64,000 nt of DNA. It comes from Bacteroidota bacterium (lineage in GTDB: Bacteria; Bacteroidota; Bacteroidia; Bacteroidales; JADFUO01). The notes under the pieces were generated by a model that worked only from the letters and a program-made list of their open reading frames with translations, did not search any database and was not told where the DNA came from. The stretch spans positions 306 to 64,305 of the forward strand of contig JAUXFX010000001.1 of the NCBI GenBank assembly GCA_030622635.1, given 5' to 3'. Shown in pieces: positions 1 through 64,000 of the stretch (positions within the stretch are counted from its first letter, which is position 1; the number at the start of each line of letters is the position of its first letter). The position numbers and the translations under genes are program-made.

Positions 1-2327
1 ATCTTAATTTTTACTCCTTTTTGAATTCCTTCAAGGAAATTGTTTTTTTGTGCCAATACATTGCCTGATGCTTTTAAAATTGAATCTGTGCAACGATAGC
101 TTTTCTTCAGTTCATAAGTTGTTGATTCGGGATAATCCTGTTCAAACTTGCGAATAAATTGAACATCAGCACCGCGGAAACCATAAATTGCCTGGTTAGG
201 ATCGCCAATGACAAACAAATTTGAGCCGGGATTCGGCATTAAAGTTCTGACCATTTCGTATTGGGCAAAATTTACATCCTGGTATTCATCAATCAAAAGC
301 CAATTAAATTTATTTTGATATCCGGAAAGTATATCAGGATGTTCTTTAAACAATTTCACAGTCTCACAAACAAGGTCATCAAAATCAAATGAGTTCAGTT
401 CAATCAGAAAATCTTCATATTTTTTAAAAACAGAAGAAAAAATCTCATCCTCTATCTTATATGCCGGTTGAAGACTTTGCTTTTGTTCGGTGATATTTTC
501 AGAATAATTATTTATTTCAGATTTTTCAATTCCAATCTTTTGAAGTATTTGCTTTTTATCTTCTTCATTGATGATTGAAAAATTCTGTTTTCTCCCTGTT
601 ATGCCGAAATGCTGCTTTAACACCGAAACTCCGAAAGCATGAAATGTAGAGACATGTATTTTTTTAATTACAGATTTATCTTCAAAAAAATCCGTAAGGC
701 GTTCCTTCATCTCTACGGCAGCTTTGTTAGTAAAAGTTACTGCCAGAATATTTTCAGGATTAACACCTTTATTTAGAATAAGGTTTGCAATTCTGGTAGT
801 CAGCACACGTGTTTTTCCTGTTCCCGGACCTGCGAGTATCAATGCCGGACCTTTAAAATGTTCAACGGCTTTATGTTGTTCGGGATTAAGATTTTCAAAT
901 AATATATCCGGTTGTGTAAAAAGGTCGGGTACTGATATCTGTTGTTGAGGTTCACTTTTTTCGGGTTTACTGCTTTTTAATTTCCTGAATGCAGACAGAT
1001 CAAAGCTGACAAGAGGTCTGGGCTGATTTTTATAAGTTTCTTTTGTGTCTTCAAAAAGCAGTTCTTGTGTTGTGAAAATTTTACTTTCTCCATCTCTGAA
1101 AACCGTAATTTTTCCGAATTCTCCGTCAAAACCTTCTTTAATATAAACCTCTCTGTTTCGCATCCGTCTTATAGATTCAGCCAGTTTTTCTCCACCAAAA
1201 TTATTTATATCTTCAACATCCATTTCCATTAAAAGATTAAGTTCCGATCCTGCTCTCGGTATCAAATTCAAATAAGCCTGGTTAATTTTTTTTGAATTGG
1301 GACCTACACCTTCTATTTCCGACAGTAATTCTTTTAACGGGATTAATGAATAAAACTGATGCCGATTTTTTCGTTCCAGCACATTATCCCTGTCCGCTAA
1401 CTGGGCTATCCGGTTCATCACTCCAACAGTAATTTTTTTGTTACAAACCGGACAAATCTCATCATGAATAATTGTTTCCAGAGGGTTCCAGCAAATACTG
1501 CATTTCCTGTGACCGTCGAAATGATATTTTCCTTCTTGCGGGAAAAAGTTAATAGTACCCAGAAATTGCTTTGAGTCACCGGTTTTCATTGCATTAATAA
1601 TTGAAAAATACGAAATTTCCGTATCAAAAAGATTGGCGTTTCTTCCAAGCTTTTCAGGCGAGTGAGCATCGGAATTTGCTGTTAATGTGTATTTATCCAG
1701 AAAGCTGCACATCCAGTTCATTGGCGGGTCAGTTGAAAGACCCATCTCAACGGCGGAAATGTGGCTTGACAAATCTTCAAAACATTCTTCAATATTATCA
1801 AAACCTGATTTTGAACCTAAAACAGAGAACCATGGAGTCCAGATGTGGGCAGGAACAAAAAATATCTCATCAGAGCAATCCAAACATAATTCCAGCAAAT
1901 TTTTTGAATCCAGCCCTAAAATCGGTCTGCCGTCTGAAGTTATATTAAATCCAAGCCCTGAAAGCTTTTGCTGAATTTTATCAACCACTTCAAAATTTGG
2001 AGCAAAAATTACATTATGGATTTTCCTGACCTTTCCGTTCTTTTTATAGATGTTGCTTATTTCGCTTGTCAGGACGAACCTTACATCATTTTCAGCAGCA
2101 AAATCAATTTTTTTCCTGAACTCATTTTTTATTTTAAAAAGTCCCGGTTCAGCAGGTTCTAATTTTTTTTTCAGTTCTTCGGTCCAACCCGGGTGCGTAA
2201 AATCACCTGTCCCGATAATTTTAATCCCCTTAATTTTTGCCCAGTATTCTAAAAATTCAGGCTTCAACTCTTTGCTTGTAGCAATAGAAAAATGCGAATG
2301 GATATGAAAATCACCTATGAACTTCAT
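1..2327 (-). CDS. PHP-domain (TIGR00375/EndoQ-like) N-terminus fused to a UvrD/Rep-type SF1 helicase; partial, C-terminus lies beyond the window start
   Basis: Absent from the ORF track because there is no in-window stop. Manual minus-strand translation from ATG 2327-2325 gives MKFIGDFHIHSHFSIATSKELKPEFLEYWAKIKGIKIIGTGDFTHPGW (PHP HxH motif). The same frame later gives ILAGPGTGKTRVLTTRIANL (Walker A, about 790-840) and WLLIDEYQDV (helicase motif II, about 271-300). Confidence 0.8.
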   Translation of the reverse strand, partial: MKFIGDFHIHSHFSIATSKELKPEFLEYWAKIKGIKIIGTGDFTHPGWTEELKKKLEPAEPGLFKIKNEFRKKIDFAAENDVRFVLTSEISNIYKKNGKVRKIHNVIFAPNFEVVDKIQQKLSGLGFNITSDGRPILGLDSKNLLELCLDCSDEIFFVPAHIWTPWFSVLGSKSGFDNIEECFEDLSSHISAVEMGLSTDPPMNWMCSFLDKYTLTANSDAHSPEKLGRNANLFDTEISYFSIINAMKTGDSKQFLGTINFFPQEGKYHFDGHRKCSICWNPLETIIHDEICPVCNKKITVGVMNRIAQLADRDNVLERKNRHQFYSLIPLKELLSEIEGVGPNSKKINQAYLNLIPRAGSELNLLMEMDVEDINNFGGEKLAESIRRMRNREVYIKEGFDGEFGKITVFRDGESKIFTTQELLFEDTKETYKNQPRPLVSFDLSAFRKLKSSKPEKSEPQQQISVPDLFTQPDILFENLNPEQHKAVEHFKGPALILAGPGTGKTRVLTTRIANLILNKGVNPENILAVTFTNKAAVEMKERLTDFFEDKSVIKKIHVSTFHAFGVSVLKQHFGITGRKQNFSIINEEDKKQILQKIGIEKSEINNYSENITEQKQSLQPAYKIEDEIFSSVFKKYEDFLIELNSFDFDDLVCETVKLFKEHPDILSGYQNKFNWLLIDEYQDVNFAQYEMVRTLMPNPGSNLFVIGDPNQAIYGFRGADVQFIRKFEQDYPESTTYELKKSYRCTDSILKASGNVLAQKNNFLEGIQKGVKIK

Positions 2328-2348
2328 GAGATTGTTTTTTTATTGTTT

Positions 2349-3200
2349 TTAATCTTCTTCACTTTTCAACTTGTCGGGATTTTTAATAAACTTTTTATCT
2401 TCAGATTTTACTCTGCGTTCTAATTTCTTCACATCTTCTTCAGGTGGTAGTTCTTCAGGTTTTATTCCACGTTCAAGTAATAGCTTTCTCACACCTTTAT
2501 TGTTTCTGATGTGTTCCCACGAAATTTGCTGTCCTGATTTTATATCCTTATCATTTATGTTAAAAATAGTAATTTCCGTAGCAAAGTCTTTAGCTTTTAT
2601 AGTAATTGTGGGTAAAAAATCAGCGAGTGGACGATTTTGTTTTATATCAAGTTTTTTCTTCATCTTGCTTGTAGAATATCCAAATAACGCCTGATCGCCT
2701 TTACTGCGAATAATACCGAAATCCCCGTCATTTCCGGTTCGTTCATAAATTAATTCTGAAAGTTCTTTTTCTGATAATGAAAGTTTATGGCGAGCATTTA
2801 AACGCTCCCAGTCTTTTATGCGTTGTTCAATTATCTCGAATTTCCTTGTTTGGACAGCAAAATAGTTTTGTGCAAAAGCAATTTGTTCTTTTTTGGGGTC
2901 TCCGTTTTGAGCTATCAGATAACAAGCAAAACGAGTGAGCATAATATCGTTAATTTCGCGTTCGGTCCCTGAGCCGATTTTGACCATTTTGTTGATGTCA
3001 ACAAAATGGTCTAAAACTATATGAACTGTAGTTTCGCAAGATGTTTTGGCTTTGTTTATTATCTTTAAAAAGTTGCGCCATTCGGTATAGCCAAGTAAGT
3101 GTTGTAAATCTCTGGCTAACCAAAATTCTATACCATTCTCAGTTTGATTAGCATAAGATTCAAAATCTTCGGTAAGATGTTTTACAATTTCCTTTTTCAT
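2349..3200 (-). CDS. dinD: DNA-damage-inducible protein D (DinD family)
   Basis: 283-aa ORF. The N-terminal FESYANQTENGIEFWLARDLQHLLGYTEWRNFLKIINKAKTSC and overall length match the DinD family as I recall it. Confidence 0.8.
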   Translation of the reverse strand: MKKEIVKHLTEDFESYANQTENGIEFWLARDLQHLLGYTEWRNFLKIINKAKTSCETTVHIVLDHFVDINKMVKIGSGTEREINDIMLTRFACYLIAQNGDPKKEQIAFAQNYFAVQTRKFEIIEQRIKDWERLNARHKLSLSEKELSELIYERTGNDGDFGIIRSKGDQALFGYSTSKMKKKLDIKQNRPLADFLPTITIKAKDFATEITIFNINDKDIKSGQQISWEHIRNNKGVRKLLLERGIKPEELPPEEDVKKLERRVKSEDKKFIKNPDKLKSEED

Positions 3201-3289
3201 TTTTTATTTATTTTGTTGCTGACTTCCCCGACCTGTTGGAAGTTCTTTTTGTTTTAATTATTTAGTTGTCTGCTAATTTACAATAAATC

Positions 3290-5971
3290 CTACTCCACTA
3301 TAATCTCATCTGCAAATATCCAGGCTTTTTCTCCTGCTCCTTTGTGCCAGTCGGGGCAAACACCAATATTTTTTGCAAGTACACGGATATACCTTGTTTT
3401 TATAAAGTCAATCAAAGCAATATCACCGCCACCTGTGTACTGCGGGCTGTATGGATTGTTAATTTTGATACTTCTCCCTTTTGGAATTTTTATGAATTCA
3501 GCAGTAACTTTTTTACTTGGAAGCATTCCGTTAGCAACTGCAAAAGTTTTAATAGTTGTTGTTTTGTTAAATTTTAACGGCTTTGTGTATTCTTTGGAAT
3601 TTATATCCGGTTTGCTTCCGTCAAGAGTATAATAAATTTTTGCATCTTTAAGAATACAATTTAATTTGACTTCGGTAGTTTTTGTGAATGTTTTTGAATC
3701 AGCGATAAAATAAGGAACAGGAGTTATTAAAAAGTCTTTGATCTCTGAAACAGGCATATTTTCTTTTCCTGTACCCCAGTTTTTATTCGGTTTAGGAACC
3801 ATCTCAAAAATAAGTTCACCGCCCTTCATTATATCCGAATGTTTTATGTATGATTTATTATATGGCTTACCATTAAAATTTGCAGACTGAATATAAAAGT
3901 TTTTATCAGAAACATTATTTGCCTTAATTATAAATTTATTTCCATTCTCTAAATTAATTGTTGCTTTCTCAAAAACCGGACTGCCGATTGCATAGATATT
4001 ATGGCCGGGTGTTACCGGATAAAAACCCATTGCACTCAAAACATACCAGGCAGACATTTGTCCGCAGTCTTCATTTCCGCAAAGTCCGTCAGGTTTATCC
4101 GAGTATAAATCATCCATGATTTTCCTGACGAGTTTTTGCGTTTTCCATGGCTGATCCGCATAATCATATAAATAAGCTATATGATGACTTGGCTCGTTTC
4201 CATGTGCATATTGACCGATCAATCCTGTAATATCCGATTGCTGCCTTCCTGAAAGCTTAGTTTCAGTATAAAACATTTCATCCAACTTTTTTACAAATTG
4301 TTCATTACCGCCATGTAAATCAATCATTCCCTGAATATCCTGAGGGACAAAAAAGTTATATTGCCATGTATTTGCCTCAGTTAGCATAAAGTTGACTTCA
4401 GCAGGGTCAAATGGTGTAACAAAAGTTTCATTTCTTTTCCCGCGAAAAAACCCGGTTGAGTCATCAAACAAATTTTTATAATACTGAGCACGTGTAATAT
4501 ATTTCCGGTAATCTTTATCTTTTCCTAATTTTTTTGCCATTTGTGCGATACACCAGTCATCATAGGCATATTCAAGAGTTTTTGATATTGATTCTCCTTC
4601 CTTGTCTGCAGGAATATATCCTGATTTTTTATAAAACTCAAGACCAAGATGGTTTTGCTCAGCACTTTTTTTCATGGCGTTAAAAGCCAGTTTAATATCA
4701 AAGTCACGGATGCCTTTCATATATGCGTCAACAATTACAGGGACGGAATGATAGCCGATCATACAACCTGTTTCATTACCTGCCAGTTCCCAAACCGGTA
4801 ATAATCCGCTGCGTTTATAAATATCAAGCATTGATTTGATAAAGTCGGTTGTGCGTTTATTTTCAATGATGGTAAATAACGGATGTTCTGCCCGGAATGT
4901 ATCCCATAAAGAAAACACTGTGTACATATCAAAATCTTTTGCCTTATATGTTTTCCCGTCATGTCCCTTGTATTTTCCATCAATATCCGAAAATAAATTA
5001 GGTGCAAGCAAAGAGTGGTAAAGAGCAGAATAAAAAATTGTTTTTTGTTCGATTGTGCCGCCTTCAACTTTAATTTTGTTTAAAGCTTTTTCCCATATTT
5101 TGCGAGCTTTATTTTTAGTTTTTTCAAAATCCCATCCCTGTATTTCTTTTTTAAGATTGTTTTTTGCTCCCTCAATACTTACAGCCGAAATACCGACTTT
5201 TACAAGGATTTCTTCATTTTCTGATGTTTTATAATTTACAAAAGCTTTAATATCTTCACCATAAACTTTTTGATAAACTTTTGAACTTTTGCCATTTTTT
5301 ACTACTCCAAACGAATTAAACGGTTTTGAAAAAACAGCATAGAAATAAATACACTGGTCATCAGCCCAGCCATCTGTGCGGCGAATTCCGGTAATTTCGG
5401 TGTTGCTTAGAAATTCCAATTCAAGAAATAAAATATTATCGGATGTTATACTTTCGGTTAAATCGATAATAATATGAGCATTATCAGTTTCGGGAAAAAT
5501 ATATTTTTGAAAACTTAGACGTTCCAAAACTGTTAATTCAACATCAATATCATAATCTTTAAGAGTAACTGCATAATATCCAGGAGATGCTTTTTCTGTT
5601 TTATGACTGAACCGTGAACGGTATCCTGAGTCAGGATCATCAGCGGTTCCGGGATTTAATTGTAGTTTACCGACAGTAGGCGTAAAACGGATATCGCCAT
5701 AATCCCCGACTCCTGTACCGCTTAAATGTGTATGACTAAACCCGAGAATGGTTTTATCGGAATAATGGTAACCCGAGCAGCCGTCCCAACTGTTGATTCG
5801 GGTATCAGGACTTAATTGCACCATTCCAAAGGGTAAAGTGGCTCCGGGATAAGTATGCCCATGTCCACCTGTTCCGATAAAGGGATCAACATAATTTATG
5901 TTTTTTTTGTCAACTGAGCAAGCAGTAAATAAAATTACAATTGCTAATAAAAAAGGACTTAAATATTTCAT
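3290..5971 (-). CDS. Glycoside hydrolase family 92 (alpha-mannosidase-like) lipoprotein with chitobiase-like and short discoidin-like C-terminal modules
   Basis: VDPFIGTGGHGHTYPGATLPFGMVQLSPDT is the GH92 signature. Starting at ATG 5971 gives a lipoprotein signal (MKYLSPFLLAIVILFTAC) and abuts the upstream gene's stop (5973), so I prefer it to the track start 6013. The C-terminus has KIYYTLDGSKP and IGVCPDWHKGAGEKAWIFADEIIVE. Confidence 0.88.
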   Translation of the reverse strand: MKYLSPFLLAIVILFTACSVDKKNINYVDPFIGTGGHGHTYPGATLPFGMVQLSPDTRINSWDGCSGYHYSDKTILGFSHTHLSGTGVGDYGDIRFTPTVGKLQLNPGTADDPDSGYRSRFSHKTEKASPGYYAVTLKDYDIDVELTVLERLSFQKYIFPETDNAHIIIDLTESITSDNILFLELEFLSNTEITGIRRTDGWADDQCIYFYAVFSKPFNSFGVVKNGKSSKVYQKVYGEDIKAFVNYKTSENEEILVKVGISAVSIEGAKNNLKKEIQGWDFEKTKNKARKIWEKALNKIKVEGGTIEQKTIFYSALYHSLLAPNLFSDIDGKYKGHDGKTYKAKDFDMYTVFSLWDTFRAEHPLFTIIENKRTTDFIKSMLDIYKRSGLLPVWELAGNETGCMIGYHSVPVIVDAYMKGIRDFDIKLAFNAMKKSAEQNHLGLEFYKKSGYIPADKEGESISKTLEYAYDDWCIAQMAKKLGKDKDYRKYITRAQYYKNLFDDSTGFFRGKRNETFVTPFDPAEVNFMLTEANTWQYNFFVPQDIQGMIDLHGGNEQFVKKLDEMFYTETKLSGRQQSDITGLIGQYAHGNEPSHHIAYLYDYADQPWKTQKLVRKIMDDLYSDKPDGLCGNEDCGQMSAWYVLSAMGFYPVTPGHNIYAIGSPVFEKATINLENGNKFIIKANNVSDKNFYIQSANFNGKPYNKSYIKHSDIMKGGELIFEMVPKPNKNWGTGKENMPVSEIKDFLITPVPYFIADSKTFTKTTEVKLNCILKDAKIYYTLDGSKPDINSKEYTKPLKFNKTTTIKTFAVANGMLPSKKVTAEFIKIPKGRSIKINNPYSPQYTGGGDIALIDFIKTRYIRVLAKNIGVCPDWHKGAGEKAWIFADEIIVE

Positions 5972-5972
5972 T

Positions 5973-6314
5973 TTAATTTTTTTTCTGCCAGGGAAATCTT
6001 CCGTCCAATTCAACTTGTAGAGATAAGCTTAGGAAAGTTCTTATTAATACAATTAATCCTAAGGCAAACACTTGATTTAGCGTAGGATCTATAATTACAG
6101 TATGGATAATATCAGCGGCTATCAAAACTTCTAATCCTATAAGAATAGATTTTCCAAGACCCATTTTTAATGATTTGAAGATATCCGGCTTTTTTTTCAG
6201 AAGACTGATTATAAATTTTATAAGAAAAAATAATATACCTAAAACGATTATGATAACCCCCGCGGCTTCCAGAATTTTAGATAACTGTTCAACGATAGTT
6301 TTTAAACTTTCCAT
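5973..6314 (-). CDS. Small membrane protein, DUF1622-like
   Basis: 113 aa with hydrophobic helices and a C-terminal ELDGRFPWQKK tail, reminiscent of DUF1622. Confidence 0.55.
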   Translation of the reverse strand: MESLKTIVEQLSKILEAAGVIIIVLGILFFLIKFIISLLKKKPDIFKSLKMGLGKSILIGLEVLIAADIIHTVIIDPTLNQVFALGLIVLIRTFLSLSLQVELDGRFPWQKKN

Positions 6315-6508
6315 ATTATTAATTGATTATTTTTTTCATACGTATCTAACTTGATTTAAAATTATTTTTTTAAGTTGTTGCTTAATTGAATTTTTAGTTA
6401 ATAAATCAACTTTCTTATCATAATACAACAAATTTAATATATTTTTCGGATTTTTTACAAATATAATTATATTATTAAATTATAATTTCAAAAAATACCC
6501 TGATTCAA

Positions 6509-6619
6509 TTAACTCGTTTTCCCCATCTTGATACAGAGCATAATCAAAACCTTTATTAATGCTAAAAGCCCCATTGAAGCAAGTGCAGAACCTGATAAAA
6601 ATTTCCTTCTGTTTATCAT
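6509..6619 (-). pseudogene. 36-codon ORF consisting only of a twin-arginine (Tat) signal peptide; probable remnant of a secreted enzyme gene
   Basis: Manual translation gives MINRRKFLSGSALASMGLLALIKVLIMLCIKMGKTS*. It has an RRKFL Tat motif plus h-region and no mature domain. It is below the ORF-track length cutoff. Confidence 0.3.
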
Positions 6620-6658
6620 ATTTTTATTTTTGTTGTTGTAATGTTTCATAATTTTTTT

Positions 6659-6699
6659 CAAACGTCAAACGTCGAACGTCAAACGTCAAACATCAAACC
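6659..6699. repeat. Heptad tandem array (AAACGTC)x6
   Basis: The array reads caaacgtc aaacgtc gaacgtc aaacgtc aaacatc aaacc. Confidence 0.9.
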
Positions 6700-6780
6700 T
6701 TATTCGATACCCTTTCCATCCATAATAAGCCAAATACACATAACAGAATATCGGGACAAAGAATGTTCGTTTGTACAATT

Positions 6781-6835
6781 TTCCATTATTCCAACATTCC
6801 ATTATTCCAGTTTTCCAACATTCCATCACTCCATT
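6781..6835. repeat. Low-complexity array built on ttccat/ttccaaca
   Basis: The array reads ttccattattccaaca ttccattattccagttttccaaca ttccatcactccatt. Confidence 0.9.
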
Positions 6836-6871
6836 TGATTTTGTTATTTTGTTATTTGTAAATTTGCAAAC

Positions 6872-9280
6872 ATGATTTATCCCAAAAACTTTGAACAAAA
6901 AATCGGGTTTGATATTATCAGGCAAATGCTGAAAGATAATTGCCTGAGCTCGCTTGGCGAAAAGTTCGTTGAAAAAATGTACTTTACATGCAATTTTGAA
7001 CTTATTAAAAATCTTATTTGTCAGGTTGAGGAATTCAGGCAGATACTTATGTTTGAAGACGGATTTCCCACACAGGATTATTATGACCTTATTCCTGAAT
7101 TAAACAGGATAAAAATTAAGGGAACTATCATTGACCTTGAAAAACTTTTTGATTTAAAATCATCATTAAATACAATATTTCTTTGTCTGATATTTTTTAA
7201 AAAAACTGAAAGTGAAAAATATACTCATCTGAAGGAACTTTCAAAAGATGTGATTATTGAAAAACAATTATTGCAGCGTATTGAGAAGATAGTTGATGAC
7301 AAAGGGAAAATAAAAGATAATGCATCACAAAAGTTAAAAGAGATAAGGAATGAACTTATCAGGAAACAATCTTTTATTGATAAAAAGATCAGTCAGACAT
7401 TAACTGCTTCCAAAAAAGCCGGCTGGACTTCCGGAGATGTTGAAGCAACAATCAGAAACGGCAGACTTGTAATTCCTGTTTTGGTTGCCAATAAACGAAA
7501 AATTAAGGGATTTATCCATGATGAATCGGCTACAGGACAAACCGTTTTTATTGAACCTGCAGATATTTTTGACATAAATAATGAAATCCGTGAGCTTGAA
7601 AATGCAGAGAAAAGGGAAATTATTAAAATCTTTACTGAATTTACAAACTATCTTCGCCCACAGATTGAAGACTTAAAAAATGCTTTCAGATATCTTGGAT
7701 TGCTGGATTTTATTTGTGCTAAGGCAAAATTTGCAATCAGTATTGAAGCTGTAAAACCTGTAATTATTAATGAACCCCTGATTGACTGGAAAAAAACAAG
7801 GCATCCGTTGCTTTATTTATCTCATAAAAATCAGAACAAATTAATTGAACCCTTAGATATAAACCTGGATAATAAAAACAGAATTTTAATAATTTCCGGA
7901 CCAAATGCCGGAGGAAAATCAGTCTGTCTGAAAACTGTCGGGTTAATCCAGTATATGCTACAATCAGGTTTGCTTGTGCCTTTGAAAGAAGACTCCGAAC
8001 TTGGCATATTTAAAAAAATCTTTATTGATATCGGCGATGAACAATCACTAGAGAAAGACCTGAGCACTTACACTTCCCATTTATTAAATTTAAAATATTT
8101 TGTTTTAAATGCTGATGAAGAATCTCTTGTACTGATTGATGAATTCGGTACCGGAACCGAACCGCAGCTTGGAGGCGCCATTGCCGAAGCTGTTTTAGAA
8201 AAGATCAATGAGAAAAAGGTATTTGGGGTCATAACAACCCATTATTCAAATTTAAAATTATTTGCTGATAAAACCTGTGGGATAATTAACGGTGCTATGC
8301 TTTTTGATTCAAAAAATATGCAGCCGCTTTATGAGTTAAAAATCGGGAAACCAGGTAGCTCTTTTGCTTTTGAAATTGCCAGAAAAATTGGTTTTCCTAA
8401 AATTATTCTTAAAAATGCAGCAAAAAAAACGGGTAAAAAACAATTGGATTTTGACAAACAACTGCAACAACTGGAGGTTGAAAAACTTGAAATTGATAAA
8501 AAACAAACCGGGTTAAAAGTTGCTGATGAATTCCTTAGCGAAATAATCAATAAATATGAAAATTTGGTTGAAAAAATTGAAAGCACAAAAGAAAGTATTA
8601 TCAGCAGGGCAAAAGAAGAAGCAATGGAAATTCTTGACGGTTCTAATAAATTAATTGAAAATACAATCAGGGAAATACGGGAAATTCAGGCGGAAAAAGA
8701 AAAAACAAAAAAACTAAGAAAAAAACTTAAGGAACACAAAGAAAAAATCATCAGAAAAAAACATGTTGAACAATTAAAACCTTTGCTTGAAAAGAAAAAA
8801 ATTAAACCTGTTTCCAAAGTTGTTGATACTTCTATTAATGTTGGAGATTTTGTAAAAATTGCCGATCAGGATACTGTTGGCGAAGTAATTGAAATATCAG
8901 ATGAAGATGTTTTAATTACATTTAATACAGTAAAATTCAGAACCCCAATCAACAAATTAAAAAAAGTATCCGGTAAAGAAAAAGTTAAAATTTCCCAAAG
9001 TTCATACAGCAATATTATTAGTGATAAAATTGCTAATTTTAAATTATCAATAGATGTCAGGGGGAAAAGAGCCGAAGAAGCAATTTCGATTGTCAGGCAA
9101 TATGTTGATGAAGCAATTTTACTGAACATGAAGGAAGTTAATATTTTACATGGTAAGGGAGACGGTATTTTGCGTGATGTAATCCGTGAATACCTTTCAA
9201 CTGTTCAGGAAATTAAACAATACAAAGACCAGCATATTGAAAGAGGCGGTCATGGGATTACGGTTGTGATGTTCAGGTAA
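6872..9280 (+). CDS. mutS2: Endonuclease MutS2 (MutS-family ATPase with C-terminal Smr domain)
   Basis: 802 aa. It has Walker A GPNAGGKS, DEFGTGTEP, and a C-terminal Smr-like DVRGKRAEEA...LHGKGDGILR. Confidence 0.9.
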   Translation: MIYPKNFEQKIGFDIIRQMLKDNCLSSLGEKFVEKMYFTCNFELIKNLICQVEEFRQILMFEDGFPTQDYYDLIPELNRIKIKGTIIDLEKLFDLKSSLNTIFLCLIFFKKTESEKYTHLKELSKDVIIEKQLLQRIEKIVDDKGKIKDNASQKLKEIRNELIRKQSFIDKKISQTLTASKKAGWTSGDVEATIRNGRLVIPVLVANKRKIKGFIHDESATGQTVFIEPADIFDINNEIRELENAEKREIIKIFTEFTNYLRPQIEDLKNAFRYLGLLDFICAKAKFAISIEAVKPVIINEPLIDWKKTRHPLLYLSHKNQNKLIEPLDINLDNKNRILIISGPNAGGKSVCLKTVGLIQYMLQSGLLVPLKEDSELGIFKKIFIDIGDEQSLEKDLSTYTSHLLNLKYFVLNADEESLVLIDEFGTGTEPQLGGAIAEAVLEKINEKKVFGVITTHYSNLKLFADKTCGIINGAMLFDSKNMQPLYELKIGKPGSSFAFEIARKIGFPKIILKNAAKKTGKKQLDFDKQLQQLEVEKLEIDKKQTGLKVADEFLSEIINKYENLVEKIESTKESIISRAKEEAMEILDGSNKLIENTIREIREIQAEKEKTKKLRKKLKEHKEKIIRKKHVEQLKPLLEKKKIKPVSKVVDTSINVGDFVKIADQDTVGEVIEISDEDVLITFNTVKFRTPINKLKKVSGKEKVKISQSSYSNIISDKIANFKLSIDVRGKRAEEAISIVRQYVDEAILLNMKEVNILHGKGDGILRDVIREYLSTVQEIKQYKDQHIERGGHGITVVMFR

Positions 9281-9373
9281 AAATAAATGATTATATTTTT
9301 TTTAATAATGTATTAAATGTTTTGTATCTTTGCAATCAATTTAGATTAATCAAAATACTTATTAATTTACTAA

Positions 9374-10456
9374 ATGAGAAAAAAAATATATTCCGTAATA
9401 ACTGGTACAGGTAGCTATATTCCTACAAAGCGAGTTCCCAATAAGGATTTTCTTGATAGTGAATTTTATAATCCGGATGGAATTAAATTCAAGGAATCAA
9501 ATGAAGAAATTATCAGTAAGTTTGAAAAGATTACAGGTATTTTAGAAAGAAGACATATTACCGATAATCTTGTTGTCTCTGATATTGCTTATTTCGCTGC
9601 TAAGAATGCTATAGAGTCATCAAAAATTGACAAGGAAGAATTAGATTATATAATTGTTGCTCAAAATTTCGGAGATGTAAAAGTAAATAATAAAAGGTCT
9701 GATTATGTTCCAAGTATTTCTGCAAGAGTAAAGCATAAATTAGACATAAAGAATCCATATACTATTGCTTTTGATTTGCCTTTTGGCTGCCCCGGATGGT
9801 TACAGGGAGTGATAATGTCTAATAGTTATATTAAATCCGGTAATGCAAAAAAAATCCTTATTATCGGTGCTGAAACCCTTTCCAGAATATCGGACCCACA
9901 CGACAGGGACAGCATGATTTATTCTGATGGAGCCGGAGCTATAATTCTTGAGGCAACTTCAAGTAAAGAACCCGTAGGGATTCTATCCGATACTTCAAGG
10001 TCGGATACAATAATTTATTCAAAATTGATGTGGATGAATAAATCTTATAATCCTGATTATAATGGTGATGAATTATTTCTTAAAATGAATGGTCGTAAAT
10101 TGTATGAGTATGCCATATCAACAGTTCCGCAGGTTGTGAAAGACACTATTGAAAAAGCAGGGCTGATGCTTAACAATATAAAGAAAGTGCTAATACACCA
10201 GGCAAATGAAAAATTGGACGTGGAGATTCTAAACCGTTTGTTTAAATTATATGGAAAAACCAAAGTTCTTTTAGATGTTATGCCTATGACGATTTCATTT
10301 CTTGGAAACAGTTCGGTGGCAACTATACCCACCTTAATTGATCTCCTGTTTAAGGGAAATCTGAAAGGTCATAAGCTGATAAAAGGTGAATATGTAGTAT
10401 TTGCCTCAGTAGGAGCAGGAATGAATATTAACTCTTTAGTTTACAGAATGCCTTAA
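9374..10456 (+). CDS. 3-oxoacyl-ACP synthase III-like (FabH/KAS III family)
   Basis: 360 aa. A Cys-His-Asn triad context is present: FGCPGW, IHQANEK, GNSSVATIP. Confidence 0.78.
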   Translation: MRKKIYSVITGTGSYIPTKRVPNKDFLDSEFYNPDGIKFKESNEEIISKFEKITGILERRHITDNLVVSDIAYFAAKNAIESSKIDKEELDYIIVAQNFGDVKVNNKRSDYVPSISARVKHKLDIKNPYTIAFDLPFGCPGWLQGVIMSNSYIKSGNAKKILIIGAETLSRISDPHDRDSMIYSDGAGAIILEATSSKEPVGILSDTSRSDTIIYSKLMWMNKSYNPDYNGDELFLKMNGRKLYEYAISTVPQVVKDTIEKAGLMLNNIKKVLIHQANEKLDVEILNRLFKLYGKTKVLLDVMPMTISFLGNSSVATIPTLIDLLFKGNLKGHKLIKGEYVVFASVGAGMNINSLVYRMP

Positions 10457-10492
10457 TCCGAATAATTCACATCATTACAAGGTTTTAAGCAT

Positions 10493-10525
10493 AATCCTGA
10501 CAGGTTTTTAAAACCTGTCAGGATT
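10493..10525. terminator. Near-perfect 33-nt palindrome between convergent genes (bidirectional terminator-like hairpin)
   Basis: aatcctgacaggttttt/aaaacctgtcaggatt has 16-nt arms around a single central base. It lies between the fabH-like stop (10456) and the acyl-CoA dehydrogenase stop (10669). Confidence 0.55.
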
Positions 10526-10668
10526 GGTTCAGAAAATCAGTACTATATATTTTCAACCCTTGATTTGTACGATATACGAAACTTTAGTAACTTAAGATAA
10601 GGTTAGCAACCTTGACAATTGTAAATTGCAAAATTTTCAATATACAATTTTCAATCTGCAATTTTCTT

Positions 10669-11847
10669 TCAATGAAATGCCTCAATTCCTGTAATATCTT
10701 CTCCGGTTATCAGCAGGTGAATATCATGAGTACCTTCGTAAGTGATTACTGATTCAAGGTTCATTATATGCCTCATTATTGGAAAATCGCCTGTAATACC
10801 CATTGCTCCGAGTATCTGTCGTGATTCCCTTGCGACATCAAGTGCCATTTTCACATTATTTCGTTTTGCCATGGAGATTTGTGCAGGAGTAGCCCTGTTG
10901 TCATTATGAAGTGTGCCAAGCCGCCACATAAGCAGTTGTGCTTTGGTGATCTCAGTAAGCATCTCTGCCAACTTTTTCTGAGTAAGCTGAAAAGCAGCAA
11001 TAGGTTTTTTAAATTGATAACGTTCTTTAGCATATCTTAAAGCCGTATCATAGCAATCCATTGCAGCACCGACAGCTCCCCATGCTATACCATATCTTGC
11101 GGAATTAAGACACATCAACGGACCTTTTAAACCTTTAATATCGGGCAGAACATTTTCTTTGGGAATTTTAACATCTTCAAAAACAAGTTCTCCTGTTACG
11201 GAAGCCCTCAACGACCATTTATGAAATGTTTCGGGAGCTGTAAAACCTTCCATCCCTTTTTCAACAATTAAACCTTTTATTACACCTTTTTCATCTTTTG
11301 CCCAAACAACGGCAATATCGCATATTGATGCATTGGTAATCCACATTTTTGCTCCATTCAAAAGGTAATGGTCGCCTTTATCCTTAATTTTGGTTACCAT
11401 TCCTGACGGGTCGGAACCATAGTCGGGTTCAGTCAAGCCAAATGCTCCGATAATTTCTCCTGAAGCAAGCCGTGGAAGGTATTTCTTTCTTTGTTCTTCA
11501 TTTCCAAATTTATAAATAGGATACATTACAAGTGATGTTTGTACAGATGCCGCAGACCGGATTCCAGAGTCGCCTCTTTCCAACTCGGTCATAATCAAAC
11601 CATAGGATATGTGATCAAGACCCGCACATCCATATTTCTCGGGAAGAAAGGGTCCAAAAATCCCAAGCTCTCCCATCTCTTTGATTAAATGTAAAGGAAA
11701 CCTGTGCTCCTGATTTGCGTCTTCAATGATCGGTTTTACTGATTTGTTTACCCAATCGCGAATAGCACTCCGGATAATTTTATGTTCATCTGTTAGTAAT
11801 TCATCTGCAAGATAATAATCGGGCGGTGTATAAAAGATTTTTGACAT
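10669..11847 (-). CDS. Acyl-CoA dehydrogenase, glutaryl-CoA dehydrogenase-like
   Basis: 392 aa. GLTEPDYGSDPSGM and the C-terminal YEGTHDIH motif are typical of the GCDH subgroup of ACADs. Confidence 0.75.
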   Translation of the reverse strand: MSKIFYTPPDYYLADELLTDEHKIIRSAIRDWVNKSVKPIIEDANQEHRFPLHLIKEMGELGIFGPFLPEKYGCAGLDHISYGLIMTELERGDSGIRSAASVQTSLVMYPIYKFGNEEQRKKYLPRLASGEIIGAFGLTEPDYGSDPSGMVTKIKDKGDHYLLNGAKMWITNASICDIAVVWAKDEKGVIKGLIVEKGMEGFTAPETFHKWSLRASVTGELVFEDVKIPKENVLPDIKGLKGPLMCLNSARYGIAWGAVGAAMDCYDTALRYAKERYQFKKPIAAFQLTQKKLAEMLTEITKAQLLMWRLGTLHNDNRATPAQISMAKRNNVKMALDVARESRQILGAMGITGDFPIMRHIMNLESVITYEGTHDIHLLITGEDITGIEAFH

Positions 11848-11932
11848 TATAATTCCTCTTTTTGTTTTTTAGTAGCAAAAATATTAATTTATTTGTTAAT
11901 TTTGACATTTGTAATTAATAAAAAATTTAATC

Positions 11933-12955
11933 ATGAAAATATTAGTTACCGGCGGAACAGGCTATATCGGTTCGCATACAGTTGTTGAGCTTCAGCAAAA
12001 AGGTTTTGATGTTATAATTGTTGATAATCTTTCAAATTCAGATATTAATGTTTTATCTTCCATTGAAAAAATTACAGGAATAAAACCTGAATTTGAAGAA
12101 TTTGATATGATTGACAGGGATAAGACTGCTGATTTTTTTAAAAGAAATAATGATATTCAGGGAATTATTCATTTTGCTGCTTACAAGGCAGTTGGCGAAT
12201 CTGTTGAAAAACCGTTGATGTATTACCGGAATAATCTTTTTTCGCTTGTAAATATTTTACAGGGAATGAAAGATAATAATATTGAAAATTTTGTTTTTTC
12301 ATCTTCCTGTACTGTTTACGGTCAGCCGGAAGAACTTCCCGTAACTGAAGATGCACCTGTACAAAAAGCTGAATCACCTTATGGGAACACAAAACAAATT
12401 TCTGAAGAAATAATTACCGACACGGTAAAATCAACTGATATTAAAGCAATTGCTTTAAGGTATTTTAATCCTATCGGTGCACATGAAAGTGCAATTATCG
12501 GTGAGTTACCAATAGGAATTCCAAATTGCCTGATGCCTTTCATTACACAAACAGCAATTGGGATACGGGAACAATTAAGGGTTTTCGGAGGCGATTATAA
12601 TACTCCTGACGGTACGGCAATCCGCGATTACATTCATGTTGTTGACCTTGCAAAAGCACATGTAATTGCAGTTGACAGAATGATAAAGAAAAAAATGAAA
12701 AAAGATTTTGAGGTCTTTAATCTTGGTACAGGAAACGGTTTTTCAGTTTTGGAAGTAATTAAATCATTTGAAAAGGTTACAGGCGAAAAATTAAATTATA
12801 GAATTGTTGACCGCCGTGCCGGAGATGTTGAGCAGGTTTGGGCAGATACAAAGTTTGCCAATGATGAATTGGGCTGGAAAGCTGAGAAAGACCTTGATGA
12901 AATGACTCTTTCGGCCTGGAAGTGGGAGTTGGCTTTGAAGAATTTACAGACATAA
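11933..12955 (+). CDS. galE: UDP-glucose 4-epimerase
   Basis: 340 aa SDR. It has GGTGYIGSH, a YGNTK catalytic YxxxK, and GalE-like length. Confidence 0.88.
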   Translation: MKILVTGGTGYIGSHTVVELQQKGFDVIIVDNLSNSDINVLSSIEKITGIKPEFEEFDMIDRDKTADFFKRNNDIQGIIHFAAYKAVGESVEKPLMYYRNNLFSLVNILQGMKDNNIENFVFSSSCTVYGQPEELPVTEDAPVQKAESPYGNTKQISEEIITDTVKSTDIKAIALRYFNPIGAHESAIIGELPIGIPNCLMPFITQTAIGIREQLRVFGGDYNTPDGTAIRDYIHVVDLAKAHVIAVDRMIKKKMKKDFEVFNLGTGNGFSVLEVIKSFEKVTGEKLNYRIVDRRAGDVEQVWADTKFANDELGWKAEKDLDEMTLSAWKWELALKNLQT

Positions 12956-13116
12956 TTAATTTACTAAATAGTGTCCGTCTATAGAGTCAAACAATTTTAA
13001 ATAAAGTTCTAAATGCTTAGTTTATAGACAGGAACTAATTAGAATACGTTCATGAAGTTACTATCAATAAATAATTAAGGTAAAATTGAATATAAACAAT
13101 CAATAAATAAAAAATT

Positions 13117-14169
13117 ATGAAAAAGATATTAATCACCGGAGCTGCCGGTTTTATCGGCTCACATGTTGTCCGCTTATTTGTTAACAAATATCCTCAATAT
13201 AAGATTTTTAATCTTGATAATCTGACTTATGCCGGTAATCTTGCCAATTTAAAAGATATTGAAAAATTTCCGAATTATGAATTTATCAAAGGGGATATTG
13301 TTGAAGGTAATTATATTATGGATTTATTTGAGAAATACCGGTTTGACAGTGTAATTCATCTTGCTGCGGAATCGCATGTTGACAGGTCAATTTCAAATCC
13401 AACGGAATTTATTTATACAAATATAATCGGTACGGTAAACCTTCTGAATGCTGCAAAACATATCTGGAAAGATAATTTTAAAGATAAGCTTTTTTATCAC
13501 ATCTCTACTGATGAAGTTTACGGTTCACTTGGAAAAGAGGGCTTTTTTGTTGAAACAACACCGTACGATCCGCACAGCCCTTATTCGGCATCCAAGGCAA
13601 GTTCCGACCATCTTGTAAGAGCTTATCACGACACTTTCGGATTACCAATAGTTATTTCAAATTGCTCAAATAATTATGGCAGTTACCAGTTTCCCGAAAA
13701 ATTAATTCCTTTGTTTATCAACAATATCAGGAACAATAAACCTCTGCCGGTTTATGGAAAAGGTGAAAATGTAAGAGACTGGTTGTATGTTGAAGACCAT
13801 GCAAAAGCCATTGATGTTATTTTCCACGATGGAAAAGATGGTGAAACATATAATATCGGCGGACACAATGAATGGAAAAATATTGATTTGATTAAAGTTA
13901 TCTGTAAGATCATGAATAAAAAGCTCGGGCGTGAAGATGGAACATCCGAAAAACTTATAACTTTTGTAAAAGATCGTGCCGGGCACGACCTTCGTTATGC
14001 CATTGATTCGTCAAAATTGCAAAAGGAGCTGGGCTGGAAACCATCATTGCAGTTTGAGGAAGGCATAGAAAAAACTATTGACTGGTATCTTGAAAATGAG
14101 GAATGGCTGAAAAATGTTACTTCAGGTGATTACCTTAAATATTATAAAGAACAGTATGTAAAACGGTGA
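13117..14169 (+). CDS. rfbB: dTDP-glucose 4,6-dehydratase
   Basis: 350 aa. It has GAAGFIGSH, STDEVYG and YSASKASSD. Confidence 0.9.
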   Translation: MKKILITGAAGFIGSHVVRLFVNKYPQYKIFNLDNLTYAGNLANLKDIEKFPNYEFIKGDIVEGNYIMDLFEKYRFDSVIHLAAESHVDRSISNPTEFIYTNIIGTVNLLNAAKHIWKDNFKDKLFYHISTDEVYGSLGKEGFFVETTPYDPHSPYSASKASSDHLVRAYHDTFGLPIVISNCSNNYGSYQFPEKLIPLFINNIRNNKPLPVYGKGENVRDWLYVEDHAKAIDVIFHDGKDGETYNIGGHNEWKNIDLIKVICKIMNKKLGREDGTSEKLITFVKDRAGHDLRYAIDSSKLQKELGWKPSLQFEEGIEKTIDWYLENEEWLKNVTSGDYLKYYKEQYVKR

Positions 14170-14261
14170 TTGATAGGGGAGCTTGCTGAGATGTCAATTT
14201 CAATATAAGGCTGTTTTAAACTATTTGAATAATTTTTGTAACTTTGTAAAAAAGTAGAATT

Positions 14262-14501
14262 ATGAACTTACAGGCTGAAAAAATAAATATCATCCAACAA
14301 TTAATTAATATTCAGGATATTAATATAATTGAAAAGATAAATGAATTGTTGTCAAAATCATATAAAGATAACGTAGAACCAATGACATTGGATAAATTTT
14401 TCGCAAAAATTGAAGAATCAGAACAAGCTTACCTGAAAGGAGACATTATTTCACATAATGATTTAAAAAACGAAATAAAATTGTGGATAAACGAAAAATA
14501 A
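14262..14501 (+). CDS. Putative antitoxin (small acidic protein preceding a ParE/RelE remnant)
   Basis: 79 aa. It is preceded by TAACTTTG (14238-14245). Its 3' end overlaps a 22-codon ParE/RelE-like N-terminal fragment. Confidence 0.45.
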   Translation: MNLQAEKINIIQQLINIQDINIIEKINELLSKSYKDNVEPMTLDKFFAKIEESEQAYLKGDIISHNDLKNEIKLWINEK

Positions 14502-14551
14502 ATGTAATTTGGACAAAACCTGCAAAAAATGATCTTCAAAAGATAAAATAG
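14483..14551 (+). pseudogene. Truncated RelE/ParE-family toxin (N-terminal 22 codons only)
   Basis: Manual translation from GTG 14483 gives VDKRKINVIWTKPAKNDLQKIK*. The VIWTxxAxxDLxxI pattern is a typical ParE/RelE N-terminus, but the frame stops at TAG 14549-14551. Confidence 0.4.
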
Positions 14552-14577
14552 CCCTGCTGGAAAACAATAGCACATTA

Positions 14578-15321
14578 ATGAATATCTTTAAAAACATCTT
14601 TTCAAACAAATCAAGTAATCCGATTGATTTATCGGTTTTAGGAACCGACATGCATTCACATCTTATTCCGGGAATTGATGATGGTGCTCAAACCATTGAA
14701 GAATCAATTGAACTTATAAGGGAACTAAATGAACTTGGGTATAAAAAATTAATTATAACACCTCATATTCAGGGTGAATTTTTTATTAGTACACCGGAAA
14801 TAATCTTAATAGGTCTCGAAGAAGTACGTGCTGCTCTGAAAAATGAAAAAATACAAATTAAAATTGAAGCAGCAGCCGAATATCTTATTGATGACAAATT
14901 TGAAGAAAAGTTAAAATCAGGTAATTTACTCACCTTTGGCGAAAATTATATTTTGATTGAGCTTTCGTTTTTTAGTCCTCATCCTAATTTGCTTTCATAT
15001 ATTTTTGATTTGCAGATAGCCGGCTATAAAGTTATTCTTGCCCATCCCGAAAGGTATTCATACTGGTTTGACAACTTTATAAAGTTTAAAGATTTAAAAG
15101 ACAGAGGAGTGTTTTTCCAGATAAATATTATTTCGTTAGGTGGTTATTATCCTTTTCCTGTAAAGAAAATAGCTGAAAAACTTATTGATAATAACATGAT
15201 TGAATTTCTGGGTACAGATATGCATAATCCAAATTATATGCAGGGACTGAAACAAGCTCTTAATGAAAAATATCTTGATAAAATTTTGTCTTCGGGGAAA
15301 ATATTGAATAGTCAGTTATAA
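14578..15321 (+). CDS. CpsB/CapC-type tyrosine-protein phosphatase (PHP family)
   Basis: 247 aa. DMHSHLIPGIDDGA and LAHPERY motifs are present. Confidence 0.8.
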   Translation: MNIFKNIFSNKSSNPIDLSVLGTDMHSHLIPGIDDGAQTIEESIELIRELNELGYKKLIITPHIQGEFFISTPEIILIGLEEVRAALKNEKIQIKIEAAAEYLIDDKFEEKLKSGNLLTFGENYILIELSFFSPHPNLLSYIFDLQIAGYKVILAHPERYSYWFDNFIKFKDLKDRGVFFQINIISLGGYYPFPVKKIAEKLIDNNMIEFLGTDMHNPNYMQGLKQALNEKYLDKILSSGKILNSQL

Positions 15322-15399
15322 AAAAATAGTTAATTAAATATCAGAGGTGCTTCATTTTATGTAAATCTTTGACTTTAAAGACTGGCACTATTTAGAATT

Positions 15400-16275
15400 T
15401 CAGGCACTATAAGTTTCAATATTTCTATCAAGTTTTTTAGCCATACCTTGAAGAACATTGCCGGGTCCTACTTCAATAAATGTTTTGGCACCATCTGCAA
15501 TCATATTCTGCATTATCTGCGTCCACCTTACAGGAGAAGTTAGCTGAGAAATCAGATTGGTTTTAATAATTTCAGGATCGGTAACAGACTGGCCTGTAAC
15601 ATTCTGATATATCGGGCAAGTACCCTGACTGAATTTAGTAGATTTGATAGCTTCTGCAAGTTCAACTCTGGCAGGCTCCATTAAAGGTGAATGGAAAGCT
15701 CCTCCTACTTTTAACGGAAGAGCTCTTTTAGCTCCTGCTTCCTTTAGCTTTTCGCAAGCAATTTCAACACCTTTGAATGAGCCCGAAATAACCAGTTGTC
15801 CCGGACAATTATAGTTTGCCGGAATTACAATCTCATTAATTGAGTCTAAAATTTTTTCAACGGTTTTATCGTCAAGACCGATAATTGCTGCCATTGTTGA
15901 AGATTCTGACTCACAAGCTTTTTGCATTGCCCTTGCTCTGGCAAATACTAATTTTAATCCGTCTTCAAACAATAATGTTTTATTGGCAACCAAGGCAGAG
16001 AATTCTCCAAGTGAATGTCCGGCAACCATGTCAGGTTTAAAATCTTCACCTAAAGTTTTTGCAAGAATTACAGAATGCAGAAAAATTGCAGGTTGTGTAA
16101 CATTTGTTTGTCTCAGGTCTTCATCAGTACCATCAAACATCAAGTCGGTTATACGAAATTTTAAAATATTGTTTGCTTTTTCAAACAGGTCTTTTGCTTT
16201 TGAAGAATTTTTATATAAATCTTTGCCCATTCCAACAAACTGAGCACCCTGTCCGGGAAATACATAAGCTTTCAT
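15400..16275 (-). CDS. fabD: Malonyl-CoA:ACP transacylase
   Basis: 291 aa. It has GQGAQFVGMG, GHSLGEFSAL and GAFHSPLM. Confidence 0.92.
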   Translation of the reverse strand: MKAYVFPGQGAQFVGMGKDLYKNSSKAKDLFEKANNILKFRITDLMFDGTDEDLRQTNVTQPAIFLHSVILAKTLGEDFKPDMVAGHSLGEFSALVANKTLLFEDGLKLVFARARAMQKACESESSTMAAIIGLDDKTVEKILDSINEIVIPANYNCPGQLVISGSFKGVEIACEKLKEAGAKRALPLKVGGAFHSPLMEPARVELAEAIKSTKFSQGTCPIYQNVTGQSVTDPEIIKTNLISQLTSPVRWTQIMQNMIADGAKTFIEVGPGNVLQGMAKKLDRNIETYSA

Positions 16276-16346
16276 TACATTAATTTTTAATTGTTAAAGA
16301 AATTTAAAGCGGAAAATTTATTGTAAAGATGTGATCAAATAAAATA

Positions 16347-17075
16347 CTATTTACGATTTCCTAAAAAACGCAGCAAAAATAAGAATAAATTTATAAAATC
16401 AAGGTATAAATTTAAAGCTCCAATAATAGTTAGTTTTTTTGCCGGTTCAGCCCCGTATTGTAATCCACTTCCAATCCTTTTCAGCTTTTGAACATCATAA
16501 GCTGTAAGACCTGTAAAAACAAGGACTCCAATAAAACTGATAATATAATCCAAAGAGCTGCTATGCATAAAGAAATTCGCAACACTGGCAATTATTATCC
16601 CAATCAATCCCATAAACATAATTGAGCCGAATTTAGTGAGATCGGTTTTGGTAGTATAACCTACGAATGCCATTAAGCCAAACATGCCGGAAGTTACAAT
16701 AAATGTTAAAGTAATTGAACTGGCAGTATAAACAAGCAGAATAAAGCTTAAGCTCATTCCCATCAAAATGGCAAAAGCAATAAATAGCAATGATAATATT
16801 CCTGAAGATAATTTGCTAAAACCAAAGGACATCAGTAACACAAATCCGAATGGTGATAAAAACACTACCCAACCCAAAGTGTTCATACCTCCTGTTTCCG
16901 GATTTATTAAACTACCAATTAATTTGGGGTCCGATGCAAAAAAATATGATGTAGCTGCTGTAATTGCGAGTGCTAAAAACATCCACAAAAAAACATTTGC
17001 AACAAATGTGCGCGACATTGAAATCCCTTCCTGTTGCGATTGGGCTATATTGAAAGTGTTATTTTTTGTAAGCAT
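16347..17075 (-). CDS. BAX inhibitor-1/YccA family membrane protein
   Basis: 242 aa with about 7 TM helices and the basic C-terminal tail LRFLGNRK typical of the family. Confidence 0.75.
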   Translation of the reverse strand: MLTKNNTFNIAQSQQEGISMSRTFVANVFLWMFLALAITAATSYFFASDPKLIGSLINPETGGMNTLGWVVFLSPFGFVLLMSFGFSKLSSGILSLLFIAFAILMGMSLSFILLVYTASSITLTFIVTSGMFGLMAFVGYTTKTDLTKFGSIMFMGLIGIIIASVANFFMHSSSLDYIISFIGVLVFTGLTAYDVQKLKRIGSGLQYGAEPAKKLTIIGALNLYLDFINLFLFLLRFLGNRK

Positions 17076-17140
17076 TTTTGTATTATACTATTATCCTGTA
17101 AAATTTTATTTTTTTAGTAAAGTATTGGTTTTGTATTTAT

Positions 17141-17204
17141 CAGTTCTCAGTCTCCAGTCCTCAGTCTATTTTCGTTGACTGCCGACTAACTGTTACTGAC
17201 ACTG
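17141..17204. repeat. Syllable hairpin: (CAGTNNN)x4 arm and (NNNACTG)-type arm
   Basis: The arms are cagttctcagtctccagtcctcagtct ... gactgccgactaactgttactgacactg. Confidence 0.8.
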
Positions 17205-17307
17205 CAACTTAGTTTCTTGTCATTCAAGATTCAACATAGAATTGAATTAATTACATTTGATAACGAAATAAAAAAACAAATATTATTGGGCATTAAAAGA
17301 GTATTTA

Positions 17308-17931
17308 TTAATGTAATTTTGAACCTATTAAATGTATAAATTCCGCTCGGGTTTCCTGTCGTTTGAATGCACCTGTAAAATCAGATGTTGTAGTTACGGA
17401 GTTTTGTTTTTGAACGCCTCTCATTATCATACATAAATGTTGTGCTTCAATTACAACAGCCACACCCAGTGGTTTGAGCGTAGAATCAATAGCTTCTTTT
17501 ATTTGTGTTGTTAGTCTTTCCTGAACCTGCAACCGCCTGGCATAAGCTTCAACAACTCTTGCAATTTTACTTAAGCCTGTAATGTATTGGTTTGGGATAT
17601 ATGCAACATGTGCTTTACCAATAAAAGGTATCAAATGGTGTTCGCATAACGAAAATATTTCAATATTCTTTACAATTACCATTTCCCTGTAATCTTCTCT
17701 AAACATTGCCGATTTCAGGATTTCTACCGGGTCGTGTTCATAGCCCTGAGTCATGAACTGCATTGCTTTGGCAACTCTTAACGGCGTATCAAGCAAGCCT
17801 TCACGATTGGGATCTTCTTCAATCAATTTTAAGATTTCTTTGTAATAGCCACTTAACTTTTCCAAATTTTCAACATTATGGTTTTCTATCTTTTCATAAC
17901 TAAAAATATGATTATTCTTTTTTTTCATCAT
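17308..17931 (-). CDS. folE: GTP cyclohydrolase I
   Basis: 207 aa. It has CEHHLIPF and a [10 protein letters not shown] motif. Confidence 0.92.
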
Positions 17932-17998
17932 TAGTTTAATATTAAATTTTCAAGGCAACAAAATATTTTTGGGGCAAAATTAAGAAACTTATCAGGTA

Positions 17999-18118
17999 AA
18001 GCACCAAATAACAAATAACAAATAACAAATAAATTCGAAATATCAATGATCAAATGACCGAAACTGTTTTGGTCATTGAATTTTTGAACATTGTAATTTA
18101 TTTGATATTTGGTGCTTG
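17999..18118. repeat. Syllable hairpin: (AAATAAC)n arm, inner 25-nt palindrome, complementary arm
   Basis: The left arm aagcaccaaataacaaataacaaataacaaataaatt faces aatttatttgatatttggtgctt. Between them is the palindrome aatgaccgaaac-t-gttttggtcatt (18053-18077). Confidence 0.85.
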
Positions 18119-18254
18119 TCATCCATACGGACAAGTTTTGTAATTTTTAATATTTATTTAAACTTTCGGACTTTATAGACGGACTAAATAGCTTGAATTA
18201 ATAATCAATATAAATCCAATTAAATCCTTTTAACGTATTATCAATAAAAATATT

Positions 18255-18262
18255 TACTTTTG
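18255..18262 (+). promoter_or_regulatory. Bacteroidota -7 box TAnnTTTG (TACTTTTG) upstream of the antitoxin
   Basis: It lies 40 nt upstream of ATG 18302. An identical box sits at 26363-26370 in repeat copy 2. Confidence 0.4.
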
Positions 18263-18301
18263 TAATTGAAACTATAATATTAAACAAAAAACATAACATT
18301 T

Positions 18302-18508
18302 ATGAAAGGCATTAATTTTGTAACCAACGACAAGGGAGAAAAAATTGCATTACAATTAGATTTAAAAAATCCTGATGAAAAGATGATTGAATTAATTGAA
18401 GAAATTGAAGATATTATTGATGTGGATTTAAGGAAGAATAGTAGTACAAGAGATTATATTGAAATTAGAGAAGAATTGAAGGAAAAAGGAATTATAAGCA
18501 ATGCATAA
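18302..18508 (+). CDS. Putative antitoxin of the RelE/ParE module
   Basis: 68 aa and acidic. Its stop overlaps the toxin start by 8 nt. Confidence 0.55.
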   Translation: MKGINFVTNDKGEKIALQLDLKNPDEKMIELIEEIEDIIDVDLRKNSSTRDYIEIREELKEKGIISNA

Positions 18509-18761
18509 GGTTAAAATCAGCGAAGATGCAATAAAGGATCTTGCTAAAATCCCGCTTAGATATGCAAATAGAATTGATATTGAAATTCTTAAACTTGCTG
18601 AAGATCCACGACCACGGGAATGTGTTAAATTAAAAGGGAAACGGAATTTATATAGGATTAGAATTGGCATGTACAGAATTATTTATTCAATTCATGATGA
18701 CTGCCTTATTGTTAAAATAATTAAAATAGGTCAAAGAAAAGATATTTACAGGAAAATATAA
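18501..18761 (+). CDS. Type II toxin, RelE/ParE family
   Basis: 86 aa. The pattern KLKGKRNLYRIRIGMYRIIYSIHDDCLIVKIIKIGQRKDIY is the canonical RelE/ParE C-terminal pattern. Confidence 0.85.
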   Translation: MHKVKISEDAIKDLAKIPLRYANRIDIEILKLAEDPRPRECVKLKGKRNLYRIRIGMYRIIYSIHDDCLIVKIIKIGQRKDIYRKI

Positions 18762-18797
18762 CAAACTTAATAAAACATTCCATTTATCTTACCCAAA

Positions 18798-20897
18798 ATG
18801 ATAAAACGGGGCTTGAACATACTCATTCATCCTTTAACTCTCAGTTTGCTGATAAGCTGTATTATAATTTCTTTACTTCCTCCTGTATTTAATAAATACA
18901 AGGCTAAAATCAATGAGACAAGAAAAATTCATGAACCTGAAATCTTTTCATATTATGATTTGGACTCTGACGGTTTTAGTGAAGAAATCTTGTATTATGG
19001 CCCACCTGATAATTATCCTTCATTAATTGTAAGAAATAAAGGAAAAATTATTGATCAAAAGAATTTTGAGGGAGTTTTTACCCCAGGTGATTTTTTTATA
19101 TATTGCGATTACAATAGTGATTCTATTGCTGAAATATTTGTTTTAACAATTAAAAATGATTCAATTATCCTTACCGGTGTTAACCCATATAAGGTTGGGG
19201 AAACTCATTTCATAAAGTTATTCATTGACAAATGCAGTATGTATGATGGTAGATACGATTGCCATGCTCATTTCTGTGACTCACCTGATACTGATGAGAA
19301 CGGTTACAAGGAACTGGTTTTCGGAATAAATACAGGGAGGTCAAAACAACCAAGAAATCTATACTTGGTGGATATTTTCAATGACACAGTTATTAAATCG
19401 CCGGTAAGTGGCACTGCAATCCATATACCTGTAGCTTTTGATATAAATAATGACGGATACAATGAATATATGGGGAAAAGTTGTGCGCATGGAAACTTTT
19501 ATAGGGATTCAATAGATTATCCCGATACACATGCCTGGCTAATGGTATTAGACAGAAAAATGAATTTTTTATTTGAACCCAAAAAGTTTGGCCAGTACAA
19601 AACAATTATAGATGTAAAGCCATTTAGGCCATTTAAAACTAATTATCTTATTGTTTTACAAAAACACCAGGGGACAGAAAACATAGATAACAAGCTTATA
19701 TTGTTTGATTCTAATGGGAATGAAATCAAGGAAAGATTATTAGAAGATTTTAGTGTCATTGAAAATTCATTTCTTATGTCACGAGATAAAGTAAGATGTA
19801 ATGATTTATACTTGTTCCTAAATAATGGACAAATTGAGCAAATTGATTCGAATTTAAATATTGTTAGCAAAATTTCTCTACCGGATATTCAAAATGTAAG
19901 GCCTTTTCGTATTGATGCGGATTTAGATGGATTGGATGAATTTGTCTTCACTGCGCAAGATAAACAAGGTTTGATCATAACAAGAAATGATTTTACATTT
20001 CCTGTTAAATTGGAATTTATCAATAATATGAATGTATGGCCATATTTTTCTATTAAAAGGCAAGGATACGAAAAACCGAAACTTTATACTCAAATAGGCG
20101 GGCAAAGTTTTATTATAGAATACTCTAAAAATCCACTACATCCCCTTAAATACTTCATCTGGATTGGAATATATGTGGGTGTCTTTTTCTTCCTTTTTCT
20201 TTTACAAAAAGTACAACAGATCAGAGCAAAGCATAAATATGAAACAGAAAAGAAGATCGCCGAGCTGCAGCTTAAGTATGTAAAAACCCAGACTGACCCT
20301 CATTTCACTTTGAATATTATAAATTCATTAGGAACCTTATTTTACCAAAATGATCCGGATAAGGCAAACTATATTTTTGGTAAATATGCCCAAATGTTAA
20401 GAAATACTATTTTACGCTCTGACGATATTTCAATCTCTTTGTCCGAAGAAATTGAATATGTTGAAAATTTTCTGGATCTTGAGAAATTCAGTCTGAATAA
20501 TAAGTTTGATTATAAAATTGAGATAGCTAAAAATGTAAATCAGGATAATAAAGTACCAAAGATGCTTTTACATACTTTTGTTCAAAATGCGATAAAACAC
20601 GGAATCAGGCATTTAAAGACCAAAGGAGAATTAAATATCAGTTTGGAAGCAAGTAACAAAAATTACATTTTTACTATTAGTGATAATGGTGTTGGCAGGA
20701 TAAAAGCAAAAGAATATTCTAAATTAAGCACAGGAAAGGGATTGAAGATACTTGATCAAATATTAGAGCTTTACTATAATCTGGAAGGGATCAAGATAAA
20801 ATATGATATTGTTGATTTATATGATAATTTTGGGGATCCGGCAGGTACAAAAGTAATAATTAATGTACCTGTTAAAATTAACGTGAGTCCAGGATAA
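18798..20897 (+). CDS. Sensor histidine kinase: N-terminal TM, FG-GAP/VCBS-like beta-propeller sensor, TM, LytS/YehU-type His_kinase + GHKL ATPase
   Basis: 699 aa. There are five DxDxDG-like repeats (DLDSDGFSE, DYNSDSIAE, DTDENGYKE, DINNDGYNE, DADLDGLDE). A TM segment YFIWIGIYVGVFFFLFLL follows, then TDPHFTLNIINSL and ISDNGVG...GKGLK. Confidence 0.8.
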   Translation: MIKRGLNILIHPLTLSLLISCIIISLLPPVFNKYKAKINETRKIHEPEIFSYYDLDSDGFSEEILYYGPPDNYPSLIVRNKGKIIDQKNFEGVFTPGDFFIYCDYNSDSIAEIFVLTIKNDSIILTGVNPYKVGETHFIKLFIDKCSMYDGRYDCHAHFCDSPDTDENGYKELVFGINTGRSKQPRNLYLVDIFNDTVIKSPVSGTAIHIPVAFDINNDGYNEYMGKSCAHGNFYRDSIDYPDTHAWLMVLDRKMNFLFEPKKFGQYKTIIDVKPFRPFKTNYLIVLQKHQGTENIDNKLILFDSNGNEIKERLLEDFSVIENSFLMSRDKVRCNDLYLFLNNGQIEQIDSNLNIVSKISLPDIQNVRPFRIDADLDGLDEFVFTAQDKQGLIITRNDFTFPVKLEFINNMNVWPYFSIKRQGYEKPKLYTQIGGQSFIIEYSKNPLHPLKYFIWIGIYVGVFFFLFLLQKVQQIRAKHKYETEKKIAELQLKYVKTQTDPHFTLNIINSLGTLFYQNDPDKANYIFGKYAQMLRNTILRSDDISISLSEEIEYVENFLDLEKFSLNNKFDYKIEIAKNVNQDNKVPKMLLHTFVQNAIKHGIRHLKTKGELNISLEASNKNYIFTISDNGVGRIKAKEYSKLSTGKGLKILDQILELYYNLEGIKIKYDIVDLYDNFGDPAGTKVIINVPVKINVSPG

Positions 20898-20935
20898 ATA
20901 AAGAACATAATCGGGTAATTCGTTAAAAAATGGAT

Positions 20936-20983
20936 AATTAACCTAATTTCTAATTGATCTAATTGACCTAAAAAATGACCAAT
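20936..20983. repeat. 48-nt direct repeat, copy 1 (upstream of the four-helix-bundle gene)
   Basis: aattaacctaatttctaattgatctaattgacctaaaaaatgaccaat is identical base for base to 21379-21426. Confidence 0.95.
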
Positions 20984-21019
20984 TTAAAATGACCAATAAA
21001 TAAAAAATAATTAATTAAT

Positions 21020-21376
21020 ATGGAAAAGGACGATATAAAATATGATTTAGAAGAAAGAACAGCTAAGTTTGGAGAAGATGTTATAGAATTTTGTAAAAAA
21101 GTTCCAAGAGACCTGATAACAAATCCGCTAATCACACAGCTTGTTAAATCAGGTACTAGTGTTGGGGCTAATTATTGTGAAGCCGATGATGCAGAGAGTA
21201 AAAAAGATTTTAAACACAAAATAGGGATAGTTAAAAAAGAATCTCGGGAATCAAAGCACTTCATACGAATGATTGTTTTTGCTGTTCCTGAATTGAAAAA
21301 GGATGGACAACCATTATGGCAGGAAGCAAAAGAATTAAATTTAATATTCAATTCAATTTTTCATAAAGTGAAGTAA
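21020..21376 (+). CDS. Four-helix-bundle protein (23S rRNA intervening-sequence protein / Avd-like family)
   Basis: 118 aa. LVKSGTSVGANYCEADDAESKKDFKHKIGIVKKESRESKHFIRMI matches the family pattern (SxGANxxEA ... E..Et..wl). Confidence 0.85.
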   Translation: MEKDDIKYDLEERTAKFGEDVIEFCKKVPRDLITNPLITQLVKSGTSVGANYCEADDAESKKDFKHKIGIVKKESRESKHFIRMIVFAVPELKKDGQPLWQEAKELNLIFNSIFHKVK

Positions 21377-21378
21377 AA

Positions 21379-21426
21379 AATTAACCTAATTTCTAATTGA
21401 TCTAATTGACCTAAAAAATGACCAAT
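21379..21426. repeat. 48-nt direct repeat, copy 2 (starts 3 nt after the four-helix-bundle stop)
   Basis: Identical to 20936-20983; the period is 443 bp. Confidence 0.95.
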
Positions 21427-21474
21427 GTAATAATAACCAAAATTTAGACATTAGATTTTGGGATTTGATTAGAG

Positions 21475-21504
21475 CAATTAGATCAATTAGAGTAATTAGA
21501 AATT
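21475..21504. repeat. Imperfect inverted copy of the 48-mer core
   Basis: The reverse complement of caattagatcaattagagtaattagaaatt is aatttctaattactctaattgatctaattg. This matches ctaatttctaattgatctaattg (21386-21408 and 20943-20965) apart from a 9-nt extra syllable. Confidence 0.8.
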
Positions 21505-21546
21505 TAAAACATATTAGAGCAGTTATAATAAATTTAATGATCAACT

Positions 21547-22149
21547 ATGAAACAAATAACCTGCATAATACTTGATGATGAAAAAGAGGCAAGGGATAGA
21601 ATTGTAATACTTTTAAGTAAGTTTGAAGGTATTAAGATAATTGGCATTGAAGGAGAACCGGAAAAAGGCATTGATAGTATTACTTCAAAAATACCCGATT
21701 TAGTATTTATTGATGTTGAAATGCCAAGGTTAACCGGTTTTGATGTAGTACGTGAAGTCAGAAAAAATAATGTAAATCCAGATTTCATTTTTGTAACCGG
21801 ATATAATCAATATGCTATCAAAGCAATTAAAAAAGAAGCATTTGATTACCTCCTCAAACCGGTTGATATTGATGAATTAAATGAAACAATAAACAGATAT
21901 AAAAGTAGCATTTATACGCGTTTAAAAGAAAAAAAATCTAAACAAACTGATGTGCTCAGTAAGTTCTCTGAAAGGGAAATAGAAATAATAAAGTTAATTG
22001 CCGAATATAAAACAAGCAAGCAAATTTCTGAAAAATTATATATCAGTAAAAATACAGTTGATACCCACAGGAGAAACATTTTAGAAAAAGCAGGGCTTCA
22101 TAAAACTGCTGAATTGGTGGTATTTGCGAGGGAAAATGGGCTGGTATAA
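21547..22149 (+). CDS. Response regulator, REC domain + LuxR/NarL-type HTH
   Basis: 200 aa. It has ILDDE...DLVFIDVEMP...KP (REC) and a C-terminal FSEREIEIIKLIAEYKTSKQISEKLYISKNTVDTHRRNILEK. Confidence 0.85.
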   Translation: MKQITCIILDDEKEARDRIVILLSKFEGIKIIGIEGEPEKGIDSITSKIPDLVFIDVEMPRLTGFDVVREVRKNNVNPDFIFVTGYNQYAIKAIKKEAFDYLLKPVDIDELNETINRYKSSIYTRLKEKKSKQTDVLSKFSEREIEIIKLIAEYKTSKQISEKLYISKNTVDTHRRNILEKAGLHKTAELVVFARENGLV

Positions 22150-22315
22150 ATTTGTTTTAACTTTGTTTGTATTATTTATCTAAAATTAAATCTTTGTCAA
22201 ATATTAAACTATTTCAAGCCCAATGCGTGATGCAGATATAGCCGATACCGAAACACTTTTGAGTTGTAACATCAAAAAATTATTTACAAAAATTGAATTT
22301 CTGGTGTAAAACACT

Positions 22316-22323
22316 TATCTTTG
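22316..22323 (+). promoter_or_regulatory. TAnnTTTG box (TATCTTTG) upstream of hicB
   Basis: It lies 41 nt upstream of ATG 22364. Confidence 0.4.
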
Positions 22324-22363
22324 TAGAAATGATAAAACGGGATAATAAAAATAATCAATTGTT

Positions 22364-22570
22364 ATGGAATATACTGCAATTATAAATAATATTGAGGATT
22401 GGTGGGTAGGGTGGATTGAGGAGATTCCAGGTGTAAATTGCCAGGAAAAAACCCGAAGTAAATTATTAGAAAGCCTGAAAATAATCCTGAAAGAAGCCCT
22501 GGAATTTAACAGGCAAGATGCACTATCAGTTGCCGGAGAAGGTTATGAAGAAGAGAGAATAGCTGTATGA
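22364..22570 (+). CDS. hicB: HicB-family antitoxin (short form)
   Basis: 68 aa. MEYTAIINNIEDWWVGWIEEIPGVNCQEKTRSKLLESLKIILKEALEF matches the HicB N-domain pattern. Its stop overlaps the hicA start (ATGA). Confidence 0.7.
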   Translation: MEYTAIINNIEDWWVGWIEEIPGVNCQEKTRSKLLESLKIILKEALEFNRQDALSVAGEGYEEERIAV

Positions 22571-22761
22571 AAAGAAGCAAACTTCTTAAGTATCTGCGAA
22601 TAAATGGTTGCATATTATTACGTGAAGGAGGAAATCATTCGTGGTGGATAAACCCGGCACAAAATAAACGTTCTTCAATTCCACGACATAATGAAATTAA
22701 AAATGAATCTTACAGCAATAATCGAAAAATCAGAAGATGGTTGGTATGTCGGGCAAATTGA
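22567..22761 (+). CDS. hicA: HicA-family toxin with atypical C-terminus
   Basis: MKRSKLLKYLRINGCILLREGGNHSWWINPAQNKRSSIPRHNEIK is canonical HicA. The last 19 aa (NESYSNNRKIRRWLVCRAN) are encoded out of frame over the next hicB-like gene and do not resemble the usual C-terminal helix. Confidence 0.65.
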   Translation: MKRSKLLKYLRINGCILLREGGNHSWWINPAQNKRSSIPRHNEIKNESYSNNRKIRRWLVCRAN

Positions 22762-22897
22762 GGAGTTTCCAGCTGCAATATCACAGGGCAAAACAATAGA
22801 TGAACTGAAAGCGAATTTGATTGATGCTTTTATGCTGCTTTTAGAAACAAACAAAGAAAGTTATTTAGCAAATACACAATTAGTATGCGATTGCTGA
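22703..22897 (+). CDS. hicB: Second HicB-family antitoxin
   Basis: MNLTAIIEKSEDGWYVGQIEEFPAAISQGKTIDELKANLIDAFMLLLE is a classic HicB pattern. The track start 22691 is also possible. Confidence 0.65.
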   Translation: MNLTAIIEKSEDGWYVGQIEEFPAAISQGKTIDELKANLIDAFMLLLETNKESYLANTQLVCDC

Positions 22898-23398
22898 ATA
22901 ACATGTAACTTGCCATTTGATTAGAAATTAGTGCAATTAGATTAATTAGGTCAATTTCGTTTCAATCATTTAAAGTAATGTTAAAATTTTTAAGTTGTGA
23001 ACAGTTACAAATATAGTTTAATATTCCCTGACTCAAAAAAATCTGCAGGATATACGCCCCTTTGTTTAGTTGTGGATATATTATTCAAACACCCAATATC
23101 AAAAAAACAAATAACAACCCGCCGGGGTGCTGACAAGTTTAACCATTTAACAATTCAACCATTTAACTCCAGATACGCTCATTCTTCGCTATCGGGATCT
23201 CCGCTTCGCTCCGACATTCATCAATTTTAAAATCTAAATTTTAAAATCTAAAATCATAAATCACAAATCCCTCCATCCCCTTTTAATAGTATCAATTTAC
23301 CATTTTGATGGTATTGGAAGTTGGTATCATCTGGTTGTAATTTTGTTTCAGTTTATTTTAAATCAAATTATTTTATTAATCAAAAATAGGAGGTTATT

Positions 23399-25069
23399 AT
23401 GAAAAAAGTATTTTTTACTATTCTTGGAATCTTAGTTTTTTGTGGATTATTCGCACAGGAGATACCACAGAAAATATCTTATCAGGGTAAATTGCTTGAA
23501 AATGGCAACCCTGTAAACGGAACAAAAAGCATCACATTTACCATCAGTACGTGGAGCGAAACAAAAAGCGTTACAGTAAATAACGGGCTGTATTCAGTAA
23601 CACTTGGCGAAACAACGCCTATTCCAACAAGTATTTTTGATAATACTTCAAGTGTTACTTTGCAAATATCAGTTGAAGGTGTTACGCTTTCACCTCAAAC
23701 AGATATATTATCAGTTGCTTATGCTTATAAAGCTTATAAAGCAGAAAAATCTGTAGATGCAGAGAAAATAGCAGGTAATCCTGTATCAGGTACTCCAAGT
23801 ACAAATCAAGTATTAAAATGGAATGGTACTCAATGGGTGCCTAACACAGATTTAACTGGGGGTCCCCCAACAGGCACAGCGAGTGGTGATTTATCAGGGA
23901 ATTATCCAAATCCAAAAGTAATTGGCTTGCAGAACAAGCCTGTTTCAAGTTTAGCACCTTCTACAAATAAGGTATTAAAATGGGATGGATCACAATGGAA
24001 ACCTCAAATAGATGAAACTCTTAATGGTACTCAAGCGGGTGGTGATTTATCAGGGAATTATCCAAATCCAAAAGTAATCGGCTTGCAGAACAGGCCTGTT
24101 TCAAGTTCAACACCTTCTACAAACCAAGTGTTAACATGGAGTGGGAACCAATGGAAACCGTCAAATCCAACAGGCAGCAGTCTCTGGTCACAAAGTGGTA
24201 GCAACATCTTTTACAATTCTGGCAATGTTGGTATTGGAACTTCTAATCCATATGGAATCTTTGAAGTTTTTAGTACAAGCAATGTAGAAGAGTATGTAAC
24301 ATCAGGCTCTGCAACAGGTTCTGCTAGAACATGGTATTCGTCTGGTTCAGTAGGTTTTGGTAATTCGTGGAATGTTGGTATTAGAGGTGACTTGAATAAA
24401 GGATACGCTATTGAAAGTTATTCAGGAGGTTGGGCACCAAGATTGTTTATTACACAAGCAGGGAATGTTGGAATTAACACGTCAAATCCACAAGAACTCC
24501 TTAATGTAGCAGGGGGGACGATAGAAGTTTACCCGGCTACTGATGGTCAAAGAGGGATTAGGATTAGGTCTGCTGATCAAAGCGAAAATTTTATTCTTGA
24601 CATGAAAAATGATGGCACAATGCAAATAGGTGCAAATTCAGGCACTATGCAGTTATCTTCTACATTCGGAGTTGATTCACGCAACTTATCGGGTACATGG
24701 CGGCCCATGAGTGCATCTAGCTTCAATGTCCGGAGTTCAAGAAGTCTCAAGTCTAACATAAAATATATTGACCAATTCGGCACCGCATATTGGCTTGAGC
24801 AAATCTTACTAATGAAGCCTGCCAACTATATTTATAATTGGGAAGCTGAATCAACTCAATCTCGACTTGGTTTCATTGTAGAAGAATTACCCGAAGAATT
24901 AAAGGGGCAAGATGGTAAATCTGTTAACCTTTATGCACTAACAAGTGCTGGAATAGTAGGTATTAAAGGTTTGTATCTAATGTTGGAGAAACAGCAAGAA
25001 CTTATTAAAAGTTTACAGGAAGAAATAGAAGCATTGAAAAATAAGGAGGACAACCATGAAACCAATTAA
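23399..25069 (+). CDS. Secreted tail-fiber-like protein with C-terminal intramolecular-chaperone (peptidase S74-like) domain
   Basis: 556 aa with signal peptide MKKVFFTILGILVFCGLFAQ. It has 2.5 tandem repeats of GDLSGNYPNPKVIGLQN[KR]PVSS..PSTN.VL.W.G.QW.P. The C-terminus is SSRSLKSNIKYI...RLGFIVEELPEEL...VNLYALTSAGIVGIKGLYLMLEKQQELIKSLQEEIEALK. AGGAGG lies 5 nt before the ATG. Confidence 0.75.
   Translation: MKKVFFTILGILVFCGLFAQEIPQKISYQGKLLENGNPVNGTKSITFTISTWSETKSVTVNNGLYSVTLGETTPIPTSIFDNTSSVTLQISVEGVTLSPQTDILSVAYAYKAYKAEKSVDAEKIAGNPVSGTPSTNQVLKWNGTQWVPNTDLTGGPPTGTASGDLSGNYPNPKVIGLQNKPVSSLAPSTNKVLKWDGSQWKPQIDETLNGTQAGGDLSGNYPNPKVIGLQNRPVSSSTPSTNQVLTWSGNQWKPSNPTGSSLWSQSGSNIFYNSGNVGIGTSNPYGIFEVFSTSNVEEYVTSGSATGSARTWYSSGSVGFGNSWNVGIRGDLNKGYAIESYSGGWAPRLFITQAGNVGINTSNPQELLNVAGGTIEVYPATDGQRGIRIRSADQSENFILDMKNDGTMQIGANSGTMQLSSTFGVDSRNLSGTWRPMSASSFNVRSSRSLKSNIKYIDQFGTAYWLEQILLMKPANYIYNWEAESTQSRLGFIVEELPEELKGQDGKSVNLYALTSAGIVGIKGLYLMLEKQQELIKSLQEEIEALKNKEDNHETN
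23885..24146 (+). repeat. Intragenic tandem duplication, 156-nt period (52 aa)
   Basis: ggtgatttatcagggaattatccaaatccaaaagtaat[tc]ggcttgcagaaca[ag]gcctgtttcaagtt... at 23885 and again at 24041. Identity is high by eye over about 105 nt. A more diverged partial unit lies at 23771-23850. Confidence 0.85.
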
Positions 25070-25562
25070 AATACTTTCAATTGCTATATTTTTACTCTGC
25101 TTGAATAATTTCACTCAAGCCCAAAATTATAGCACTTTAGCTGAAGTGCTTTCATCTGGTGGTGGCGAATCCGTCGGGAGTAATTATTCAAATTTTGGGG
25201 TAATTGGTGAAACATTTGTAAGTTATTCTGTAACAGGTGGAAATTATAATACATCCTTTGGATTTCTATATGCATCTGCCATTATTATAGGGATTAACGA
25301 AATGATTTTTAATAATCAATTTATTAGAATATTTCCAAACCCATCAAATGATATAGTTTATATTAAAACAACCGAAACAGGTTTATTCATTAAAAATATT
25401 GAAATATTAAATGTGATCGGAAAATCAGTATATCAAAGAGTTTTGGATAATGCAAATGATTTAATTAAAATATCTGTAACTGATTTTCAACCAGGTTTTT
25501 ATTTTATTAAGCTACATACAAATAAAGGAGTAGTCTTAAATAAATTCATAATTAATCGGTAG
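25056..25562 (+). CDS. Small secreted protein with T9SS type A C-terminal sorting domain
   Basis: 168 aa with a signal peptide. The C-terminal IRIFPNPSNDIVYIKT...GKSVYQ...DFQPGFYFIKLHTNKGVVLNKFII is a Por secretion tail. The start overlaps the upstream gene by 14 nt. AAGGAGG lies 6 nt before the ATG. Confidence 0.8.
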   Translation: MKPIKILSIAIFLLCLNNFTQAQNYSTLAEVLSSGGGESVGSNYSNFGVIGETFVSYSVTGGNYNTSFGFLYASAIIIGINEMIFNNQFIRIFPNPSNDIVYIKTTETGLFIKNIEILNVIGKSVYQRVLDNANDLIKISVTDFQPGFYFIKLHTNKGVVLNKFIINR

Positions 25563-25583
25563 TATTTTATTTAGCGTAAAACT

Positions 25584-25619
25584 AGGCTATCTAAAAAGCA
25601 AGATAGTCTGGTTTTTTCT
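25584..25619 (+). terminator. Rho-independent terminator-like hairpin plus T-run
   Basis: ctaggctatct-aaaaagca-agatagtctgg is followed by tttttt, 22 nt after the stop at 25562. Confidence 0.5.
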
Positions 25620-25674
25620 TATTTTAAAAAAGAAATTGAAAGTGCGTGAAATAATAAATAACAAAGTAGATAAG

Positions 25675-26034
25675 ATGCAGATCACGGATATCATAAAAAC
25701 ATATCTGGATTGGTCTGCTTATTCCAAATCGCAAGATTACCAAGAGATGTTGAATATAACTATTCCCAATTCCAAGTTCTTTGAGATTTCAAATTTATGC
25801 AAAAAAAGCTGGGCTCTCGGTATAGATTGTTATTATGAGTTTAGTTCTGTTAAGGTCATTAAAATAATTAACACTCCGCATAGTGCATTGGTAAAAGGAG
25901 ATATAAGGTTAATTCAATCCAATAAAAAATTAAGTTTCAAAGGGAAATTCCAATCAAGCTGTTTGTTTGAAACAATTGATAATAAAGGAAATTCATGGAA
26001 ATTGAATGAACTTGGAATAGATTGGGAGCTTTGA
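25675..26034 (+). CDS. Hypothetical protein (no family recognised)
   Basis: 119 aa from ATG 25675 (the track start 25636 is TTG). I recognise no motifs. It is the last gene of the accessory segment. Confidence 0.4.
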   Translation: MQITDIIKTYLDWSAYSKSQDYQEMLNITIPNSKFFEISNLCKKSWALGIDCYYEFSSVKVIKIINTPHSALVKGDIRLIQSNKKLSFKGKFQSSCLFETIDNKGNSWKLNELGIDWEL

Positions 26035-26409
26035 GGTATATAGTGTTTGCAAGGACTATATAATACAAATTCGGGTCTGTTCATAAATTCAAACAATTTT
26101 TGTTACTGTTGACATAATATTTTTTGTTAAAAGTATTGAAACAGCATCAAAATCAAAACACACTTCTTAATTCGTTGTTCAAATGTTCAAATGTTCGTTA
26201 TTCAATTTTACATGAGGCTGAACAGTAACCAATTTTTTAAATTTGGTGCTTGTAATTTGTTATTTTTAATATTTATTTAAACTATCGGACTTTATGGACG
26301 GACTAAATAGCTTGAGTTAATAATTATAAAAATCCTTTTAACGTATTATCAATAAAAATATTTACTTTTGTAATTGAAACTATAATATTGAACAAAAAAC
26401 ATAACATTT

Positions 26410-26616
26410 ATGAAAGGCATTAATTTTGTAACCAACGACAAGGGGAAAAAAATTGCATTGCAATTAGATTTACAAAATCCTGATGAAAGGATGATTGAGT
26501 TAATTGAGGAAATTGAAGATATTATTGATGTGGATTTAAGGAAAAATGACAGTACAAGAAATTATCTTGTAATTAGAGAAGAGTTGAAGGAAAAAGGAAT
26601 TATCAGCAATTCTTGA
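26410..26616 (+). CDS. Orphan antitoxin (paralog of 18302-18508)
   Basis: 68 aa. MKGINFVTNDKGKKIALQLDLQNPDERMIELIEEIEDIIDVDLRKN... is near-identical to the first copy. Confidence 0.55.
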   Translation: MKGINFVTNDKGKKIALQLDLQNPDERMIELIEEIEDIIDVDLRKNDSTRNYLVIREELKEKGIISNS

Positions 26617-26680
26617 TGATCATCTAATTGTTAAAATAATTAAAATAGGTCAAAGAAAAGATATTTACCGGAAAATATAA
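26615..26680 (+). pseudogene. RelE/ParE toxin remnant (C-terminal 21 codons)
   Basis: Manual translation gives DDHLIVKIIKIGQRKDIYRKI*, matching the end of the intact toxin (HDDCLIVKIIKIGQRKDIYRKI). No start codon or N-terminal part remains. Confidence 0.7.
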
Positions 26681-26741
26681 CTAATTTAATAAAACCTTCC
26701 ATTTCTCTCATAGCAAGATAGTAAGAAAGTTGAAATTAAAT

Positions 26742-27764
26742 TCATTTAAAAACATCAAAACGAGTTCCTATCCAGAACCTTATCTGGTTCATGTTGTAAT
26801 TAAAATTTGTTTCTCCTATTTGTACCGGTGAAGCATTGAAGCCAAAAACACCACCAATCCCGACATAGAATTTATCGGAATTGTAACCCAATGCTCCTCT
26901 GCTTAACCATAATAAGGATACTTCCTCGCTTTTGTTAATACCTTCTTCTGTGTCATATTTGTAAGTTTGCAGGAATATACCGGGAATAAATGAATAATTT
27001 ATATAAAAATATTTTAGAAATACCACAGTGTATGAATAACCGGCAGATAAACCATAAGTAAAAAAAACACCTTTTATAATTTGTTCATAAGGATCAATAT
27101 TATATTTATCAATAATTGTCTGTGGAATAATGGATGAATCAGCTGATAATTTTAAATATACAAACGAAGGCATTAATATAATTGAACCTGAACTTTTTTT
27201 CTGCCTTTCGTTTTGGATGTATGATGCCCTGATTGAATGTTTTTTATAATTAAATATGTAATATAAAATAGCACTTGTAGAAAAAATATGCATATCCGGA
27301 CGTTGTGGGTATTTATCACCAGTATTCCAGCTTTGGAAAATATCGTCTGCGTTTTCAATATAAAAGTGTCTGTAATCCTGAAACGATAGTTCGGCAGCAA
27401 TTGCATTTCCATAAGCATTTATACGTAAGTCAATAACCTTACTTTTCCCTTTACTATCGTTTTTATTTGAACTAAAAGGATTCTTAACAGCTAATCCCAA
27501 ACCAAACCATTTGTAAAACCCGGCTATTCCGTTTTTAATATCTATATTGGGTCTATAATTTATTTTTTTTCCAAAATTTGTCGGGTTTATTGTAAAGCAG
27601 ATACTTTCGCTTAATAAATAAAATCTTGCTGTAAGTAAATCTTTATAATCGGCAATATATTCGGGATTAAATTTCGATGATTTTAGTGTATCTTTTTGTG
27701 ATGCAGAAACTATAAAATCGCATAAAATTAAAATCAATAAAATGATATAGCTAAATTGTTTCAT
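26742..27764 (-). CDS. Putative outer-membrane beta-barrel protein (possibly DUF4421-like)
   Basis: 340 aa with a signal peptide, alternating-hydrophobic strands, and a C-terminal aromatic residue (…RFDVFK). The family name is from memory only. Confidence 0.4.
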   Translation of the reverse strand: MKQFSYIILLILILCDFIVSASQKDTLKSSKFNPEYIADYKDLLTARFYLLSESICFTINPTNFGKKINYRPNIDIKNGIAGFYKWFGLGLAVKNPFSSNKNDSKGKSKVIDLRINAYGNAIAAELSFQDYRHFYIENADDIFQSWNTGDKYPQRPDMHIFSTSAILYYIFNYKKHSIRASYIQNERQKKSSGSIILMPSFVYLKLSADSSIIPQTIIDKYNIDPYEQIIKGVFFTYGLSAGYSYTVVFLKYFYINYSFIPGIFLQTYKYDTEEGINKSEEVSLLWLSRGALGYNSDKFYVGIGGVFGFNASPVQIGETNFNYNMNQIRFWIGTRFDVFK

Positions 27765-27801
27765 CTGTTTATATTTATTAAAAAATAATCATTCCCCAGT
27801 G

Positions 27802-27828
27802 TGAACCGACGGGTAACCCGTCGGTTCA
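27802..27828. terminator. Perfect 27-nt GC-rich palindrome
   Basis: tgaaccgacgggt-a-acccgtcggttca. It is downstream of the minus-strand bactofilin/AtpZ/membrane gene set. Confidence 0.45.
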
Positions 27829-27979
27829 TGTTCGTTTCATGTAAATTCCTTAAAAGCAATAAATTTCTTAATGCAAATATAATATTATCCTGTAATCACG
27901 AAATTTCGGGATTGATTTTTTAGCAAAGTATTGGTTTTTTGATTATCACTTAAGCTAATTTGTTTGTAGCTATGCTACG

Positions 27980-28372
27980 CTAAGTTGTTTTTCGGGTTTT
28001 TGAATATGAAAGTATGGATATTACTTCAAAAACAGTGTAAAAAATATATAAGATAAAAAATGTAATTATAAATGGAATTGCATCGGATCTGTTCAGAAGA
28101 ACATAAATTAATAACACTGCTATGTAAAGCATAAGTTTTAAAAAAGTTGCAAGCATAAAGTAGGTTGTAAACTTGCTGAATCTTTTTTCAGATGCTTTTA
28201 ATAAAACATAATGAACTACAAGTGTTACGGAAAGAAAAAATAAAAACAAGTATGGCAGTGCCGGAGTGATAGATTCGTAAGGTAAAAAATATCCGACAAT
28301 AAAACATATCAGTGCAAAAGCAACTGAAAAAATTATTATTCTTTTTAAAAAGTTGAGATAAACAGACTTCAT
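27980..28372 (-). CDS. Hypothetical 4-TM membrane protein
   Basis: 130 aa with four hydrophobic helices. Its position after the AtpZ-like gene resembles the small membrane ORF that precedes atpB in many Bacteroidota (from memory). Confidence 0.4.
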   Translation of the reverse strand: MKSVYLNFLKRIIIFSVAFALICFIVGYFLPYESITPALPYLFLFFLSVTLVVHYVLLKASEKRFSKFTTYFMLATFLKLMLYIAVLLIYVLLNRSDAIPFIITFFILYIFYTVFEVISILSYSKTRKTT

Positions 28373-28404
28373 TGCTCATTAATATTAGTTTTATATCAAA
28401 TTAG

Positions 28405-28626
28405 TTATTTCTTTTTTATAAGGTCTTTAATAACATAATAAATAGCTAAAATTACTGATAAAATAGCTAAAACAACTGTAAAAACAGGGAATTCCAATTT
28501 AATCAGTTTATCAAGTTCAATACCGCCAAATACACCAACGAGTATTATCACCAGCATTTGCACAGCGATAGTAGAATATCTGGCATAACTATCAAATGCT
28601 TTTTTCTTTGATTTTAGGTCCTTCAT
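28405..28626 (-). CDS. AtpZ/AtpI-family small membrane protein
   Basis: 73 aa. YARYSTIAVQMLVIILVGVFGGIELDK plus a second TM is the typical AtpZ pattern. Confidence 0.6.
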   Translation of the reverse strand: MKDLKSKKKAFDSYARYSTIAVQMLVIILVGVFGGIELDKLIKLEFPVFTVVLAILSVILAIYYVIKDLIKKK

Positions 28627-28999
28627 TTTTTAAAGGGAATTTATTATCTGATAATTTTGTTTCCCCCATATTACACGAACCGGAAAATTTTGCTCCTGGC
28701 TCAATTGCAAGTTTACCTGTTGTAACTTCCCCTGAAAATTTAGCCGAAGCTTTTAAAGAAAGTAGCTCAGCTACAGTTACATTTGCTTTTACCTTTCCTG
28801 AAATGTCGGCATTCTGGCATTTGATCTCTCCCTCAACATTTCCTGTAGAACCAACAACCACCTTGCCTTTTGAACTTATTGAACCTATTAAAGTACCATC
28901 AATTCTAAAATCACCGTTTGATTCAATATCACCTTTTACGGTAGTGTCGGCACCGAGTAAATTTCTGGAAGCGGTTTCATTAATATTATTTTTAGCCAT
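28592..28999 (-). CDS. Bactofilin (polymer-forming cytoskeletal protein)
   Basis: 135 aa. It has repetitive beta-helix motifs: VKGDIESNGDFRIDGTLIGSISSKGKVVVGSTGNVEGEI... Confidence 0.85.
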   Translation of the reverse strand: MAKNNINETASRNLLGADTTVKGDIESNGDFRIDGTLIGSISSKGKVVVGSTGNVEGEIKCQNADISGKVKANVTVAELLSLKASAKFSGEVTTGKLAIEPGAKFSGSCNMGETKLSDNKFPLKNEGPKIKEKSI

Positions 29000-29018
29000 T
29001 TTATTAAGTGTTTATATG

Positions 29019-31652
29019 TTATTTTTTTAAATAGTTTTTTTCAAAGAACTTTGAATATTGCTTTGTATCCTTATTTTTATAAAATACAGGATAATTCTCA
29101 GTAGATATCACAAAATTTTTATAATCAACAGGTGTAAGACTAGAAAAAACATATTCGTCTTTTGAGATTGTATTAAAGTAACCCATGGCATATTCCATAT
29201 TTCCAAAATTACCTACTGTTATCATATGCCTGTTTTTATCCAACAAAATACTGTTAATTGTCAGCTTTTCAAGTCTGTAGTATTTTTTATTAAAATCTGA
29301 TATTTTTACTTTTAATGCATTCAAATTTACAGATTTTTCTTTTACAATAAGCATATAAAAGAAAATTGCATTAGGATCATAAATATAAGGTGAAATAAAA
29401 TCAGCATCTTTACCCGATACTTCCAAACTATCCATGCCTGACACGGATGATTCACCTGATAAGTGGTCAAGAATATCTTGCGCCAAAGGTTTTACTTCAC
29501 TTTGAGGGTATTTTTTTATAAGCTGTTTTAAAGCTGTTTGTAACGAATCAACAACCTCAATTTTTCCGATTGACAATGCTCGCAGGAACTCAAATTTTGG
29601 CATTAATGCAGTATCGCTATATGTTGACATTGCTTTGTCGGAATAATTAATAACCATATAATACTGCTCATTAGTAAAAGCTTCATAGGTGTTTTTATAC
29701 AAAGCAGCAGCAAGATCATGTTGTGCATACATGGTTTTATAATAATCCGGATCCTGAATAACTTTTGCATAATCACTTTCGGGATATTTATTAATTATCA
29801 GGTTTTTGTAAAAATCAATCTTTTCCTGATCACCTTCCTCAGTATAAAGTTTATATAAACTATAATAAGCTTTCAATTGATATTTATTTTGCGGAAAGCG
29901 ATTAAGCAGTTCCTCAAACGATTCAATGGATTTTTTATCATCTTCTAATCCTTCTTTGTACAGTCCACCTAAATTAAATAATGCATCAATAATTTTATCA
30001 TTGGAGATTTTAATTTCTTCCTCAGTAAAAGGAATATTTTGTAGATAAAACTCTCTGTCTTTTGGATTTGTTGAAACGATTTCAGCACTATCAACTCCTA
30101 AGCTATCCGCTACAATTTCTTCCGGCTCATCAAAACCAAACGATATAGTTTGCTTATTGCTTAACCTCCAGTTATCTTCTAATTTTCTGTTACCCCAATT
30201 TTTCACAAATTCCGTATAACCGGAACTAAGCATTTGTTGGTTGTAAAAATACCATGCTCCGGTCCTGCTGTCTTGTGTAAAGTCAGTTTGGCCCGATGAT
30301 CCTCTATCTTGTTGTGCTAATAATTCCTGTTCTATTCTTTCTTCTTCATCTTTAATATATTTTTCAATGATATTATCAACAATAGCATTTCTGTCATCTT
30401 CCGACAGGCTGGCAAGATATTGCAAACTGTCTTCAAGCTGAATGACTGATAAGTTTGTAACCAAAGATGATAGTGTTAGTGCTTTGTTTCGTATTACTTC
30501 ATAATTGGGAAAGTCTTCGGGCAATGATTGCATTGCAGTGTCGTAATATGCCTGAGCATTCTCATATTCGGGAATTATAAAATAAATATCAGCAAGTTTT
30601 AATGATGATGTTACTTTTTGATAAGCATTGTTAGAACTTGAACTAACTGATAATTTTAAATAATTTATACCTAATGTATCATTGCCATCTTTAAGGGCAA
30701 TCTCAGCCAATGCATAATAAATCTGGTCTTTATATTCCTTATTTTTAACATCTTTAAGCATTTTTGTTAGTGTTTTATTAATCTGCTTACTATCACCTGA
30801 TGCTGCATCATAAGTTTTGGCTAAATTAATTTTTGCCTGAAAAGCCATTTCATAAGGAGGGTTTCGTTTAATAACCTGTGAATATAATTCCGAAGCTTGA
30901 GTGAGATGATTTTCCTTTTGATAAATCTGGGCGAGGATAAATTTAAGCCTTGTAATAAGTTGTTTGTTTGAATTTAATTCAATGCTCCTGTATAAAAAAT
31001 TTATTGCAGGGTCATATTTTTCCTGAAGTATGTAATAATTTGCAAATATTAATGGGAACTTTTTCAAAAATTTAGGTTTAATAAATTCTTTTTCCTCTTT
31101 ACTTTGAAATGAGTTAAGCAATGCCTCTGATTTTTCAAATTCACCCATTTGATTGTATGTTTGAGCCAACCACAACATTGCATCATACTTAATATCATTT
31201 TTGCTATATTCTTTAATCACAAAATTGAAGGTTCTGCGGGCACCAATATATTCCTGCTTATAAAAGTATGCTTTTCCGATAAGCATATAGCTGTCGTCAA
31301 TCCATCTGCAATATTCCTTATCGCCAAAATGCATTGAGTGACGCTGAATAACTATTGAGGCTTTTTCTATTGCCCTGTCCATATATGGATTTAGTGTTTT
31401 TGCATTAGGATCTGTTCCATAGTTAAAAACAGGAAGGATTTTATTGTAATCATCAACAACAATTTTTTTCAGCTCAGTTTTTCCTTCTTTATAACTTTCA
31501 TTACCATTCCAGTAACAGTTATAATGGGATGTTAAATTATGGTAAATTCTTCGTGTAAAACTATTTTTTTTTGTTGAGCATGAAAACAAAATAATCAACA
31601 CAAAAAAAGCTGCTGTTATGCTAATAAATTTATATATTTTTTTTATTACCAA
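29019..31652 (-). CDS. sprE: TPR-repeat lipoprotein, PorW/SprE-like type IX secretion component
   Basis: 877 aa. The lipobox FSCSTKKNSFTRRIYHNLTSHYNCYWNGN resembles the SprE/PorW N-terminus as I recall it. TPR-like repeats run throughout. Confidence 0.65.
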   Translation of the reverse strand: MVIKKIYKFISITAAFFVLIILFSCSTKKNSFTRRIYHNLTSHYNCYWNGNESYKEGKTELKKIVVDDYNKILPVFNYGTDPNAKTLNPYMDRAIEKASIVIQRHSMHFGDKEYCRWIDDSYMLIGKAYFYKQEYIGARRTFNFVIKEYSKNDIKYDAMLWLAQTYNQMGEFEKSEALLNSFQSKEEKEFIKPKFLKKFPLIFANYYILQEKYDPAINFLYRSIELNSNKQLITRLKFILAQIYQKENHLTQASELYSQVIKRNPPYEMAFQAKINLAKTYDAASGDSKQINKTLTKMLKDVKNKEYKDQIYYALAEIALKDGNDTLGINYLKLSVSSSSNNAYQKVTSSLKLADIYFIIPEYENAQAYYDTAMQSLPEDFPNYEVIRNKALTLSSLVTNLSVIQLEDSLQYLASLSEDDRNAIVDNIIEKYIKDEEERIEQELLAQQDRGSSGQTDFTQDSRTGAWYFYNQQMLSSGYTEFVKNWGNRKLEDNWRLSNKQTISFGFDEPEEIVADSLGVDSAEIVSTNPKDREFYLQNIPFTEEEIKISNDKIIDALFNLGGLYKEGLEDDKKSIESFEELLNRFPQNKYQLKAYYSLYKLYTEEGDQEKIDFYKNLIINKYPESDYAKVIQDPDYYKTMYAQHDLAAALYKNTYEAFTNEQYYMVINYSDKAMSTYSDTALMPKFEFLRALSIGKIEVVDSLQTALKQLIKKYPQSEVKPLAQDILDHLSGESSVSGMDSLEVSGKDADFISPYIYDPNAIFFYMLIVKEKSVNLNALKVKISDFNKKYYRLEKLTINSILLDKNRHMITVGNFGNMEYAMGYFNTISKDEYVFSSLTPVDYKNFVISTENYPVFYKNKDTKQYSKFFEKNYLKK

Positions 31653-31771
31653 GGTGCTGAAGATTTATGCTTTATTAACTTTGATTTTACAAAATTATTT
31701 TATTTTTTTAAAATACCTGAAAAATTTAGGTTTTGTTTGTAGATTTGCAGGCTGAAAAATTTATTGAACAG

Positions 31772-32650
31772 ATGCCACGTAAAAAAAGTAAGAATAAATG
31801 GTATTATAAATTAAGAGATAAATACCGGCTGATTATTTTAGATGATGAAACTTTTGAAGAAAGGGTATCATTCAGGTTATCACGTTTAAATGTTTTCATT
31901 ACCTTAGGTACTCTTTCAATTTTTTTGATATTTTTAACAACAATCATAATTGCTTTTACTCCTTTGCGGGAATATATTCCGGGTTATATGGATGTTACTC
32001 TGCCTAAAAGAATATATTTTCTACAGCAAAAAGTCGATTCTTTAGAAAGGGATTTTAATCAAAAAAATCTATATATTCATAACATTAAAAATATTATTGA
32101 AGGTAAAGAGATTGTTGATTTTATTCCTGAAGAACCGCAAACAAATATAAATTACGATACAATATCTTTAAGAAGATCAATTGAAGATTCATTACTTAGA
32201 GCTGAATTTGAAAACCAGGTTCAATATAATCTTTATTTTAATGAATATGAAGATTTATATGGAGATAATCGTACAATGGGGAGTTTTGTGTTTTTTACAC
32301 CAATGAAAGGTATCATTACAAAAGAATTTAACCCTGGCGAGAAACATTATGGTATTGACATAGTTGCAAAACGAAATGAAACAGTAAAAGCCATTCTGGA
32401 CGGCACTGTTATATTTTCAGGCTGGACAGTGGCAACAGGTTATATTATAGGGATTCAACATCAGCGAAATATTATATCAATTTATAAACATAATGCAGCT
32501 TTATTGAAAAAAGAAGGGAATTTTGTTAAAGCCGGTGAACCGATAGCAATAGTTGGCGAATCGGGTGAATTAACTACAGGTCCGCACCTGCATTTTGAAT
32601 TGTGGTATAATGGAACACCGGTAAATCCCTTGGATTACATGACATTTTGA
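31772..32650 (+). CDS. M23 family metallopeptidase
   Basis: It has HYGIDI, an N-terminal TM, and GPHLHFELWYNGTPVNP. I prefer ATG 31772 to the TTG at 31733. Confidence 0.85.
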   Translation: MPRKKSKNKWYYKLRDKYRLIILDDETFEERVSFRLSRLNVFITLGTLSIFLIFLTTIIIAFTPLREYIPGYMDVTLPKRIYFLQQKVDSLERDFNQKNLYIHNIKNIIEGKEIVDFIPEEPQTNINYDTISLRRSIEDSLLRAEFENQVQYNLYFNEYEDLYGDNRTMGSFVFFTPMKGIITKEFNPGEKHYGIDIVAKRNETVKAILDGTVIFSGWTVATGYIIGIQHQRNIISIYKHNAALLKKEGNFVKAGEPIAIVGESGELTTGPHLHFELWYNGTPVNPLDYMTF

Positions 32651-32660
32651 TGATTATAAA

Positions 32661-33812
32661 ATGAAAAAACGAATTGCAATATTAGGTTCAACAGGCTCAA
32701 TAGGCACACAAGCACTGGAAGTTATCAATCAACATCCTGAAAATTTTGAACTTGAAGTAATTACTGCTCATTCAAATGCAAACCTGCTTGTTGAACAGGC
32801 AATTAAGTTCAAACCTAATGCTGTTGTTATTGCCAACGATAAATTTTATAATAAAGTTTATAATGCTTTAAATACTTATGATATTAAGGTTTTTAGTGGT
32901 AATGAATCTATATCTCAAATAATTGAAATGGATTCTATTGATCTTGTTTTGATTGCATTGGTAGGTTATGCGGGATTAAAGCCCACATTAAAAGCAATTG
33001 AAAAAGGAAAACAGATTGCCCTGGCAAATAAAGAATCGTTGGTTGTTGCCGGAAAACTTATTACTGAATCAGCTAAAAAAAATGGAGTAAATATTATTCC
33101 TGTTGATTCCGAACATTCGGCAATTTTTCAATGCCTTGCCGGAGAATCTTTTAATCCTATTGAAAAAATTTACTTGACAGCTTCGGGTGGACCATTCAGA
33201 GGAAAAGAAAATAAATTCTTAAAAAATGTTAAAAAAGAACAAGCCCTGAAACATCCAAACTGGAAAATGGGAAATAAGATAACCATTGATTCTGCAAGCT
33301 TAATGAACAAGGGTTTGGAAGTTATTGAAGCCCATTGGTTATTTGATTTAAAGCCCGAACAAATTGAGGTAATTATTCATCCCCAGTCAATTATACATTC
33401 AATTGTTCAGTTTTGTGATGGTTCAATGAAAGCCCAGATGGGATTACCAGATATGAAACTACCGATTCAATATGCTTTATTTTTCCCGTTTAGAATAAAA
33501 TCCGATTTTCCTCGTTTTAGTTTTTTTAATTATCCCGAATTAACCTTTGAAGCACCCGATTTAAAAATTTTTCGTAATCTTGCACTCGCTTTTGAGGCTG
33601 TAAAAATGGGTGGCAACATACCCTGCATTTTGAATGCTGCTAATGAAGTTGTTGTTGAAGCATTTTTAAATGATAAAATCGGGTTTCTTAAAATGCCGGA
33701 TGTAATTGAAAAATGTATGCAAACAATCAATTTCATTAAAGACCCGTCGTACGAGGATTATGTTTTTACTGATAATGAAACAAGAATAAAAGCATTAAGT
33801 TATATACGTTAA
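32661..33812 (+). CDS. dxr: 1-deoxy-D-xylulose-5-phosphate reductoisomerase
   Basis: 383 aa. It has GSTGSIGTQAL, LANKESLV and HPNWKMG. Confidence 0.93.
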   Translation: MKKRIAILGSTGSIGTQALEVINQHPENFELEVITAHSNANLLVEQAIKFKPNAVVIANDKFYNKVYNALNTYDIKVFSGNESISQIIEMDSIDLVLIALVGYAGLKPTLKAIEKGKQIALANKESLVVAGKLITESAKKNGVNIIPVDSEHSAIFQCLAGESFNPIEKIYLTASGGPFRGKENKFLKNVKKEQALKHPNWKMGNKITIDSASLMNKGLEVIEAHWLFDLKPEQIEVIIHPQSIIHSIVQFCDGSMKAQMGLPDMKLPIQYALFFPFRIKSDFPRFSFFNYPELTFEAPDLKIFRNLALAFEAVKMGGNIPCILNAANEVVVEAFLNDKIGFLKMPDVIEKCMQTINFIKDPSYEDYVFTDNETRIKALSYIR

Positions 33813-33821
33813 ATTTCTAAT

Positions 33822-35147
33822 ATGGATATTTTTATCAAAATCATACAATTATTATTAAGTCTTTCAATACTTGTGATTTTTCACGAGATGGGGCATTTTG
33901 TAGCTGCAAAGATTTTTAAAACACGTGTAGAAAAATTTTATCTCTTTTTTAATCCATGGTTTTCAATATTTAAATTTAAGAAAAATTATACCGAGTACGG
34001 CTTGGGCTGGCTGCCCTTAGGCGGTTATGTAAAAATTTCAGGGATGATTGATGAATCTTTGGATAAGAAGCAATTAAAAAAGCCACCGCAACCATGGGAA
34101 TTTCGCTCGAAACCGGCATGGCAAAGACTGATAATTATGCTTGGCGGAGTAACGGTTAATGTTTTACTCGCAATTGCCATATATATAATTATACTTTTTA
34201 CCTGGGGCGAACAATATCTCCCAACCACAGAAGCAAATAAATACGGTATTGTTTGTGATTCGCTTGCCATGGAAATGGGCTTACAAAATGGTGATAAAAT
34301 TATTACAATTGACAACGAGCCTGTTGAAGATTTTTTAAAAATCCCTTTGAAATTAATTCTTGATGAAGGAAAAACAATACAAATAACCAGGAATGGTATA
34401 CCAATGGAAATTCAAGTCCCTCAAGGATTTATTGGTAAACTCATAAAACATAAATCACCCGATTTTATTTTTATCAGATTCCCTTTTGAAGTTGGTGATT
34501 TCAGAAAAGGCTCACCCGCAAAAGAAGCAGGACTGATAATTGATGACAAGATCATTGGATTGAATGATAAATCAATGATTTATTTTGATGAATTTTATAA
34601 TGAAATTCAAAAACATAAAAATGAAGAAATATCTGTTTTGGTTCTAAGAAATTCCGATACATTAAATATAAATGTAAATGTTCCTGAAGAGGGTTTAATA
34701 GGAGTATATCCCAAATCGCTTGATAATTACTTTACATACAACGAAATAAATTATTCTTTTTTTGAAGCTATACCGGCCGGTATAATTAAAGCTTATGATG
34801 GAATTGGTAGTTATCTCAAACAATTAAAATTGTTATTTTCATCCGAAGTCAAAGCCTATGAATCAATCGGCGGATTTATTACCATTGGTAGTATTTTCCC
34901 TTCAACATGGGATTGGGAGCATTTCTGGAAACTAACAGCTTTCTTATCAATAATGTTAGCTATTCTTAATTTATTGCCTATTCCTGCTTTAGATGGAGGT
35001 CATGTATTGTTCTTACTTTATGAGATTATTTCCCGCAGAAAACCCAGTGATAAATTTATGGAATATGCCCAAATTGTTGGAATGGTAATTTTATTCAGTT
35101 TGCTGATTTTTGCTAATGGGAATGATATTATTAAACTTTTTAAATAA
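33822..35147 (+). CDS. rseP: RIP metalloprotease RseP (site-2 protease, M50)
   Basis: 441 aa. It has HEMGHF, PDZ-like middle region(s), and a NLLPIPALDGGH motif. Confidence 0.9.
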   Translation: MDIFIKIIQLLLSLSILVIFHEMGHFVAAKIFKTRVEKFYLFFNPWFSIFKFKKNYTEYGLGWLPLGGYVKISGMIDESLDKKQLKKPPQPWEFRSKPAWQRLIIMLGGVTVNVLLAIAIYIIILFTWGEQYLPTTEANKYGIVCDSLAMEMGLQNGDKIITIDNEPVEDFLKIPLKLILDEGKTIQITRNGIPMEIQVPQGFIGKLIKHKSPDFIFIRFPFEVGDFRKGSPAKEAGLIIDDKIIGLNDKSMIYFDEFYNEIQKHKNEEISVLVLRNSDTLNINVNVPEEGLIGVYPKSLDNYFTYNEINYSFFEAIPAGIIKAYDGIGSYLKQLKLLFSSEVKAYESIGGFITIGSIFPSTWDWEHFWKLTAFLSIMLAILNLLPIPALDGGHVLFLLYEIISRRKPSDKFMEYAQIVGMVILFSLLIFANGNDIIKLFK

Positions 35148-35180
35148 ATATATCATTATAGGGTCTATTTAAAATATTGT

Positions 35181-36074
35181 TCAATCAGCTACCTTATCCT
35201 TTAACGATTTAAAACCGTTGCCTATAATTTCATTCGCATTAATCACTGTCATGAATGCTTTTGGGTCTACCTTATTAATAAAATCCTGAAGCATAGCTAA
35301 CTCACGCCTGTTAACAACAGCAAAAATCAATGTTTTTTCAGCATTGTTGTACATGCCGTTTCCGTGTATATAAGTACCTCCGCGATTCAAATCATTAATA
35401 ATTTTATTTCGTATTTCTTCATACTTATCAGAAATTATGAATAATGTTTTATCATAACTTATACCTTCCAATACAACATCGATTACTTTGCCTGTAATAA
35501 AAATCACTATTAAAGAATATAACGGGATTTTCCAATCTCTGAAAGCAACTAATCCAACCAAAACAATTGCCGAATCAACATAGATCATTAATTGACCCAA
35601 AGGGATTTTTGTATATTTACCGATTATCATAGCAATAATATCGGATCCACCTGAAGTAGCCTTTGCTTTAAAAATCAAACCGAGTCCCAAGCCTACAAAA
35701 ACACCTCCGAAAATTGAAGAAAGCAAAGCATCGCCTTCAACTAATGGTGCATTACCCCAAAAGTATGTTAATCCATCTACAAAAAAGGCAGTAAGAACAA
35801 AACCTACAACCGTTTTTACACCAAACCTCGGCCCCAATACTTTTATACCAATAATTGTTAATGGAATATCAAATGCCAATGCAGTCATACCTATCGGAGT
35901 ATCAATCAAATAATGCAAAACTATAGATATCCCATATACTCCTCCCGGTATTATTTTATAAGGAGCAATAAATAATACAAATCCTGAAGCAAGTATAAAT
36001 GATCCAAATAAAATTAAACTGTAATTTAAAAACCATTTCTTTGAAAAAAGTTTTTCCTTTTGAATGAATGCCAT
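35181..36074 (-). CDS. YitT-family membrane protein (DUF2179 C-terminal domain)
   Basis: 297 aa with 5-6 TM helices plus a soluble C-terminal domain typical of YitT. Confidence 0.75.
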   Translation of the reverse strand: MAFIQKEKLFSKKWFLNYSLILFGSFILASGFVLFIAPYKIIPGGVYGISIVLHYLIDTPIGMTALAFDIPLTIIGIKVLGPRFGVKTVVGFVLTAFFVDGLTYFWGNAPLVEGDALLSSIFGGVFVGLGLGLIFKAKATSGGSDIIAMIIGKYTKIPLGQLMIYVDSAIVLVGLVAFRDWKIPLYSLIVIFITGKVIDVVLEGISYDKTLFIISDKYEEIRNKIINDLNRGGTYIHGNGMYNNAEKTLIFAVVNRRELAMLQDFINKVDPKAFMTVINANEIIGNGFKSLKDKVAD

Positions 36075-36318
36075 AACTTAATAAGATTTTAAGTGTTAAA
36101 AAATGGCTGCAAAAGTAATTAGTTTTATAATATTAAAAAGAAAAAATAAAATATTTTCAACACTATTACGTTTTTGCAACAAATTGATTTTGGTGGGTTT
36201 AAACTAAATATTTGAAAAATAATTCTAATAAAACAAGTTTTATTTTTAAACTTTTGTCTTAAAGAAAAATATTTTTACTATTTTAGCCCTTCTTATAAAC
36301 ATATTGTATATCTATTTA

Positions 36319-37269
36319 ATGAATTTTAAAAAACACATAATCGTAATAATATTTTCATTGTTTATTGGCAATATGAGCATTGCACAACAAATGCCTCAAT
36401 TTACTCAGAATATGTTTACTAATATGGCTGTAAACCCGGGTTATGCAGGAATAAGTGGAGCAATGTGTGTATCCGGATTAGTAAGACAACAATGGGTCGG
36501 TTTTAAAGATAGCGAAGGTAACAAAGTTGCCCCCGAAACATTTCTGATTACATTCGATACACCTGTCAGAATGATACATGGAGGAATCGGAGTATCGGTT
36601 ATTCAGGATAAAATAGGTTTTCAAAAAAATGTGGGATTAAATGTAGGATATTCATATCATCGCGACTTGGGCAGGGGTGTATTGGGGATTGGTGCTCAAA
36701 TCATTTTTTTGAACAAATCAGTTGATGCTTCTAAATACATTGCAATTGACGAGGTAGATCCCGTAATTGATAACCTGAAAAGTAACGGAAGCACTATGCT
36801 TATTGATTTTGCATTTGGCTTGTTTTATAAAGTCCCTGATGCATACTATATTGGTATATCATCATATAACTTAGCTCAGTCAAAATGGAAGTTTGAAAAT
36901 GATTTTAATTACACTTTAAAAAGAACTTTTTATTTCACTGCAGGTTATGAATTTACTTTACCAAATAATCCTTCTTTCCAAATTGACCCATCAATTTTTA
37001 TAAAAACCGACGGTTCATCAACCCAATACGATATAAATGCTCTTGTAAAATACAATAATAAGTTTTGGGGAGGCGTTACATACAGAGTACAGGATGCCGT
37101 GGCGGTAATACTTGGAATGAAATACAAAAACTTCCGCATAGGTTATGCTTATGATATTCCACTTTCATCAATCGGAATGAATGGCAGCCATGAAGTTTTA
37201 TTGGGTTATTGCTTTAAAATTGAAGTAGAAAGAGCGAGGAAAAGATATAAAAATACAAGATTTTTATAA
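36319..37269 (+). CDS. porP: PorP/SprF-family type IX secretion membrane protein
   Basis: QQMPQFTQNMFTNMAVNPGYAG is the family N-terminal signature. I prefer ATG 36319 to the TTG at 36304. Confidence 0.85.
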   Translation: MNFKKHIIVIIFSLFIGNMSIAQQMPQFTQNMFTNMAVNPGYAGISGAMCVSGLVRQQWVGFKDSEGNKVAPETFLITFDTPVRMIHGGIGVSVIQDKIGFQKNVGLNVGYSYHRDLGRGVLGIGAQIIFLNKSVDASKYIAIDEVDPVIDNLKSNGSTMLIDFAFGLFYKVPDAYYIGISSYNLAQSKWKFENDFNYTLKRTFYFTAGYEFTLPNNPSFQIDPSIFIKTDGSSTQYDINALVKYNNKFWGGVTYRVQDAVAVILGMKYKNFRIGYAYDIPLSSIGMNGSHEVLLGYCFKIEVERARKRYKNTRFL

Positions 37270-37375
37270 TTAATTCGTTTATTAATTTTTTTTATTCAGT
37301 TTTTTTTTAATTTTGAACCCCCAAAATAATAAATATTTGTAATTCCCGTTAGTTTGACAATTAAATATTAAAAAC

Positions 37376-38746
37376 ATGAAAAAACTATTCATTTACTTAG
37401 CAATAATAATCTTTCTGGGCAGTTGCAGTAATTCAGGAAATGGAGAACTTGTTGGAGTGAACAGAAAATCAAAACCATTTTATCAACCTGATCCATATGG
37501 TATGATGTTTATCCCTCAGGGAAGCTATACAATGGGTGTTAGTGATCAGGATATTTCTTATTCACAACTTCATGAGCCGAAAACAATTTCAGTGTCAGCA
37601 TTTTTTATAGATGAGACTGAAATTACAAATAATGAATACAGGCAATTTGTTTATTGGGTAAGAGATTCTATTGCCCGAACTCTTCTTGGCGAACTCAATC
37701 CCGAAGATTATTTAATTGAAGAGAATAAAAAAACAGGTGAATTATACGACCCCCCATATCTAAACTGGGACGAAGATATTGACTGGCAAAGTGATGAACA
37801 GGATGTTAGAGATGTTCTTGAAGATATGTATTTACCTGAACATGAAAGATATTTCAGAAGAAAAGAAATTGATACCAGAAAATTGAATTACGAATATTAC
37901 TGGGTTGACTTACACGCTGCTGCTGTCAAAGATTTTACACAGGAAGCAAATTTTGAGAATGCAAGTTTAGCAAACCGCCCTCAAGGTTTAAGAGACAGGT
38001 CGGTTTATGTTAGAAAAGAAGTAATAAATGTTTATCCGGATACATTATCTTGGATACATGATTATACTTACTCATTTAACGATCCGATGACAGAAAAATA
38101 TTTCTGGCATCCTGCTTATGATAATTATCCTGTAGTAGGCATTAACTGGAGGCAGGCAAAAGCATTCTGTGTTTGGAGAACAGAAATGTTAAACAGTTAT
38201 CTGAGAGGGAAAAAGGGAGGAACCAGTTTAGCCGAATTTCGATTGCCTACCGAAGCTGAATGGGAATGGGCAGCACGCGGAGGTTATGGTTTAAGTCCGT
38301 TTCCATGGGGAGGCCCTTATACAAGGAACGAAAAAGGCTGCTTCTTGGCAAATTTCAAACCACTTAAAGGTAATTATATTGATGATGGTGGCTTGCGTAC
38401 TGTAATCGTTGCCCATTATCCTTCAAACGATTGGGGTATTTATGACATGGCTGGCAACGTGGCAGAATGGACAAACAGCGCTTATGATCCTTCATCATAT
38501 AATTTTACATGGGATATGAATCCTAATTATACTTACAATGCAAAAGAATCCGATCCGCCTGCAATGAAGAGAAAAGTCATAAGAGGAGGATCATGGAAAG
38601 ATATTGCATATTATTTACAAGTTACAACCAGGGCTTATGAATATCAGGATACAGCAAAATGCTATATCGGTTTCAGGTGTATCCAGCCTTATCTTGGAAG
38701 AAACAAGGATGATAATCCTGCACGTGCTTCAAAAGTTTATAATTAA
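37376..38746 (+). CDS. gldK: Gliding motility/T9SS lipoprotein GldK (PorK), SUMF1/FGE fold
   Basis: 456 aa. It has the lipobox LGSCS, VIRGGSWKD, and sits first in a K-L-M-N order. Confidence 0.9.
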   Translation: MKKLFIYLAIIIFLGSCSNSGNGELVGVNRKSKPFYQPDPYGMMFIPQGSYTMGVSDQDISYSQLHEPKTISVSAFFIDETEITNNEYRQFVYWVRDSIARTLLGELNPEDYLIEENKKTGELYDPPYLNWDEDIDWQSDEQDVRDVLEDMYLPEHERYFRRKEIDTRKLNYEYYWVDLHAAAVKDFTQEANFENASLANRPQGLRDRSVYVRKEVINVYPDTLSWIHDYTYSFNDPMTEKYFWHPAYDNYPVVGINWRQAKAFCVWRTEMLNSYLRGKKGGTSLAEFRLPTEAEWEWAARGGYGLSPFPWGGPYTRNEKGCFLANFKPLKGNYIDDGGLRTVIVAHYPSNDWGIYDMAGNVAEWTNSAYDPSSYNFTWDMNPNYTYNAKESDPPAMKRKVIRGGSWKDIAYYLQVTTRAYEYQDTAKCYIGFRCIQPYLGRNKDDNPARASKVYN

Positions 38747-38802
38747 AAATTTAATAGTATATTTCAAATTAAAAATTATTATTTACCTAACTATTTAATA
38801 TT

Positions 38803-39828
38803 ATGGGTTTAAACAATTTAGTAAGAAGTAGAGGATTTAGAAATTTTATGGCTAAACTCTATGGCTGGGGTGCGGCAGTCGTAATTTTAGGTGCACTCTT
38901 TAAAATTAATCACTATCCATATGCAGATTATATGTTGATTGTAGGTTTAGGTACAGAATCGTTAATATTCTTTTTCTCTGCATTCGAACCACCACATGTT
39001 GAACCGGACTGGAGTTTGGTTTATCCGGAATTAGCAGGTATGTATCATGGAATGGATCTTGCTGAACAAAAGAGAATTGGAGTTACCGAAAAATTAGACG
39101 ACCTGCTTGCAGAAGCTAAAATCGGACCGGAGTTGATTGAGAGCCTTGGCATGGGATTACGAAATTTGAGTGATCAAACATCAAAATTAAAAGATGTATC
39201 AAATGCAACTATTGCCACAAACGAATTTGTTGAAAATGTAAAAAATGCTTCTTCTTCAGCCGGTGAACTTTCTCAGGCATACAAAAAAACTTCCGAATCG
39301 CTTAATCAGGATTCAGGTGCTTCAATAGAATACATTAATAATATTAAACAAGCATCAATCGGTGCTGCTAATCTTTCAAATGCATATTCACAAGCATCAG
39401 AATCAATCAAAAACGATTTATCTGTTACACATGAATTTGCAGGAAGTATTAAAGCAGCTACACAATCAGCAAATAATTTAGTTGAAAATTATACTAAATC
39501 AGCAGAAATTCTTTCAAAATCAGTTGAAATTCTTGATTTTTCAGCTGCAGAAGGTTCTTCTTATAATGAACAATTAAAAAGAATATCAGATAATCTGTCT
39601 GCTTTGAATGCTGTATATGAATTGCAATTACAAGGCACAAACCAGCAAGTTGAATCATCTGCCAAACTTCAGCAAACTATGAACCAGTTTCTTGAAAATA
39701 TTAATGAATCTGCTGATAAAATGGGAATCTACAAAGAACAAATTGATGTATTAACAGAAAAAGTAGCTGCCCTTAATAAAGTATATGGGAATATGCTGTC
39801 GGCTATGAGTTTTAATCCAAACAGTTAA
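38803..39828 (+). CDS. gldL: GldL (PorL)
   Basis: 341 aa. There are two N-terminal TM helices (YGWGAAVVILGALFKINHYPYADYMLIVGLGTESLIFFFSAFEPP) followed by a long coiled region. Confidence 0.9.
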   Translation: MGLNNLVRSRGFRNFMAKLYGWGAAVVILGALFKINHYPYADYMLIVGLGTESLIFFFSAFEPPHVEPDWSLVYPELAGMYHGMDLAEQKRIGVTEKLDDLLAEAKIGPELIESLGMGLRNLSDQTSKLKDVSNATIATNEFVENVKNASSSAGELSQAYKKTSESLNQDSGASIEYINNIKQASIGAANLSNAYSQASESIKNDLSVTHEFAGSIKAATQSANNLVENYTKSAEILSKSVEILDFSAAEGSSYNEQLKRISDNLSALNAVYELQLQGTNQQVESSAKLQQTMNQFLENINESADKMGIYKEQIDVLTEKVAALNKVYGNMLSAMSFNPNS

Positions 39829-39887
39829 AACTGAATAAAATCAGTAATATAGAAAAAATATTTATTTAAAAATTACAATAATTATTT

Positions 39888-41498
39888 ATGGCTGGATATA
39901 AGGAAACCCCGCGACAGAAAATGATTGCGATGATGTACCTGGTGTTGACAGCACTTTTGGCACTTAACGTTTCAAAAGAGATGTTAGATGCATTTATTGT
40001 GGTTAACAAAAGTGTTGAAAATACTAAAGCAAATTTTGCCAGTAAAATTGATGACACTTACAATAGATTTGAACAACAACTAAAAATTAATCCTAACAAA
40101 GTAGGTCCATACTGGGAAAAAGCACAAAAAGCAAAACAGTTATCTGAACGAATTGTCAGATATATTGATAGTGTAAAATATGCTGTTATTATACGTACAG
40201 ATGGTTTGATAGAAACAGTTGAACAGGCAAAAAATATTCCATTAGGGCAGGTTCATGCCAAAGATATGTTTACCGAACCAACACGATATTTCTTTGGCCG
40301 TTCGGAAGACGGAACTACCGGCGAAGCAGGAAAACTAAAAAGAAAAATAAATAATTACAGAGATCAAATGCTTGAGATAGCTGGTGAACCTCTTGATAGT
40401 GACCGTTTAGGATTAATCACAAAAGGACCATACTATAATGCAGACGGAAAACCCCTTACATGGGAACAATATAACTTTTATTATACAATTTTAGCTGCCG
40501 ATGTAACTATATTAAATAAATTTATTTCAGAAGTTCAAAGTGCTGAATTTGATGTTGTTAGCCTTCTATATTCTTCTGTAACCGCCGAAGATTTTAAGTT
40601 TGATGAAATTAATGCTAAAGTTGTTCCGAAAACTTCTTACATATTGAAAGGTCAAACCTATGAAGCTGAAGTATTTGTTGCTGCCTATGACACAAAACAA
40701 GACCCTGAAGTTTTTGTATTAAAGGGAGTTGACACCATCACAAGCGGAAATATTAAAAGGGCTGTGCCGGTTGAAGGAAAAAAAGGAGTTGTAAAACTAT
40801 CTTTCACCGGAAATACCGAAGGACCTCAAAAATATGCGGGTATAATTAAAATCTTAAACCCTGAAGGTGAAGCATTGAATTTTCATTTTAAAGGTGACTA
40901 TATTGTGGGTCCGCCTTCGCTTACTGTAGCAGCTACCAAAATGAATGTATTTTACATTGGAGTTGATAATCCGGTATCAATTTCAGTTCCAGGTGTGGCT
41001 GCTGAAAATCTTTATCCAGACATAACTTCCGGTGCTAGTTTAACACGTGACCCTGAAGGTAAAGACTGGATAGTAAGAGTACCAAAAGGTATGAAAAGAG
41101 CAGTAGTAACTGCTGATGCAAATTTTGAAGGCAAAAGAATAAATATGGGATCAAGCGAATTCCGTGTAAAAAGAGTCCCTGCTCCTATTGCAGAAATTGC
41201 AGGTCAAAAAGAAGGTGCAATTAATAAAAATACTTTATTAGCTGCTAATGCAATTATACCTTCAATGAAGGATTTTGAATTTGATCTGTATTTTGAAGTT
41301 AAATCTTTTACTATGGCTACTATTATCAGTGGAGACTGGATACCTAAAACTACAAGAGGTAACACGTTTTCAGAAGAAATGATAAATATTATCAGAGATG
41401 CAAAACGAAAACAAAAATTCTTTTTTGAAAACATACAGGCAGTTGGACCTGACGGCACAACCCGTACTTTAAATGTAATAAATCTTATAATTGATTAG
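39888..41498 (+). CDS. gldM: GldM (PorM)
   Basis: 536 aa. The N-terminus is MAGYKETPRQKMIAMMYLVLTALLALNVSKE. Confidence 0.9.
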   Translation: MAGYKETPRQKMIAMMYLVLTALLALNVSKEMLDAFIVVNKSVENTKANFASKIDDTYNRFEQQLKINPNKVGPYWEKAQKAKQLSERIVRYIDSVKYAVIIRTDGLIETVEQAKNIPLGQVHAKDMFTEPTRYFFGRSEDGTTGEAGKLKRKINNYRDQMLEIAGEPLDSDRLGLITKGPYYNADGKPLTWEQYNFYYTILAADVTILNKFISEVQSAEFDVVSLLYSSVTAEDFKFDEINAKVVPKTSYILKGQTYEAEVFVAAYDTKQDPEVFVLKGVDTITSGNIKRAVPVEGKKGVVKLSFTGNTEGPQKYAGIIKILNPEGEALNFHFKGDYIVGPPSLTVAATKMNVFYIGVDNPVSISVPGVAAENLYPDITSGASLTRDPEGKDWIVRVPKGMKRAVVTADANFEGKRINMGSSEFRVKRVPAPIAEIAGQKEGAINKNTLLAANAIIPSMKDFEFDLYFEVKSFTMATIISGDWIPKTTRGNTFSEEMINIIRDAKRKQKFFFENIQAVGPDGTTRTLNVINLIID

Positions 41499-41528
41499 AA
41501 ATTTAAAATAAATATAATTTTTCCTAAC

Positions 41529-41534
41529 AGGAGG
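41529..41534 (+). promoter_or_regulatory. Canonical Shine-Dalgarno AGGAGG 4 nt before the gldN ATG
   Basis: The sequence is caggaggtattATG. Most other genes in the window have A/T-only leaders. Confidence 0.5.
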
Positions 41535-41538
41535 TATT

Positions 41539-42387
41539 ATGAAAAAACTACTCATCTCGTTATTCACTCTAAGCTTGATAATAGCGATAAATATTAATTC
41601 ACAATCACAAATACTTGATAGCCCGCCACAGGATGGACTTTTTCCCGACATAGGAATGATTGATAAGAAACCTGTTCCATATCCGCCATTGAGAAAGGCA
41701 GATATTATGTGGTCTAAAAGAATATGGCGCGTTATTGATATGCGCGAAAAAATAAATCAACCGTTTTATTACCCGTTAGAACCGCATAACGGATGGAGAA
41801 GCTTTATGCAAATTATTATGGATGCCTTAAAAGAAGGGTCAATTACAGCTTATGATATTTCCGGTACTGACGAATTTTTAGTGCCACTAACTTATCAGGC
41901 AGTTATAACAAGACAGATTGACACTTTCCATACAATACTAAATCGATCATATCCTCCTTATGATGAGTATGATACTGTTATTTTTTCGGAATTTGATCCA
42001 TCCAAAGTTATGCGTATTAGGATTAAAGAAGACTGGTATTTTGACAAACAACGTTCACAATTACTTGTAAGAATACTTGGGATTTGTCCTATTATGATGA
42101 AAGACCGGGAAGGTGTTGAAATTCCCGAACCTTTATTCTGGATTCACTTTCCTGAAGCAAGACCAATACTGGCTAAAGCAGAAATGTTTAACAGGTTTAA
42201 TAGCGCCGAAAGAAGAACTTATGATGAAATATTCTGGAAAAGAATGTTCGGAAGTTATGTTTATAAAGAACAAAATGTTTATGACAGAAAAATCTCGCAA
42301 TATGCAACCGGTATGGATGCTTTGCTTGAAGCTGAAAGAATCAAAAATGAATTATTTGAATTTGAACATGATCTTTGGGAATTTTAA
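41539..42387 (+). CDS. gldN: GldN (PorN)
   Basis: 282 aa with a signal peptide. It is the last gene of the gldKLMN operon. Confidence 0.88.
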   Translation: MKKLLISLFTLSLIIAININSQSQILDSPPQDGLFPDIGMIDKKPVPYPPLRKADIMWSKRIWRVIDMREKINQPFYYPLEPHNGWRSFMQIIMDALKEGSITAYDISGTDEFLVPLTYQAVITRQIDTFHTILNRSYPPYDEYDTVIFSEFDPSKVMRIRIKEDWYFDKQRSQLLVRILGICPIMMKDREGVEIPEPLFWIHFPEARPILAKAEMFNRFNSAERRTYDEIFWKRMFGSYVYKEQNVYDRKISQYATGMDALLEAERIKNELFEFEHDLWEF

Positions 42388-42406
42388 TATATAAAGTGTT
42401 TTCATT

Positions 42407-42435
42407 AAAACTCTCCTTTTGGGGAGTTTTTTTTT
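42407..42435 (+). terminator. Rho-independent terminator after gldN
   Basis: aaaactctcc-tttt-ggggagtttt forms a 10-bp stem (one U-G pair), followed by a run of T. Confidence 0.8.
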
Positions 42436-42477
42436 GCATGATATTTTATTTATATTTGTTCTAAATTTGTTTATTCA

Positions 42478-44583
42478 ATGTCATATAATATCCTTGAAAC
42501 ATCAATCGAATATTTAAAAGGAGTTGGCCCTAAACGTGCCGAGTTATTAAAAAAAGAATTGAATATATTTACATTTGGTGATCTGCTTACATATTTTCCT
42601 TTCAGATATATTGATAAAAGTAAAATTTATAAAATCAGGGAAATTACCAGTGATATGTCTTATGTTCAATTACGAGGGGAAATCACTAATATTCAGCTTA
42701 TCGGAAAAAGCAGAGCCAAAAGATTATCAGCGTATCTGAAAGATGAAACAGGTGTAATTGAATTAGTTTGGTTTAAAGGAATTAAATGGATCAAAGATAA
42801 ATTTAAACCCGGCGAAGAATATATCGTTTTCGGAAAACCGACAATTTTCAACAGGAAATTCAATATTCCTCATCCTGAAATTGAACTTATTTCCGAACAA
42901 CACGATTCATTGAGCAAATCTTTTCAGGCTTTTTACAGTTCTACTGAAAAACTTAAATCAAGAGGATTAGGCAGTAAAGGTATAAGTAAATTAATCGGGA
43001 ATCTTGTCCTGAAGATTAACGGGGAAATTCCTGAAAATCTAACGGAAAAGATCATTCAGAACCTCAAATTAATCTCGAGAGAGCAAGCATTGATCAATAT
43101 TCATTTTCCGGAAAATCAATATATTTTGCAAAAAGCTGAGGCAAGATTGAAATTTGAAGAATTATTTTTTATTCAGTTGCGGTTATTAAAACAAAAATAC
43201 ATCCGAATTCAAAAAATAAAGGGACACACTTTTTCTGTTGTTGGAGATTATTTTAATTACTTTTTTAAAAAAAATCTTCCGTTTGAATTAACAAATGCAC
43301 AAAAAAAAGTCATCAAAGAAATCCGCAAAGACATTGGCTCAGGAAAACAAATGAACAGGCTGTTGCAGGGTGATGTTGGTAGCGGCAAAACCCTTGTTGC
43401 CCTTATGTCAATTTTAATTGCCATTGATAATAATTATCAGGCTTGTATAATGGCACCAACTGAAATACTTGCCAACCAACATTTTGCAACAATCTCAAAA
43501 ATGCTTAAGGGAATGGATATTTCAGTTGAACTGCTTACAGGATCAACCAAAACATCAAAAAGAAAAATTATTAACGAGAATTTGCTTAACGGTAGTTTGC
43601 AAATTTTAATCGGAACGCATGCATTAATTGAAGAAACTGTAAAATTTAAAAATCTCGGACTGGTAATTATTGATGAACAACATCGTTTTGGAGTGGCTCA
43701 ACGTGCAAAACTCTGGAAAAAAAATATTATCCCACCACACATACTGGTGATGACAGCTACGCCAATACCACGTACTTTAGCTATGACTCTTTACGGAGAC
43801 CTTGATTTTTCAATAATTGACGAACTACCTCCAGGCAGGAAACCTGTTAAAACTTATCATCTTTACGACTCAAAAAGACTGAAAGTATTTGGTTTTATTA
43901 AAAAAAAGATTGAAGAAGGCAGGCAAATCTATGTTGTTTACCCTTTAATTGAAGAATCTGAAAAATTAGATTTAAAATATTTAATGGATGGTTATGAAAG
44001 TATTGTAAGGGAATTTCCATTACCTGAATACGCTGTGAGTATAGTTCACGGGAAAATGAAGTCGGCAGATAAAGATTTTGAAATGCAGCGATTTATCCGT
44101 GGAGAAACACAAATTATGGTTTCCACTACTGTTATTGAAGTTGGAGTTGATATTCCAAATGCAAGTGTTATGATAATTGAAAATGCCGAAAGGTTCGGAT
44201 TATCGCAGCTTCATCAATTACGGGGAAGGGTTGGCAGAGGAGCTGACCAATCACATTGTATTTTAATGACAGATTATAAAATCACTAATGATGGAAAAAA
44301 AAGAATTGAAACTATGGTGAGAACTTCCGATGGTTTTGAAATTGCTGATGTTGATCTTAAACTACGAGGTCCTGGTGATATTCAGGGAACACAGCAAAGC
44401 GGAATCCTTGATTTGAAAATTGCCGATTTGATAAAAGATGAAAAAATATTAAAATACTCAAGAAACCTTGCAATTGAAATTCTGAAAAACGACCCGAGTT
44501 TAGAACATAAAGAAAATTTCCTACTTGCAAAACAATTAAAATCTTTTGAAAAAAATAAAGTAAATTGGGGATTGATAAGCTAA
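42478..44583 (+). CDS. recG: ATP-dependent DNA helicase RecG
   Basis: 701 aa. It has GDVGSGKT, DEQHRFGV and QLRGRVGRG. Confidence 0.93.
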   Translation: MSYNILETSIEYLKGVGPKRAELLKKELNIFTFGDLLTYFPFRYIDKSKIYKIREITSDMSYVQLRGEITNIQLIGKSRAKRLSAYLKDETGVIELVWFKGIKWIKDKFKPGEEYIVFGKPTIFNRKFNIPHPEIELISEQHDSLSKSFQAFYSSTEKLKSRGLGSKGISKLIGNLVLKINGEIPENLTEKIIQNLKLISREQALINIHFPENQYILQKAEARLKFEELFFIQLRLLKQKYIRIQKIKGHTFSVVGDYFNYFFKKNLPFELTNAQKKVIKEIRKDIGSGKQMNRLLQGDVGSGKTLVALMSILIAIDNNYQACIMAPTEILANQHFATISKMLKGMDISVELLTGSTKTSKRKIINENLLNGSLQILIGTHALIEETVKFKNLGLVIIDEQHRFGVAQRAKLWKKNIIPPHILVMTATPIPRTLAMTLYGDLDFSIIDELPPGRKPVKTYHLYDSKRLKVFGFIKKKIEEGRQIYVVYPLIEESEKLDLKYLMDGYESIVREFPLPEYAVSIVHGKMKSADKDFEMQRFIRGETQIMVSTTVIEVGVDIPNASVMIIENAERFGLSQLHQLRGRVGRGADQSHCILMTDYKITNDGKKRIETMVRTSDGFEIADVDLKLRGPGDIQGTQQSGILDLKIADLIKDEKILKYSRNLAIEILKNDPSLEHKENFLLAKQLKSFEKNKVNWGLIS

Positions 44584-44730
44584 TATACTAATTCTTAACG
44601 GGTTTACGAAGTAAAGCTGTTTATACATACGCACAAACCCTTTCGGGTTTGAAAGTAGTTATGCGTGCTGAATAGACGTTTAAAGTTTTTGCATTTCTAT
44701 TCAGCATTAGTATAATTTCTTAAATATCAT

Positions 44731-44738
44731 TACATTTG
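44731..44738 (+). promoter_or_regulatory. TAnnTTTG box (TACATTTG) upstream of pheT
   Basis: It lies 31 nt upstream of ATG 44769. Confidence 0.4.
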
Positions 44739-44768
44739 CAGCCAAGCAATAATTAAAATTTTGCAGGA

Positions 44769-47231
44769 ATGAAAATTTCATATAACTGGCTAAAAAAATA
44801 CATAGATATTAATTTTGAACCTTTAAAGCTGTCGGAATTGCTTACTGATTGCGGTTTGGAAGTTGAAGGTCTTGAAAAATATCAATCAATAAAAGGAGGA
44901 CTGGAAGGAGTGGTAATTGGTGAGGTTATAACAAAAGAAAAACATCCCAATGCCGATAAATTAAGTTTGACTACTGTTGATGTCGGTAGCGACAAATTAT
45001 TAAATATTGTATGCGGTGCACCTAATGTTGCTGCCGGACAGAAAGTGCTTGTTGCCACTATCGGTACAACACTTTATCATGAAGATCACTCTTTTGAGAT
45101 TAAAAAAACAAAGATCAGGGGTGAGATTTCCGAAGGAATGATCTGTGCCGAAGATGAACTCGGTTTAGGAACATCTCACGAGGGCATTATGGTTCTTGAC
45201 CCAAATGCAGAGATTGGAGTTAAAGCCAAAGAATATTTTAAAATTGAAAACGATTATATTTATGAAATCGGATTAACACCTAACCGTTCCGATGCAACTT
45301 CACATATTGGCGTTGCAAGAGATCTTGTAGCTGTTTTTAACTGTTTAAATTCTGATCGTAAATCAAAATTAAAAATCCCTTCTGTTAAAGATTTTAAAAT
45401 TGATGATCATAAAAGAGAAATTGATGTTATTATTGAAGATACGGAAGCATGTCCGAGATATTCAGGAATAACAATTTCAGGCATTCAGGTTAAAGAATCC
45501 CCGCAGTGGCTAAAAGATCGTTTAAAAACAATTGGAGTACGACCAATTAATAATATTGTTGATATTACAAATTTTGTTCTTTTTGAAACAGGACAACCAT
45601 TGCACGCTTTTGATACTGATGAAATTCACGGCGGAAAAGTAATTATTAAAAAACTGGCTCAAGGCACAAAATTCACTACTCTTGATGAAATTGAAAGAGA
45701 ACTTACTAAAGATGACCTGATGATTTGCAACGAATCAAAAGGAATGTGTATTGCCGGAGTATTTGGTGGTACTAAATCAGGAGTTACTGAAAAAACAAAA
45801 AACATTTTTTTGGAAAGTGCTTATTTCGATCCGAAAACAATTCGTAAAACTTCAAAATATCATGCTTTACAAACCGATGCTTCATTCAGATTTGAAAGAG
45901 GTGCCGACCCTAATATTACTGTTTATGCTCTAAAACGGGCAGCCCTGCTAATTAAAGAAATTGCGGGCGGAAGTATTTCATCTGAAATAATGGATGTATA
46001 TCCTGAGCCAATTAACAAGTGGACTATTGATGTTTTATACAAAAATATTGATCGCCTGATAGGTAAATCTATTGAAAGAAAAATAATTAAAAATATTTTA
46101 AACGATTTAGATATAGATATTATTCAGGAATCAATTGAAGGATTAAAATTATCAATTCCAACTTATAAAGTTGATGTACGACGTGAGGCAGATATTATTG
46201 AAGAAATTTTAAGAATATACGGGTATAATAATGTTGAATTATCAAACCAGGTAAAATCTTCACTCTCGTTCAGTTCAAAACCTGATAAAGAAAAAATTCA
46301 GAATTTAATTTCCGGTTATTTATGTGATAACGGCTTTTCGGAAATTATTAATAATTCCCTTATTAATTCGGCGTATATTGAAAAAAATAATGTTTTTGAT
46401 AAGAAAAATGATGTTAAAATCCTGAACCCCATTAGTAATGATCTGGATATTTTAAGGCAGTCATTGTTTTTTGGCGGATTAGAAACCATTGCTTATAACC
46501 AAAACAGAAAAATTACTGATTTAAAATTATTTGAATTTGGAAATATATATTTTTATGATTTTGATAAATTTAATAAAGATAATCCCTTAACAAAATATAT
46601 TGAAACCAAACATCTAACTTTGTTTATAACCGGTCAAAAACATAAAGAAAGCTGGTCGGCAAGCCCAGAAATAGTTGATTTCTTTTATTTAAAAGCATTT
46701 GTAAATAATATTCTAAAGCGACTAAGTATTGATATTTCAAAAATGGAAATAAGTTTAAAAACTTCAAGCAATTTTCAGGAAGGTATGTTATATACCTTAA
46801 AAAAATCAAAACTTGTTGAATTTGGCTCTGTTTCAAAAAATCCTTTGAAAGATTTCGGAATAAAACAAGAAGTTTTTTATGCTGATTTTAACTGGGATTT
46901 GGTATTGGATGCAGTAAAAGATAATAAAATCAAATACCATGAAATTCCCAAATATCCTGAAGTAAGACGTGATCTTGCACTTTTAATTGATAAAAATATC
47001 CAATTTGAAGATATTGAAAAACTTGCTTATCAAACTGAAAAACAATTATTAAAATCCGTTACTTTATTTGACATTTATGAAGGAGATAAAATAGAAAAAG
47101 GTAAAAAATCTTATGCTGTCAGTTTTATCTTTCAAAATCCTGAAAAAACTTTAACAGATAAAATTGTTGATAAGGTTATGAACAGGCTTATATCTGCTTT
47201 TGAAAAAAACTTTAATGCAAAGATAAGGTAG
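44769..47231 (+). CDS. pheT: Phenylalanine--tRNA ligase beta subunit
   Basis: 820 aa. It has an N-terminal tRNA-binding domain (KHPNADKL), B3/4 and B5 domains, and a C-terminal FDX-ACB domain. Confidence 0.93.
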   Translation: MKISYNWLKKYIDINFEPLKLSELLTDCGLEVEGLEKYQSIKGGLEGVVIGEVITKEKHPNADKLSLTTVDVGSDKLLNIVCGAPNVAAGQKVLVATIGTTLYHEDHSFEIKKTKIRGEISEGMICAEDELGLGTSHEGIMVLDPNAEIGVKAKEYFKIENDYIYEIGLTPNRSDATSHIGVARDLVAVFNCLNSDRKSKLKIPSVKDFKIDDHKREIDVIIEDTEACPRYSGITISGIQVKESPQWLKDRLKTIGVRPINNIVDITNFVLFETGQPLHAFDTDEIHGGKVIIKKLAQGTKFTTLDEIERELTKDDLMICNESKGMCIAGVFGGTKSGVTEKTKNIFLESAYFDPKTIRKTSKYHALQTDASFRFERGADPNITVYALKRAALLIKEIAGGSISSEIMDVYPEPINKWTIDVLYKNIDRLIGKSIERKIIKNILNDLDIDIIQESIEGLKLSIPTYKVDVRREADIIEEILRIYGYNNVELSNQVKSSLSFSSKPDKEKIQNLISGYLCDNGFSEIINNSLINSAYIEKNNVFDKKNDVKILNPISNDLDILRQSLFFGGLETIAYNQNRKITDLKLFEFGNIYFYDFDKFNKDNPLTKYIETKHLTLFITGQKHKESWSASPEIVDFFYLKAFVNNILKRLSIDISKMEISLKTSSNFQEGMLYTLKKSKLVEFGSVSKNPLKDFGIKQEVFYADFNWDLVLDAVKDNKIKYHEIPKYPEVRRDLALLIDKNIQFEDIEKLAYQTEKQLLKSVTLFDIYEGDKIEKGKKSYAVSFIFQNPEKTLTDKIVDKVMNRLISAFEKNFNAKIR

Positions 47232-47323
47232 AAATATTTTTATTTTTGGATAAAATGTCATTATTTTGCCGCCCGTTAAAAATCTGAAAATAAATTAATT
47301 TTAAAAATTTAAATTAAATTAAC

Positions 47324-48982
47324 ATGGAAAAAAACAAAAATGTAACTTATTCGGTTAGTCCCTCCGGTGAAAAATTTGCAATTCCTCAAAAGGAAAATTA
47401 TGCAAAAGAATTCAAACAACTTGAAGAGAAGGTTAATAAAGCTCGTAAAGAAGGTAAAGAAATTGTTGTTGTAATGGGTGTTGGTTTTGTTGGTGCAGTT
47501 ATGGCAGCAATTGTAGCTGACACCGAAGACAAAAACGGTAATCCAAGTAAATTTGTAATTGGATGCCAAAGACCAAGCCTTAGAAGTTACTGGAAAATTC
47601 CAGTATTAAACAGAGGTGAATCACCTGTAAAAGCTGAAGACCCGGAAGTAGATGAATTGATCAAGAGATGCGTTAATGATAAAAAAACTCTTATTGCTAC
47701 ATATCACAGCGATTGTTTAAAACTTGCTGATTGTGTTGTTGTTGATGTTCAATGTGATTATACAAAACAAGAGCTTGGAAACATGAAAACGGGCGAAGCC
47801 GATATGGCAGCTCTTGAAGCCACTTTGAAAACAATTGGTGGAAAAATCCCTGAAAATTGTTTAGTATTAATTGAAACAACCGTTGCTCCGGGAACTACAG
47901 AATTTGTTGCATGGCCTATTCTTAAAAAAGAATTTAAAAAACGCGGAATGGAAGCCATTCCATTATTATCACATAGTTTTGAAAGAGTTATGCCCGGAAA
48001 AGAATACGTATCAAGCATACGCGATTTCTGGCGTGTTTGTTCAGGATGCAATAAAGAAGCACGTGATAGAGTTGAAAAATTTCTGCATGAAGTCTTAAAT
48101 ACAAAAGATTTTCCCTTAACTGTGATGGACAGACCTATTGAATCTGAAACTACAAAAATCGTTGAAAACTCATATCGTGCAACAATCTTAGCTTATCTGA
48201 ACGAATGGAGTCTTTTCGCAGAACGTAACGGTGTTGATTTAATCAAAGTTATCAAGGCAATAAAAATGCGTCCGACTCATAGTAATATGATTTTCCCGGG
48301 TCCCGGAATTGGCGGATATTGTTTACCTAAAGATGGTGGACTTGGTTACTGGGCATATAAACATATTCTTGGATTTGAAGATGGTGATGAAATATTCAAA
48401 ATTACTCCTACAGCAATTGATATTAATGACACTCGTTCGTTGCACGTTGCTCAGCTAACCCGCGATGCTTTGCGTAACATGTCGAGATATATTGCAGGAG
48501 CTGATGTTCTGATTGCAGGAGCGAGCTACAGGGAGGATGTAGGTGATACACGTTATAGCGGAAGCGAAATGGTTGTTCGCAAATTAAGCGAAATGGGTGC
48601 AGAAATGCGTGTTCATGATCCTTATGTTGAACATTGGTATGAACTGGAAACACAAGATACTTATCCTGCACCAGGATATTCATGGGCTCGCTTTTTCCGC
48701 AATCAGGAGCATTTGGTTGATATTCGTGTTCAAAAAGATTTAAGTAAAGCTCTTAAAGGCGTTGAAGCATTTATTTTAGCAGTGCCTCATGAAGAATATC
48801 TTGATCTTTCACCTGATGATATTGTAAAATGGGCAGGTCAGCCAATTGCTGTGATTGATTGCTTCGGGATACTTACAGATGATAAAATTCGCCGATACTA
48901 TGAACTTGGTTGCGAAGTCAAAGCTCTCGGACGTGGTCATCTTCAACGTATTAAGAAGGAAGTGAAAAATGGGCAAGAATAA
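47324..48982 (+). CDS. Nucleotide-sugar dehydrogenase (UDP-glucose/GDP-mannose dehydrogenase family), long form
   Basis: 552 aa. It has a Rossmann motif VMGVGFVGAVMA and the catalytic-Cys motif GIGGYCLPKDG. It is longer than the roughly 400-440 aa usual for the family, so I do not call a substrate. Confidence 0.7.
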   Translation: MEKNKNVTYSVSPSGEKFAIPQKENYAKEFKQLEEKVNKARKEGKEIVVVMGVGFVGAVMAAIVADTEDKNGNPSKFVIGCQRPSLRSYWKIPVLNRGESPVKAEDPEVDELIKRCVNDKKTLIATYHSDCLKLADCVVVDVQCDYTKQELGNMKTGEADMAALEATLKTIGGKIPENCLVLIETTVAPGTTEFVAWPILKKEFKKRGMEAIPLLSHSFERVMPGKEYVSSIRDFWRVCSGCNKEARDRVEKFLHEVLNTKDFPLTVMDRPIESETTKIVENSYRATILAYLNEWSLFAERNGVDLIKVIKAIKMRPTHSNMIFPGPGIGGYCLPKDGGLGYWAYKHILGFEDGDEIFKITPTAIDINDTRSLHVAQLTRDALRNMSRYIAGADVLIAGASYREDVGDTRYSGSEMVVRKLSEMGAEMRVHDPYVEHWYELETQDTYPAPGYSWARFFRNQEHLVDIRVQKDLSKALKGVEAFILAVPHEEYLDLSPDDIVKWAGQPIAVIDCFGILTDDKIRRYYELGCEVKALGRGHLQRIKKEVKNGQE

Positions 48983-49006
48983 TCCGAATATTTTAAATAT
49001 TAACCA

Positions 49007-49050
49007 AATAATCCCCTGAAACATTATTTCTTCGGGGGATTATTTTTTTA
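49007..49050 (+). terminator. Rho-independent terminator
   Basis: A perfect 10-bp stem aataatcccc / ggggattatt with an 18-nt loop, followed by a T-run. It starts 25 nt after the stop at 48982. Confidence 0.75.
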
Positions 49051-49163
49051 TAATTATTCAGTTTATGAAAAATCTTATAATTTTTATGGTAACAATAAAA
49101 ATGTTTGTATTATCAATGATAATATAAAAAAATATTAACTTTACAGTTAATTTTATTTAGATA

Positions 49164-50396
49164 ATGGATATACAGTCAATAAAACAACGATTTGGAATAA
49201 TTGGCAATTCACCTTTGCTTAACAGGGCAATTGATATTGCACGGCAGGTTGCCCCCACTGATATAACTGTTTTGATAACCGGTGAAAGCGGAACAGGAAA
49301 AGAAGTTTTTCCGAAAATAATTCATCAGTTAAGTGCAAGAAAGCACGGACCATACATAGCAGTTAATTGTGGAGCAATTCCCGAAGGCACTATTGATTCA
49401 GAATTATTCGGGCATGAGAAAGGTTCATTTACCGGCGCTCACGAGGCTCGCAAAGGATATTTTGAAGTTGTTAACGGCGGTACTATTTTCTTAGATGAAA
49501 TTGCCGAACTTCCTTTATCAACACAGGTTAGATTGCTGCGAGTCCTTGAAACAGGTGAATTTCTTAAAGTAGGATCATCAAAAGTAATTAAAGTAGATGT
49601 AAGAGTAGTTGCCGCTTCAAATGTTGATGTACCAGAAGCAATCAGAGAAGGGAAATTCAGGCAGGACTTGTTTTATCGTTTAAATACCGTACCTATTTAT
49701 GTTCCTCCTTTAAGAGAAAGAAAAGATGATATAATCTTACTTTTCAGGAAATTTGCTTCTGATTTTGCTGAAAAATATCGTATGCCTTCATTGCAGTTAG
49801 ACGAAGATGCAAAAAAAGTTCTTATTAATTATCGCTGGCAGGGAAATATCAGAGAATTGAAAAATATTACAGAACAAATTTCAATTATTGAACAAAACAG
49901 GACAATAACTGCCGATATACTCTGGAAATATTTACCCTTAAGCCATACAAATAAATTACCCGTACTTTATAAAAAAGAAAGTGCTAAAAGCGAATTTTCT
50001 GAAAGAGACCTGCTTTATAAGGTACTTTTTGATATGAAAAGAGATATAAACGACTTGAAAAAAATTGTTGTTGAAATTCTGCAAAGCGACGGAGATGATA
50101 AAGCTATTCATGAAAACAAACACCATCTGATCAAACAATTATATCAGGATATTGACTCGACTGACAAGGAAGACAGCGAAAATATTGAAATTCAACAAAA
50201 TATTGAAGAAACAATAAATGAGCCAATCCAACATTCGGAAGTTCTTGAAGAATCGCTTTCTCTTCAAAAAAAAGAAATTGATATGATAAAAAAGGCACTT
50301 GAAAAATATAATGGAAAACGCAAAATTGCTGCAAAAGAATTAGGCATATCCGAAAGAACACTCTATAGAAAAATTAAAGAATATAATATAAAATAA
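49164..50396 (+). CDS. Sigma-54-dependent transcriptional activator (bEBP) lacking an N-terminal sensory domain
   Basis: 410 aa. The AAA+ domain starts near residue 10 ([14 protein letters not shown] sigma-54 contact loop, RVVAASN). The C-terminus has a Fis-type [22 protein letters not shown]. Confidence 0.85.
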
Positions 50397-50464
50397 CTTA
50401 TAACAGCATAGGTGCTAATAAAATATTATTTTAACAAACTGTTACAAAGCAATAGTATAAATAG

Positions 50465-50971
50465 ATGAAGCGTTTAATCATAATTTCTGTAATACTAACC
50501 GGTTTGTTTCACATTTCCGGTTGTGGTGTTTATTCTTTCACAGGTGCATCAATACCTGCAGAAGCAAAAACAATTTCGATTCAGCATTTTCCAAACAATG
50601 CTTCTATGATTGAACCCACATTAAGTCAGGCTTTTACCGATGCCTTGCGGGATAAATTTGTTTCTCAAACTAATTTAATCCTGGTACAAAAAAGAGGTGA
50701 TTTGATGATAGATGGTGCAATTATTGCTTATACGGTTAAACCTGTTGCAATTCAATCTGACCAAACTGCTGCACTGAACCGTTTGACTATTACTGTAAAT
50801 GTAAGATTTACAAATATTTTTGATGAAAGCAAAGATTTTGAAACAAGCTTTACAAGATATGAAGATTATCCAAGCGATGAGGATCTTGCTATTGTGCAAC
50901 AAGATTTAATTGTTCAGATAAATGAAATGCTTGTTGATGATATCTTTAACAAGGCTGTTGTTAACTGGTAA
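50465..50971 (+). CDS. lptE: LptE-family lipoprotein (LPS assembly)
   Basis: 168 aa. The lipobox ISGCGVYSFTGASIP and the position after the sigma-54 activator match what I recall for Bacteroidota LptE-family genes. Confidence 0.55.
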   Translation: MKRLIIISVILTGLFHISGCGVYSFTGASIPAEAKTISIQHFPNNASMIEPTLSQAFTDALRDKFVSQTNLILVQKRGDLMIDGAIIAYTVKPVAIQSDQTAALNRLTITVNVRFTNIFDESKDFETSFTRYEDYPSDEDLAIVQQDLIVQINEMLVDDIFNKAVVNW

Positions 50972-51055
50972 AGATTACAAAGAAAAATATACAGAGACTT
51001 CGCATAGGTATTAACTTAAGTATTAAAATGATTATTTTATACATATTTGAATAAC

Positions 51056-51167
51056 GGTGATGGTAAAGGTTAGGAAGCCGGTTTGGGTAAAGGAAAATGG
51101 GTAGGTGTAAAAAAACGTTACCCTTACCTCTAAACCAAACAGGCCTCTTAACCCTAACCCTATAACC
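51056..51167. repeat. Imperfect long inverted repeat: G/T-rich arm then C/A-rich arm
   Basis: The arms are ggtgatggtaaaggttaggaagccggtttgggtaaaggaaaatgggtaggtg and cgttacccttacctctaaaccaaacaggcctcttaaccctaaccctataacc. Shared complementary blocks are ggttagg, gcc, gtttgg and gggta. Confidence 0.6.
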
Positions 51168-51200
51168 AAAACAAACAAATATCAAAATCGCAATTTATAA

Positions 51201-51935
51201 ATGAACCGTCAGCAATTTGTAAATTTTATTAAATCTCCTAATGAAATTAATGCCCAAAGCGTTAATTTGTTTGAGCAGGTGACAAAAGATTTTCCCTATT
51301 GCCAGTCTGCCGAAATTCTTTATGTTTTAAATTTATTTAAAGAAAAAAGTATAAAATATGATAATCAACTAAAAATTGCAGCTGCATACGCTTCAAATCG
51401 TAAAATCCTTAAAAAACTGATTGATAATATTAATTTTACTGAAGAAAAAATTGAGCTGCCAGACGAATATACTCCCGAAACAACTAAACAGGAAAAAGAA
51501 AAAGAAGGACAGAAATTAAGTAAAACGGATGAATTAAAAAAAATAATTGAGGAACGACTTAAAGAAATCAAAGACGAAAAACAAAAAAACAAAACAAAAT
51601 CAGACCAGATACATTATACCGTTGAAACTATTTTAAACAAAAAAACAAGCGTTTCTGATAAAAATTTAAAATCAAAAAGCGAGTTAATTGACAAATTCAT
51701 TAAGGACGAACCCGGCATCACGCGTATGAAAACCGGTTTTTACAATCCTGTTGATTCAGCCCGCCAAAGTATAGTTGATGAGGAAAATATTGTTAGCGAG
51801 ACTCTTGCAAAAATTTATTATGACCAGGGGATTTATTACAAGGCAATAAAAATTTATGAAAAATTAAGTTTGAAATTTCCGGAAAAAAGTAGTACATTTG
51901 CAGCCCGAATTAAAAAAATTCAGGAACTCAAATAA
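51201..51935 (+). CDS. Hypothetical protein with C-terminal TPR-like motif
   Basis: 244 aa with a lysine/glutamate-rich centre. The C-terminus is LAKIYYDQGIYYKAIKIYEKLSLKFPEKS. Confidence 0.45.
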   Translation: MNRQQFVNFIKSPNEINAQSVNLFEQVTKDFPYCQSAEILYVLNLFKEKSIKYDNQLKIAAAYASNRKILKKLIDNINFTEEKIELPDEYTPETTKQEKEKEGQKLSKTDELKKIIEERLKEIKDEKQKNKTKSDQIHYTVETILNKKTSVSDKNLKSKSELIDKFIKDEPGITRMKTGFYNPVDSARQSIVDEENIVSETLAKIYYDQGIYYKAIKIYEKLSLKFPEKSSTFAARIKKIQELK

Positions 51936-51979
51936 ATAAAACAAAAAAAATATCATTATTTAATTTAAAAAACAAAAAA

Positions 51980-52312
51980 ATGGGCACATATATTTTAATT
52001 TCAGTTTTAATACTTATAACTTGTATTCTTTTGATTTTAGTTGTTTTGGTGCAAAATTCCAAAGGAGGCGGACTTGCTTCAAATTTTGCCGGGTCAAATC
52101 AATACATGGGTGTAAGAAAGACCGCTGATTTTCTTGAAAAAACAACATGGTCATTAGCAATTGCTTTACTGGTTCTTAGCTTGTTTTCAATATTTTTAAT
52201 TCCAAGAGACACTGACGTTCAGTCAACATTTGATACTGAACTGAGAGAGCAAATTGACAATTCGCAAACCCAGCCTATTGAGGATTATCAGGCACCTCCC
52301 CCACAGGAATAA
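51980..52312 (+). CDS. secG: Preprotein translocase subunit SecG
   Basis: 110 aa. It has two TM helices and the LLILVVLVQNSKGGGL motif. Confidence 0.8.
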   Translation: MGTYILISVLILITCILLILVVLVQNSKGGGLASNFAGSNQYMGVRKTADFLEKTTWSLAIALLVLSLFSIFLIPRDTDVQSTFDTELREQIDNSQTQPIEDYQAPPPQE

Positions 52313-52621
52313 ACAAAGATAATTAATAATCCTTGTTTGTAACTTTTTATTTGGTGATTTATTTCCTTATAAATATTTATATGAATAGCCAAGATTCTGA
52401 TCTGACATAAGTTAAATTTTGAATTTTTTGTTTTTCCACCTATCCCTAACCCTTTCCCCCACGGGAGAAAGGGGATAATTACTTCGAAATTCAGTGTTTT
52501 ATATTTGATAAGAATGTAAACTGAACGAAAAAGAGTTTGCAAATTTTTAAATTTCTTTTAAATCAAGTTAATAAAATGTCAGAATGTCATAAAACCCTGT
52601 CATTTTTCTAATTTTCCACTT

Positions 52622-52636
52622 TGGCACAAAATATGC
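52622..52636 (+). promoter_or_regulatory. Candidate sigma-54 (-24/-12) promoter upstream of groES
   Basis: TGGCAC-aaaat-ATGC has exact GG-N10-GC spacing and one mismatch to TGGCAC-N5-TTGC. It lies 60 nt upstream of ATG 52696. Confidence 0.4.
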
Positions 52637-52695
52637 CAGTGCGAAATTGTATTTTTAGGAAATTACATATTGTCTAACAAAAAAAATTATTTATT

Positions 52696-52974
52696 ATGGC
52701 AAAATTAAATATTAAACCATTAGCAGATCGGGTGATTATTGAGCCTGCTGCTGCTGAAGAAATAACTGCCGGTGGAATTATTATTCCTGATACTGCTAAA
52801 GAAAAACCCCTGAAAGGAAAAATTGTAGCAATCGGAACCGGTAAAAAAGATGAACCGCTAACTGTAAAAGTTGGTGATAACGTTTTATACGGAAAATATG
52901 CCGGTACTGAAATTACTATTGATGGCAATGATTATCTGATCATGCGTGAATCGGATGTTGTAGCTATTGTTTAA
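52696..52974 (+). CDS. groES: Co-chaperonin GroES
   Basis: 92 aa. It has [12 protein letters not shown]...[13 protein letters not shown]. Confidence 0.95.
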
Positions 52975-52987
52975 AAAGAAAATTTAA

Positions 52988-54661
<1,674 letters not shown>

Positions 54662-54688
54662 AATACAAAAGTTTCGTATATAATAATT

Positions 54689-54717
54689 AGCCCTTCAAAA
54701 TTTGTGGGGCTTTTTTT
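54689..54717 (+). terminator. Terminator-like hairpin plus T-run after groEL
   Basis: An agccc ... gggct stem is followed by ttttttt. Confidence 0.5.
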
Positions 54718-54723
54718 ATGTAG

Positions 54724-54731
54724 TATATTTG
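54724..54731 (+). promoter_or_regulatory. TAnnTTTG box (TATATTTG)
   Basis: It lies 50 nt upstream of ATG 54781. Confidence 0.35.
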
Positions 54732-54780
54732 CAATATATATAATAATTTTCAGTTTAAAATCAAAAAAAACTACTAACTG

Positions 54781-55329
54781 ATGAAAAAGCAAATATTATC
54801 AACATTAGTAATTTTATTTATTTTTAATAATGTCTTTTGTCAGGAAGATATAAAATCAAAATATCCAATTGATATAGAAACACAGTTAATTACCTATCAG
54901 GAAGTTGTTCAGGAAGAGGGCACAAAAGATGAGTTGTTTAATCGTTGTATTAACTGGCTTAATAATTTTTATAATAATCCTGTTAGCGTTACTAAAGTTC
55001 GCGATAATAAAACAGGTAAAATAAGAGGTAATCACCGCTTCAGACTTAATTATTTTGATAAAGACGGGAATAAACTGGATGGAGCTATGGTTTTATATTC
55101 ATTTGTAATTGAGCTTAAAGACGGACGATACAGGTATACAATTACTGATTTTGTGCTAAAAAAAGCTTCACGCTATCCAGTTGAAAAATGGCTTGACAAA
55201 TCAGATCCTGCGTATAATCCGCAATGGAATAAATACCTTAAACAGCTTGCAGATTTTGTTGCCGGATGGACGGAAAATTTAAAAATGAAGATGAAACCCG
55301 CACCGGAGAAAGTGGAAGAAGAATGGTAA
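54781..55329 (+). CDS. Secreted protein, DUF4468-like
   Basis: 182 aa with a signal peptide. The pattern ITYQEVVQ...ELFNRCINWLN...VTKVRDNKTGKIRG is reminiscent of DUF4468 (from memory). Confidence 0.5.
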   Translation: MKKQILSTLVILFIFNNVFCQEDIKSKYPIDIETQLITYQEVVQEEGTKDELFNRCINWLNNFYNNPVSVTKVRDNKTGKIRGNHRFRLNYFDKDGNKLDGAMVLYSFVIELKDGRYRYTITDFVLKKASRYPVEKWLDKSDPAYNPQWNKYLKQLADFVAGWTENLKMKMKPAPEKVEEEW

Positions 55330-56372
55330 AACAGACATCATCTTCAAAAAAAGACATCAGAGCTATCTCTATCGAGGAGATTAAAGAATTCATGATAAAT
55401 AATAACGAAAAACATTTTCGTGCAAAACAGGTTTATGAATGGCTTTGGAAAAAGTCAGCCTTCTCGTTTGAAGAAATGACCAACCTATCTAAAAAAACCC
55501 GTGAACTTCTTAATTCCAATTTTGTAATAAATTCAATAAAAATTAATTCACAGCAGAAAAGCAAAGACGGAACAATAAAAATTGCTTTCGGGCTTTTTGA
55601 TGGAAATGTTGTTGAGGGTGTACTTATTCCAGGTTCCGACAGGATAACAGCTTGTATTTCTTCGCAGGTTGGATGTGCTTTAAACTGTAAATTTTGTGCA
55701 ACCGGGCAATTCGGATTTATAAGAGATTTGAATTTTGATGAGATTTATGACCAGGTTGTAATTATCTCAAAAACAGCACTTGATAATTATAAAATTTTAT
55801 TGTCAAACATTGTTTATATGGGCATGGGCGAACCTATGTTGAATTATAAAAATGTTATGAAATCGGTTGAAATAATTACTTCTGCAGATGGACTTGCAAT
55901 GTCTCCCCAAAGAATAACCGTTTCAACGGTAGGCATTGCTACAAAAATCAAGCAACTTGGCGATGACAACGCAAAATTCAACTTGGCAATTTCGCTTCAT
56001 ACGGCAAATGATAATAAACGCAGCAGCATTATGCCCGTTAATAAACAAAATTCAATAAAAAAACTTGTTGAAGCTTTAAAATATTTTCATTCCAAAACAA
56101 ATAAAAGAATTACAATTGAATATATTTTATTTAAAAATTTTAACGATTCATTATTCGATGCCAAAGAATTAGCGGATTTTTGTAAAAACTTCCCGGTGAA
56201 AATAAATATTATTGAATACAATACAGTTGAAGGAAGTGGTTTTAGCAAAGCTGACAATGAAAAAATGAATGAATTTGTGGATTTTATGAAAAGTAAAAAT
56301 TTGATAGTAAATATCAGGAAAAGTCGTGGAAAGGATATTGATGCAGCTTGCGGACAATTGGCAAACCGTTAA
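55323..56372 (+). CDS. rlmN: 23S rRNA/tRNA (adenine-C2)-methyltransferase RlmN (radical SAM)
   Basis: It has CALNCKFCATG (CxxxCxxC), GMGEP and FRAKQVYEWLW. I prefer ATG 55323 (7-nt overlap with the upstream stop) to the track start 55266. Confidence 0.9.
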   Translation: MVKQTSSSKKDIRAISIEEIKEFMINNNEKHFRAKQVYEWLWKKSAFSFEEMTNLSKKTRELLNSNFVINSIKINSQQKSKDGTIKIAFGLFDGNVVEGVLIPGSDRITACISSQVGCALNCKFCATGQFGFIRDLNFDEIYDQVVIISKTALDNYKILLSNIVYMGMGEPMLNYKNVMKSVEIITSADGLAMSPQRITVSTVGIATKIKQLGDDNAKFNLAISLHTANDNKRSSIMPVNKQNSIKKLVEALKYFHSKTNKRITIEYILFKNFNDSLFDAKELADFCKNFPVKINIIEYNTVEGSGFSKADNEKMNEFVDFMKSKNLIVNIRKSRGKDIDAACGQLANR

Positions 56373-56494
56373 AAAACTTATTTGTACTTTAGTTTTGAAT
56401 TTTTAAATCAATATCATGAAACATCCATGACAAGTTAATTTTTACACACCCTGTACATCTTATTACAGGGCAAGCAAGGGAATGATTATATAAT

Positions 56495-56571
56495 GAAATT
56501 TGAAATTTGAAATTCGAAATTTAAAAAACTTATTTTAACAGCCTAATTTCAAATATCCAATTTCTAATTTC
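56495..56571. repeat. Syllable hairpin: (GAAATTT)x4 arm and (AAATTTC)-type arm
   Basis: The arms are gaaatttgaaatttgaaattcgaaattt ... aatttcaaatatccaatttctaatttc. Confidence 0.8.
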
Positions 56572-56636
56572 TGAATATGAATTTTTCTAAAAATTATAAG
56601 TAATAGAAAATAAATTAACTACAAGAATATAAACAG

Positions 56637-58271
56637 ATGGAAAACACTTATTCAATATCAGGAAACATAGTTGATATAGTAAACCGGAAAATTTTTCAGG
56701 GGACAATTACCGTTAAAAACGGTAAAATATTTTCAATAACAAAAGAAAAAACCAATAACACAAATTACATTGTTCCCGGGCTGATTGATGCTCATATCCA
56801 TATTGAAAGTTCAATGCTTATTCCTTCGGAATTTGCACGTTTGGCGGTTGTTCACGGTACTGTTGCAACTGTTTCCGACCCACACGAAATTGCAAATGTA
56901 CTGGGAATAGACGGAATTAAATATATGATAGAAAACGGAAAAAAAGTTCCGCTTAAATTTTATTTTGGTGCTTCGTCATGTGTTCCTGCAACAACCTTTG
57001 AGACAGCAGGAGCTACTCTCGGTGTTGATAAAATTGAAGAACTGTTAAAAACAGATGAGATAAAATATCTTTCAGAAATGATGAACTGGCCCGGAGTATT
57101 GTCACACGACAAAGAAGTAATGGCAAAAATTGCAGTTGCAAAAAAATATCATAAACCAATAGATGGGCACGCTCCCGGACTGAGAGGCGAGGAAGCAAAA
57201 AAATATATTGAAGCCGGTATTTCAACCGACCACGAATGCTTTACAATTGAGGAAGCGCTGGACAAAATCAAATACGGAATGAAAATAATAATAAGAGAAG
57301 GAAGTGCAGCAAAAAATTTTGAAGCATTAATTGGACTTATGAGCAAATACCCTGAAAAATTAATGTTTTGTTCTGATGACAGACATCCTAATGATCTTGA
57401 AAAATGTCATATTAACGATTTGGTAAAAAGAGCAATAAAAAAAGGATATGATCCGATTACAGTATTACGAAGCTGTGTTTATAATCCTGTTAAGCATTAT
57501 GGTCTTGAAGTTGGATTATTACAGGAAGGTGACCCTGCTGATTTTATAATTATTGACAATTTTGATAATTTTAATATTTTGGCAACATATATTGACGGAA
57601 CTAAAGTTGCTGAAAACGGAAAAACCTTAATAGATCCAATTACAGATTCTACTCCAAACAATTTTAGAACAAAACAAATAGAATTACAGGATTTGCAGAT
57701 AACACCACAATCCGATACTGTTAAAGTTATTCATGCAATTGACGGGCAATTGATTACAAATAAAATTTCAGCTAAGATAGATGTGGAAAAAAATAATGCT
57801 GAAAGTAACACAAAAAATGATGTTTTAAAATTGGTTGTGACTAACCGTTATGAACAAGCCAAACCTGCAATTGCTTTTATTAATAATTTCGGGTTAAAGA
57901 ACGGAGCAATTGCTTCGTCAGTAGCTCACGATAGTCATAATATTATTGCTGTTGGTGTTGAAGATGAAGACATTATGAACGCCATTAACCTGCTGATTAA
58001 AGAAAAAGGTGGGGTTTCACTGGCAAATGCAGATGAAAAAATAGTTCTTCCGTTACATGTAGCCGGTTTGATGTCAAATAAAGATTGTTATCTTATAGCT
58101 TCTGAATATGACAGTATTGATAAGAAAGCAAAGAAATTGGGTTCAAAGCTCAATGCTCCTTATATGACTTTATCGTTTATGGCATTATTGGTAATTCCTG
58201 AATTAAAATTAAGCGATAAGGGTTTGTTTGATGGTAATAGATTTGAATTTACACCGTTATTTGAAGAATAG
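56637..58271 (+). CDS. ade: Adenine deaminase
   Basis: 544 aa. It has GLIDAHIHIESSML and SDPHEIANV, with the two-domain length typical of Ade. Confidence 0.88.
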   Translation: MENTYSISGNIVDIVNRKIFQGTITVKNGKIFSITKEKTNNTNYIVPGLIDAHIHIESSMLIPSEFARLAVVHGTVATVSDPHEIANVLGIDGIKYMIENGKKVPLKFYFGASSCVPATTFETAGATLGVDKIEELLKTDEIKYLSEMMNWPGVLSHDKEVMAKIAVAKKYHKPIDGHAPGLRGEEAKKYIEAGISTDHECFTIEEALDKIKYGMKIIIREGSAAKNFEALIGLMSKYPEKLMFCSDDRHPNDLEKCHINDLVKRAIKKGYDPITVLRSCVYNPVKHYGLEVGLLQEGDPADFIIIDNFDNFNILATYIDGTKVAENGKTLIDPITDSTPNNFRTKQIELQDLQITPQSDTVKVIHAIDGQLITNKISAKIDVEKNNAESNTKNDVLKLVVTNRYEQAKPAIAFINNFGLKNGAIASSVAHDSHNIIAVGVEDEDIMNAINLLIKEKGGVSLANADEKIVLPLHVAGLMSNKDCYLIASEYDSIDKKAKKLGSKLNAPYMTLSFMALLVIPELKLSDKGLFDGNRFEFTPLFEE

Positions 58272-58376
58272 GTTGGTTAGTTTTATACTAATACGGATAA
58301 ATTTGGTAAACTTTTTCGATTAAGTGCCAAAATATATTTTATACATACATATATTTGAATATACTATTTTTTTTTA

Positions 58377-58384
58377 TATATTTG
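58377..58384 (+). promoter_or_regulatory. TAnnTTTG box (TATATTTG); a second copy lies at 58350-58357
   Basis: It lies 38 nt upstream of ATG 58422. Confidence 0.4.
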
Positions 58385-58421
58385 CAAAAAATTACTAATT
58401 AAACATTAAAACTTTTTCGTT

Positions 58422-58721
58422 ATGAAAAAATCAGTATTAGATGTAGCTAAATTAGAAGCAGCTGCAAGCAAACTAAGAGCAATTGGACATCCTATGCGGA
58501 TTGCAATAATTGACATGTTAAATGATGAACCTCAAATGAATGTTACTAGAATTTACAAAGGGCTTGGTATTGAACAAGCTTCTGCTTCTCATCATTTGAA
58601 TATTTTAAAAACTAAAGGCGTTCTTGTTTCAAAACGGGATGGAAAAAAAATATTATATTCAATAAAAAATACGGCTTTGTCCGAAATTATTGATTGTATT
58701 AACAGGTGTAGTGATTATTAA
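58422..58721 (+). CDS. ArsR/SmtB-family transcriptional regulator
   Basis: 99 aa. It has LRAIGHPMRIAIIDML...QASASHHLNILKTKGVL. Confidence 0.8.
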   Translation: MKKSVLDVAKLEAAASKLRAIGHPMRIAIIDMLNDEPQMNVTRIYKGLGIEQASASHHLNILKTKGVLVSKRDGKKILYSIKNTALSEIIDCINRCSDY

Positions 58722-58737
58722 ATCTTATTATAAAACT

Positions 58738-60492
58738 CTATTGTAGCTCCCATTCTTCCTCAATATCCCAATTTGCACGTATATTAATATCGGTTGGGAG
58801 ATAATAGGTTTTTTCGGGCTGAATATTATTTATATAATCTCCTGTATCCCATCTGCCATTATTATTTGCGTCAAGTATTGCTTTAATCAAATATTTGCCG
58901 GGATTTAGGTATTCGTATTTGATAAGCTGCTTTTCCGTAATAAATTTTTCGTTTAATACATCTTCATTTTCATTTAATAATTGAATAATGTAATGGTTAT
59001 CCGGATTATCAATTTTGATATTCAGGTTAAGGATTCCATAATCGGTAAGCAATTTGGTTCGAAAATTTATTATAGTAGTATCATTACTGTGATTTTGTAA
59101 ATCAGTAAAAACCGAATCAGGAATAAATAATTGATAATTGGTGTTTTCGCTCCATTGACGTGATAATTGTGCCTCTCTTTTTACTGAATCTACAAATGTT
59201 ATTTGCGGAGAAACAATTGTGTCTTCACCTTCAATAAGCAGGATTTTAGAAAAATCATAATTTTTCACAGGATATGTAAATTTAATGCTCAGAGGCTTAT
59301 TAATATCTAAAGCATTTGCTTTTACATTTGACTTTATCTGGATTTTTTGTGGTTTTTCCTTGTCTTTTTTAAATCGTTTACCCCTGTCAGGTTTAACAAT
59401 AGCAATTTCAACGGTATCTAAAACAAGTGTATCATCAGTAATTTTTAAAATTAGTGTGTCAACATCAACATCTCTCATCCAGTAAATCACAGTGTCTTTC
59501 TCCGGATTAATCTCTTCAATCTTCCAATCAGTTTTAAACTGATGATTTAAAACTTCAATATTTAAATCTTTTGCAGGAAATTTAAAAATAAAGGCTAATT
59601 GTCCTTTACGGATTAATGATGCTTTTGTAAGTTGCTGTGTGGAATCAATTTCCTGAAAAAGAAAAAGCTTATATAAATTATTTTTAACAGTATCAATTTC
59701 AAGTGAATCATTAAACATTGTTTCATCTGTCAGACTATCAGCTATTAGACTGTCAAAGACAGGAAAATAATAATAATCAGGAATGAGCAGACTATCTGAG
59801 AAAGCGATTTCTTCATTTGGCATATCATATAAATAATTACCGTTTGCATCGCGTAAAGCAAAAATCTTATATGTTTTATTTTTCAAATTGTTCAATTCAA
59901 ATTCTCCTTTGCTATTGGTTTTTGAAACATAATAAGGCTTCACTAAATAAGGGACGGAATCAAAAGGTATGGTATCATTGTTATTAATATAAAGCATAAC
60001 AAATATATCTTCTTCCGGCTTAAGAGTAAATGCGTTTAAAACTTCACCGGTAATTGACAGGGAGTCAACAGTAGTGCCGGTTGAAAACACATATTCAAAA
60101 TTTGAAATGGGATTATTTTCAGTAATATCAGCTATTGCATCACCGAAAAAAATTGTATAAGTAGTACTGTCTTTTAATTTTTCATCAAATTTAATTACAA
60201 CAGATTTACCTTTTGTTTTAAAATCAGGCATGTCTTCTAAAGGAGGTGAAATAATTACCTGGCTATTCACTTCATTTAATTTAATAAATTCATCAAAATA
60301 GATATAAATTTTGTTGGTTGTAAAACCTGAAGAATAATTTGCAGGCACGCAATACAAAACCTGTGGGGGAGTAATATCCCTGGGACCTCCTTTCGGTGGA
60401 ATGGGATTAGCACAATCTGTAATGATTAAAAATACAGCAATTAACAATAATAAATTGAGTAATATTTTTTTAGTATCTATTATTTTTTTCAT
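58738..60492 (-). CDS. Lipoprotein with N-terminal SbsA-type Ig-like domain
   Basis: 584 aa. It has a lipobox-like ITDC, then PPKGGPRDITPPQV...GKSVVIKFDEKL...YTIFFGDAIADITENNP. Confidence 0.55.
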   Translation of the reverse strand: MKKIIDTKKILLNLLLLIAVFLIITDCANPIPPKGGPRDITPPQVLYCVPANYSSGFTTNKIYIYFDEFIKLNEVNSQVIISPPLEDMPDFKTKGKSVVIKFDEKLKDSTTYTIFFGDAIADITENNPISNFEYVFSTGTTVDSLSITGEVLNAFTLKPEEDIFVMLYINNNDTIPFDSVPYLVKPYYVSKTNSKGEFELNNLKNKTYKIFALRDANGNYLYDMPNEEIAFSDSLLIPDYYYFPVFDSLIADSLTDETMFNDSLEIDTVKNNLYKLFLFQEIDSTQQLTKASLIRKGQLAFIFKFPAKDLNIEVLNHQFKTDWKIEEINPEKDTVIYWMRDVDVDTLILKITDDTLVLDTVEIAIVKPDRGKRFKKDKEKPQKIQIKSNVKANALDINKPLSIKFTYPVKNYDFSKILLIEGEDTIVSPQITFVDSVKREAQLSRQWSENTNYQLFIPDSVFTDLQNHSNDTTIINFRTKLLTDYGILNLNIKIDNPDNHYIIQLLNENEDVLNEKFITEKQLIKYEYLNPGKYLIKAILDANNNGRWDTGDYINNIQPEKTYYLPTDINIRANWDIEEEWELQ

Positions 60493-60505
60493 ATTTTATT
60501 ATTTT

Positions 60506-60567
60506 CTTTGCGTCTTAGCGTCTTGGCGAGAGATTTATTTCACGCAAAGCCGCGAAGTCGCAAAGGA
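60506..60567. repeat. Syllable hairpin: (GCGTCTTN)x3 arm and (CGCNAAGN)x3 arm
   Basis: The arms are ctttgcgtcttagcgtcttggcgagag and cacgcaaagccgcgaagtcgcaaagga. They are about 80 percent complementary by eye over 23 nt. Confidence 0.8.
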
Positions 60568-60588
60568 TTATATAATTCTTTAATCAGT

Positions 60589-61212
60589 TTAATTTTCTTC
60601 TAAAAGCTTCCCAATCGTAAATCCTTTGTCAATAAAATGCTTTAAAAACCTCGGCAAGGCATATAAAACTTTTTCCTTTGCTTTTTTGCTGTCATGAAAA
60701 ACAACGATTGAACCTGCTTTTGTATTATTGACAGCGTTGCTCAGGCATTGTTCTTTGGTTATTTTATTATCAAAATCGCCTGTAAGCACCGACCACATTA
60801 TTATTGTATATTCTTTTTTTATTAATTTTATTTGTCTTGACGAAATTCTGCCGTAAGGTGGTCTGAATAAATATGATTCAAAATATTTTTCACACCTTTT
60901 AATATTTTTTATAAAATCATTTGTTTTTGTTTTCCATCCGTTTAAATGATTAAAAGTATGATTACCAACATCATGCCCTGCCTCAATTATTTTATTAAAG
61001 GTTTCGGGATAGTTTTTTACATTTTTACCAATACAGAAAAATGTTGCTTTAACATTAAAAATTTTTAAAATATTGAGAATTTCAGGTGTTACATCAGGAG
61101 TGGGACCATCGTCAAAAGTCAAATAGATCTTTTTCCGGTTATTCGGAATGTCCCAAACCAGGTTTTTTGAAAATAATTTTTTCAGCAGAAATGGTGTTTT
61201 AATAAAATACAA
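60589..61212 (-). CDS. Polysaccharide deacetylase (NodB homology domain)
   Basis: 207 aa. It has the LTFDDGP and GHDVGNHTFNH motifs. Confidence 0.85.
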   Translation of the reverse strand: MYFIKTPFLLKKLFSKNLVWDIPNNRKKIYLTFDDGPTPDVTPEILNILKIFNVKATFFCIGKNVKNYPETFNKIIEAGHDVGNHTFNHLNGWKTKTNDFIKNIKRCEKYFESYLFRPPYGRISSRQIKLIKKEYTIIMWSVLTGDFDNKITKEQCLSNAVNNTKAGSIVVFHDSKKAKEKVLYALPRFLKHFIDKGFTIGKLLEEN

Positions 61213-61230
61213 AGTTGTTATATTTTAAAT

Positions 61231-64000
61231 TTATTTCCTGATATTCTGATTTTGGAGATATAAGCCGTAATATTGTTCAAAAATGTCTCCTGATATTTTG
61301 CTTAAATCAGTTTGTTCGTATTCTTGTGTAAGCTGATTTATTTTGTGCAGTTTTGCCAAACCTTGTTGTTTTTCAAAATCAATCAATTTAGCTTTCTGTC
61401 CGGTAAACAAAAAATAATAATTCAAATCCTGCTCAGTTAATTCTATCAGTCTTAAAACAATTTCATTAGCTTTTTCGGTTTTACCGGCTTTATAATAAGC
61501 TTCTGCTATCGGCAAAACAAAATAATTATATCTTACAGTTTCATCAGGCATTAACTCAATACACCTGTTTAAAACCGCAACAGCAGAATCATTTTTCCCT
61601 TCAATTATTAACTCATCTGCCAGTCTTGTATAAATATTTCTCAAATTCATGGTCATCCTGATATTATCTTCATTAAGATAAATATCCGGATCCTGCATGC
61701 CTACATAAAATTTATTCATAAGGTTATCATACATCACATCCGTATTGATCCGTCCGATTTGTCCGTCGGTTCTTTTGGTTTTTATTGGCACTAAACGGTA
61801 AGCCATTCCTTCAAGCTGAAAGTAATCCGTAAGGTTTATGTAAGCATCATTACCTGTTGTAATAGCAAAATAAACAGGGCGCTTCCAATCATTGGTTGCC
61901 AGCAGGTCAAGGACCATAAGATGGTTTTTTTGAACTCCACCTCTGTTTAAAGTCCATTCAACAGGAACAATTTTATCAGCAAGTTCCAATGAAACCGTTC
62001 TGTTTTCAACAAGAGTTGAGGAGTCAACGGATACTTTAAATTGATTTGTCGGGATATAATCCAGCAGTCCTATCTGGCTGCTGAATTTTGAGTTGGGATT
62101 ATCACTGGCAACAAATGCCATGATTTCTTTCAAATCGTAATATTTATTAAGTAACTGTTCATTTTTAATTATTGGAACATAATCTCTTGTTCCCTGAATA
62201 TATTTATCTTTTGTTAATGAAAACGGTACAGGGTCGGAATCATAGGCTTTACGTTTAAGTTGATCAATATACCAATCGGTATTTAACAGGCTCATATTTG
62301 CAACACGAACATCGGTTCTAATGCCTTCAACTTCTTGTGCATACCATAGCGGGAAAGTATCATTATCACCGTTGGTAAACAGTATTGCGTTTTGAGCACA
62401 GGAGTTAAGATAATTTTTTGCAACCTGAAGTGCAGTATATCTGCCTGAGCGATCGTGGTCGTCCCAACCGTCTTTAGCCATGATTCCGGGAACTAATATC
62501 AAGCAAATTAATATTGTGGAAAAAGCAAAAATTTTCGGCTTGAATTTTTTTGCAAAAAAATCAAATATTGATAATACTCCCAAACCAATCCAAATTGCAA
62601 AAGCATAAAACGTAGCTGCATAAGCATAATCCCTTTCACGGGGTTGCGGTGAATACTGATTTAAATAAATTACAATGGCTATCCCGGTCATAATAAAAAG
62701 CAGAGAAACTACAATGCCATCCTTATAATTTTTGTTAAACTGATAAAATAATCCTATCAATCCCAATATCAGCGGAAGGAAATAAAATTTGTTTCTTCCT
62801 TTATTTTCCATGCTTTCAGGTAAATTATTTTGAGGGCCAAGTCTCCATTCATCAATAAAGTTAATACCGCTTATCCAATTACCTTTTAATAAGCATCCTC
62901 TTCCTTGTATATCATTTTGTCTTCCTGCAAAATTCCACATAAGATATCTGAAATACATGTGACCTAACTGGTACTTGAAGAAGAATCTGAGGTTTTCACC
63001 AAAAGTCGGGATGTGTTTATTATCAGGGTCTCTTTTAATGCCTGCCCATCTTTTATAATCGTCAACATAAATGGTTTCGGTACTACTCCACATTCGGGGA
63101 AAAATTGTTTCATATTTTGCATCATAAACAGGGATAGTATTTTTTCTGTCGTCTGAAATTACATATTTTCCCTTCTCCTTGTCTTTTATGTAAACAGGAT
63201 TTCCATCTTTTCTGTCAACCATTGGGGCATTATAATATTGTCCGTGCAAAAGGGGCCAATCACCATATTGTTCACGATTAAGGTATGCCAGCAGGCTGAT
63301 TGCATCTTCGGGATTGTTTTCATCAATCGGAGTATTTGCATTTGAACGAATGATCAATAAGAAAAATGAAGAATATCCTATTAAAATAAATATAAATCCA
63401 AGAATGATAGTATTAAGAATAACTTTTTTATGTTTTTTCGTATAAATTAATCCCCAGATAATTCCGCTTATTAATAAAATAAAATAAATTATTGTTCCGG
63501 TATTAAAGGGCAATCCGATTGAATTAACGAAAAACCTTTCAAAAAGACCGGCAAAATTTACTATCCATGGAACAATAACATACATTATTACAGATAAAAT
63601 AATAAATGAAATTATCAGTGTTATAAAAATTCCTTTTTTAGTTGGTTTATATTTTTTGAAATAATAAACAAATGTTATAGCAGGAATTGCAAGTAAGTTT
63701 AAAAGATGTACGCCAATTGATAATCCTATCAGGTAAGCAATTAATATCAGCCATCTGTACGAATGATTTTGGTCGGCAGTTTCTTCCCACTTTAATATAG
63801 CCCAGAAAACTACTGCTGTAAAAAATGATGACATTGCGTAGACTTCGCCTTCAACAGCCGAAAACCAGAAAGAATCGGAAAAAGTGAAAGCTAAGGCTCC
63901 GACAATTCCACTGCCGAAAATTGCATACATCTTTGCTTTGGTAATCTCACCTGAAGCAAGAACTATTTTTTTAGCCAGAATAGTAATTGACCAAAACAAG
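61231..64000 (-). CDS. DUF2723 (TMEM260-like) multi-pass membrane protein with C-terminal TPR region; partial, N-terminus beyond the window end
   Basis: More than 922 aa. SDSFWFSAVEGEVYAMSSFF and many TM helices are typical of DUF2723. The track 'start' at 63999 is a TTG at the window edge, so the gene is probably truncated by the window. Confidence 0.7.
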   Translation of the reverse strand, partial: LFWSITILAKKIVLASGEITKAKMYAIFGSGIVGALAFTFSDSFWFSAVEGEVYAMSSFFTAVVFWAILKWEETADQNHSYRWLILIAYLIGLSIGVHLLNLLAIPAITFVYYFKKYKPTKKGIFITLIISFIILSVIMYVIVPWIVNFAGLFERFFVNSIGLPFNTGTIIYFILLISGIIWGLIYTKKHKKVILNTIILGFIFILIGYSSFFLLIIRSNANTPIDENNPEDAISLLAYLNREQYGDWPLLHGQYYNAPMVDRKDGNPVYIKDKEKGKYVISDDRKNTIPVYDAKYETIFPRMWSSTETIYVDDYKRWAGIKRDPDNKHIPTFGENLRFFFKYQLGHMYFRYLMWNFAGRQNDIQGRGCLLKGNWISGINFIDEWRLGPQNNLPESMENKGRNKFYFLPLILGLIGLFYQFNKNYKDGIVVSLLFIMTGIAIVIYLNQYSPQPRERDYAYAATFYAFAIWIGLGVLSIFDFFAKKFKPKIFAFSTILICLILVPGIMAKDGWDDHDRSGRYTALQVAKNYLNSCAQNAILFTNGDNDTFPLWYAQEVEGIRTDVRVANMSLLNTDWYIDQLKRKAYDSDPVPFSLTKDKYIQGTRDYVPIIKNEQLLNKYYDLKEIMAFVASDNPNSKFSSQIGLLDYIPTNQFKVSVDSSTLVENRTVSLELADKIVPVEWTLNRGGVQKNHLMVLDLLATNDWKRPVYFAITTGNDAYINLTDYFQLEGMAYRLVPIKTKRTDGQIGRINTDVMYDNLMNKFYVGMQDPDIYLNEDNIRMTMNLRNIYTRLADELIIEGKNDSAVAVLNRCIELMPDETVRYNYFVLPIAEAYYKAGKTEKANEIVLRLIELTEQDLNYYFLFTGQKAKLIDFEKQQGLAKLHKINQLTQEYEQTDLSKISGDIFEQYYGLYLQNQNIRK

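Follow-up and report, generated by a model that had tools for sequence, protein, structure and literature searches.

Do the short tandem repeats scattered through the intergenic DNA of a Bacteroidota genome constitute one kind of genetic element, and how can each locus be built from a different word while following a common design? The question is raised by a 64,000-nucleotide stretch of contig JAUXFX010000001.1 (the window), in which a first-pass annotation had listed ten intergenic regions as a window-wide family with a suggested structural role. The listed words are present in all ten regions, and the repeat peptides that they encode are reproduced, QTSNVERQTSN from 6659-6700 on the + strand and MECWKTGIMECWNNG from 6781-6840 on the - strand. 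The explanation that we favour, with confidence somewhat better than even, is that these are slippage-evolving word arrays, many of which serve as the arms of intergenic cassettes resembling intervening sequences.

The word arrays are non-random. Tandem Repeats Finder (TRF) detects 12 arrays of period 6-16 with a score of at least 40 in the 9.3 kb of intergenic DNA of the window and 8 in its 54.7 kb of coding DNA, or 1.29 versus 0.15 per kb, a ninefold difference in density. The intergenic count is far above that of 200 dinucleotide-preserving shuffles of the same segments (2.15±1.35 arrays, maximum 6) and of an order-3 Markov control (1.84±1.29), and at scores of at least 50 there are 8 real arrays against 0.20 in shuffles. 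Across 1.34 Mb of related Bacteroidia, intergenic arrays are enriched tenfold over coding arrays and their period peaks at 7 (58 arrays), followed by 8 (19), 9 (13) and 14 (10); periods 4-6 have no array at all, and the maxima of the coding arrays are at periods 12 and 15. The window's arrays have no match in Rfam, and the loci share a design without sharing sequence, as had been proposed, and are not a single sequence family. Named classes do exist, although the first-pass annotation knew of none that fits. "Long simple sequence repeats" (LSSRs), described as heptamer-dominated in scattered bacteria (Mrazek 2007, as cited in PMC4679880), and the tandem heptamers of cyanobacteria (STRRs) have the same period of 7 as the intergenic arrays of related Bacteroidia, and heptameric SSRs with inverted arrangements occur in Xanthomonas and Nostoc (PMC4692102).

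Folding energies, expressed as z relative to shuffled sequences (paired values give the two strands), separate the loci into two groups. An imperfectly complementary second arm, which the first-pass annotation had claimed for at least five loci, is found at six, which are more stable than shuffles (z = -3 to -7.5) and fold into long hairpins with mismatches once per repeat unit. It is not found at seven others (6659-6699, 6781-6835, 10616-10668, 20936-20999, 22916-22956, 23138-23269 and 26171-26207; |z| < 1.5), some of which have less structure than shuffles. The seven non-hairpin arrays need no cassette, and the idea of one homogeneous family gives way to a mixture of plain slippage arrays and insertion elements.

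The plain direct arrays, none of which is assigned to a strand, occupy varied settings. The (AAACGTC)x5.9 array at about 6658-6699 (TRF score 68; z = +0.9 / -0.4) lies ~40 nt upstream of a 36-aa remnant ORF on the - strand. At 6781-6857, directly upstream of a mutS2-like gene (start 6872), a TTCCAWYA array of period 8/16/24 and (ATTTTGTT)x2.5 are G-free and unstructured (MFE -1.3 kcal/mol over 91 nt, z = +1.1). The AATTTTC-based period-7/14 array at 10616-10668 adjoins the stop codon (10669) of a convergent acyl-CoA dehydrogenase gene, and a close relative (L003) has another local duplication, TTAGCAACCTTGA x2, at this position. A TGACAAG motif precedes the G-poor arrays at 23138-23269, (TTTAACCA)x3.8 and TAAAATC/ATAAATC units; the close relative L161 has two TTTAACMA units here versus four in the window, and a different order of TAAAATC units. 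The (TGTTCAAA)x2.6 array at 26171-26207 lies just past the end of homology to the relative L001 and ahead of a toxin-antitoxin-module paralogue repeat; with its 2.6 units it is, like the 10616-10668 array, a weak member of the group. These arrays (6.66, 6.78, 10.6, 23.1-23.3 and 26.2 kb) are best read as slippage products in unconstrained spacer DNA.

Slippage had been one of the options offered initially, and unit-number differences are directly visible between close relatives, both among those whose FolE proteins are 95-98% identical and when the window is compared with L161. Heptamer bias and length variation between close relatives, together with a slippage hypothesis, have been published (PMC4679880; PMC4692102). 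In its broadest form, this explanation would make all of the loci neutral simple-sequence DNA, generated by lineage-specific slippage of the replisome in steps of ~7 nt, with inverted pairs arising through template switching and with neither element nor function. The sharp heptamer mode, the tenfold intergenic excess, the VNTR-like unit variation and the seven non-folding loci all accord with it, as do the orthologous gaps of relatives, in some of which unrelated words or low-complexity sequence stand (the rlmN-ade gap, L086, L084). We nevertheless consider it unlikely as an account of every locus, as it leaves unexplained several features of the hairpin loci described below, among them compensatory changes on both arms.

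The clearest of these features is a gene-carrying cassette that splits a histidine-kinase/response-regulator gene pair. The ctaatt blocks had been correctly listed, but what had been overlooked is that they are the conserved arms of this cassette. Its 5' arm (20936-20999, + strand) consists of CTAATT words of period 9 and then a (AAAATGACCAAT)x2 duplication, and is followed by a gene (21020-21376, + strand) encoding a 118-aa four-helix-bundle (4HB) protein of the 23S_rRNA_IVP family (PF05635, E = 4e-10; TIGR02436, E = 5e-16). A second copy of the 5' arm, 95% identical to the first over 21379-21440, a loop, a conserved TTGGGATTTGATTAG box and a 3' arm of AATTAG words follow (21379-21504, + strand) and form the strongest hairpin of the window (MFE -34.8 kcal/mol, z = -7.5 / -6.5). 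This arm-ORF-arm'-loop-arm architecture recurs in L161, L170 and L175. A solitary block resembling the 3' arm (TTTGATTAG and AATTAG words; 22916-22956, + strand), located after a HicB-like gene and conserved in L161, is probably what is left of a second cassette.

Homologues of the 4HB gene number about 8000; identity is 78-97% among the 120 matches listed, whose sources are Bacteroidota, Ignavibacteria and the CPR phyla. In nine of nine independent, unrelated host contexts the gene is co-oriented with both neighbours, CTAATT occurs one to three times upstream, always forward and never reverse, and AATTAG occurs two to five times downstream. Neutral slippage leaves unexplained why such arms, and the TTGGGATTTGATTAG box, are kept around a horizontally spread gene in nine hosts. 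Flanking arrays extend to more distant genes. Among 19 contexts of 4HB or GxxExxY genes, some of them in named replicons of Nostoc, Dolichospermum, Planktothrix, Bacteroides and Bernardetia, inverted flank complementarity reaches z >= 5 in 11 and direct-repeat flanks do so in 8, with a best period of 7 or 9 in most flanks; of 44 ordinary window genes, only the 4HB gene reaches z >= 5. In Nostoc, Dolichospermum and Planktothrix, distant 4HB genes have inverted heptamer arrays of other words on either side. This specificity for two small-gene families is likewise unaccounted for by neutral slippage.

The word arrays might instead be protein-binding sites, recognized by the cargo 4HB protein or GxxExxY nuclease or by a heptamer-reading cold-shock or S1-type protein, in which case hairpin potential would be a by-product of inverted site orientation. 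The 6-nt cores of the cassette arms are invariant while their spacers vary, and in L187 and L162 the unit order of the two arms is not mirror-symmetric, so that the stem would consist of 6-bp cores alone with 3x3 loops between them; such a stem would be weak for RNA, and protein-binding half-sites fit equally well. The flanks of the L205, L210 and L213 cassettes are direct rather than inverted, and cold-shock proteins, each reading one heptamer, have been proposed as binders of TAACTGA repeats (PMC4679880). Against this, the gene-less loci, each with a different word, would demand many specificities, six loci fold far below shuffles, and arm changes are concerted and complementary. We regard protein binding as quite improbable, in keeping with the initial judgement against a protein-binding site; that every word should have its own DNA-binding protein is implausible.

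Two further hairpins are linked to insertions. The hairpin at 56.5 kb had been listed, but not recognized as part of a dispersed insertion element of ~225 nt (56414-56639, + strand) that ends at the adenine-deaminase ATG. The element comprises a 5' mini-ORF (ATG AAA CAT CCA TGA), a small G+C stem (56451-56479), a heptamer hairpin of (GAAATTT)4 and (AAATTTC-like)4 arms (56494-56572; z = -2.8 / -4.4) and an A-rich leader. Copies sharing its unique internal sequence lie upstream of unrelated genes in L001 and, twice, in L003, which neutral slippage does not explain; position 11933 is empty in the window and filled in L001, which places the insertion exactly at the start codon. The 56.5-kb hairpin is part of a gene-less element that inserts at start codons. 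The hairpin at 60504-60567 (- strand; GCGTCTTN / CGCNAAGN arms; z = -4.3 / -5.2), in which a 1x1 mismatch at each fourth position separates 3-bp helices, begins on the gene strand 22 nt past a deacetylase stop codon and ends 12 nt ahead of the ATG of a Big_5 gene. At this site the near-identical strain L203 has a GxxExxY gene enclosed by CTTTGTGAAC / CACAAAG word arms, and L201/L202 have an ORF6N gene. The cargo differs among three strains, in support of the proposal that several arrays lie at junctions of accessory modules. Both arms show a concerted word change between the window and L203, GCG/CGC versus GTG/CAC. The hairpin, though listed, had not been connected with the GxxExxY cassette, of which it appears to be the gene-less counterpart.

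A cargo gene is linked to just two of the six hairpin loci (21.4 and 60.5 kb), and to none of the remaining hairpins. In the gap between folE and a Bax1-I gene (17136-17208, - strand; z = -3.2 / -3.4), arms of CAGTC and GACTG words, each with 2 nt more, form 5-bp helices separated by 2x2 loops; with conserved flanks, arm1/arm2 unit numbers are 2/3 in the window, 5/4 in L001 and 4/7 in L002, and the hairpin is absent from the orthologous site in L003, L004 and L012. A nested hairpin at 17999-18122 (no strand assigned; z = -6.9 / -3.7) has outer arms of (CAAATAA)n and its complement and an inner stem at 18053-18077; the palindromic motif CTTGTCATCCATACGGACAAG comes after it. It also marks an accessory-module junction: L001 lacks, at this position, a 7.9-kb segment (17995-25908) whose left end is 5 nt from the start of the array, and a contig end of L001 has a partial copy of the hairpin. 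The third, with GGTAAAGG / CCTTACC-type arms (51056-51167, no strand assigned; z = -3.3 / -5.3), occupies the gap between lptE and a conserved 244-aa gene. It is kept with small indels in L203 and L201 and is absent from family-level relatives whose alignment spans both gene ends; the gap measures 6 nt in L081, 22 nt in L084 and 29 nt in L086, and in L083, L085 and L088 an ATG is no more than about 30 nt away from the stop codon of lptE. An extra (ATTCAAC)5 hairpin in L161 has a 45-nt duplication on its flanks. Resemblance and insertion polymorphism suggest that the 17.1-, 18.0- and 51.1-kb hairpins are lineage-specific insertions sharing the cassette design.

Alternatively, the hairpins could be RNA elements that evolved in place in the host, as stems for intercistronic processing, stability or translational coupling or as non-canonical terminators, which lengthen by slippage and in which small genes landed secondarily. 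Hairpins with other words in each lineage do occupy the same intercistronic positions, for example behind folE and behind fabD; there the stem begins no more than 9 nt from the stop codon and stops 3-6 nt short of the following ATG. In one orthologous heptamer hairpin, 4 of 31 pairs show compensatory double changes. The sense strand folds slightly better in only 15 of 25 hairpins (p = 0.04, loci non-independent), a marginal preference, and a structural role at the RNA level may be considered plausible. The window hairpins are not canonical intrinsic terminators: they lack U-tracts, terminator-like sites are not enriched, and the inner stem at 18053-18077 is the sole syllable hairpin part flagged as terminator-like, much as the early remark on missing T-runs had indicated. 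Moreover, at the positions of the 51.1-kb hairpin and the 56.5-kb element, both of them insertions, the genes of family-level relatives abut or the gap is unrelated, identical elements precede unrelated genes, and the arms travel across phyla with the 4HB gene. An origin in place is therefore improbable in our view.

We instead propose that the 7-9-nt arrays are not one kind of object, but are hypervariable sequences that would expand and shrink through replication slippage, and that the arm-plus-anti-arm loci are cassettes with a word array on the 5' side, an array of the complementary word on the 3' side and, optionally, a small cargo gene between the two, and are inserted co-directionally between a stop codon and the next operon gene's start codon. 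Neither a transposase nor a rule of target duplication nor an excision product was found for the cassettes, and their description as mobile therefore rests on distribution. In a polycistronic transcript the arms would base-pair, and the resulting long stem, with its regularly spaced mismatches, would leave the cargo as a loop. The compensatory double changes and the concerted word change at 60.5 kb speak for a constraint on pairing. PF05635 ORFs reside within rRNA intervening sequences, whose stem is cleaved by RNase III (bioRxiv 10.1101/2024.02.27.582315; PMC2672173); by analogy, RNase III may cut the cassette stem, or the stem may merely draw the flanking cistrons together, and either outcome would allow the insertion to be tolerated. 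Arms would evolve by duplication and loss of units, and concerted word change on both arms would yield the different words of each locus and the periodic mismatches. The puzzling heptamer repeats of bacteria would thereby be linked to mobile elements, some of which carry a tiny gene of the rRNA-intervening-sequence family lodged between the genes of an operon.

Tandem arrays of short words are concentrated in the intergenic DNA of the window, which has ~32% G+C and whose housekeeping gene content (GH92, T9SS sorting domains, lptE-secG-groES/EL, folE-fabD) is typical of Bacteroidota; no tRNA, tmRNA or rRNA genes were found in it. A genome scan with FolE matched only uncultured Bacteroidales/Bacteroidota MAGs, the nearest being the relatives L001 (98% identity), L003 (96%) and L002 (95%). 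Further near-identical strains cover 18.8-26.0 kb (L161) and 44-64 kb (L203, L201, L202) of the window. A homologue search with adenine deaminase led to strains at 97-100% identity, the L203 enzyme being ~100% identical to that of the window, and a metagenome scan with GroEL returned only relatives at no more than 84% identity. With ORFs of at least 100 aa masked as coding, TRF (period 6-16, score at least 40) detected 12 arrays in 9.3 kb of intergenic sequence versus 8 in the 54.7 kb that are coding. When the intergenic sequence was shuffled with dinucleotides preserved, 2.15±1.35 arrays arose (n=200, maximum 6), and an order-3 Markov model predicts 1.84±1.29; at a score of at least 50, 8 real intergenic arrays compare with 0.2 in shuffles. 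The word that the first-pass annotation had assigned to each locus is present there, and both repeat peptides that it attributed to spurious ORFs were reproduced from the window sequence. The arrays also display the excess by which long simple sequence repeats (LSSRs) are recognized, repeats of 1-11-nt units being longer or commoner than composition predicts.

Six loci form long hairpins that are more stable than shuffled sequences (z from -2.8 to -7.5), at 17136-17208, 17999-18122, 21379-21504, 51056-51167, 56494-56572 and 60504-60567. At these loci the first-pass proposal of an arm facing an imperfect reverse-complement arm was borne out; at seven others (6.66, 6.78, 10.6, 20.9, 22.9, 23.1-23.3 and 26.2 kb) it was not, these being direct arrays without structure. 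Mismatches fall once per repeat unit, so that the 60.5-kb hairpin is a series of 3-bp helices with a 1x1 mismatch at each fourth position and the 56.5-kb hairpin has 6 bp plus one mismatch for each heptamer. The sense strand folds better in only 15 of 25 hairpins; this margin is slight and the loci are not independent, so that strand asymmetry is at most a marginal sign of RNA-level selection. Rfam gave no match in the window at gathering thresholds, and at E <= 1 the arrays stayed unmatched, the sole match being an irrelevant lncRNA model within a coding region.

Canonical intrinsic terminators, with a G+C-rich stem and a T-run, were ruled out, since no syllable hairpin was flagged apart from the inner stem of the 18.0-kb locus (18053-18077); terminator-like sites numbered 10 and 16 versus 10.2 and 10.5 in shuffles, so there is no excess. 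A perfect 15-bp palindrome, AATCCTGACAGGTTT TTA AAACCTGTCAGGATT, lies at 10493-10525 between the convergent genes 9374-10456 and 10669-11847 and, as a candidate bidirectional terminator, is more conventional than the neighbouring word array. Just downstream of the (AAACGTC)6 array, a 36-aa ORF on the minus strand (6511-6619) with a twin-arginine-like signal (MINRRKFLSGSALASMGLLAL...) ends abruptly and is probably the leftover of a truncated gene. A single dispersed family inside the window was also ruled out: the words all differ, and self-BLAST shows no common array sequence, its only repeats being a duplicate of a cassette arm, a toxin-antitoxin-module paralogue and an intragenic 156-nt tandem repeat. 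The last (1.8 copies, 88% identity, 23878-24166) lies inside ORF 23399-25069, which encodes a fibre-like protein with weak matches to a Peptidase_S74 chaperone domain and a mosaic adhesive trimer family.

When the window was pooled with 80 related Bacteroidia loci (1.34 Mb in all), intergenic array density was ten times the coding density. Intergenic periods were 7 nt (58 arrays), 8 nt (19), 9 nt (13) and 14 nt (10), with none at 4-6 nt, and coding periods peaked at 12 and 15; the pooled sequence thus shows the LSSR pattern in which heptamers dominate and periods other than multiples of 3 keep to non-coding DNA. A significant reverse-complement partner lies within 250 nt of 49 of the 127 intergenic arrays (~40%). 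Unit number changes among close relatives, as expected of slippage in LSSRs: the arms of the 17.1-kb hairpin have 2 and 3 units in the window, 5 and 4 in L001 and 4 and 7 in L002, between conserved flanks, and the 23.1-kb array has four units in the window versus two in L161. The same gaps in remoter relatives contain other words or none. The gap after folE carries GGTGCWG, TTCAGAA, GTTAAAT and TTGG/CCAG in more distant lineages, and in two family-level relatives the rlmN-ade gap is filled by a chain of differing 7-8-mers (L086) or by low-complexity purine sequence (L084). In Prolixibacteraceae-related loci (MAGs labelled Prolixibacteraceae, Tangfeifania, Prolixibacter, Bacteroidia or Bacteroidales), a hairpin spans the entire gap 3' of fabD, starting no more than 9 nt past the stop codon and ending 3-6 nt short of the following ATG. 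The word varies with lineage (AATTACA, AATTACG, AATGAAA or ATTTTCG), and compensatory double changes affect 4 of the 31 pairs. The return of hairpins, in different words, to the gaps after folE and fabD, the compensatory changes and the slight sense-strand bias speak for RNA elements evolved in place by the host; the lack of a terminator excess, the absence of the 51.1-kb hairpin and the 56.5-kb element from family-level relatives and the travel of cassette arms with their gene across phyla (see below) speak the other way, and we hold such an origin to be quite improbable.

The first-pass annotation recognized no named element class for these arrays. Because their behaviour matches that of published LSSRs and heptameric SSRs, names do already exist: polymerase slippage has been put forward as the source of heptamer-dominated LSSRs (Mrazek 2007, as summarised in PMC4679880), and heptameric SSRs are described as variable among close relatives and at times inverted (PMC4692102). 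Like LSSRs and STRRs, the arrays of the window are intergenic tandem 7-nt units of above-chance length that shift in copy number among close relatives and are sometimes inverted (PMC4679880; PMC4692102; bioRxiv 10.1101/2022.06.06.494920). Published cases emphasize one or few words per genome and direct arrays, whereas here nearly every window locus has its own word, ~40% of arrays form arm/anti-arm pairs, and there is a link to cargo genes. Cyanobacterial STRR families consist of particular heptamers that recur throughout the genomes of heterocystous cyanobacteria; the Bacteroidales/Bacteroidota host and the different word at each window locus set the present arrays apart from them. Pure neutral slippage, an account that the unit-number changes suit well and that leaves the conserved cassette arms and the association with cargo genes unexplained, seems to us unlikely to be the whole explanation.

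On the evidence of sequence, the CTAATT blocks at 21 kb are the arms of a gene-carrying cassette. The 118-aa four-helix-bundle (4HB) protein encoded by ORF 21020-21376 matches PF05635, '23S rRNA intervening sequence protein' (E = 4e-10), and TIGR02436 (E = 5e-16), and its gene interrupts a histidine-kinase/response-regulator pair. A 62-nt direct duplicate (20936-20996 and 21379-21440, 95% identical) brackets the gene, and the second copy is followed by a loop and then a complementary arm; complementarity between upstream and downstream flanks has z = 7.3, and the local hairpin 21379-21504 has z = -7.5. A protein search returned ~8000 homologues, 78-97% identical among the 120 matches listed, which are labelled by their sources as Bacteroidetes, Ignavibacterium, Patescibacteria, Daviesbacteria and Levybacteria and many of which lie on very short contigs. 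No close relative of the cassette turned up in viral contigs. Nine independent host contexts were fetched: histidine kinase-response regulator, T4SS pilin genes, glycogen synthase-GH57, an ATP synthase operon, SDR-thiolase (in a complete Ignavibacterium genome), T9SS genes, priA-def, nhaA and L161. Each of these contexts, like the window, has the cassette between protein-coding genes, and the 4HB gene is co-oriented with both neighbours (9/9). Just upstream of its ATG, CTAATT occurs one to three times in forward orientation and never in reverse (9/9), AATTAG follows the gene two to five times (9/9), usually behind a conserved TTGGGATTTGATTAG box, and five contexts of the nine have a downstream arm that stops 6-21 nt short of the next host ATG. 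Since the arms are alike in all nine contexts, they belong to a conserved, horizontally spreading unit. In L181, an Ignavibacterium locus (CP070637), outer heptamer arrays enclose the CTAATT cassette (TACGATT-like upstream at 668-700, (ATCGTAT)3 downstream at 1350-1380), and word hairpins are therefore nested there.

A search of 2.3 Mb of related loci turned up no second PF05635 gene; the idea that 4HB genes generally accompany the arrays of those loci was rejected, and the association of cargo with arrays was tested from the gene side instead. Flanks were scored in 19 contexts of 4HB or GxxExxY genes, with 44 ordinary window genes as control. Inverted complementarity reached z >= 5 in 11 of the 19 contexts and direct-repeat flanks did so in 8, the best period being 7 or 9 in most flanks; among the 44 window genes scored alike, z >= 5 was obtained for the 4HB gene alone. 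Some cassettes have direct rather than inverted flanks, and the order of arm units is mirrored in some but not all. Among annotated replicons, whose 4HB genes are distant from that of the window, the gene is flanked upstream and downstream by (TTCAAAA)4 and (TTTTGAA)4 in Nostoc flagelliforme, by (GTCGGAR)4 and (CGACYTC)5 in N. punctiforme, by (TTCGTAA)2(TTTGGAA)6 and (TTACGAA)4 in Dolichospermum and by multilayer heptamers in Planktothrix. The published Nostoc heptamers TTTTGAA/TTCAAAA (bioRxiv 10.1101/2022.06.06.494920) are the very words that flank a 4HB gene on pNFSY05. The words CACAGAG/CTCTGTG flank GxxExxY genes in Bacteroides finegoldii and Bernardetia. None of the papers searched joins the 4HB or GxxExxY families to word-array arms.

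At the position of the 60.5-kb hairpin, L203 carries a GxxExxY gene (PF13366/TIGR04256) flanked on each side by CTTTGTGAAC arrays, with CACAAAG arrays in addition, in the arm-ORF-arm'-loop-arm layout of the 4HB cassette. The gene-less hairpin of the window is built of CTTTGCG/CGCAAAG, words related to those of L203 such that in every unit C/T on one arm is matched by G/A on the other. L201 and L202 have an ORF6N (KilA-N/Bro-like) gene and no hairpin at this site. The gap between the polysaccharide deacetylase and Big_5 genes (60493-60588) is thus an insertion hotspot, occupied by a hairpin, a GxxExxY gene or an ORF6N gene depending on the strain. Elsewhere in the window, a Bro-N gene stands alone between two genes at 2349-3200.

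The heptamer hairpin at 56.5 kb belongs to a segment of ~225 nt (56414-56639), upstream of adenine deaminase (ade). Both L001 and L003 have this segment ahead of a galE-like gene, and L003 has another copy ahead of a third gene; in total, four copies precede three different genes in ~97 kb of sequence from close relatives. This element alone has the dispersed, conserved copies at unrelated loci that mark a MITE; for other hairpin words, no second copy turned up in 2.3 Mb of loci. Comparison of the empty site at the window's galE-like gene (11933), 'TC ATGAAAATATTAG', with the filled site in L001, 'TC ATGAAACATCCATGA ...225 nt... AAACAG ATGAGAATATTAG', shows that the element inserts at the start codon, where it leaves a four-codon mini-ORF and brings a new A-rich leader and ATG. 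Copies vary in heptamer number and in a 15-nt AACTTGTCCGTATGG indel, the inverted arrays are internal rather than terminal, and each copy is bounded by a 6-nt ATGRRA direct repeat that may merely mirror the usual ATG-AAA gene start. Further hairpins act like insertions as well. The 51.1-kb hairpin is kept in strains 97-100% identical and is missing in family-level relatives, where the gap between lptE and the next gene is 6-29 nt (L081, L084, L086; both gene ends aligned). Downstream of this hairpin in L201, an insertion of ~140 nt (~3700-3835) lies exactly at the start codon of a 244-aa gene; it has a degenerate duplicate of the TTTATAAATGAAC start region and recalls the start-codon insertion of the 56.5-kb element. 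L161 contains an additional (ATTCAAC)5 hairpin with a 45-nt duplication at its bounds.

Compared with L001, the 18.0-kb hairpin starts 5 nt inside the edge of a 7.9-kb island. This island (17995-25908), which is not at this position in L001, encodes a ParDE-like module, the histidine kinase, the 4HB cassette, the response regulator, HicAB-like genes, the fibre-like protein and a T9SS protein. In L001 the folE flank abuts sequence matching window 25909-26102, followed by a copy of the 18.0-kb hairpin at the contig end. A 91%-identical paralogous repeat (18137-18502 versus 26256-26610; also 18688-18789 versus 26607-26708) comprises a promoter region and a 68-aa antitoxin-like ORF, and a ParE toxin gene (18501-18761) follows the first copy. 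No mobility enzyme was found for the cassettes or elements. The L161 island has a Y1_Tnp gene (PF01797, RAYT/IS200-like) at 3846-4319, absent from the window and bracketed by GGTGCnnnGCACC palindromes that are unrelated to the word arrays; no link between this transposase and the arrays was found, and no cognate transposase was identified for elements of the 56.5-kb type.

Two motifs recur beside arrays. The REP-like TCCATACGGAC, often present as TCCRTACGGACTCCYTTYRGTCGTAAGGA, turns up in close relatives inside or next to hairpins built of different words (window 18121-18135; L001 7639; L003 103, 6832 and 8638; L161 5203; L170, another fetched locus, ~1950), with ~0.05 exact matches expected by chance; its 15-nt version is in some copies of the 56.5-kb element (e.g. 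L201/L202) and missing from others. TGACAAG (or GACAAGT) stands within ~25 nt of the start of four arrays of different words (window 17216(-), 18115(-)/18130(+), 23131(+) and 56428(+)), a pattern seen post hoc, and 4 of its 9 window occurrences are intergenic. Neither motif was upheld as a common element end, the enrichment near arrays being post hoc and a broader mismatch search yielding noise.

The 4HB cassette resembles the intervening sequences of 23S rRNA in Leptospira, Coxiella and CPR: its cargo is also PF05635/TIGR02436 ('S23p') and also lies between inverted repeats able to form a long stem, it is embedded in and co-oriented with the host transcript, and its spread is sporadic and horizontal (bioRxiv 10.1101/2024.02.27.582315). 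It differs in occupying the gap of an mRNA operon, between histidine kinase and response regulator, rather than rRNA helix 25 or 45, in having arms made of tandem words (CTAATT, period 9), and in often having a second copy of the 5' arm behind the ORF. In rRNA, RNase III cleaves the stem or excises the intervening sequence (bioRxiv 10.1101/2024.02.27.582315; PMC2672173). Intergenic arrays of the heptamer TAACTGA, described in Beggiatoaceae, in Cyanobacteria and in certain Bacteroidetes (MacGregor 2015, PMC4679880), end a few nucleotides from start codons, upstream of functionally unrelated genes and with a patchy distribution across phyla; start codons, or their close vicinity, are also where the 56.5-kb element and the 3' arms of the cassettes end. 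That account (PMC4679880) concerns one fixed word, nearly always direct and proposed as the binding site of a translational regulator, and describes neither cargo genes nor hairpins. Arrays that bind a protein, a role already disfavoured in the first-pass annotation, would fit the arms whose unit order is not mirrored and the cassettes with direct flanks, and sit poorly with a different word at each window locus; we give the idea very little credence. The 56.5-kb element is akin to Neisseria Correia/NEMIS, enterobacterial ERIC and REP/BIME/REPIN in being intergenic, stem-forming, polymorphic for presence and dispersed in copies, and those families are often found within operons, with their stems in mRNA. 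RNase III acts on Correia stems. A fixed consensus and defined terminal inverted repeats characterize those families, whereas the stem here is an internal, slippage-variable word array and insertion is at a start codon.

Non-random heptamer-biased arrays, six periodically mismatched hairpins, unit-number polymorphism, the association of arms with cargo, and filled and empty sites are the observations to be explained, and the explanation is probably composite: the word arrays evolve by slippage, and many are the arms of cassettes that resemble intervening sequences and occupy operon gaps. The arms would pair within the operon transcript and loop out the insert, which, by analogy with rRNA intervening sequences, would undergo processing or, at the least, be tolerated; slippage under a pairing constraint would drive the turnover of arm words, and the gene-less hairpins at 17.1, 18.0 and 51.1 kb may be derivatives of the same element type. 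Against this composite stand the sense-strand advantage in just 15 of 25 hairpins, an arm order that is not always mirrored, the direct flanks of some cassettes and the lack of a mobility enzyme. A bolder and distinctly tentative extension is that the word-array hairpins, and much heptamer-repeat DNA of the STRR type in Bacteroidota and Cyanobacteria, are the arms, gene-less derivatives and scars of one widespread class of selfish cassettes, kin to rRNA intervening sequences. Such cassettes would home to the gap just upstream of operon start codons, would be rendered harmless by folding out of the transcript, and would carry small cargo (four-helix-bundle protein or GxxExxY nuclease) acting on its own arm words for mobility or processing.

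Tandem heptamer repeats have been on record in bacteria since 1990 (STRR, LSSR, TAACTGA, GGGAATC), and we know of no accepted origin or function for them; the four-helix-bundle and GxxExxY proteins are, to our knowledge, among the commonest unexplained small genes of Bacteroidota, Cyanobacteria and CPR. Heptamer arrays, PF05635 ORFs in rRNA intervening sequences and hairpin MITEs in operons are already known. What appears to be new is the presence of the same small-gene families in operon gaps between slippage-variable word-array arms, the correspondence of gene-less syllable hairpins to cargo cassettes, and the occurrence of one such cassette in near-identical form across phyla. The link between heptamer repeats and small genes is concrete and testable, the inverted word arrays being found also in named, cultivable organisms; gene-less hairpins of the same design at the same sites in sister strains form a second strand of it, and the 118-aa gene and its arms, 78-97% identical across phyla among the matches listed, a third. 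Together these three results point to a compact element class colonising operon gaps. Gene calling is affected, since the arrays give rise to spurious ORFs and to extended N termini (the VNLVVNLF... start in L203, for instance), and they may have a share in metagenome assembly breaks. If the analogy with rRNA intervening sequences holds, these cassettes would be messenger-RNA intervening sequences, with a bearing on operon expression and on RNase III biology.

What the first reader, a model, noticed from the sequence alone, without database searches (positions are those of the whole stretch)
18107..26709. 8.6-kb accessory mosaic bracketed by direct repeats of a RelE/ParE toxin-antitoxin module
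18107-18790 contains a promoter-like box, a 68-aa antitoxin, an 86-aa RelE/ParE toxin and a 3' flank. It recurs in the same orientation at 26241-26709 with high identity by eye. Everything in between is non-housekeeping: a sensor kinase, the four-helix-bundle gene, a response regulator, hicB-hicA-hicB, a tail-fiber-like gene, a T9SS-tagged gene and an orphan ORF. The outer flanks are core genes (folE on one side, the porW/T9SS region on the other). No integrase or transposase is present. The segment therefore looks assembled and potentially excisable by homologous recombination between the TA copies, with the TA module acting as both a recombination scaffold and an addiction element.
Basis: partly seen in the sequence, partly recalled or inferred. 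Interest (0 to 1): 0.6.

Follow-up and report, generated by a model that had tools for sequence, protein, structure and literature searches.

The report
Variable gene islet with duplicated RelBE module
An 8.7-kb block of accessory genes sits between two core genes of an uncultured Bacteroidales bacterium. It is bracketed by one intact and one toxin-deleted copy of a RelE/RelB-type toxin-antitoxin module. This is an ordinary recombination hot-spot islet, not a new kind of mobile element.

Summary
The repeat is real: 18137-18502 matches 26256-26610 (91%) and 18688-18789 matches 26607-26708 (89%). Copy B is not a toxin-antitoxin module. A 189-nt microhomology deletion removed toxin codons 1-63, leaving an intact 68-aa antitoxin and a toxin stub.

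The block is truly accessory.
- Six contigs from close relatives (DUF4421 about 96% identical, where it could be measured) join window 18000 to 26682 through 17 nt.
- Twenty family-level MAGs keep folE next to the right-flank genes.
- The inserted block is 18001-26681. Its codon usage is atypical. It has no integrase, transposase or tRNA.

Other lineages carry different cargo at the same site, for example caspase-like genes or a kinase variant with an IS200-like gene. All variants end in the same module or its scar.

The 28 nt after toxin A duplicate chromosomal flank and abut the exact start of the cargo. This is a head-to-tail junction of a [cargo + module] unit.

The two copies are old (antitoxin dS 0.30) and unequally diverged. 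This favours recombinational insertion from a diverged relative over a recent duplication.

No repeat-by-repeat deletion product was seen. Relatives lost DNA through at least four different illegitimate deletions. Any repeat-mediated deletion would leave an antitoxin behind, so the "addiction" argument fails.

Interest is low to moderate.

The parts
17308..17931 (-). folE (GTP cyclohydrolase I), the left core flank
   Evidence: Pfam GTP_cyclohydroI annotation on the identical protein. It is syntenic in 80 relatives.
17999..18122 (.). H_A, a 124-nt imperfect palindrome at the left end of the inserted block. It belongs to a dispersed repeat family.
   Evidence: Inverted repeats I1 and I17. Folds with z = -5.9. 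Copies lie at other loci in relatives L095 and L003. Contigs L001 and L003 end inside it.
18137..18301 (+). Copy A upstream region: tail of the dispersed repeat (18137-18205) plus the TA promoter/operator region (18222-18301)
   Evidence: 94% and 98.8% identical to copy B. The promoter part is also conserved in lineage C and is re-used upstream of a hicB-like gene there.
18302..18508 (+). Antitoxin A (68 aa), from a small divergent RelB-like family
   Evidence: No direct Pfam or NCBIfam hit. Only 38 cluster representatives at E<=1e-3 among 1.84 billion proteins. 8 of 24 aligned relatives hit PF18506 RelB-like. A homologous antitoxin+toxin pair stands alone in L083.
18501..18761 (+). Toxin A (86 aa), RelE-type, intact
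   Evidence: Pfam PF05016 at 49.7 bits. NCBIfam RelE_StbE at 26.1 bits, below the 27.9 cutoff. Best solved relatives are aRelE 1wmi and E. coli RelE 4v7k/4fxe.
18762..18789 (+). 28-nt copy of the chromosomal flank, which ends repeat A and abuts the cargo (the head-to-tail junction)
   Evidence: 24/28 identical to 26681-26708, which is present in empty sites. Homology with lineage D begins at 18788.
18798..22149 (+). Cargo block 1: sensor histidine kinase (18798-20897), four-helix-bundle gene inside a hairpin (20936-21507), response regulator (21547-22149)
   Evidence: Pfam and NCBIfam hits. 93.7% identical to L100.
22364..22897 (+). hicB (22364-22570), hicA (22567-22761), second hicB-like gene (22691-22897) overlapping the hicA 3' end
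   Evidence: HicA_toxin at 28.9 bits. UPF0150 at 23.2 bits, below cutoff. No hit for the first hicB. This segment is replaced in lineage D.
23399..25562 (+). Fibre-like protein with a C-terminal Peptidase_S74 chaperone (23399-25069) and a T9SS-tail protein (25056-25562)
   Evidence: Pfam hits. Internal repeats 23800-24166. No phage match. The fibre gene is a mosaic compared with L100.
25636..26034 (+). Orphan ORF (132 aa). It lies upstream of the TA module or its scar in lineages C, D and L003.
   Evidence: No family hit. Homologues in L085 (90% nt), L100 (85% aa) and L003 (3' 47 codons).
26140..26409 (+). Copy B upstream region: degenerate H_B, repeat tail 26256-26324, promoter 26330-26409
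   Evidence: H_B does not fold (z = +1.3).
26410..26616 (+). Antitoxin B (68 aa), intact, now without a partner toxin
   Evidence: ORF. 88% aa identity to A. dN/dS 0.18 and dS 0.30 against A. Same gene with the same right flank in an independent metagenome contig, L084.
26607..26680 (+). Toxin B remnant: codons 64-86 only, with no start codon
   Evidence: Alignment of the two copies. 90.5% identical to A.
26681..26741 (.). Chromosomal spacer that is also present in empty sites. The right boundary of the inserted block is 26681|26682.
   Evidence: L090, L095, L096, L097, L099 and L004.
26742..27764 (-). DUF4421 gene, the right flank
   Evidence: Pfam PF14391. 96.1-96.3% nt identity to the empty-site relatives.

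Best explanation
The thing is a strain-variable islet (window 18001-26681). It occupies a recombination hot spot in the spacer between folE and DUF4421 of an uncultured Bacteroidales lineage. Its constant feature across lineages is a right-end module: orphan ORF, hairpin element, then a RelB-like/RelE toxin-antitoxin pair next to DUF4421. The cargo to the left of that module differs between lineages.

In this genome the layout is repeat A, then 7.4 kb of cargo, then repeat B. The layout was most likely made by recombination, not by a dedicated recombinase (inferred). A [cargo + TA module + 28 nt of flank] segment from a diverged relative was joined head to tail. It then entered the resident TA module by a single homologous crossover (Campbell-type integration or an equivalent unequal exchange).

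That history would leave copy A as resident 5' part plus incoming 3' part, and copy B as incoming 5' part plus resident 3' part. Copy B later lost its toxin by a 189-nt microhomology deletion.

Today only copy A can be a working RelBE module. Antitoxin B is an extra, partnerless antitoxin. The two copies are a possible substrate for RecA-dependent deletion, but not an evident one. The locus is eroding by illegitimate deletions.

Shown: the anatomy, the boundaries, absence from relatives, the junction, and the unequal divergence of the copies. Inferred: the circular or unequal-exchange intermediate, and the direction of events.
For: Repeat and deletion in copy B.

Empty sites:
- Window 18000 is joined to 26682 through 17 nt in L090, L095, L096, L097, L099 and L004.
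- DUF4421 of L090, L095-L097 and L099 is 96.1-96.3% identical to the window's.
- 20 more distant MAGs have folE 47-581 nt from the right-flank genes.

Independent support for both junctions: L002 (17524-20094, 99.5%) and L084 (26116-29394, 99.7%), both from JGI metagenome 3300040951.

Same right-end module with other cargo:
- Lineage C, L085-L089: caspase-like genes, orphan ORF, antitoxin::toxin fusion.
- Lineage D, L100: kinase cargo with a Y1_Tnp gene, orphan ORF, H/T scar.
- L003: orphan 3' end plus an A-type hairpin next to folE.

Head-to-tail junction: the 28 nt after toxin A match the chromosomal flank found in empty sites. Homology to lineage D cargo starts at 18788, within 3 nt of where homology to copy B stops.

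Unequal histories of the two copies:
- Unique changes relative to lineage C are A 2 / B 13 in the 5' block and A 4 / B 1 in the 3' block. Fisher p = 0.014. Relative-rate chi-square 8.07, p = 0.0045.
- Antitoxin dS is 0.30 for A-B, 0.16 for A-C and 0.34 for B-C, against 0.135-0.27 for core genes between lineages. dN/dS is about 0.2.

Atypical codon usage: pooled bias 0.21 against 0.099 +/- 0.013 for core subsets.

No recombinase, tRNA, phage or defence signal.

The general pattern of hot spots that lack mobile elements and turn over by homologous recombination is described in PMC5635113.
Against: - The mosaic argument rests on three sequences and few sites: 15 and 5 informative changes. A rate change in copy B, or gene conversion, could mimic it.
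- Copy B, not copy A, sits at the position that matches the single module of lineages C and D. The model therefore needs the orphan ORF and hairpin left of B to be incoming DNA as well.
- The hairpin of B is only about 60% like that of A, although the adjacent 69 nt are 94% identical.
- No donor, circle or recombinant has been observed.
- The left ends of the islands in lineages C and D, and in the L005/L091 MAG, are unknown because the contigs stop there.
- It is not settled whether the empty site is ancestral or a clean loss. The more distant L091-L093 carry a module scar.
- The internal continuity 20094-26116 rests on the window contig alone.
Confidence: 0.55

Rival explanations
1. In-situ tandem duplication. 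A [cargo + module + 28 nt] unit was duplicated head to tail by unequal sister-chromosome exchange at a 3-4 nt microhomology. Most of the first unit's cargo was then deleted, leaving repeat A next to folE. Both copies are native and have diverged in place.
For: - The head-to-tail junction at 18789|18790 is exactly what a tandem duplication produces.
- L003 has the 3' end of an orphan ORF and its spacer directly upstream of an A-type hairpin. Copy A was therefore once preceded by the same genes as copy B.
- Deletions are frequent at this locus.
Against: - Copies made in place should be equally distant from lineage C. They are not: 2 against 13 unique changes, p = 0.0045. The excess includes synonymous sites.
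- An A-B dS of 0.30 is at or above the deepest core-gene divergence in the clade. The duplication would have to be very old, yet the structure is seen only in this species.
Confidence: 0.2
2. Stacking of two related, non-autonomous elements at a specific 28-nt site. Each element ends in orphan-hairpin-RelBE and inserts just left of the sequence TAATTTAATWAAACMTTCCATTTCTCTCAT. A recombinase encoded elsewhere would move them. Copy A would be the remnant of an older element and copy B the end of the newer one.
For: - The 28-nt sequence occurs once in empty sites and twice here, at the right end of each unit.
- The cargo's left end is the same in the window and in lineage D.
- Different cargos share one right-end module.
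- Independent arrival would explain the large A-B divergence.
- Lineage D carries a Y1_Tnp gene, and the hairpin is a dispersed repeat.
Against: - No recombinase lies in or near the island.
- No third copy of the 28 nt lies at the left boundary.
- The 17 nt that lie left of the site in empty genomes are missing from the window.
- The 66 nt upstream of the lineage D cargo do not convincingly resemble the 28-nt site.
- 28 AT-rich nucleotides are weak evidence for an attachment site.
Confidence: 0.12
3. The two toxin-antitoxin copies are a working recombination scaffold. The 8-kb segment currently excises and re-inserts between them, and the toxin-antitoxin pair keeps it in the population by addiction.
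For: - Direct repeats of 366 and 102 nt with identical runs of up to 60 nt.
- The island is present or absent among close relatives. The last 114 nt of DUF4421 in lineage D are identical to those of the empty-site group.
- Toxin-antitoxin modules are known to stabilise islands such as SGI1 (PMC5006074, listed; review PMC12548467, listed).
Against: - Copy B has no toxin.
- Either crossover product keeps an antitoxin gene with its promoter, so cells that lose the cargo are not killed (inference from the anatomy).
- No repeat-by-repeat product appears among about 20 related contigs. Every shortened variant uses another junction.
- The copies are 8-9% diverged and not homogenised.
- The toxin was lost at least four separate times in the clade.
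Confidence: 0.08
4. Assembly artefact. Two strain alleles of one locus (one with an intact module, one with cargo and a deleted module) were concatenated by the assembler through shared sequence.
For: - The window comes from a metagenome-assembled contig.
- Related contigs often break at this locus (L001, L003, L004, L100, L101).
Against: - An independent assembly from JGI 3300040951 contains folE, copy A and the kinase on one contig (L002). It also contains copy B and DUF4421 on another (L084). These are 99.5-99.7% identical to the window, not 100%.
- The two copies differ at 8-9% of positions, enough to be resolved.
- The contig breaks coincide with the 124-nt palindrome.
Confidence: 0.05

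Closest known systems
Chromosomal hot spots of horizontal transfer that lack mobile-element genes and turn over by homologous recombination (Oliveira et al. 2017, PMC5635113; 'flexible genomic islands')
   Same: - One intergenic spot between conserved genes holds different accessory genes in closely related genomes.
- There is no integrase, transposase or tRNA.
- Empty and occupied alleles occur at about 96% flank identity.
- Codon usage is atypical.
   Different: - The islet has a constant internal end module (orphan-hairpin-RelBE). In one species a second copy of that module sits at the other end.
- Recombination inside the islet, and not only in the flanking core genes, seems to have shaped it.
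- Recombination in the flanking genes themselves was not tested.
RelBE type II toxin-antitoxin systems, closest to archaeal aRelE-aRelB (PDB 1wmi) and E. coli RelE
   Same: - An 86-aa toxin of the RelE/ParE fold whose best solved relatives are RelE proteins.
- Basic and tyrosine residues align with RelE K52, K54 and R61 (shown). The equivalents of R81 and Y87 were placed by eye.
- A small acidic antitoxin lies upstream with an 8-nt overlap.
- Relatives of the antitoxin hit the RelB-like Pfam family.
   Different: - The antitoxin itself matches no curated family and belongs to a very small group.
- The toxin falls just below the NCBIfam RelE_StbE cutoff.
- No activity has been tested.
Toxin-antitoxin-stabilised islands and cassette arrays (sgiAT of SGI1, PMC5006074; toxin-antitoxin cassettes in Vibrio superintegrons; from my own knowledge for the latter)
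   Same: A toxin-antitoxin pair sits inside a block of dispensable genes.
   Different: - Those systems protect against loss because loss removes both genes. Here repeat-mediated loss always leaves an antitoxin.
- There is no integrase or attC. The attC covariance model was not run.
- The toxin is being lost repeatedly in the clade.
Orphan antitoxins / anti-addiction modules (reviewed in PMC7354431)
   Same: Copy B is an intact, purifying-selected antitoxin gene (dN/dS about 0.2) without a toxin. It lies in the same genome as a homologous intact pair.
   Different: - Cross-neutralisation is untested.
- B may simply be a recent decay product, because most of its divergence could predate the deletion.
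Campbell-type or homology-facilitated integration of foreign DNA (known from plasmid integration and natural transformation; from my own knowledge)
   Same: A repeat-unique-repeat layout in which each repeat looks like a hybrid of a native-like half and a diverged half.
   Different: No circular intermediate or donor has been seen. The evidence is statistical and thin.

Membership tests
Type II toxin-antitoxin, RelE/ParE superfamily (copy A) | Toxin with the RelE/ParE domain above the curated threshold | tested here: met
   PF05016 at 49.7 bits against a cutoff of 23, covering residues 4-83. Nine RelE-type PDB matches.
Type II toxin-antitoxin, RelE/ParE superfamily (copy A) | Small antitoxin gene directly upstream, co-oriented and overlapping | tested here: met
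   18302-18508 and 18501-18761 overlap by 8 nt. The same pairing occurs in the distant locus L083.
RelE/StbE mRNA interferase subfamily (TIGR02385) | Score above NCBIfam's curated cutoff | tested here: not met
   26.1 bits against a cutoff of 27.9. It is close to the threshold, so the toxin works like RelE by resemblance only.
RelE/StbE mRNA interferase subfamily (TIGR02385) | RelE catalytic residues (E. coli K52, K54, R61, R81, Y87) | tested here: inconclusive
   The pairwise alignment places R52, R54 and R59 opposite K52, K54 and R61. R79 and Y83 are plausible equivalents of R81 and Y87, but that alignment stops at residue 80.
RelB-like / Phd-YefM antitoxins | Antitoxin matches the family profile | tested here: inconclusive
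   The window antitoxins have no hit at E<=0.01. 8 of 24 aligned relatives hit PF18506 and 3 hit PF02604.
Type II toxin-antitoxin (any) | Toxin arrests growth and the antitoxin neutralises it | not testable with these tools
   This needs expression experiments.
Type II toxin-antitoxin (copy B, 26241-26709) | Presence of a toxin gene | tested here: not met
   Toxin codons 1-63 are deleted. Only codons 64-86 remain, with no start codon.
Integrative mobile element (ICE/IME/prophage-type genomic island) | Integrase or other recombinase gene in the element | tested here: not met
   No such domain in any island ORF. A relative's version has a Y1_Tnp gene that is absent here.
Integrative mobile element (ICE/IME/prophage-type genomic island) | Attachment-site repeats at both outer ends, with one copy in the empty site (often a tRNA 3' end) | tested here: inconclusive
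   There is no tRNA. A 28-nt sequence occurs once in empty sites and twice here, but the second copy is internal (18762-18789) and not at the left boundary.
Integron / attC cassette array | IntI integrase and attC sites between cassettes | tested here: not met
   There is no integrase. The hairpins lie only beside the TA copies and the four-helix-bundle gene, not between all genes. The attC covariance model was not available.
Hot spot / flexible genomic island without mobile-element genes | Same site between conserved core genes, with different gene content in close relatives including empty alleles | tested here: met
   Empty alleles are L090, L095-97, L099 and L004. Kinase cargo is in the window and L100. 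Caspase-like cargo is in L085. Truncated forms are L003 and L094.
Hot spot / flexible genomic island without mobile-element genes | Raised homologous recombination in the flanking core genes | not tested
   The only hint is that the last 114 nt of DUF4421 in L100 are identical to those of the empty-site group, while its island is 94% like the window's.

The most novel reading that the evidence does not exclude
A family of integrase-less islets in these Bacteroidales shares a constant end module: orphan ORF, REPIN-like hairpin, then a RelBE pair with an almost invariant promoter. This module would serve as the homology anchor through which cargo blocks are exchanged between species-level lineages and stacked head to tail. 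The toxin-antitoxin module would then be the recombination handle of a mobile unit that needs only host RecA.
Probability: 0.12. Interest if true: 0.55.

Novelty: new member of a known kind. Interest (0 to 1): 0.3.

Why it matters
The locus is a normal recombination hot spot with a decaying RelBE module. It is not a toxin-antitoxin-driven excisable element.

The locus is still useful in three ways.
- It is a compact natural series for studying how chromosomal toxin-antitoxin modules erode. It includes an intact pair, an orphan antitoxin, an in-frame antitoxin::toxin fusion, scars and empty sites.
- It can show how accessory genes turn over at one site without any recombinase.
- If the head-to-tail junction and the hybrid pattern of the two copies hold up with more genomes, it would be a documented case of a toxin-antitoxin module acting as the homology patch for integrase-free island insertion.

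Tried and rejected
- **Metagenome scan with the antitoxin.** It returned only a 46%-identical pair, L083.
- **Searches with no result.** These were the viral scans for the TA promoter and toxin, the phage tblastn with the fibre-like protein, PADLOC, Rfam on 15-30 kb (three sub-threshold chance hits only) and tRNA search.
- **Palindromic motif GTCCRTAYGGAC.** I saw it near several junctions, but it is not enriched: 3 found against 2.1 expected.
- **Apparent 5-bp target duplication at 26746-26750 in lineage C.** This is an alignment overlap. It is caused by the window's own deletion of about 45 nt at the DUF4421 end.
- **PDB matches of the antitoxin to designer PPR proteins.** These are repeated weak matches to one short helix and are spurious.
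- **"Copy A is closer to lineage C than copy B is" as a tree topology.** Three sequences have only one unrooted tree. I used unique-change counts and a relative-rate test instead.
- **Integron/attC reading.** Rejected because there is no integrase and no hairpin between most genes. No formal attC model was run.
- **GC content as a sign of foreignness.** It is uninformative here: 31.0% in the islet against 32.3% overall.
- **The ORF at 17931-18134.** It is spurious and overlaps the palindrome.

Full report
**1. The observation**

- Self-comparison finds 18137-18502 matching 26256-26610. This is 91% identical over 366 columns, including an 11-nt gap.
- It also finds 18688-18789 matching 26607-26708 at 89%. 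No other copy exists in the 64 kb.

Copy A carries a 68-aa ORF (18302-18508). It overlaps by 8 nt an 86-aa ORF (18501-18761) that scores 49.7 bits on Pfam ParE_toxin, against a cutoff of 23.

Copy B is shorter because 189 nt are missing between two CAAT tetranucleotides.
- The deletion removes the antitoxin's last codon and stop, and toxin codons 1-63.
- The antitoxin frame closes after one altered residue, giving an intact 68-aa ORF at 26410-26616 that is 88% identical to A.
- Only toxin codons 64-86 remain, with no start codon.

So the repeat is confirmed, but "direct repeats of a TA module" is only half right.

**2. What the toxin-antitoxin pair is**

- The toxin's best solved relatives are RelE proteins: Pyrococcus aRelE 1wmi, E. 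coli RelE 4v7k/4fxe and others. Basic residues align with RelE K52, K54 and R61.
- It falls just under NCBIfam's RelE_StbE cutoff, at 26.1 against 27.9 bits.
- The antitoxin matches no curated family. It belongs to a very small group, with 38 cluster representatives at E<=1e-3 among 1.84 billion proteins.
- 8 of 24 aligned relatives hit Pfam RelB-like, and 3 hit Phd/YefM.
- A 46%-identical antitoxin followed by an 86-aa RelE-like gene stands alone between housekeeping genes in an unrelated metagenome contig, L083.

The pair is therefore a genuine, conserved RelBE-type module.

**3. The block is accessory, and its exact limits**

A scan of one genome per species with the folE protein returned 80 loci.
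- In 20 family-level Bacteroidales MAGs (folE 74-82% identical), folE lies 47-148 nt from the homologue of the window's 130-aa ORF at 27980. In one case the gap is 581 nt. In L006 the neighbour is DUF4421 instead.
- None of these loci has a homologue of any island gene nearby.

Closer relatives were reached through the DUF4421 protein cluster.
- Five contigs from different assemblies (L090, L095, L096, L097, L099) and the short L004 join window position 18000 to position 26682 through the 17 nt ATGCAGTTAATTAGGAA.
- Their DUF4421 genes, measured in L090, L095-L097 and L099, are 96.1-96.3% identical to the window's.

The inserted block is therefore 18001-26681.
- It starts at the left end of a 124-nt palindrome and ends one base after the stop codon of the toxin remnant of copy B.
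- Its pooled codon usage deviates from the window's core genes about twice as much as any random core subset: 0.21 against 0.099 +/- 0.013, with a maximum of 0.137. GC content does not differ.
- No integrase, transposase, tRNA, Rfam family, defence-system protein or phage similarity was found.

**4. Is the arrangement real?**

An independent metagenome assembly (JGI 3300040951) holds folE, copy A and the kinase on one contig (L002, window 17524-20094, 99.5%). It holds copy B, DUF4421 and the downstream genes on another (L084, window 26116-29394, 99.7%). Both outer junctions and the junction of copy A with the cargo are therefore reproduced. The interior 20.1-26.1 kb rests on the window contig alone.

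**5. The locus in other lineages**

This comparison changes the picture.
- **Lineage C** (L085-L089, five samples). It has caspase-like genes, then a homologue of the orphan ORF (90% nt), then a single module. In that module, antitoxin codons 1-55 are fused in frame to the last eight toxin codons (protein P0003). Next comes the chromosomal flank, then an inserted hicB-like gene driven by a second copy of the TA promoter, then DUF4421.
- **Lineage D** (L100, L101). One contig carries kinase, four-helix-bundle gene and regulator (93.7% to the window). It then has an 87-aa ORF, a Y1_Tnp (IS200/RAYT-like) gene, DUF433, extra T9SS genes and a fibre gene only 57% identical. After those come the T9SS gene and the orphan ORF, a hairpin/tail scar with the module deleted, the hicB-like gene and DUF4421.
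- **L091-L093** have the same scar.
- **L094** keeps the hairpin and tail. It has lost everything from 18227 to the DUF4421 spacer through a 10-nt AATTAAATCC microhomology.
- **L003** is the closest relative by folE (98% aa). It joins window 17994 directly to 25909, which is the last 47 codons of the orphan ORF. It continues through the spacer into a hairpin identical to H_A apart from a nested insert, and the contig ends there.

Three conclusions follow.
- The site is a hot spot with variable cargo.
- Its constant element is the right-end module orphan-hairpin-RelBE.
- The toxin gene has been removed by at least four different deletions: copy B, lineage C, the L091/L100 group and L094.

**6. 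The junction that explains the bracket**

- The last 28 nt of repeat A (18762-18789) are not part of the toxin gene. They match 26681-26708 at 24 of 28 positions. That sequence is chromosomal, because the empty sites have it.
- Homology between the window and lineage D begins at 18788. Homology between copy A and copy B ends at 18789-18791. The two breakpoints overlap in 3-4 nt, TCTTA/CTTA.
- The right end of a [cargo + module + 28 nt] unit is thus joined to the left end of the same kind of unit.
- This is the signature of a head-to-tail join, made either by circularisation or by unequal exchange. The repeat-unique-repeat layout follows from it.

**7. How old are the copies, and are they equivalent?**

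- Synonymous divergence of the two antitoxin genes is 0.30, with dN/dS 0.18. Core genes of the sampled lineages differ by dS 0.135-0.27.
- Relative to lineage C, the 247-nt 5' block has 2 changes unique to A and 13 unique to B. The relative-rate chi-square is 8.07, p = 0.0045. The 55-nt 3' block has 4 unique to A and 1 unique to B. Fisher's test across the two blocks gives p = 0.014.
- The promoter (18222-18301) differs at only 1 of 80 positions, and it is equally conserved in lineage C.

The copies are thus not a recent duplication and have not been homogenised. Each looks like a hybrid of a native-like half and a diverged half.

This is what a single crossover between a resident module and an incoming circular [cargo + module] segment from a diverged relative would give. 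I favour that model, but the counts are small. An old in-situ tandem duplication with a rate change in B remains possible. L003 shows that copy A, too, was once preceded by an orphan ORF and spacer. Both models accommodate that.

**8. How it works now**

- Only copy A can be an active RelBE pair.
- Identical runs of 60, 54, 42 and 35 nt make RecA-dependent deletion between the copies possible.
- A crossover in the 5' block would leave a chimeric antitoxin with the deleted toxin of B in the chromosome.
- A crossover in the 3' block would leave the whole of module A.
- In both cases an antitoxin gene with the conserved promoter stays behind. The module therefore cannot punish loss of the cargo by this route (inference from the anatomy).
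- None of the related contigs fetched shows the expected folE-repeat-DUF4421 product. All shortened forms use other junctions.

The "excisable, addiction-stabilised" reading is therefore not supported, although excision cannot be excluded without reads.

**9. Comparison with what is known, and novelty**

The locus fits the described class of chromosomal hot spots. These lack mobile-element genes and diversify through host recombination (PMC5635113). It carries a RelBE module of a rarely seen antitoxin subfamily.

It fails the defining tests for an integrase-type island and for an integron. Details are in the membership table.

The orphan antitoxin B resembles the "anti-addiction" idea discussed for chromosomal antitoxins (PMC7354431, listed), but that was not tested here.

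I rate it a new member of a known kind. Its interest is modest. It lies mainly in the clean series of toxin-antitoxin decay states, and in the possible use of the module as a homology patch for integrase-free insertion.

Noticed in passing
window 20936-21507: The PF05635/TIGR02436 four-helix-bundle gene (21020-21376) lies inside a long hairpin between the histidine kinase and its response regulator. The left arm is at 20936-21008 and is repeated at 21379-21451. The right arm is at 21458-21507. The 21379-21510 hairpin folds with z = -7.85. This resembles the arrangement of 23S-rRNA intervening sequences, but here it is in an mRNA operon. The same arrangement is conserved in lineage D (L100 2220-2800). 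Further copies of the hairpin lie at 22898-22956 and beside hicB-like genes in L087, L091 and L100.
   Followed up: partly
window 17999-18205; L095 4166-4383 and 7753-7879; L003 3139-3200: The 124-nt palindrome and its 69-nt tail at the left of the TA module form a dispersed, REPIN/MITE-like repeat in close relatives. In L095 one copy borders a lipase-gene insertion after fabD. Contigs L001 and L003 end inside the palindrome. A Y1_Tnp (IS200/RAYT-like) gene sits in the related island L100 (3846-4319), but none is in this window.
   Followed up: partly
L085 8139-8330 (also L086-L089): Protein P0003 is an in-frame fusion of antitoxin residues 1-55 to the last eight toxin residues. It was found in five metagenome samples and is an independent route of toxin loss.
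   Followed up: yes
L087 695-765 (matches window 18218-18287): The TA promoter segment is re-used, at 90% identity, directly upstream of a hicB-like gene. That gene is inserted between the TA flank and DUF4421 in lineage C.
   Followed up: partly
window 26730-26745: The window's DUF4421 gene is 340 aa rather than 345 aa. About 45 nt present in L090 and L087 are missing here, including the last five lysine codons.
   Followed up: partly
window 22567-22897: The hicA ORF matches the HicA profile only to residue 45. Its 3' end is overlapped for 71 nt by a second hicB-like ORF (22691-22897). This looks like a fusion junction that truncated hicA. The whole hic segment is replaced by DUF433 and other genes in lineage D.
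   Followed up: partly
window 23399-25069: The fibre-like gene has internal 156-162-nt repeats (23800-24166). It has a weak sub-threshold hit to the N-terminal domain of Bdellovibrio mosaic adhesive trimer fibres. Compared with lineage D it is a mosaic: the N-terminal 337 aa are 57% identical and the rest is different. It has no phage match.
   Followed up: partly
window 16347-17075: The Bax1-I family gene between fabD and folE is itself variable. It is absent from L005, L095 and many family-level relatives.
   Followed up: no
window 17084-17166 and 27878-27951: A sequence of about 75 nt is shared (about 74-86% identity) by the regions upstream of the Bax1-I gene and of DUF4421. It may be a common promoter or leader.
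   Followed up: no
L091 9095-9472; L095 813-1178: Relatives carry additional PF05635 (bAvd-like) four-helix-bundle genes inserted between the AtpI-like, 126-aa and DUF4421 genes, where the window has none. These genes are therefore presence/absence polymorphic in the clade.
   Followed up: no

Follow-up and report, generated by a model that had tools for sequence, protein, structure and literature searches.

Small four-helix-bundle gene cassettes, built like the intervening sequences of 23S rRNA, lie in ordinary intergenic gaps and in a Bacteroidota genome split a two-component operon

The closest known relatives of the element described here are the ORF-bearing intervening sequences (IVSs) found in the 23S rRNA of Leptospira, Coxiella burnetii and Brucella, the S23p ORF of which belongs to the same protein family (PF05635/TIGR02436). 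To our knowledge, the function of the four-helix-bundle (4HB) protein of IVSs, and the reason for its placement between inverted repeats, have been open since the early 1990s. Avd, the accessory protein of DGRs, is also a four-helix bundle; it forms pentamers and binds both nucleic acid and reverse transcriptase. RNase III acts on Correia elements, and REPs are served by a protein partner of their own, RAYT. In Coxiella, RNase III cuts the 28-bp terminal stem of the IVS, which also has an S23p ORF whose product has a homopentameric 4HB structure (PMC4990558). It has been proposed that rRNA IVSs are mobile elements in which the ORF serves mobility, and that they are transferred horizontally; the ORF of the Coxiella IVS is reported to be decaying and not expressed (PMC4990558). 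A study of rRNA insertions in the CPR found 23S_rRNA_IVP ORFs in insertions of both 16S and 23S rRNA.

Here a protein of this family is encoded between a sensor kinase gene and a response regulator gene in the window, that is, the whole 64-kb stretch of Bacteroidota DNA that was analysed. The features of the locus are as follows.

18798-20897, forward strand: sensor histidine kinase, the host gene 5' of the insertion (PF06580 His_kinase, E 4e-15, and HATPase_c)
20936-20983, forward strand: left arm A1, copy 1 of the direct repeat (48-nt perfect match to 21379-21426)
20943, 20950 and 20959, forward strand: CTAATT cores of A1, a syllable array
20975-20983, forward strand: 3' end of A1, a putative relic of the start codon region, ATGACCAAT (homologues begin MTN, encoded by ATG ACC AAT)
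21020-21376, forward strand: 4HB protein gene, 118 aa (PF05635/TIGR02436)
21379-21426, forward strand: left arm A2, copy 2 of the direct repeat and left arm of the ORF-less miniature (identical to A1)
21379-21504, forward strand: ORF-less miniature made up of A2, the relic start, the tail and B1, with a predicted local hairpin; the same layout occurs elsewhere
21443-21472, forward strand: conserved 3' tail motif TTTAGACATTAGATTTTGGGATTTGATTAG, which runs into the right arm; many related loci have a similar tail 3' of their stop codon
21468-21504, forward strand: right arm B1, an inverse syllable array with four AATTAG copies, complementary to A1 and A2
21547-22149, forward strand: response regulator, the host gene 3' of the insertion (Response_reg and GerE)
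22364-22897: HicB/HicA-like gene group, after which B2 sits
22910-22956, forward strand: solo right arm B2 with the degenerate tail ttgccatttgattag, similar to B1

The window contains four clusters of CTAATT/AATTAG hexamers, and all of them are at this locus (A1, A2, B1 and B2). A Pfam scan of 19 ORFs between 15400 and 29000, comprising most ORFs of at least 110 aa and the small toxin-antitoxin ORFs, gave no match to transposase, integrase or reverse transcriptase families. No Rfam family reached its gathering score in the window, and an exact look-up of the kinase matched no record.

An earlier note on this DNA had pointed out a perfect direct repeat around the 4HB gene, and this was confirmed in full: nucleotides 20936-20983 and 21379-21426 are identical at 48 of 48 positions with a period of 443 nt, and the second copy begins 3 nt past the last base of the 4HB stop codon. 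Chance was rejected as the origin of the repeat, because 100 shuffles of the sequence gave no such match. Beyond the 48 nt, a weaker similarity between A1 and A2 extends to 73 nt at 85%. The downstream inverted arm and the more distal related block described in the same note are also real; nucleotides 21478-21504 are 89% complementary to each repeat copy over 27 nt, and nucleotides 22927-22956, in B2, are 83% identical to 21468-21497, in B1. Furthermore, either repeat copy is predicted to pair with the arm, as had been suggested. In the predicted fold of 591 nt, A1 pairs with B1 and encloses the whole ORF (-108.3 kcal/mol, z -3.05), and a local A2:B1 hairpin that excludes the ORF is also predicted (-34.8 kcal/mol, z -6.4).

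The 118-aa protein scores 40.3 bits against PF05635 (cut-off 33.8) and 58.8 bits against TIGR02436 (cut-off 24), which places it in the 23S-IVS/Avd-like four-helix-bundle family, to which it had been assigned from the letters alone. It matches a structural-genomics protein of known structure (PDB 2rld, E 7e-10) and about 8000 homologues can be detected; identity to the protein is 78-97% among the best 120, of which those with names come from Bacteroidetes, Ignavibacterium and Patescibacteria. The gene is under purifying selection, with pN 0.19 and pS 0.81 (pN/pS 0.24, dN/dS about 0.13), and this low ratio argues that the protein is functional. The G+C content of the ORF is correlated with that of the host (r = 0.76), which indicates long residence in each host. 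The sequence ATGACCAAT, which follows the A1 array, lies about 37 nt upstream of the present start of the ORF.

A metagenome scan with the response regulator returned 80 loci, more than 40 of which carry the same kinase-regulator pair. In more than 30 of these relatives the two genes overlap or are 0-30 nt apart; for example, they overlap by ATGA in L087, are separated by a gap of about 10 nt in L088 and abut without a gap in L089, and L092, L096, L098 and L102 are similar. Thus the 650-nt spacer in the window is derived and the cassette has been inserted, so that the earlier view of an insertion cassette splitting a two-component operon holds. The same comparison contradicts the expectation that removal of one repeat unit would leave an ordinary spacer, because the ancestral spacer was about 0-30 nt; what removal leaves is a miniature element. 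The flanks show no consistent duplication, and the empty-site relatives, with regulators 65-75% identical, are too diverged to define the boundaries. In L094 and L095 the same junction holds a gene of the GxxExxY type (TIGR04256), framed by inverted arrays whose unit is the 8-nt syllable CACNAAG, in L086 an ORF-less hairpin of the CACNAAG type, and in L113 a HicB/HicA pair; other small cassettes have thus entered this junction independently.

Two related strains have the composite arrangement of the window, A1-ORF-A2-B1. The ORF is 97% identical in L003 and 98% identical in L129, the regulator of the latter being 89% identical. A1 and A2 mismatch each other at several positions in L003; L129 has an amplified A2 array, in which a 25-nt unit occurs about 4-5 times; and variants of the arms appear to have changed places between A1 and A2 when the window, L003 and L129 are compared. 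An assembly artefact was rejected, because these two independently assembled genomes show the same arrangement with diverged arms. L003 also keeps B2, at 5345-5400, and the DNA upstream of that copy differs from that of the window. The Y1_Tnp gene of L003 is unrelated to the cassette and is flanked by GC-rich REP-like hairpins of its own.

A scan with the 4HB protein, with one genome per species, gave 80 loci whose proteins are 68-86% identical. These are distributed over many classes of Patescibacteria, gammaproteobacterial MAGs, Ignavibacteriota, Bacteroidota, Caldithrix, Bdellovibrionales, Caldisericota and others. Directly 5' of the ATG there is a left array of about 3-4 tandem CTAATT(N1/N3) units, in which the cores recur every 9 nt (88 cases) or every 7 nt (43 cases), the spacer being 3 or 1 nt. 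About 30 nt 3' of the stop codon, after a tail like TTAGACATTGG..GGGATTTGATTAG, come about 3-4 inverse AATTAG copies. At least two exact cores are present on both sides in 72 of the 78 usable loci, none of the 78 is without both arrays, and the local inverted repeats score 30-58, where shuffled sequences average about 19. A left-type array immediately after the stop codon, giving a direct repeat, is found by a strict count in five loci (the window, L003, L017, L055 and L059) and in weaker form in four more. Thus the inverted arrays are the conserved feature of the cassette and the direct repeat is a minority variant; the earlier definition as ORF plus direct repeat plus inverted repeat stands for the inverted repeat (72/78 loci), and the direct repeat is not a defining part (about 5-9 loci). 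What recurs across loci is the syllable and the architecture, rather than the exact 48-mer.

Fourteen ORF-less pairs of left and right arrays, 80-180 nt long, were found in other intergenic gaps of 10 other loci: three within 6.3 kb in L061, two each in L080 and L081, and one each in L013, L034, L037, L038, L068, L069 and L073. Many of these miniatures keep the start ATGAC(C/T)AA and the tail TTTAGACATTGG, and most have the layout seen in the window. Since they retain the first codons of the ORF and its 3' tail, they are internal-deletion derivatives of the full cassette. In the window, nucleotides 21379-21504 consist of A2, ATGACCAATG, a short stretch, TTTAGACATT..GGGATTTGATTAG and B1, in the order found in the miniatures of other genomes, and this segment is such an ORF-less derivative, with the relic start ATGACCAAT. 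The 48-nt direct repeat is therefore a pair of left arms, one of an ORF-bearing copy and one of a miniature copy, with one common right arm; it is not a target duplication.

The form A-ORF-A'-B, where A' is the second left arm, is also found in a second subfamily of the protein (L168 and L169). In the composites L017, L055 and L059, A and A' show no more similarity to each other than do left arms taken at random. A1 and A2 of the window score 107 against each other, compared with 42 +/- 10 (maximum 79) for left arms of different loci. The 48-mer thus owes its perfect identity to recent duplication or gene conversion, an event particular to this lineage and not a general rule. Duplication in situ was rejected as the general origin of A', the exceptional similarity of the two arms being confined to the lineage of the window. 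Nested insertion followed by deletion, partial duplication, and integration of a circular intermediate are all candidates for the origin of the composite form.

The arm duplexes have mean calculated energies of -33.3 kcal/mol within a locus, -33.6 kcal/mol between loci and -18.8 kcal/mol when shuffled. Locus-specific covariation of the arms was not seen, the two arms of one locus pairing no better than arms of different loci, and the sense strand shows no excess of G:U over A:C mismatches (99 versus 130). It follows that pairing comes from the conserved cores, and a reading in terms of RNA structure alone is weakened. Spacers within the arms often mismatch, so that many stems would consist of 6-bp helices split by small internal loops; such imperfect stems would be a weaker substrate for RNase III than the Coxiella stem. 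The hexamer cores in these non-coding arms are exact despite saturated synonymous sites, which indicates that the cores are under sequence constraint. The second 4HB subfamily, about 51% identical to the first, has the same layout with a different syllable, TCAAT/ATTGA (L043b, L166, L168, L171 and L173), and the syllables in L082b are AAATCCCA/TGGGATTT. In L166 the two subfamilies are neighbours, and each keeps to its own syllable. Going by these sequence patterns, it is likely that the arms are read by a product of the element itself rather than by a host factor that reads all syllables; co-inheritance of ORF and arms could nevertheless account for subfamily-specific syllables without recognition.

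The upstream neighbour is co-directional with the cassette in 76 of 79 cases (three opposed), and the downstream neighbour in 62 of 74 (12 opposed). No terminator-like site was found in the window cassette, and promoter-like sites occur there at chance level. Together with the orientation bias, this argues for strand-dependent transcription of the cassette by read-through from the host gene. Copies within one genome have 72-84% nucleotide identity, and two on one contig (L010) have 90%. Recent bursts of transposition were considered and left no sign, given this 72-84% identity, although MAG assemblies would tend to hide one. A search of viral contigs with the 4HB protein found nothing that would indicate carriage by phages.

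Compared with the ORF-bearing 23S rRNA IVSs, the cassette has a similar size (about 430-570 nt) and, likewise, an ORF enclosed by complementary termini that form a long stem, here represented by 27-nt arms and a predicted minimum-energy fold in which A1 and B1 pair around the ORF. IVSs are, in addition, A+T-rich relative to the host and sporadic in their distribution (PMC4990558). The topology of a stem around an ORF, in an intergenic setting and with no transposase among the scanned ORFs, was thus rightly compared to IVSs in the earlier note. However, the location that defines IVSs, in helix 25 or 45 of 23S rRNA, does not apply here: the window contains no rRNA and the 80 related loci all lie outside rRNA, so that a true rRNA IVS was rejected. 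Whereas the IVS has a unique, near-perfect 28-bp stem, the arms of the cassette are arrays of a conserved syllable of 7/9 nt; unlike the IVS, the cassette has ORF-less miniatures, found in further gaps between genes in some of the genomes that carry it; and its 4HB gene is under strong purifying selection, in contrast to the decaying ORF of Coxiella.

Other known systems share single traits with the cassette. Its protein is in the same fold superfamily as the Avd protein of DGRs, but its gene stands alone between inverted arrays, and a DGR remnant was rejected because the 19 ORFs include no reverse transcriptase family and the list of repeats in 19000-24000 contains no pair resembling TR and VR. 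Correia/NEMIS, ERIC and REP/BIME elements are also short intergenic palindromes that are co-transcribed, with miniatures scattered between genes; in contrast to these, the full-length cassette carries a 4HB gene and not a transposase, its arms are tandem arrays of a syllable, and the same syllable is found across many phyla. A REP/RAYT system was rejected, as there is no Y1_Tnp among the scanned ORFs of the window and the hairpins at the Y1_Tnp of L003 are different. An integron cassette resembles it in being a small, promoter-less, single-ORF unit with an imperfect hairpin, inserted in sense and transcribed by read-through, and toxin-antitoxin cassettes lie nearby; however, the ORF is inside the hairpin here and not beside it, and the cassettes are scattered rather than arrayed. 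With no integrase in the nearby ORFs scanned and no R''/R' cores of attC, this assignment was rejected as well. The full-text literature that was searched contains no description of free-standing 4HB cassettes with syllable arrays, an absence that is in itself no proof of novelty. What appears to be new is the existence of IVS-type elements outside rRNA, as a family previously uncatalogued: a large family of small cassettes, built like the ORF-bearing 23S rRNA IVSs, in ordinary intergenic gaps.

On balance, we consider it probable that the insertion is an IVS-type cassette that rides in host transcripts, with arms that form a stem of the RNase III type and that are probably bound by the element's own protein. 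The unit consists of a left CTAATT array, a 4HB gene of about 120 aa, a short conserved tail and an inverse AATTAG array, and internal deletion gives rise to the ORF-less miniature copies. In the window, an ORF-bearing copy (A1-ORF) abuts a miniature (A2-tail-B1), and this composite was inserted into a once tight, translationally coupled kinase-regulator junction, where transcription that runs on from the kinase gene would copy it in sense. Within the transcript, the arms are predicted to pair in a stem of about 25-30 bp, which encloses the ORF if A1 pairs with B1 and excludes it if A2 does. By analogy with rRNA IVSs, a double-strand-specific RNase such as RNase III would cut the stem; the cut would release the RNA of the ORF and keep the host cistrons usable, and this would account for the tolerance of the insertion. 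The pentameric 4HB protein most likely binds the arms in a sequence-specific manner, for autoregulation, for spread or for both, because the cores are conserved and each subfamily has its own syllable.

The same architecture could also be that of a DNA transposon or MITE, in which the arrays are TIRs for a transposase encoded elsewhere, the 4HB gene is a passenger and the miniatures are non-autonomous MITEs. Inverted terminal arrays, miniatures made by internal deletion, and sites that are filled in some genomes and empty in others all agree with such an element, and many contigs with a 4HB gene are shorter than 2 kb, one of them (L001) starting inside A1, which fits assembly breaks at repeats. 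We nevertheless regard a transposon as unlikely. An upstream co-orientation of 76:3 is unexpected for a symmetric element with TIRs; the full-length copies encode the 4HB protein alone, and the gene tables of the window, L003, L004 and L166-L175 contain no related transposase; the supposed passenger shows strong purifying selection, and even inside a single genome the syllable follows the subfamily; and no target-site duplication was identified, at boundaries blurred by the divergence of the empty-site relatives. That the spacer is a regulatory structure of the host, namely an attenuator, terminator or processing site that evolved for the operon, to which the 4HB gene would belong as an ordinary accessory, seems very improbable and is already contradicted by the distribution. 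It would suit a position between functionally linked genes, the alternative hairpins that are predicted and conservation in three related strains, but most relatives are without any spacer, about 80 other genomes have the same cassette, arms included, at sites flanked by unrelated genes, and the junction was entered on separate occasions by the GxxExxY cassette (L094 and L095) and HicAB (L113).

The perfect 48-nt repeat itself could be explained by cassette exchange, either site-specific or driven by homology, a model near to that of the earlier note, in which a circle of ORF plus left arm integrates into the left arm of a resident miniature to give A-ORF-A'-B, recombination between A and A' excises it again, and the 48 nt are an att duplication. 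Removal of one unit does leave exactly a miniature, the A-ORF-A'-B form recurs in L017, L055 and L059 and in subfamily 2 (L168 and L169), and arm sequences have been exchanged between the A1 and A2 positions among strains. Integration would always create A', however, and about 90% of the ORF-bearing copies are without it; the nearby ORFs scanned include no integrase or recombinase, A and A' of the other composites are no closer than unrelated left arms, and all three related strains keep the composite, the excised state not being seen. Exchange of this kind is thus also a doubtful account. Returning to the IVS-type cassette, a broader proposal, which we make only tentatively from the sequence comparisons, is that 4HB 'IVS proteins' in general bind their own flanking arrays in a sequence-specific manner. 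Each subfamily with its syllable would then be a self-contained, transposase-free mobile or regulatory element that serves the miniatures in trans, rRNA IVSs would be a special case, and A-ORF-A'-B may be an intermediate through which recombination between left arms adds or removes the ORF.

These results make the rRNA IVS just one of the places where members of a far larger cassette family have landed, a family with conserved, subfamily-specific arms and with miniatures, and with members in Patescibacteria, the FCB group (Bacteroidota, Ignavibacteriota and relatives), gammaproteobacterial MAGs and other phyla. They provide a candidate ligand for the 4HB protein, namely the CTAATT arrays, as RNA or as DNA, and a simple system in which to ask how an element without a transposase persists inside operons. 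They also draw attention to a frequent cause of assembly breaks, and of intergenic hairpins so far unexplained, in the genomes of uncultured bacteria. On the side of the host, a translationally coupled kinase-regulator pair has been split by 650 nt of foreign sequence.

The junction between the sensor kinase and response regulator genes also carries other cassettes in relatives of the window. At two related loci from other genomes, L094 (2072-2795) and L095 (2381-3001), this same junction is occupied by a GxxExxY gene (TIGR04256, PD-(D/E)XK-like). Arrays of the 8-nt syllable CACNAAG lie on both sides of this gene, in inverted orientation to each other (gccactaagtcacgaagacac ... cttagtggc). Thus, the design of an ORF inside syllable arrays is found in a second protein family. 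At locus L086 (961-1161), a CACNAAG-type hairpin without an ORF lies at the junction, and in another relative (L113, 350-1236) a HicB/HicA-like pair is located there. HicB/HicA-like genes are also present in the window (22364-22897), a short distance downstream of the regulator, and the solo right arm B2 comes after them.

In the second subfamily of four-helix-bundle genes, loci L168 and L169 (1400-1990) are identical in the ORF and the downstream genes, whereas their upstream DNA differs and L169 has no left array. A left-type array follows the stop codon of the ORF in both loci, and the composite of an ORF-bearing copy abutting an ORF-less miniature (A-ORF-A'-B) is therefore found in this subfamily too. 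Two four-helix-bundle genes of different subfamilies bracket PrgI-like and TraC-like genes in L166 (1501-3366), a contig that is probably from Patescibacteria. A very distant four-helix-bundle-like ORF, matching the family profile at E 1.6e-6, was recognized in L069 (3404-3752), where it separates the right arm of a cassette from the miniature element that comes next.

In L129, a relative that shares the composite of the window, the array of the second left arm (A2) is expanded, with a 25-nt unit, CTAATTTCTAATTGACCTAATTGAC, present approximately 4-5 times (2710-2850). The four-helix-bundle ORF of this locus is 98% identical to that of the window and the regulator 89%, but the kinase only 59%, which suggests either recombination or very fast sensor evolution.

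In the sister strain L003, which also shares the composite, ATTCAAC-type syllables form a hairpin element (5118-5345). Host sequence of about 28 nt (GCAAATnCnCAATTAGTAnGCGATTG) occurs on both sides of the element as an imperfect direct repeat. This repeat may represent a long target duplication by a related element; the window contains one copy of the sequence, at about 22866-22895. L003 also carries a Y1_Tnp (IS200/RAYT-like) gene (3846-4319), located 1.2 kb downstream of the regulator and absent from the window. The GC-rich, REP-like hairpins (aaggtgcagcgcaccg) on both sides of this gene have no relation to the CTAATT arrays.

Two copies of a ParD/ParE-like toxin-antitoxin cassette, with 89-94% identity, were found in the window at 18137-18789 and 26256-26708, the latter lacking around 189 nt that comprise most of the ParE toxin gene. 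A different short-syllable hairpin precedes each copy, and two further syllable structures are intergenic.

Short-syllable structures elsewhere in the window
18005-18122, hairpin before the first ParD/ParE-like copy, ATAACAA three times
26170-26250, hairpin before the second ParD/ParE-like copy, GTTCAAAT twice
23221-23261, intergenic structure, AATTTTAAAATCTA twice
56495-56570, intergenic structure, GAAATTT four times opposite an inverse arm

The two intergenic structures, at 23221-23261 and 56495-56570, may represent miniature elements that belong to other families of cassettes.
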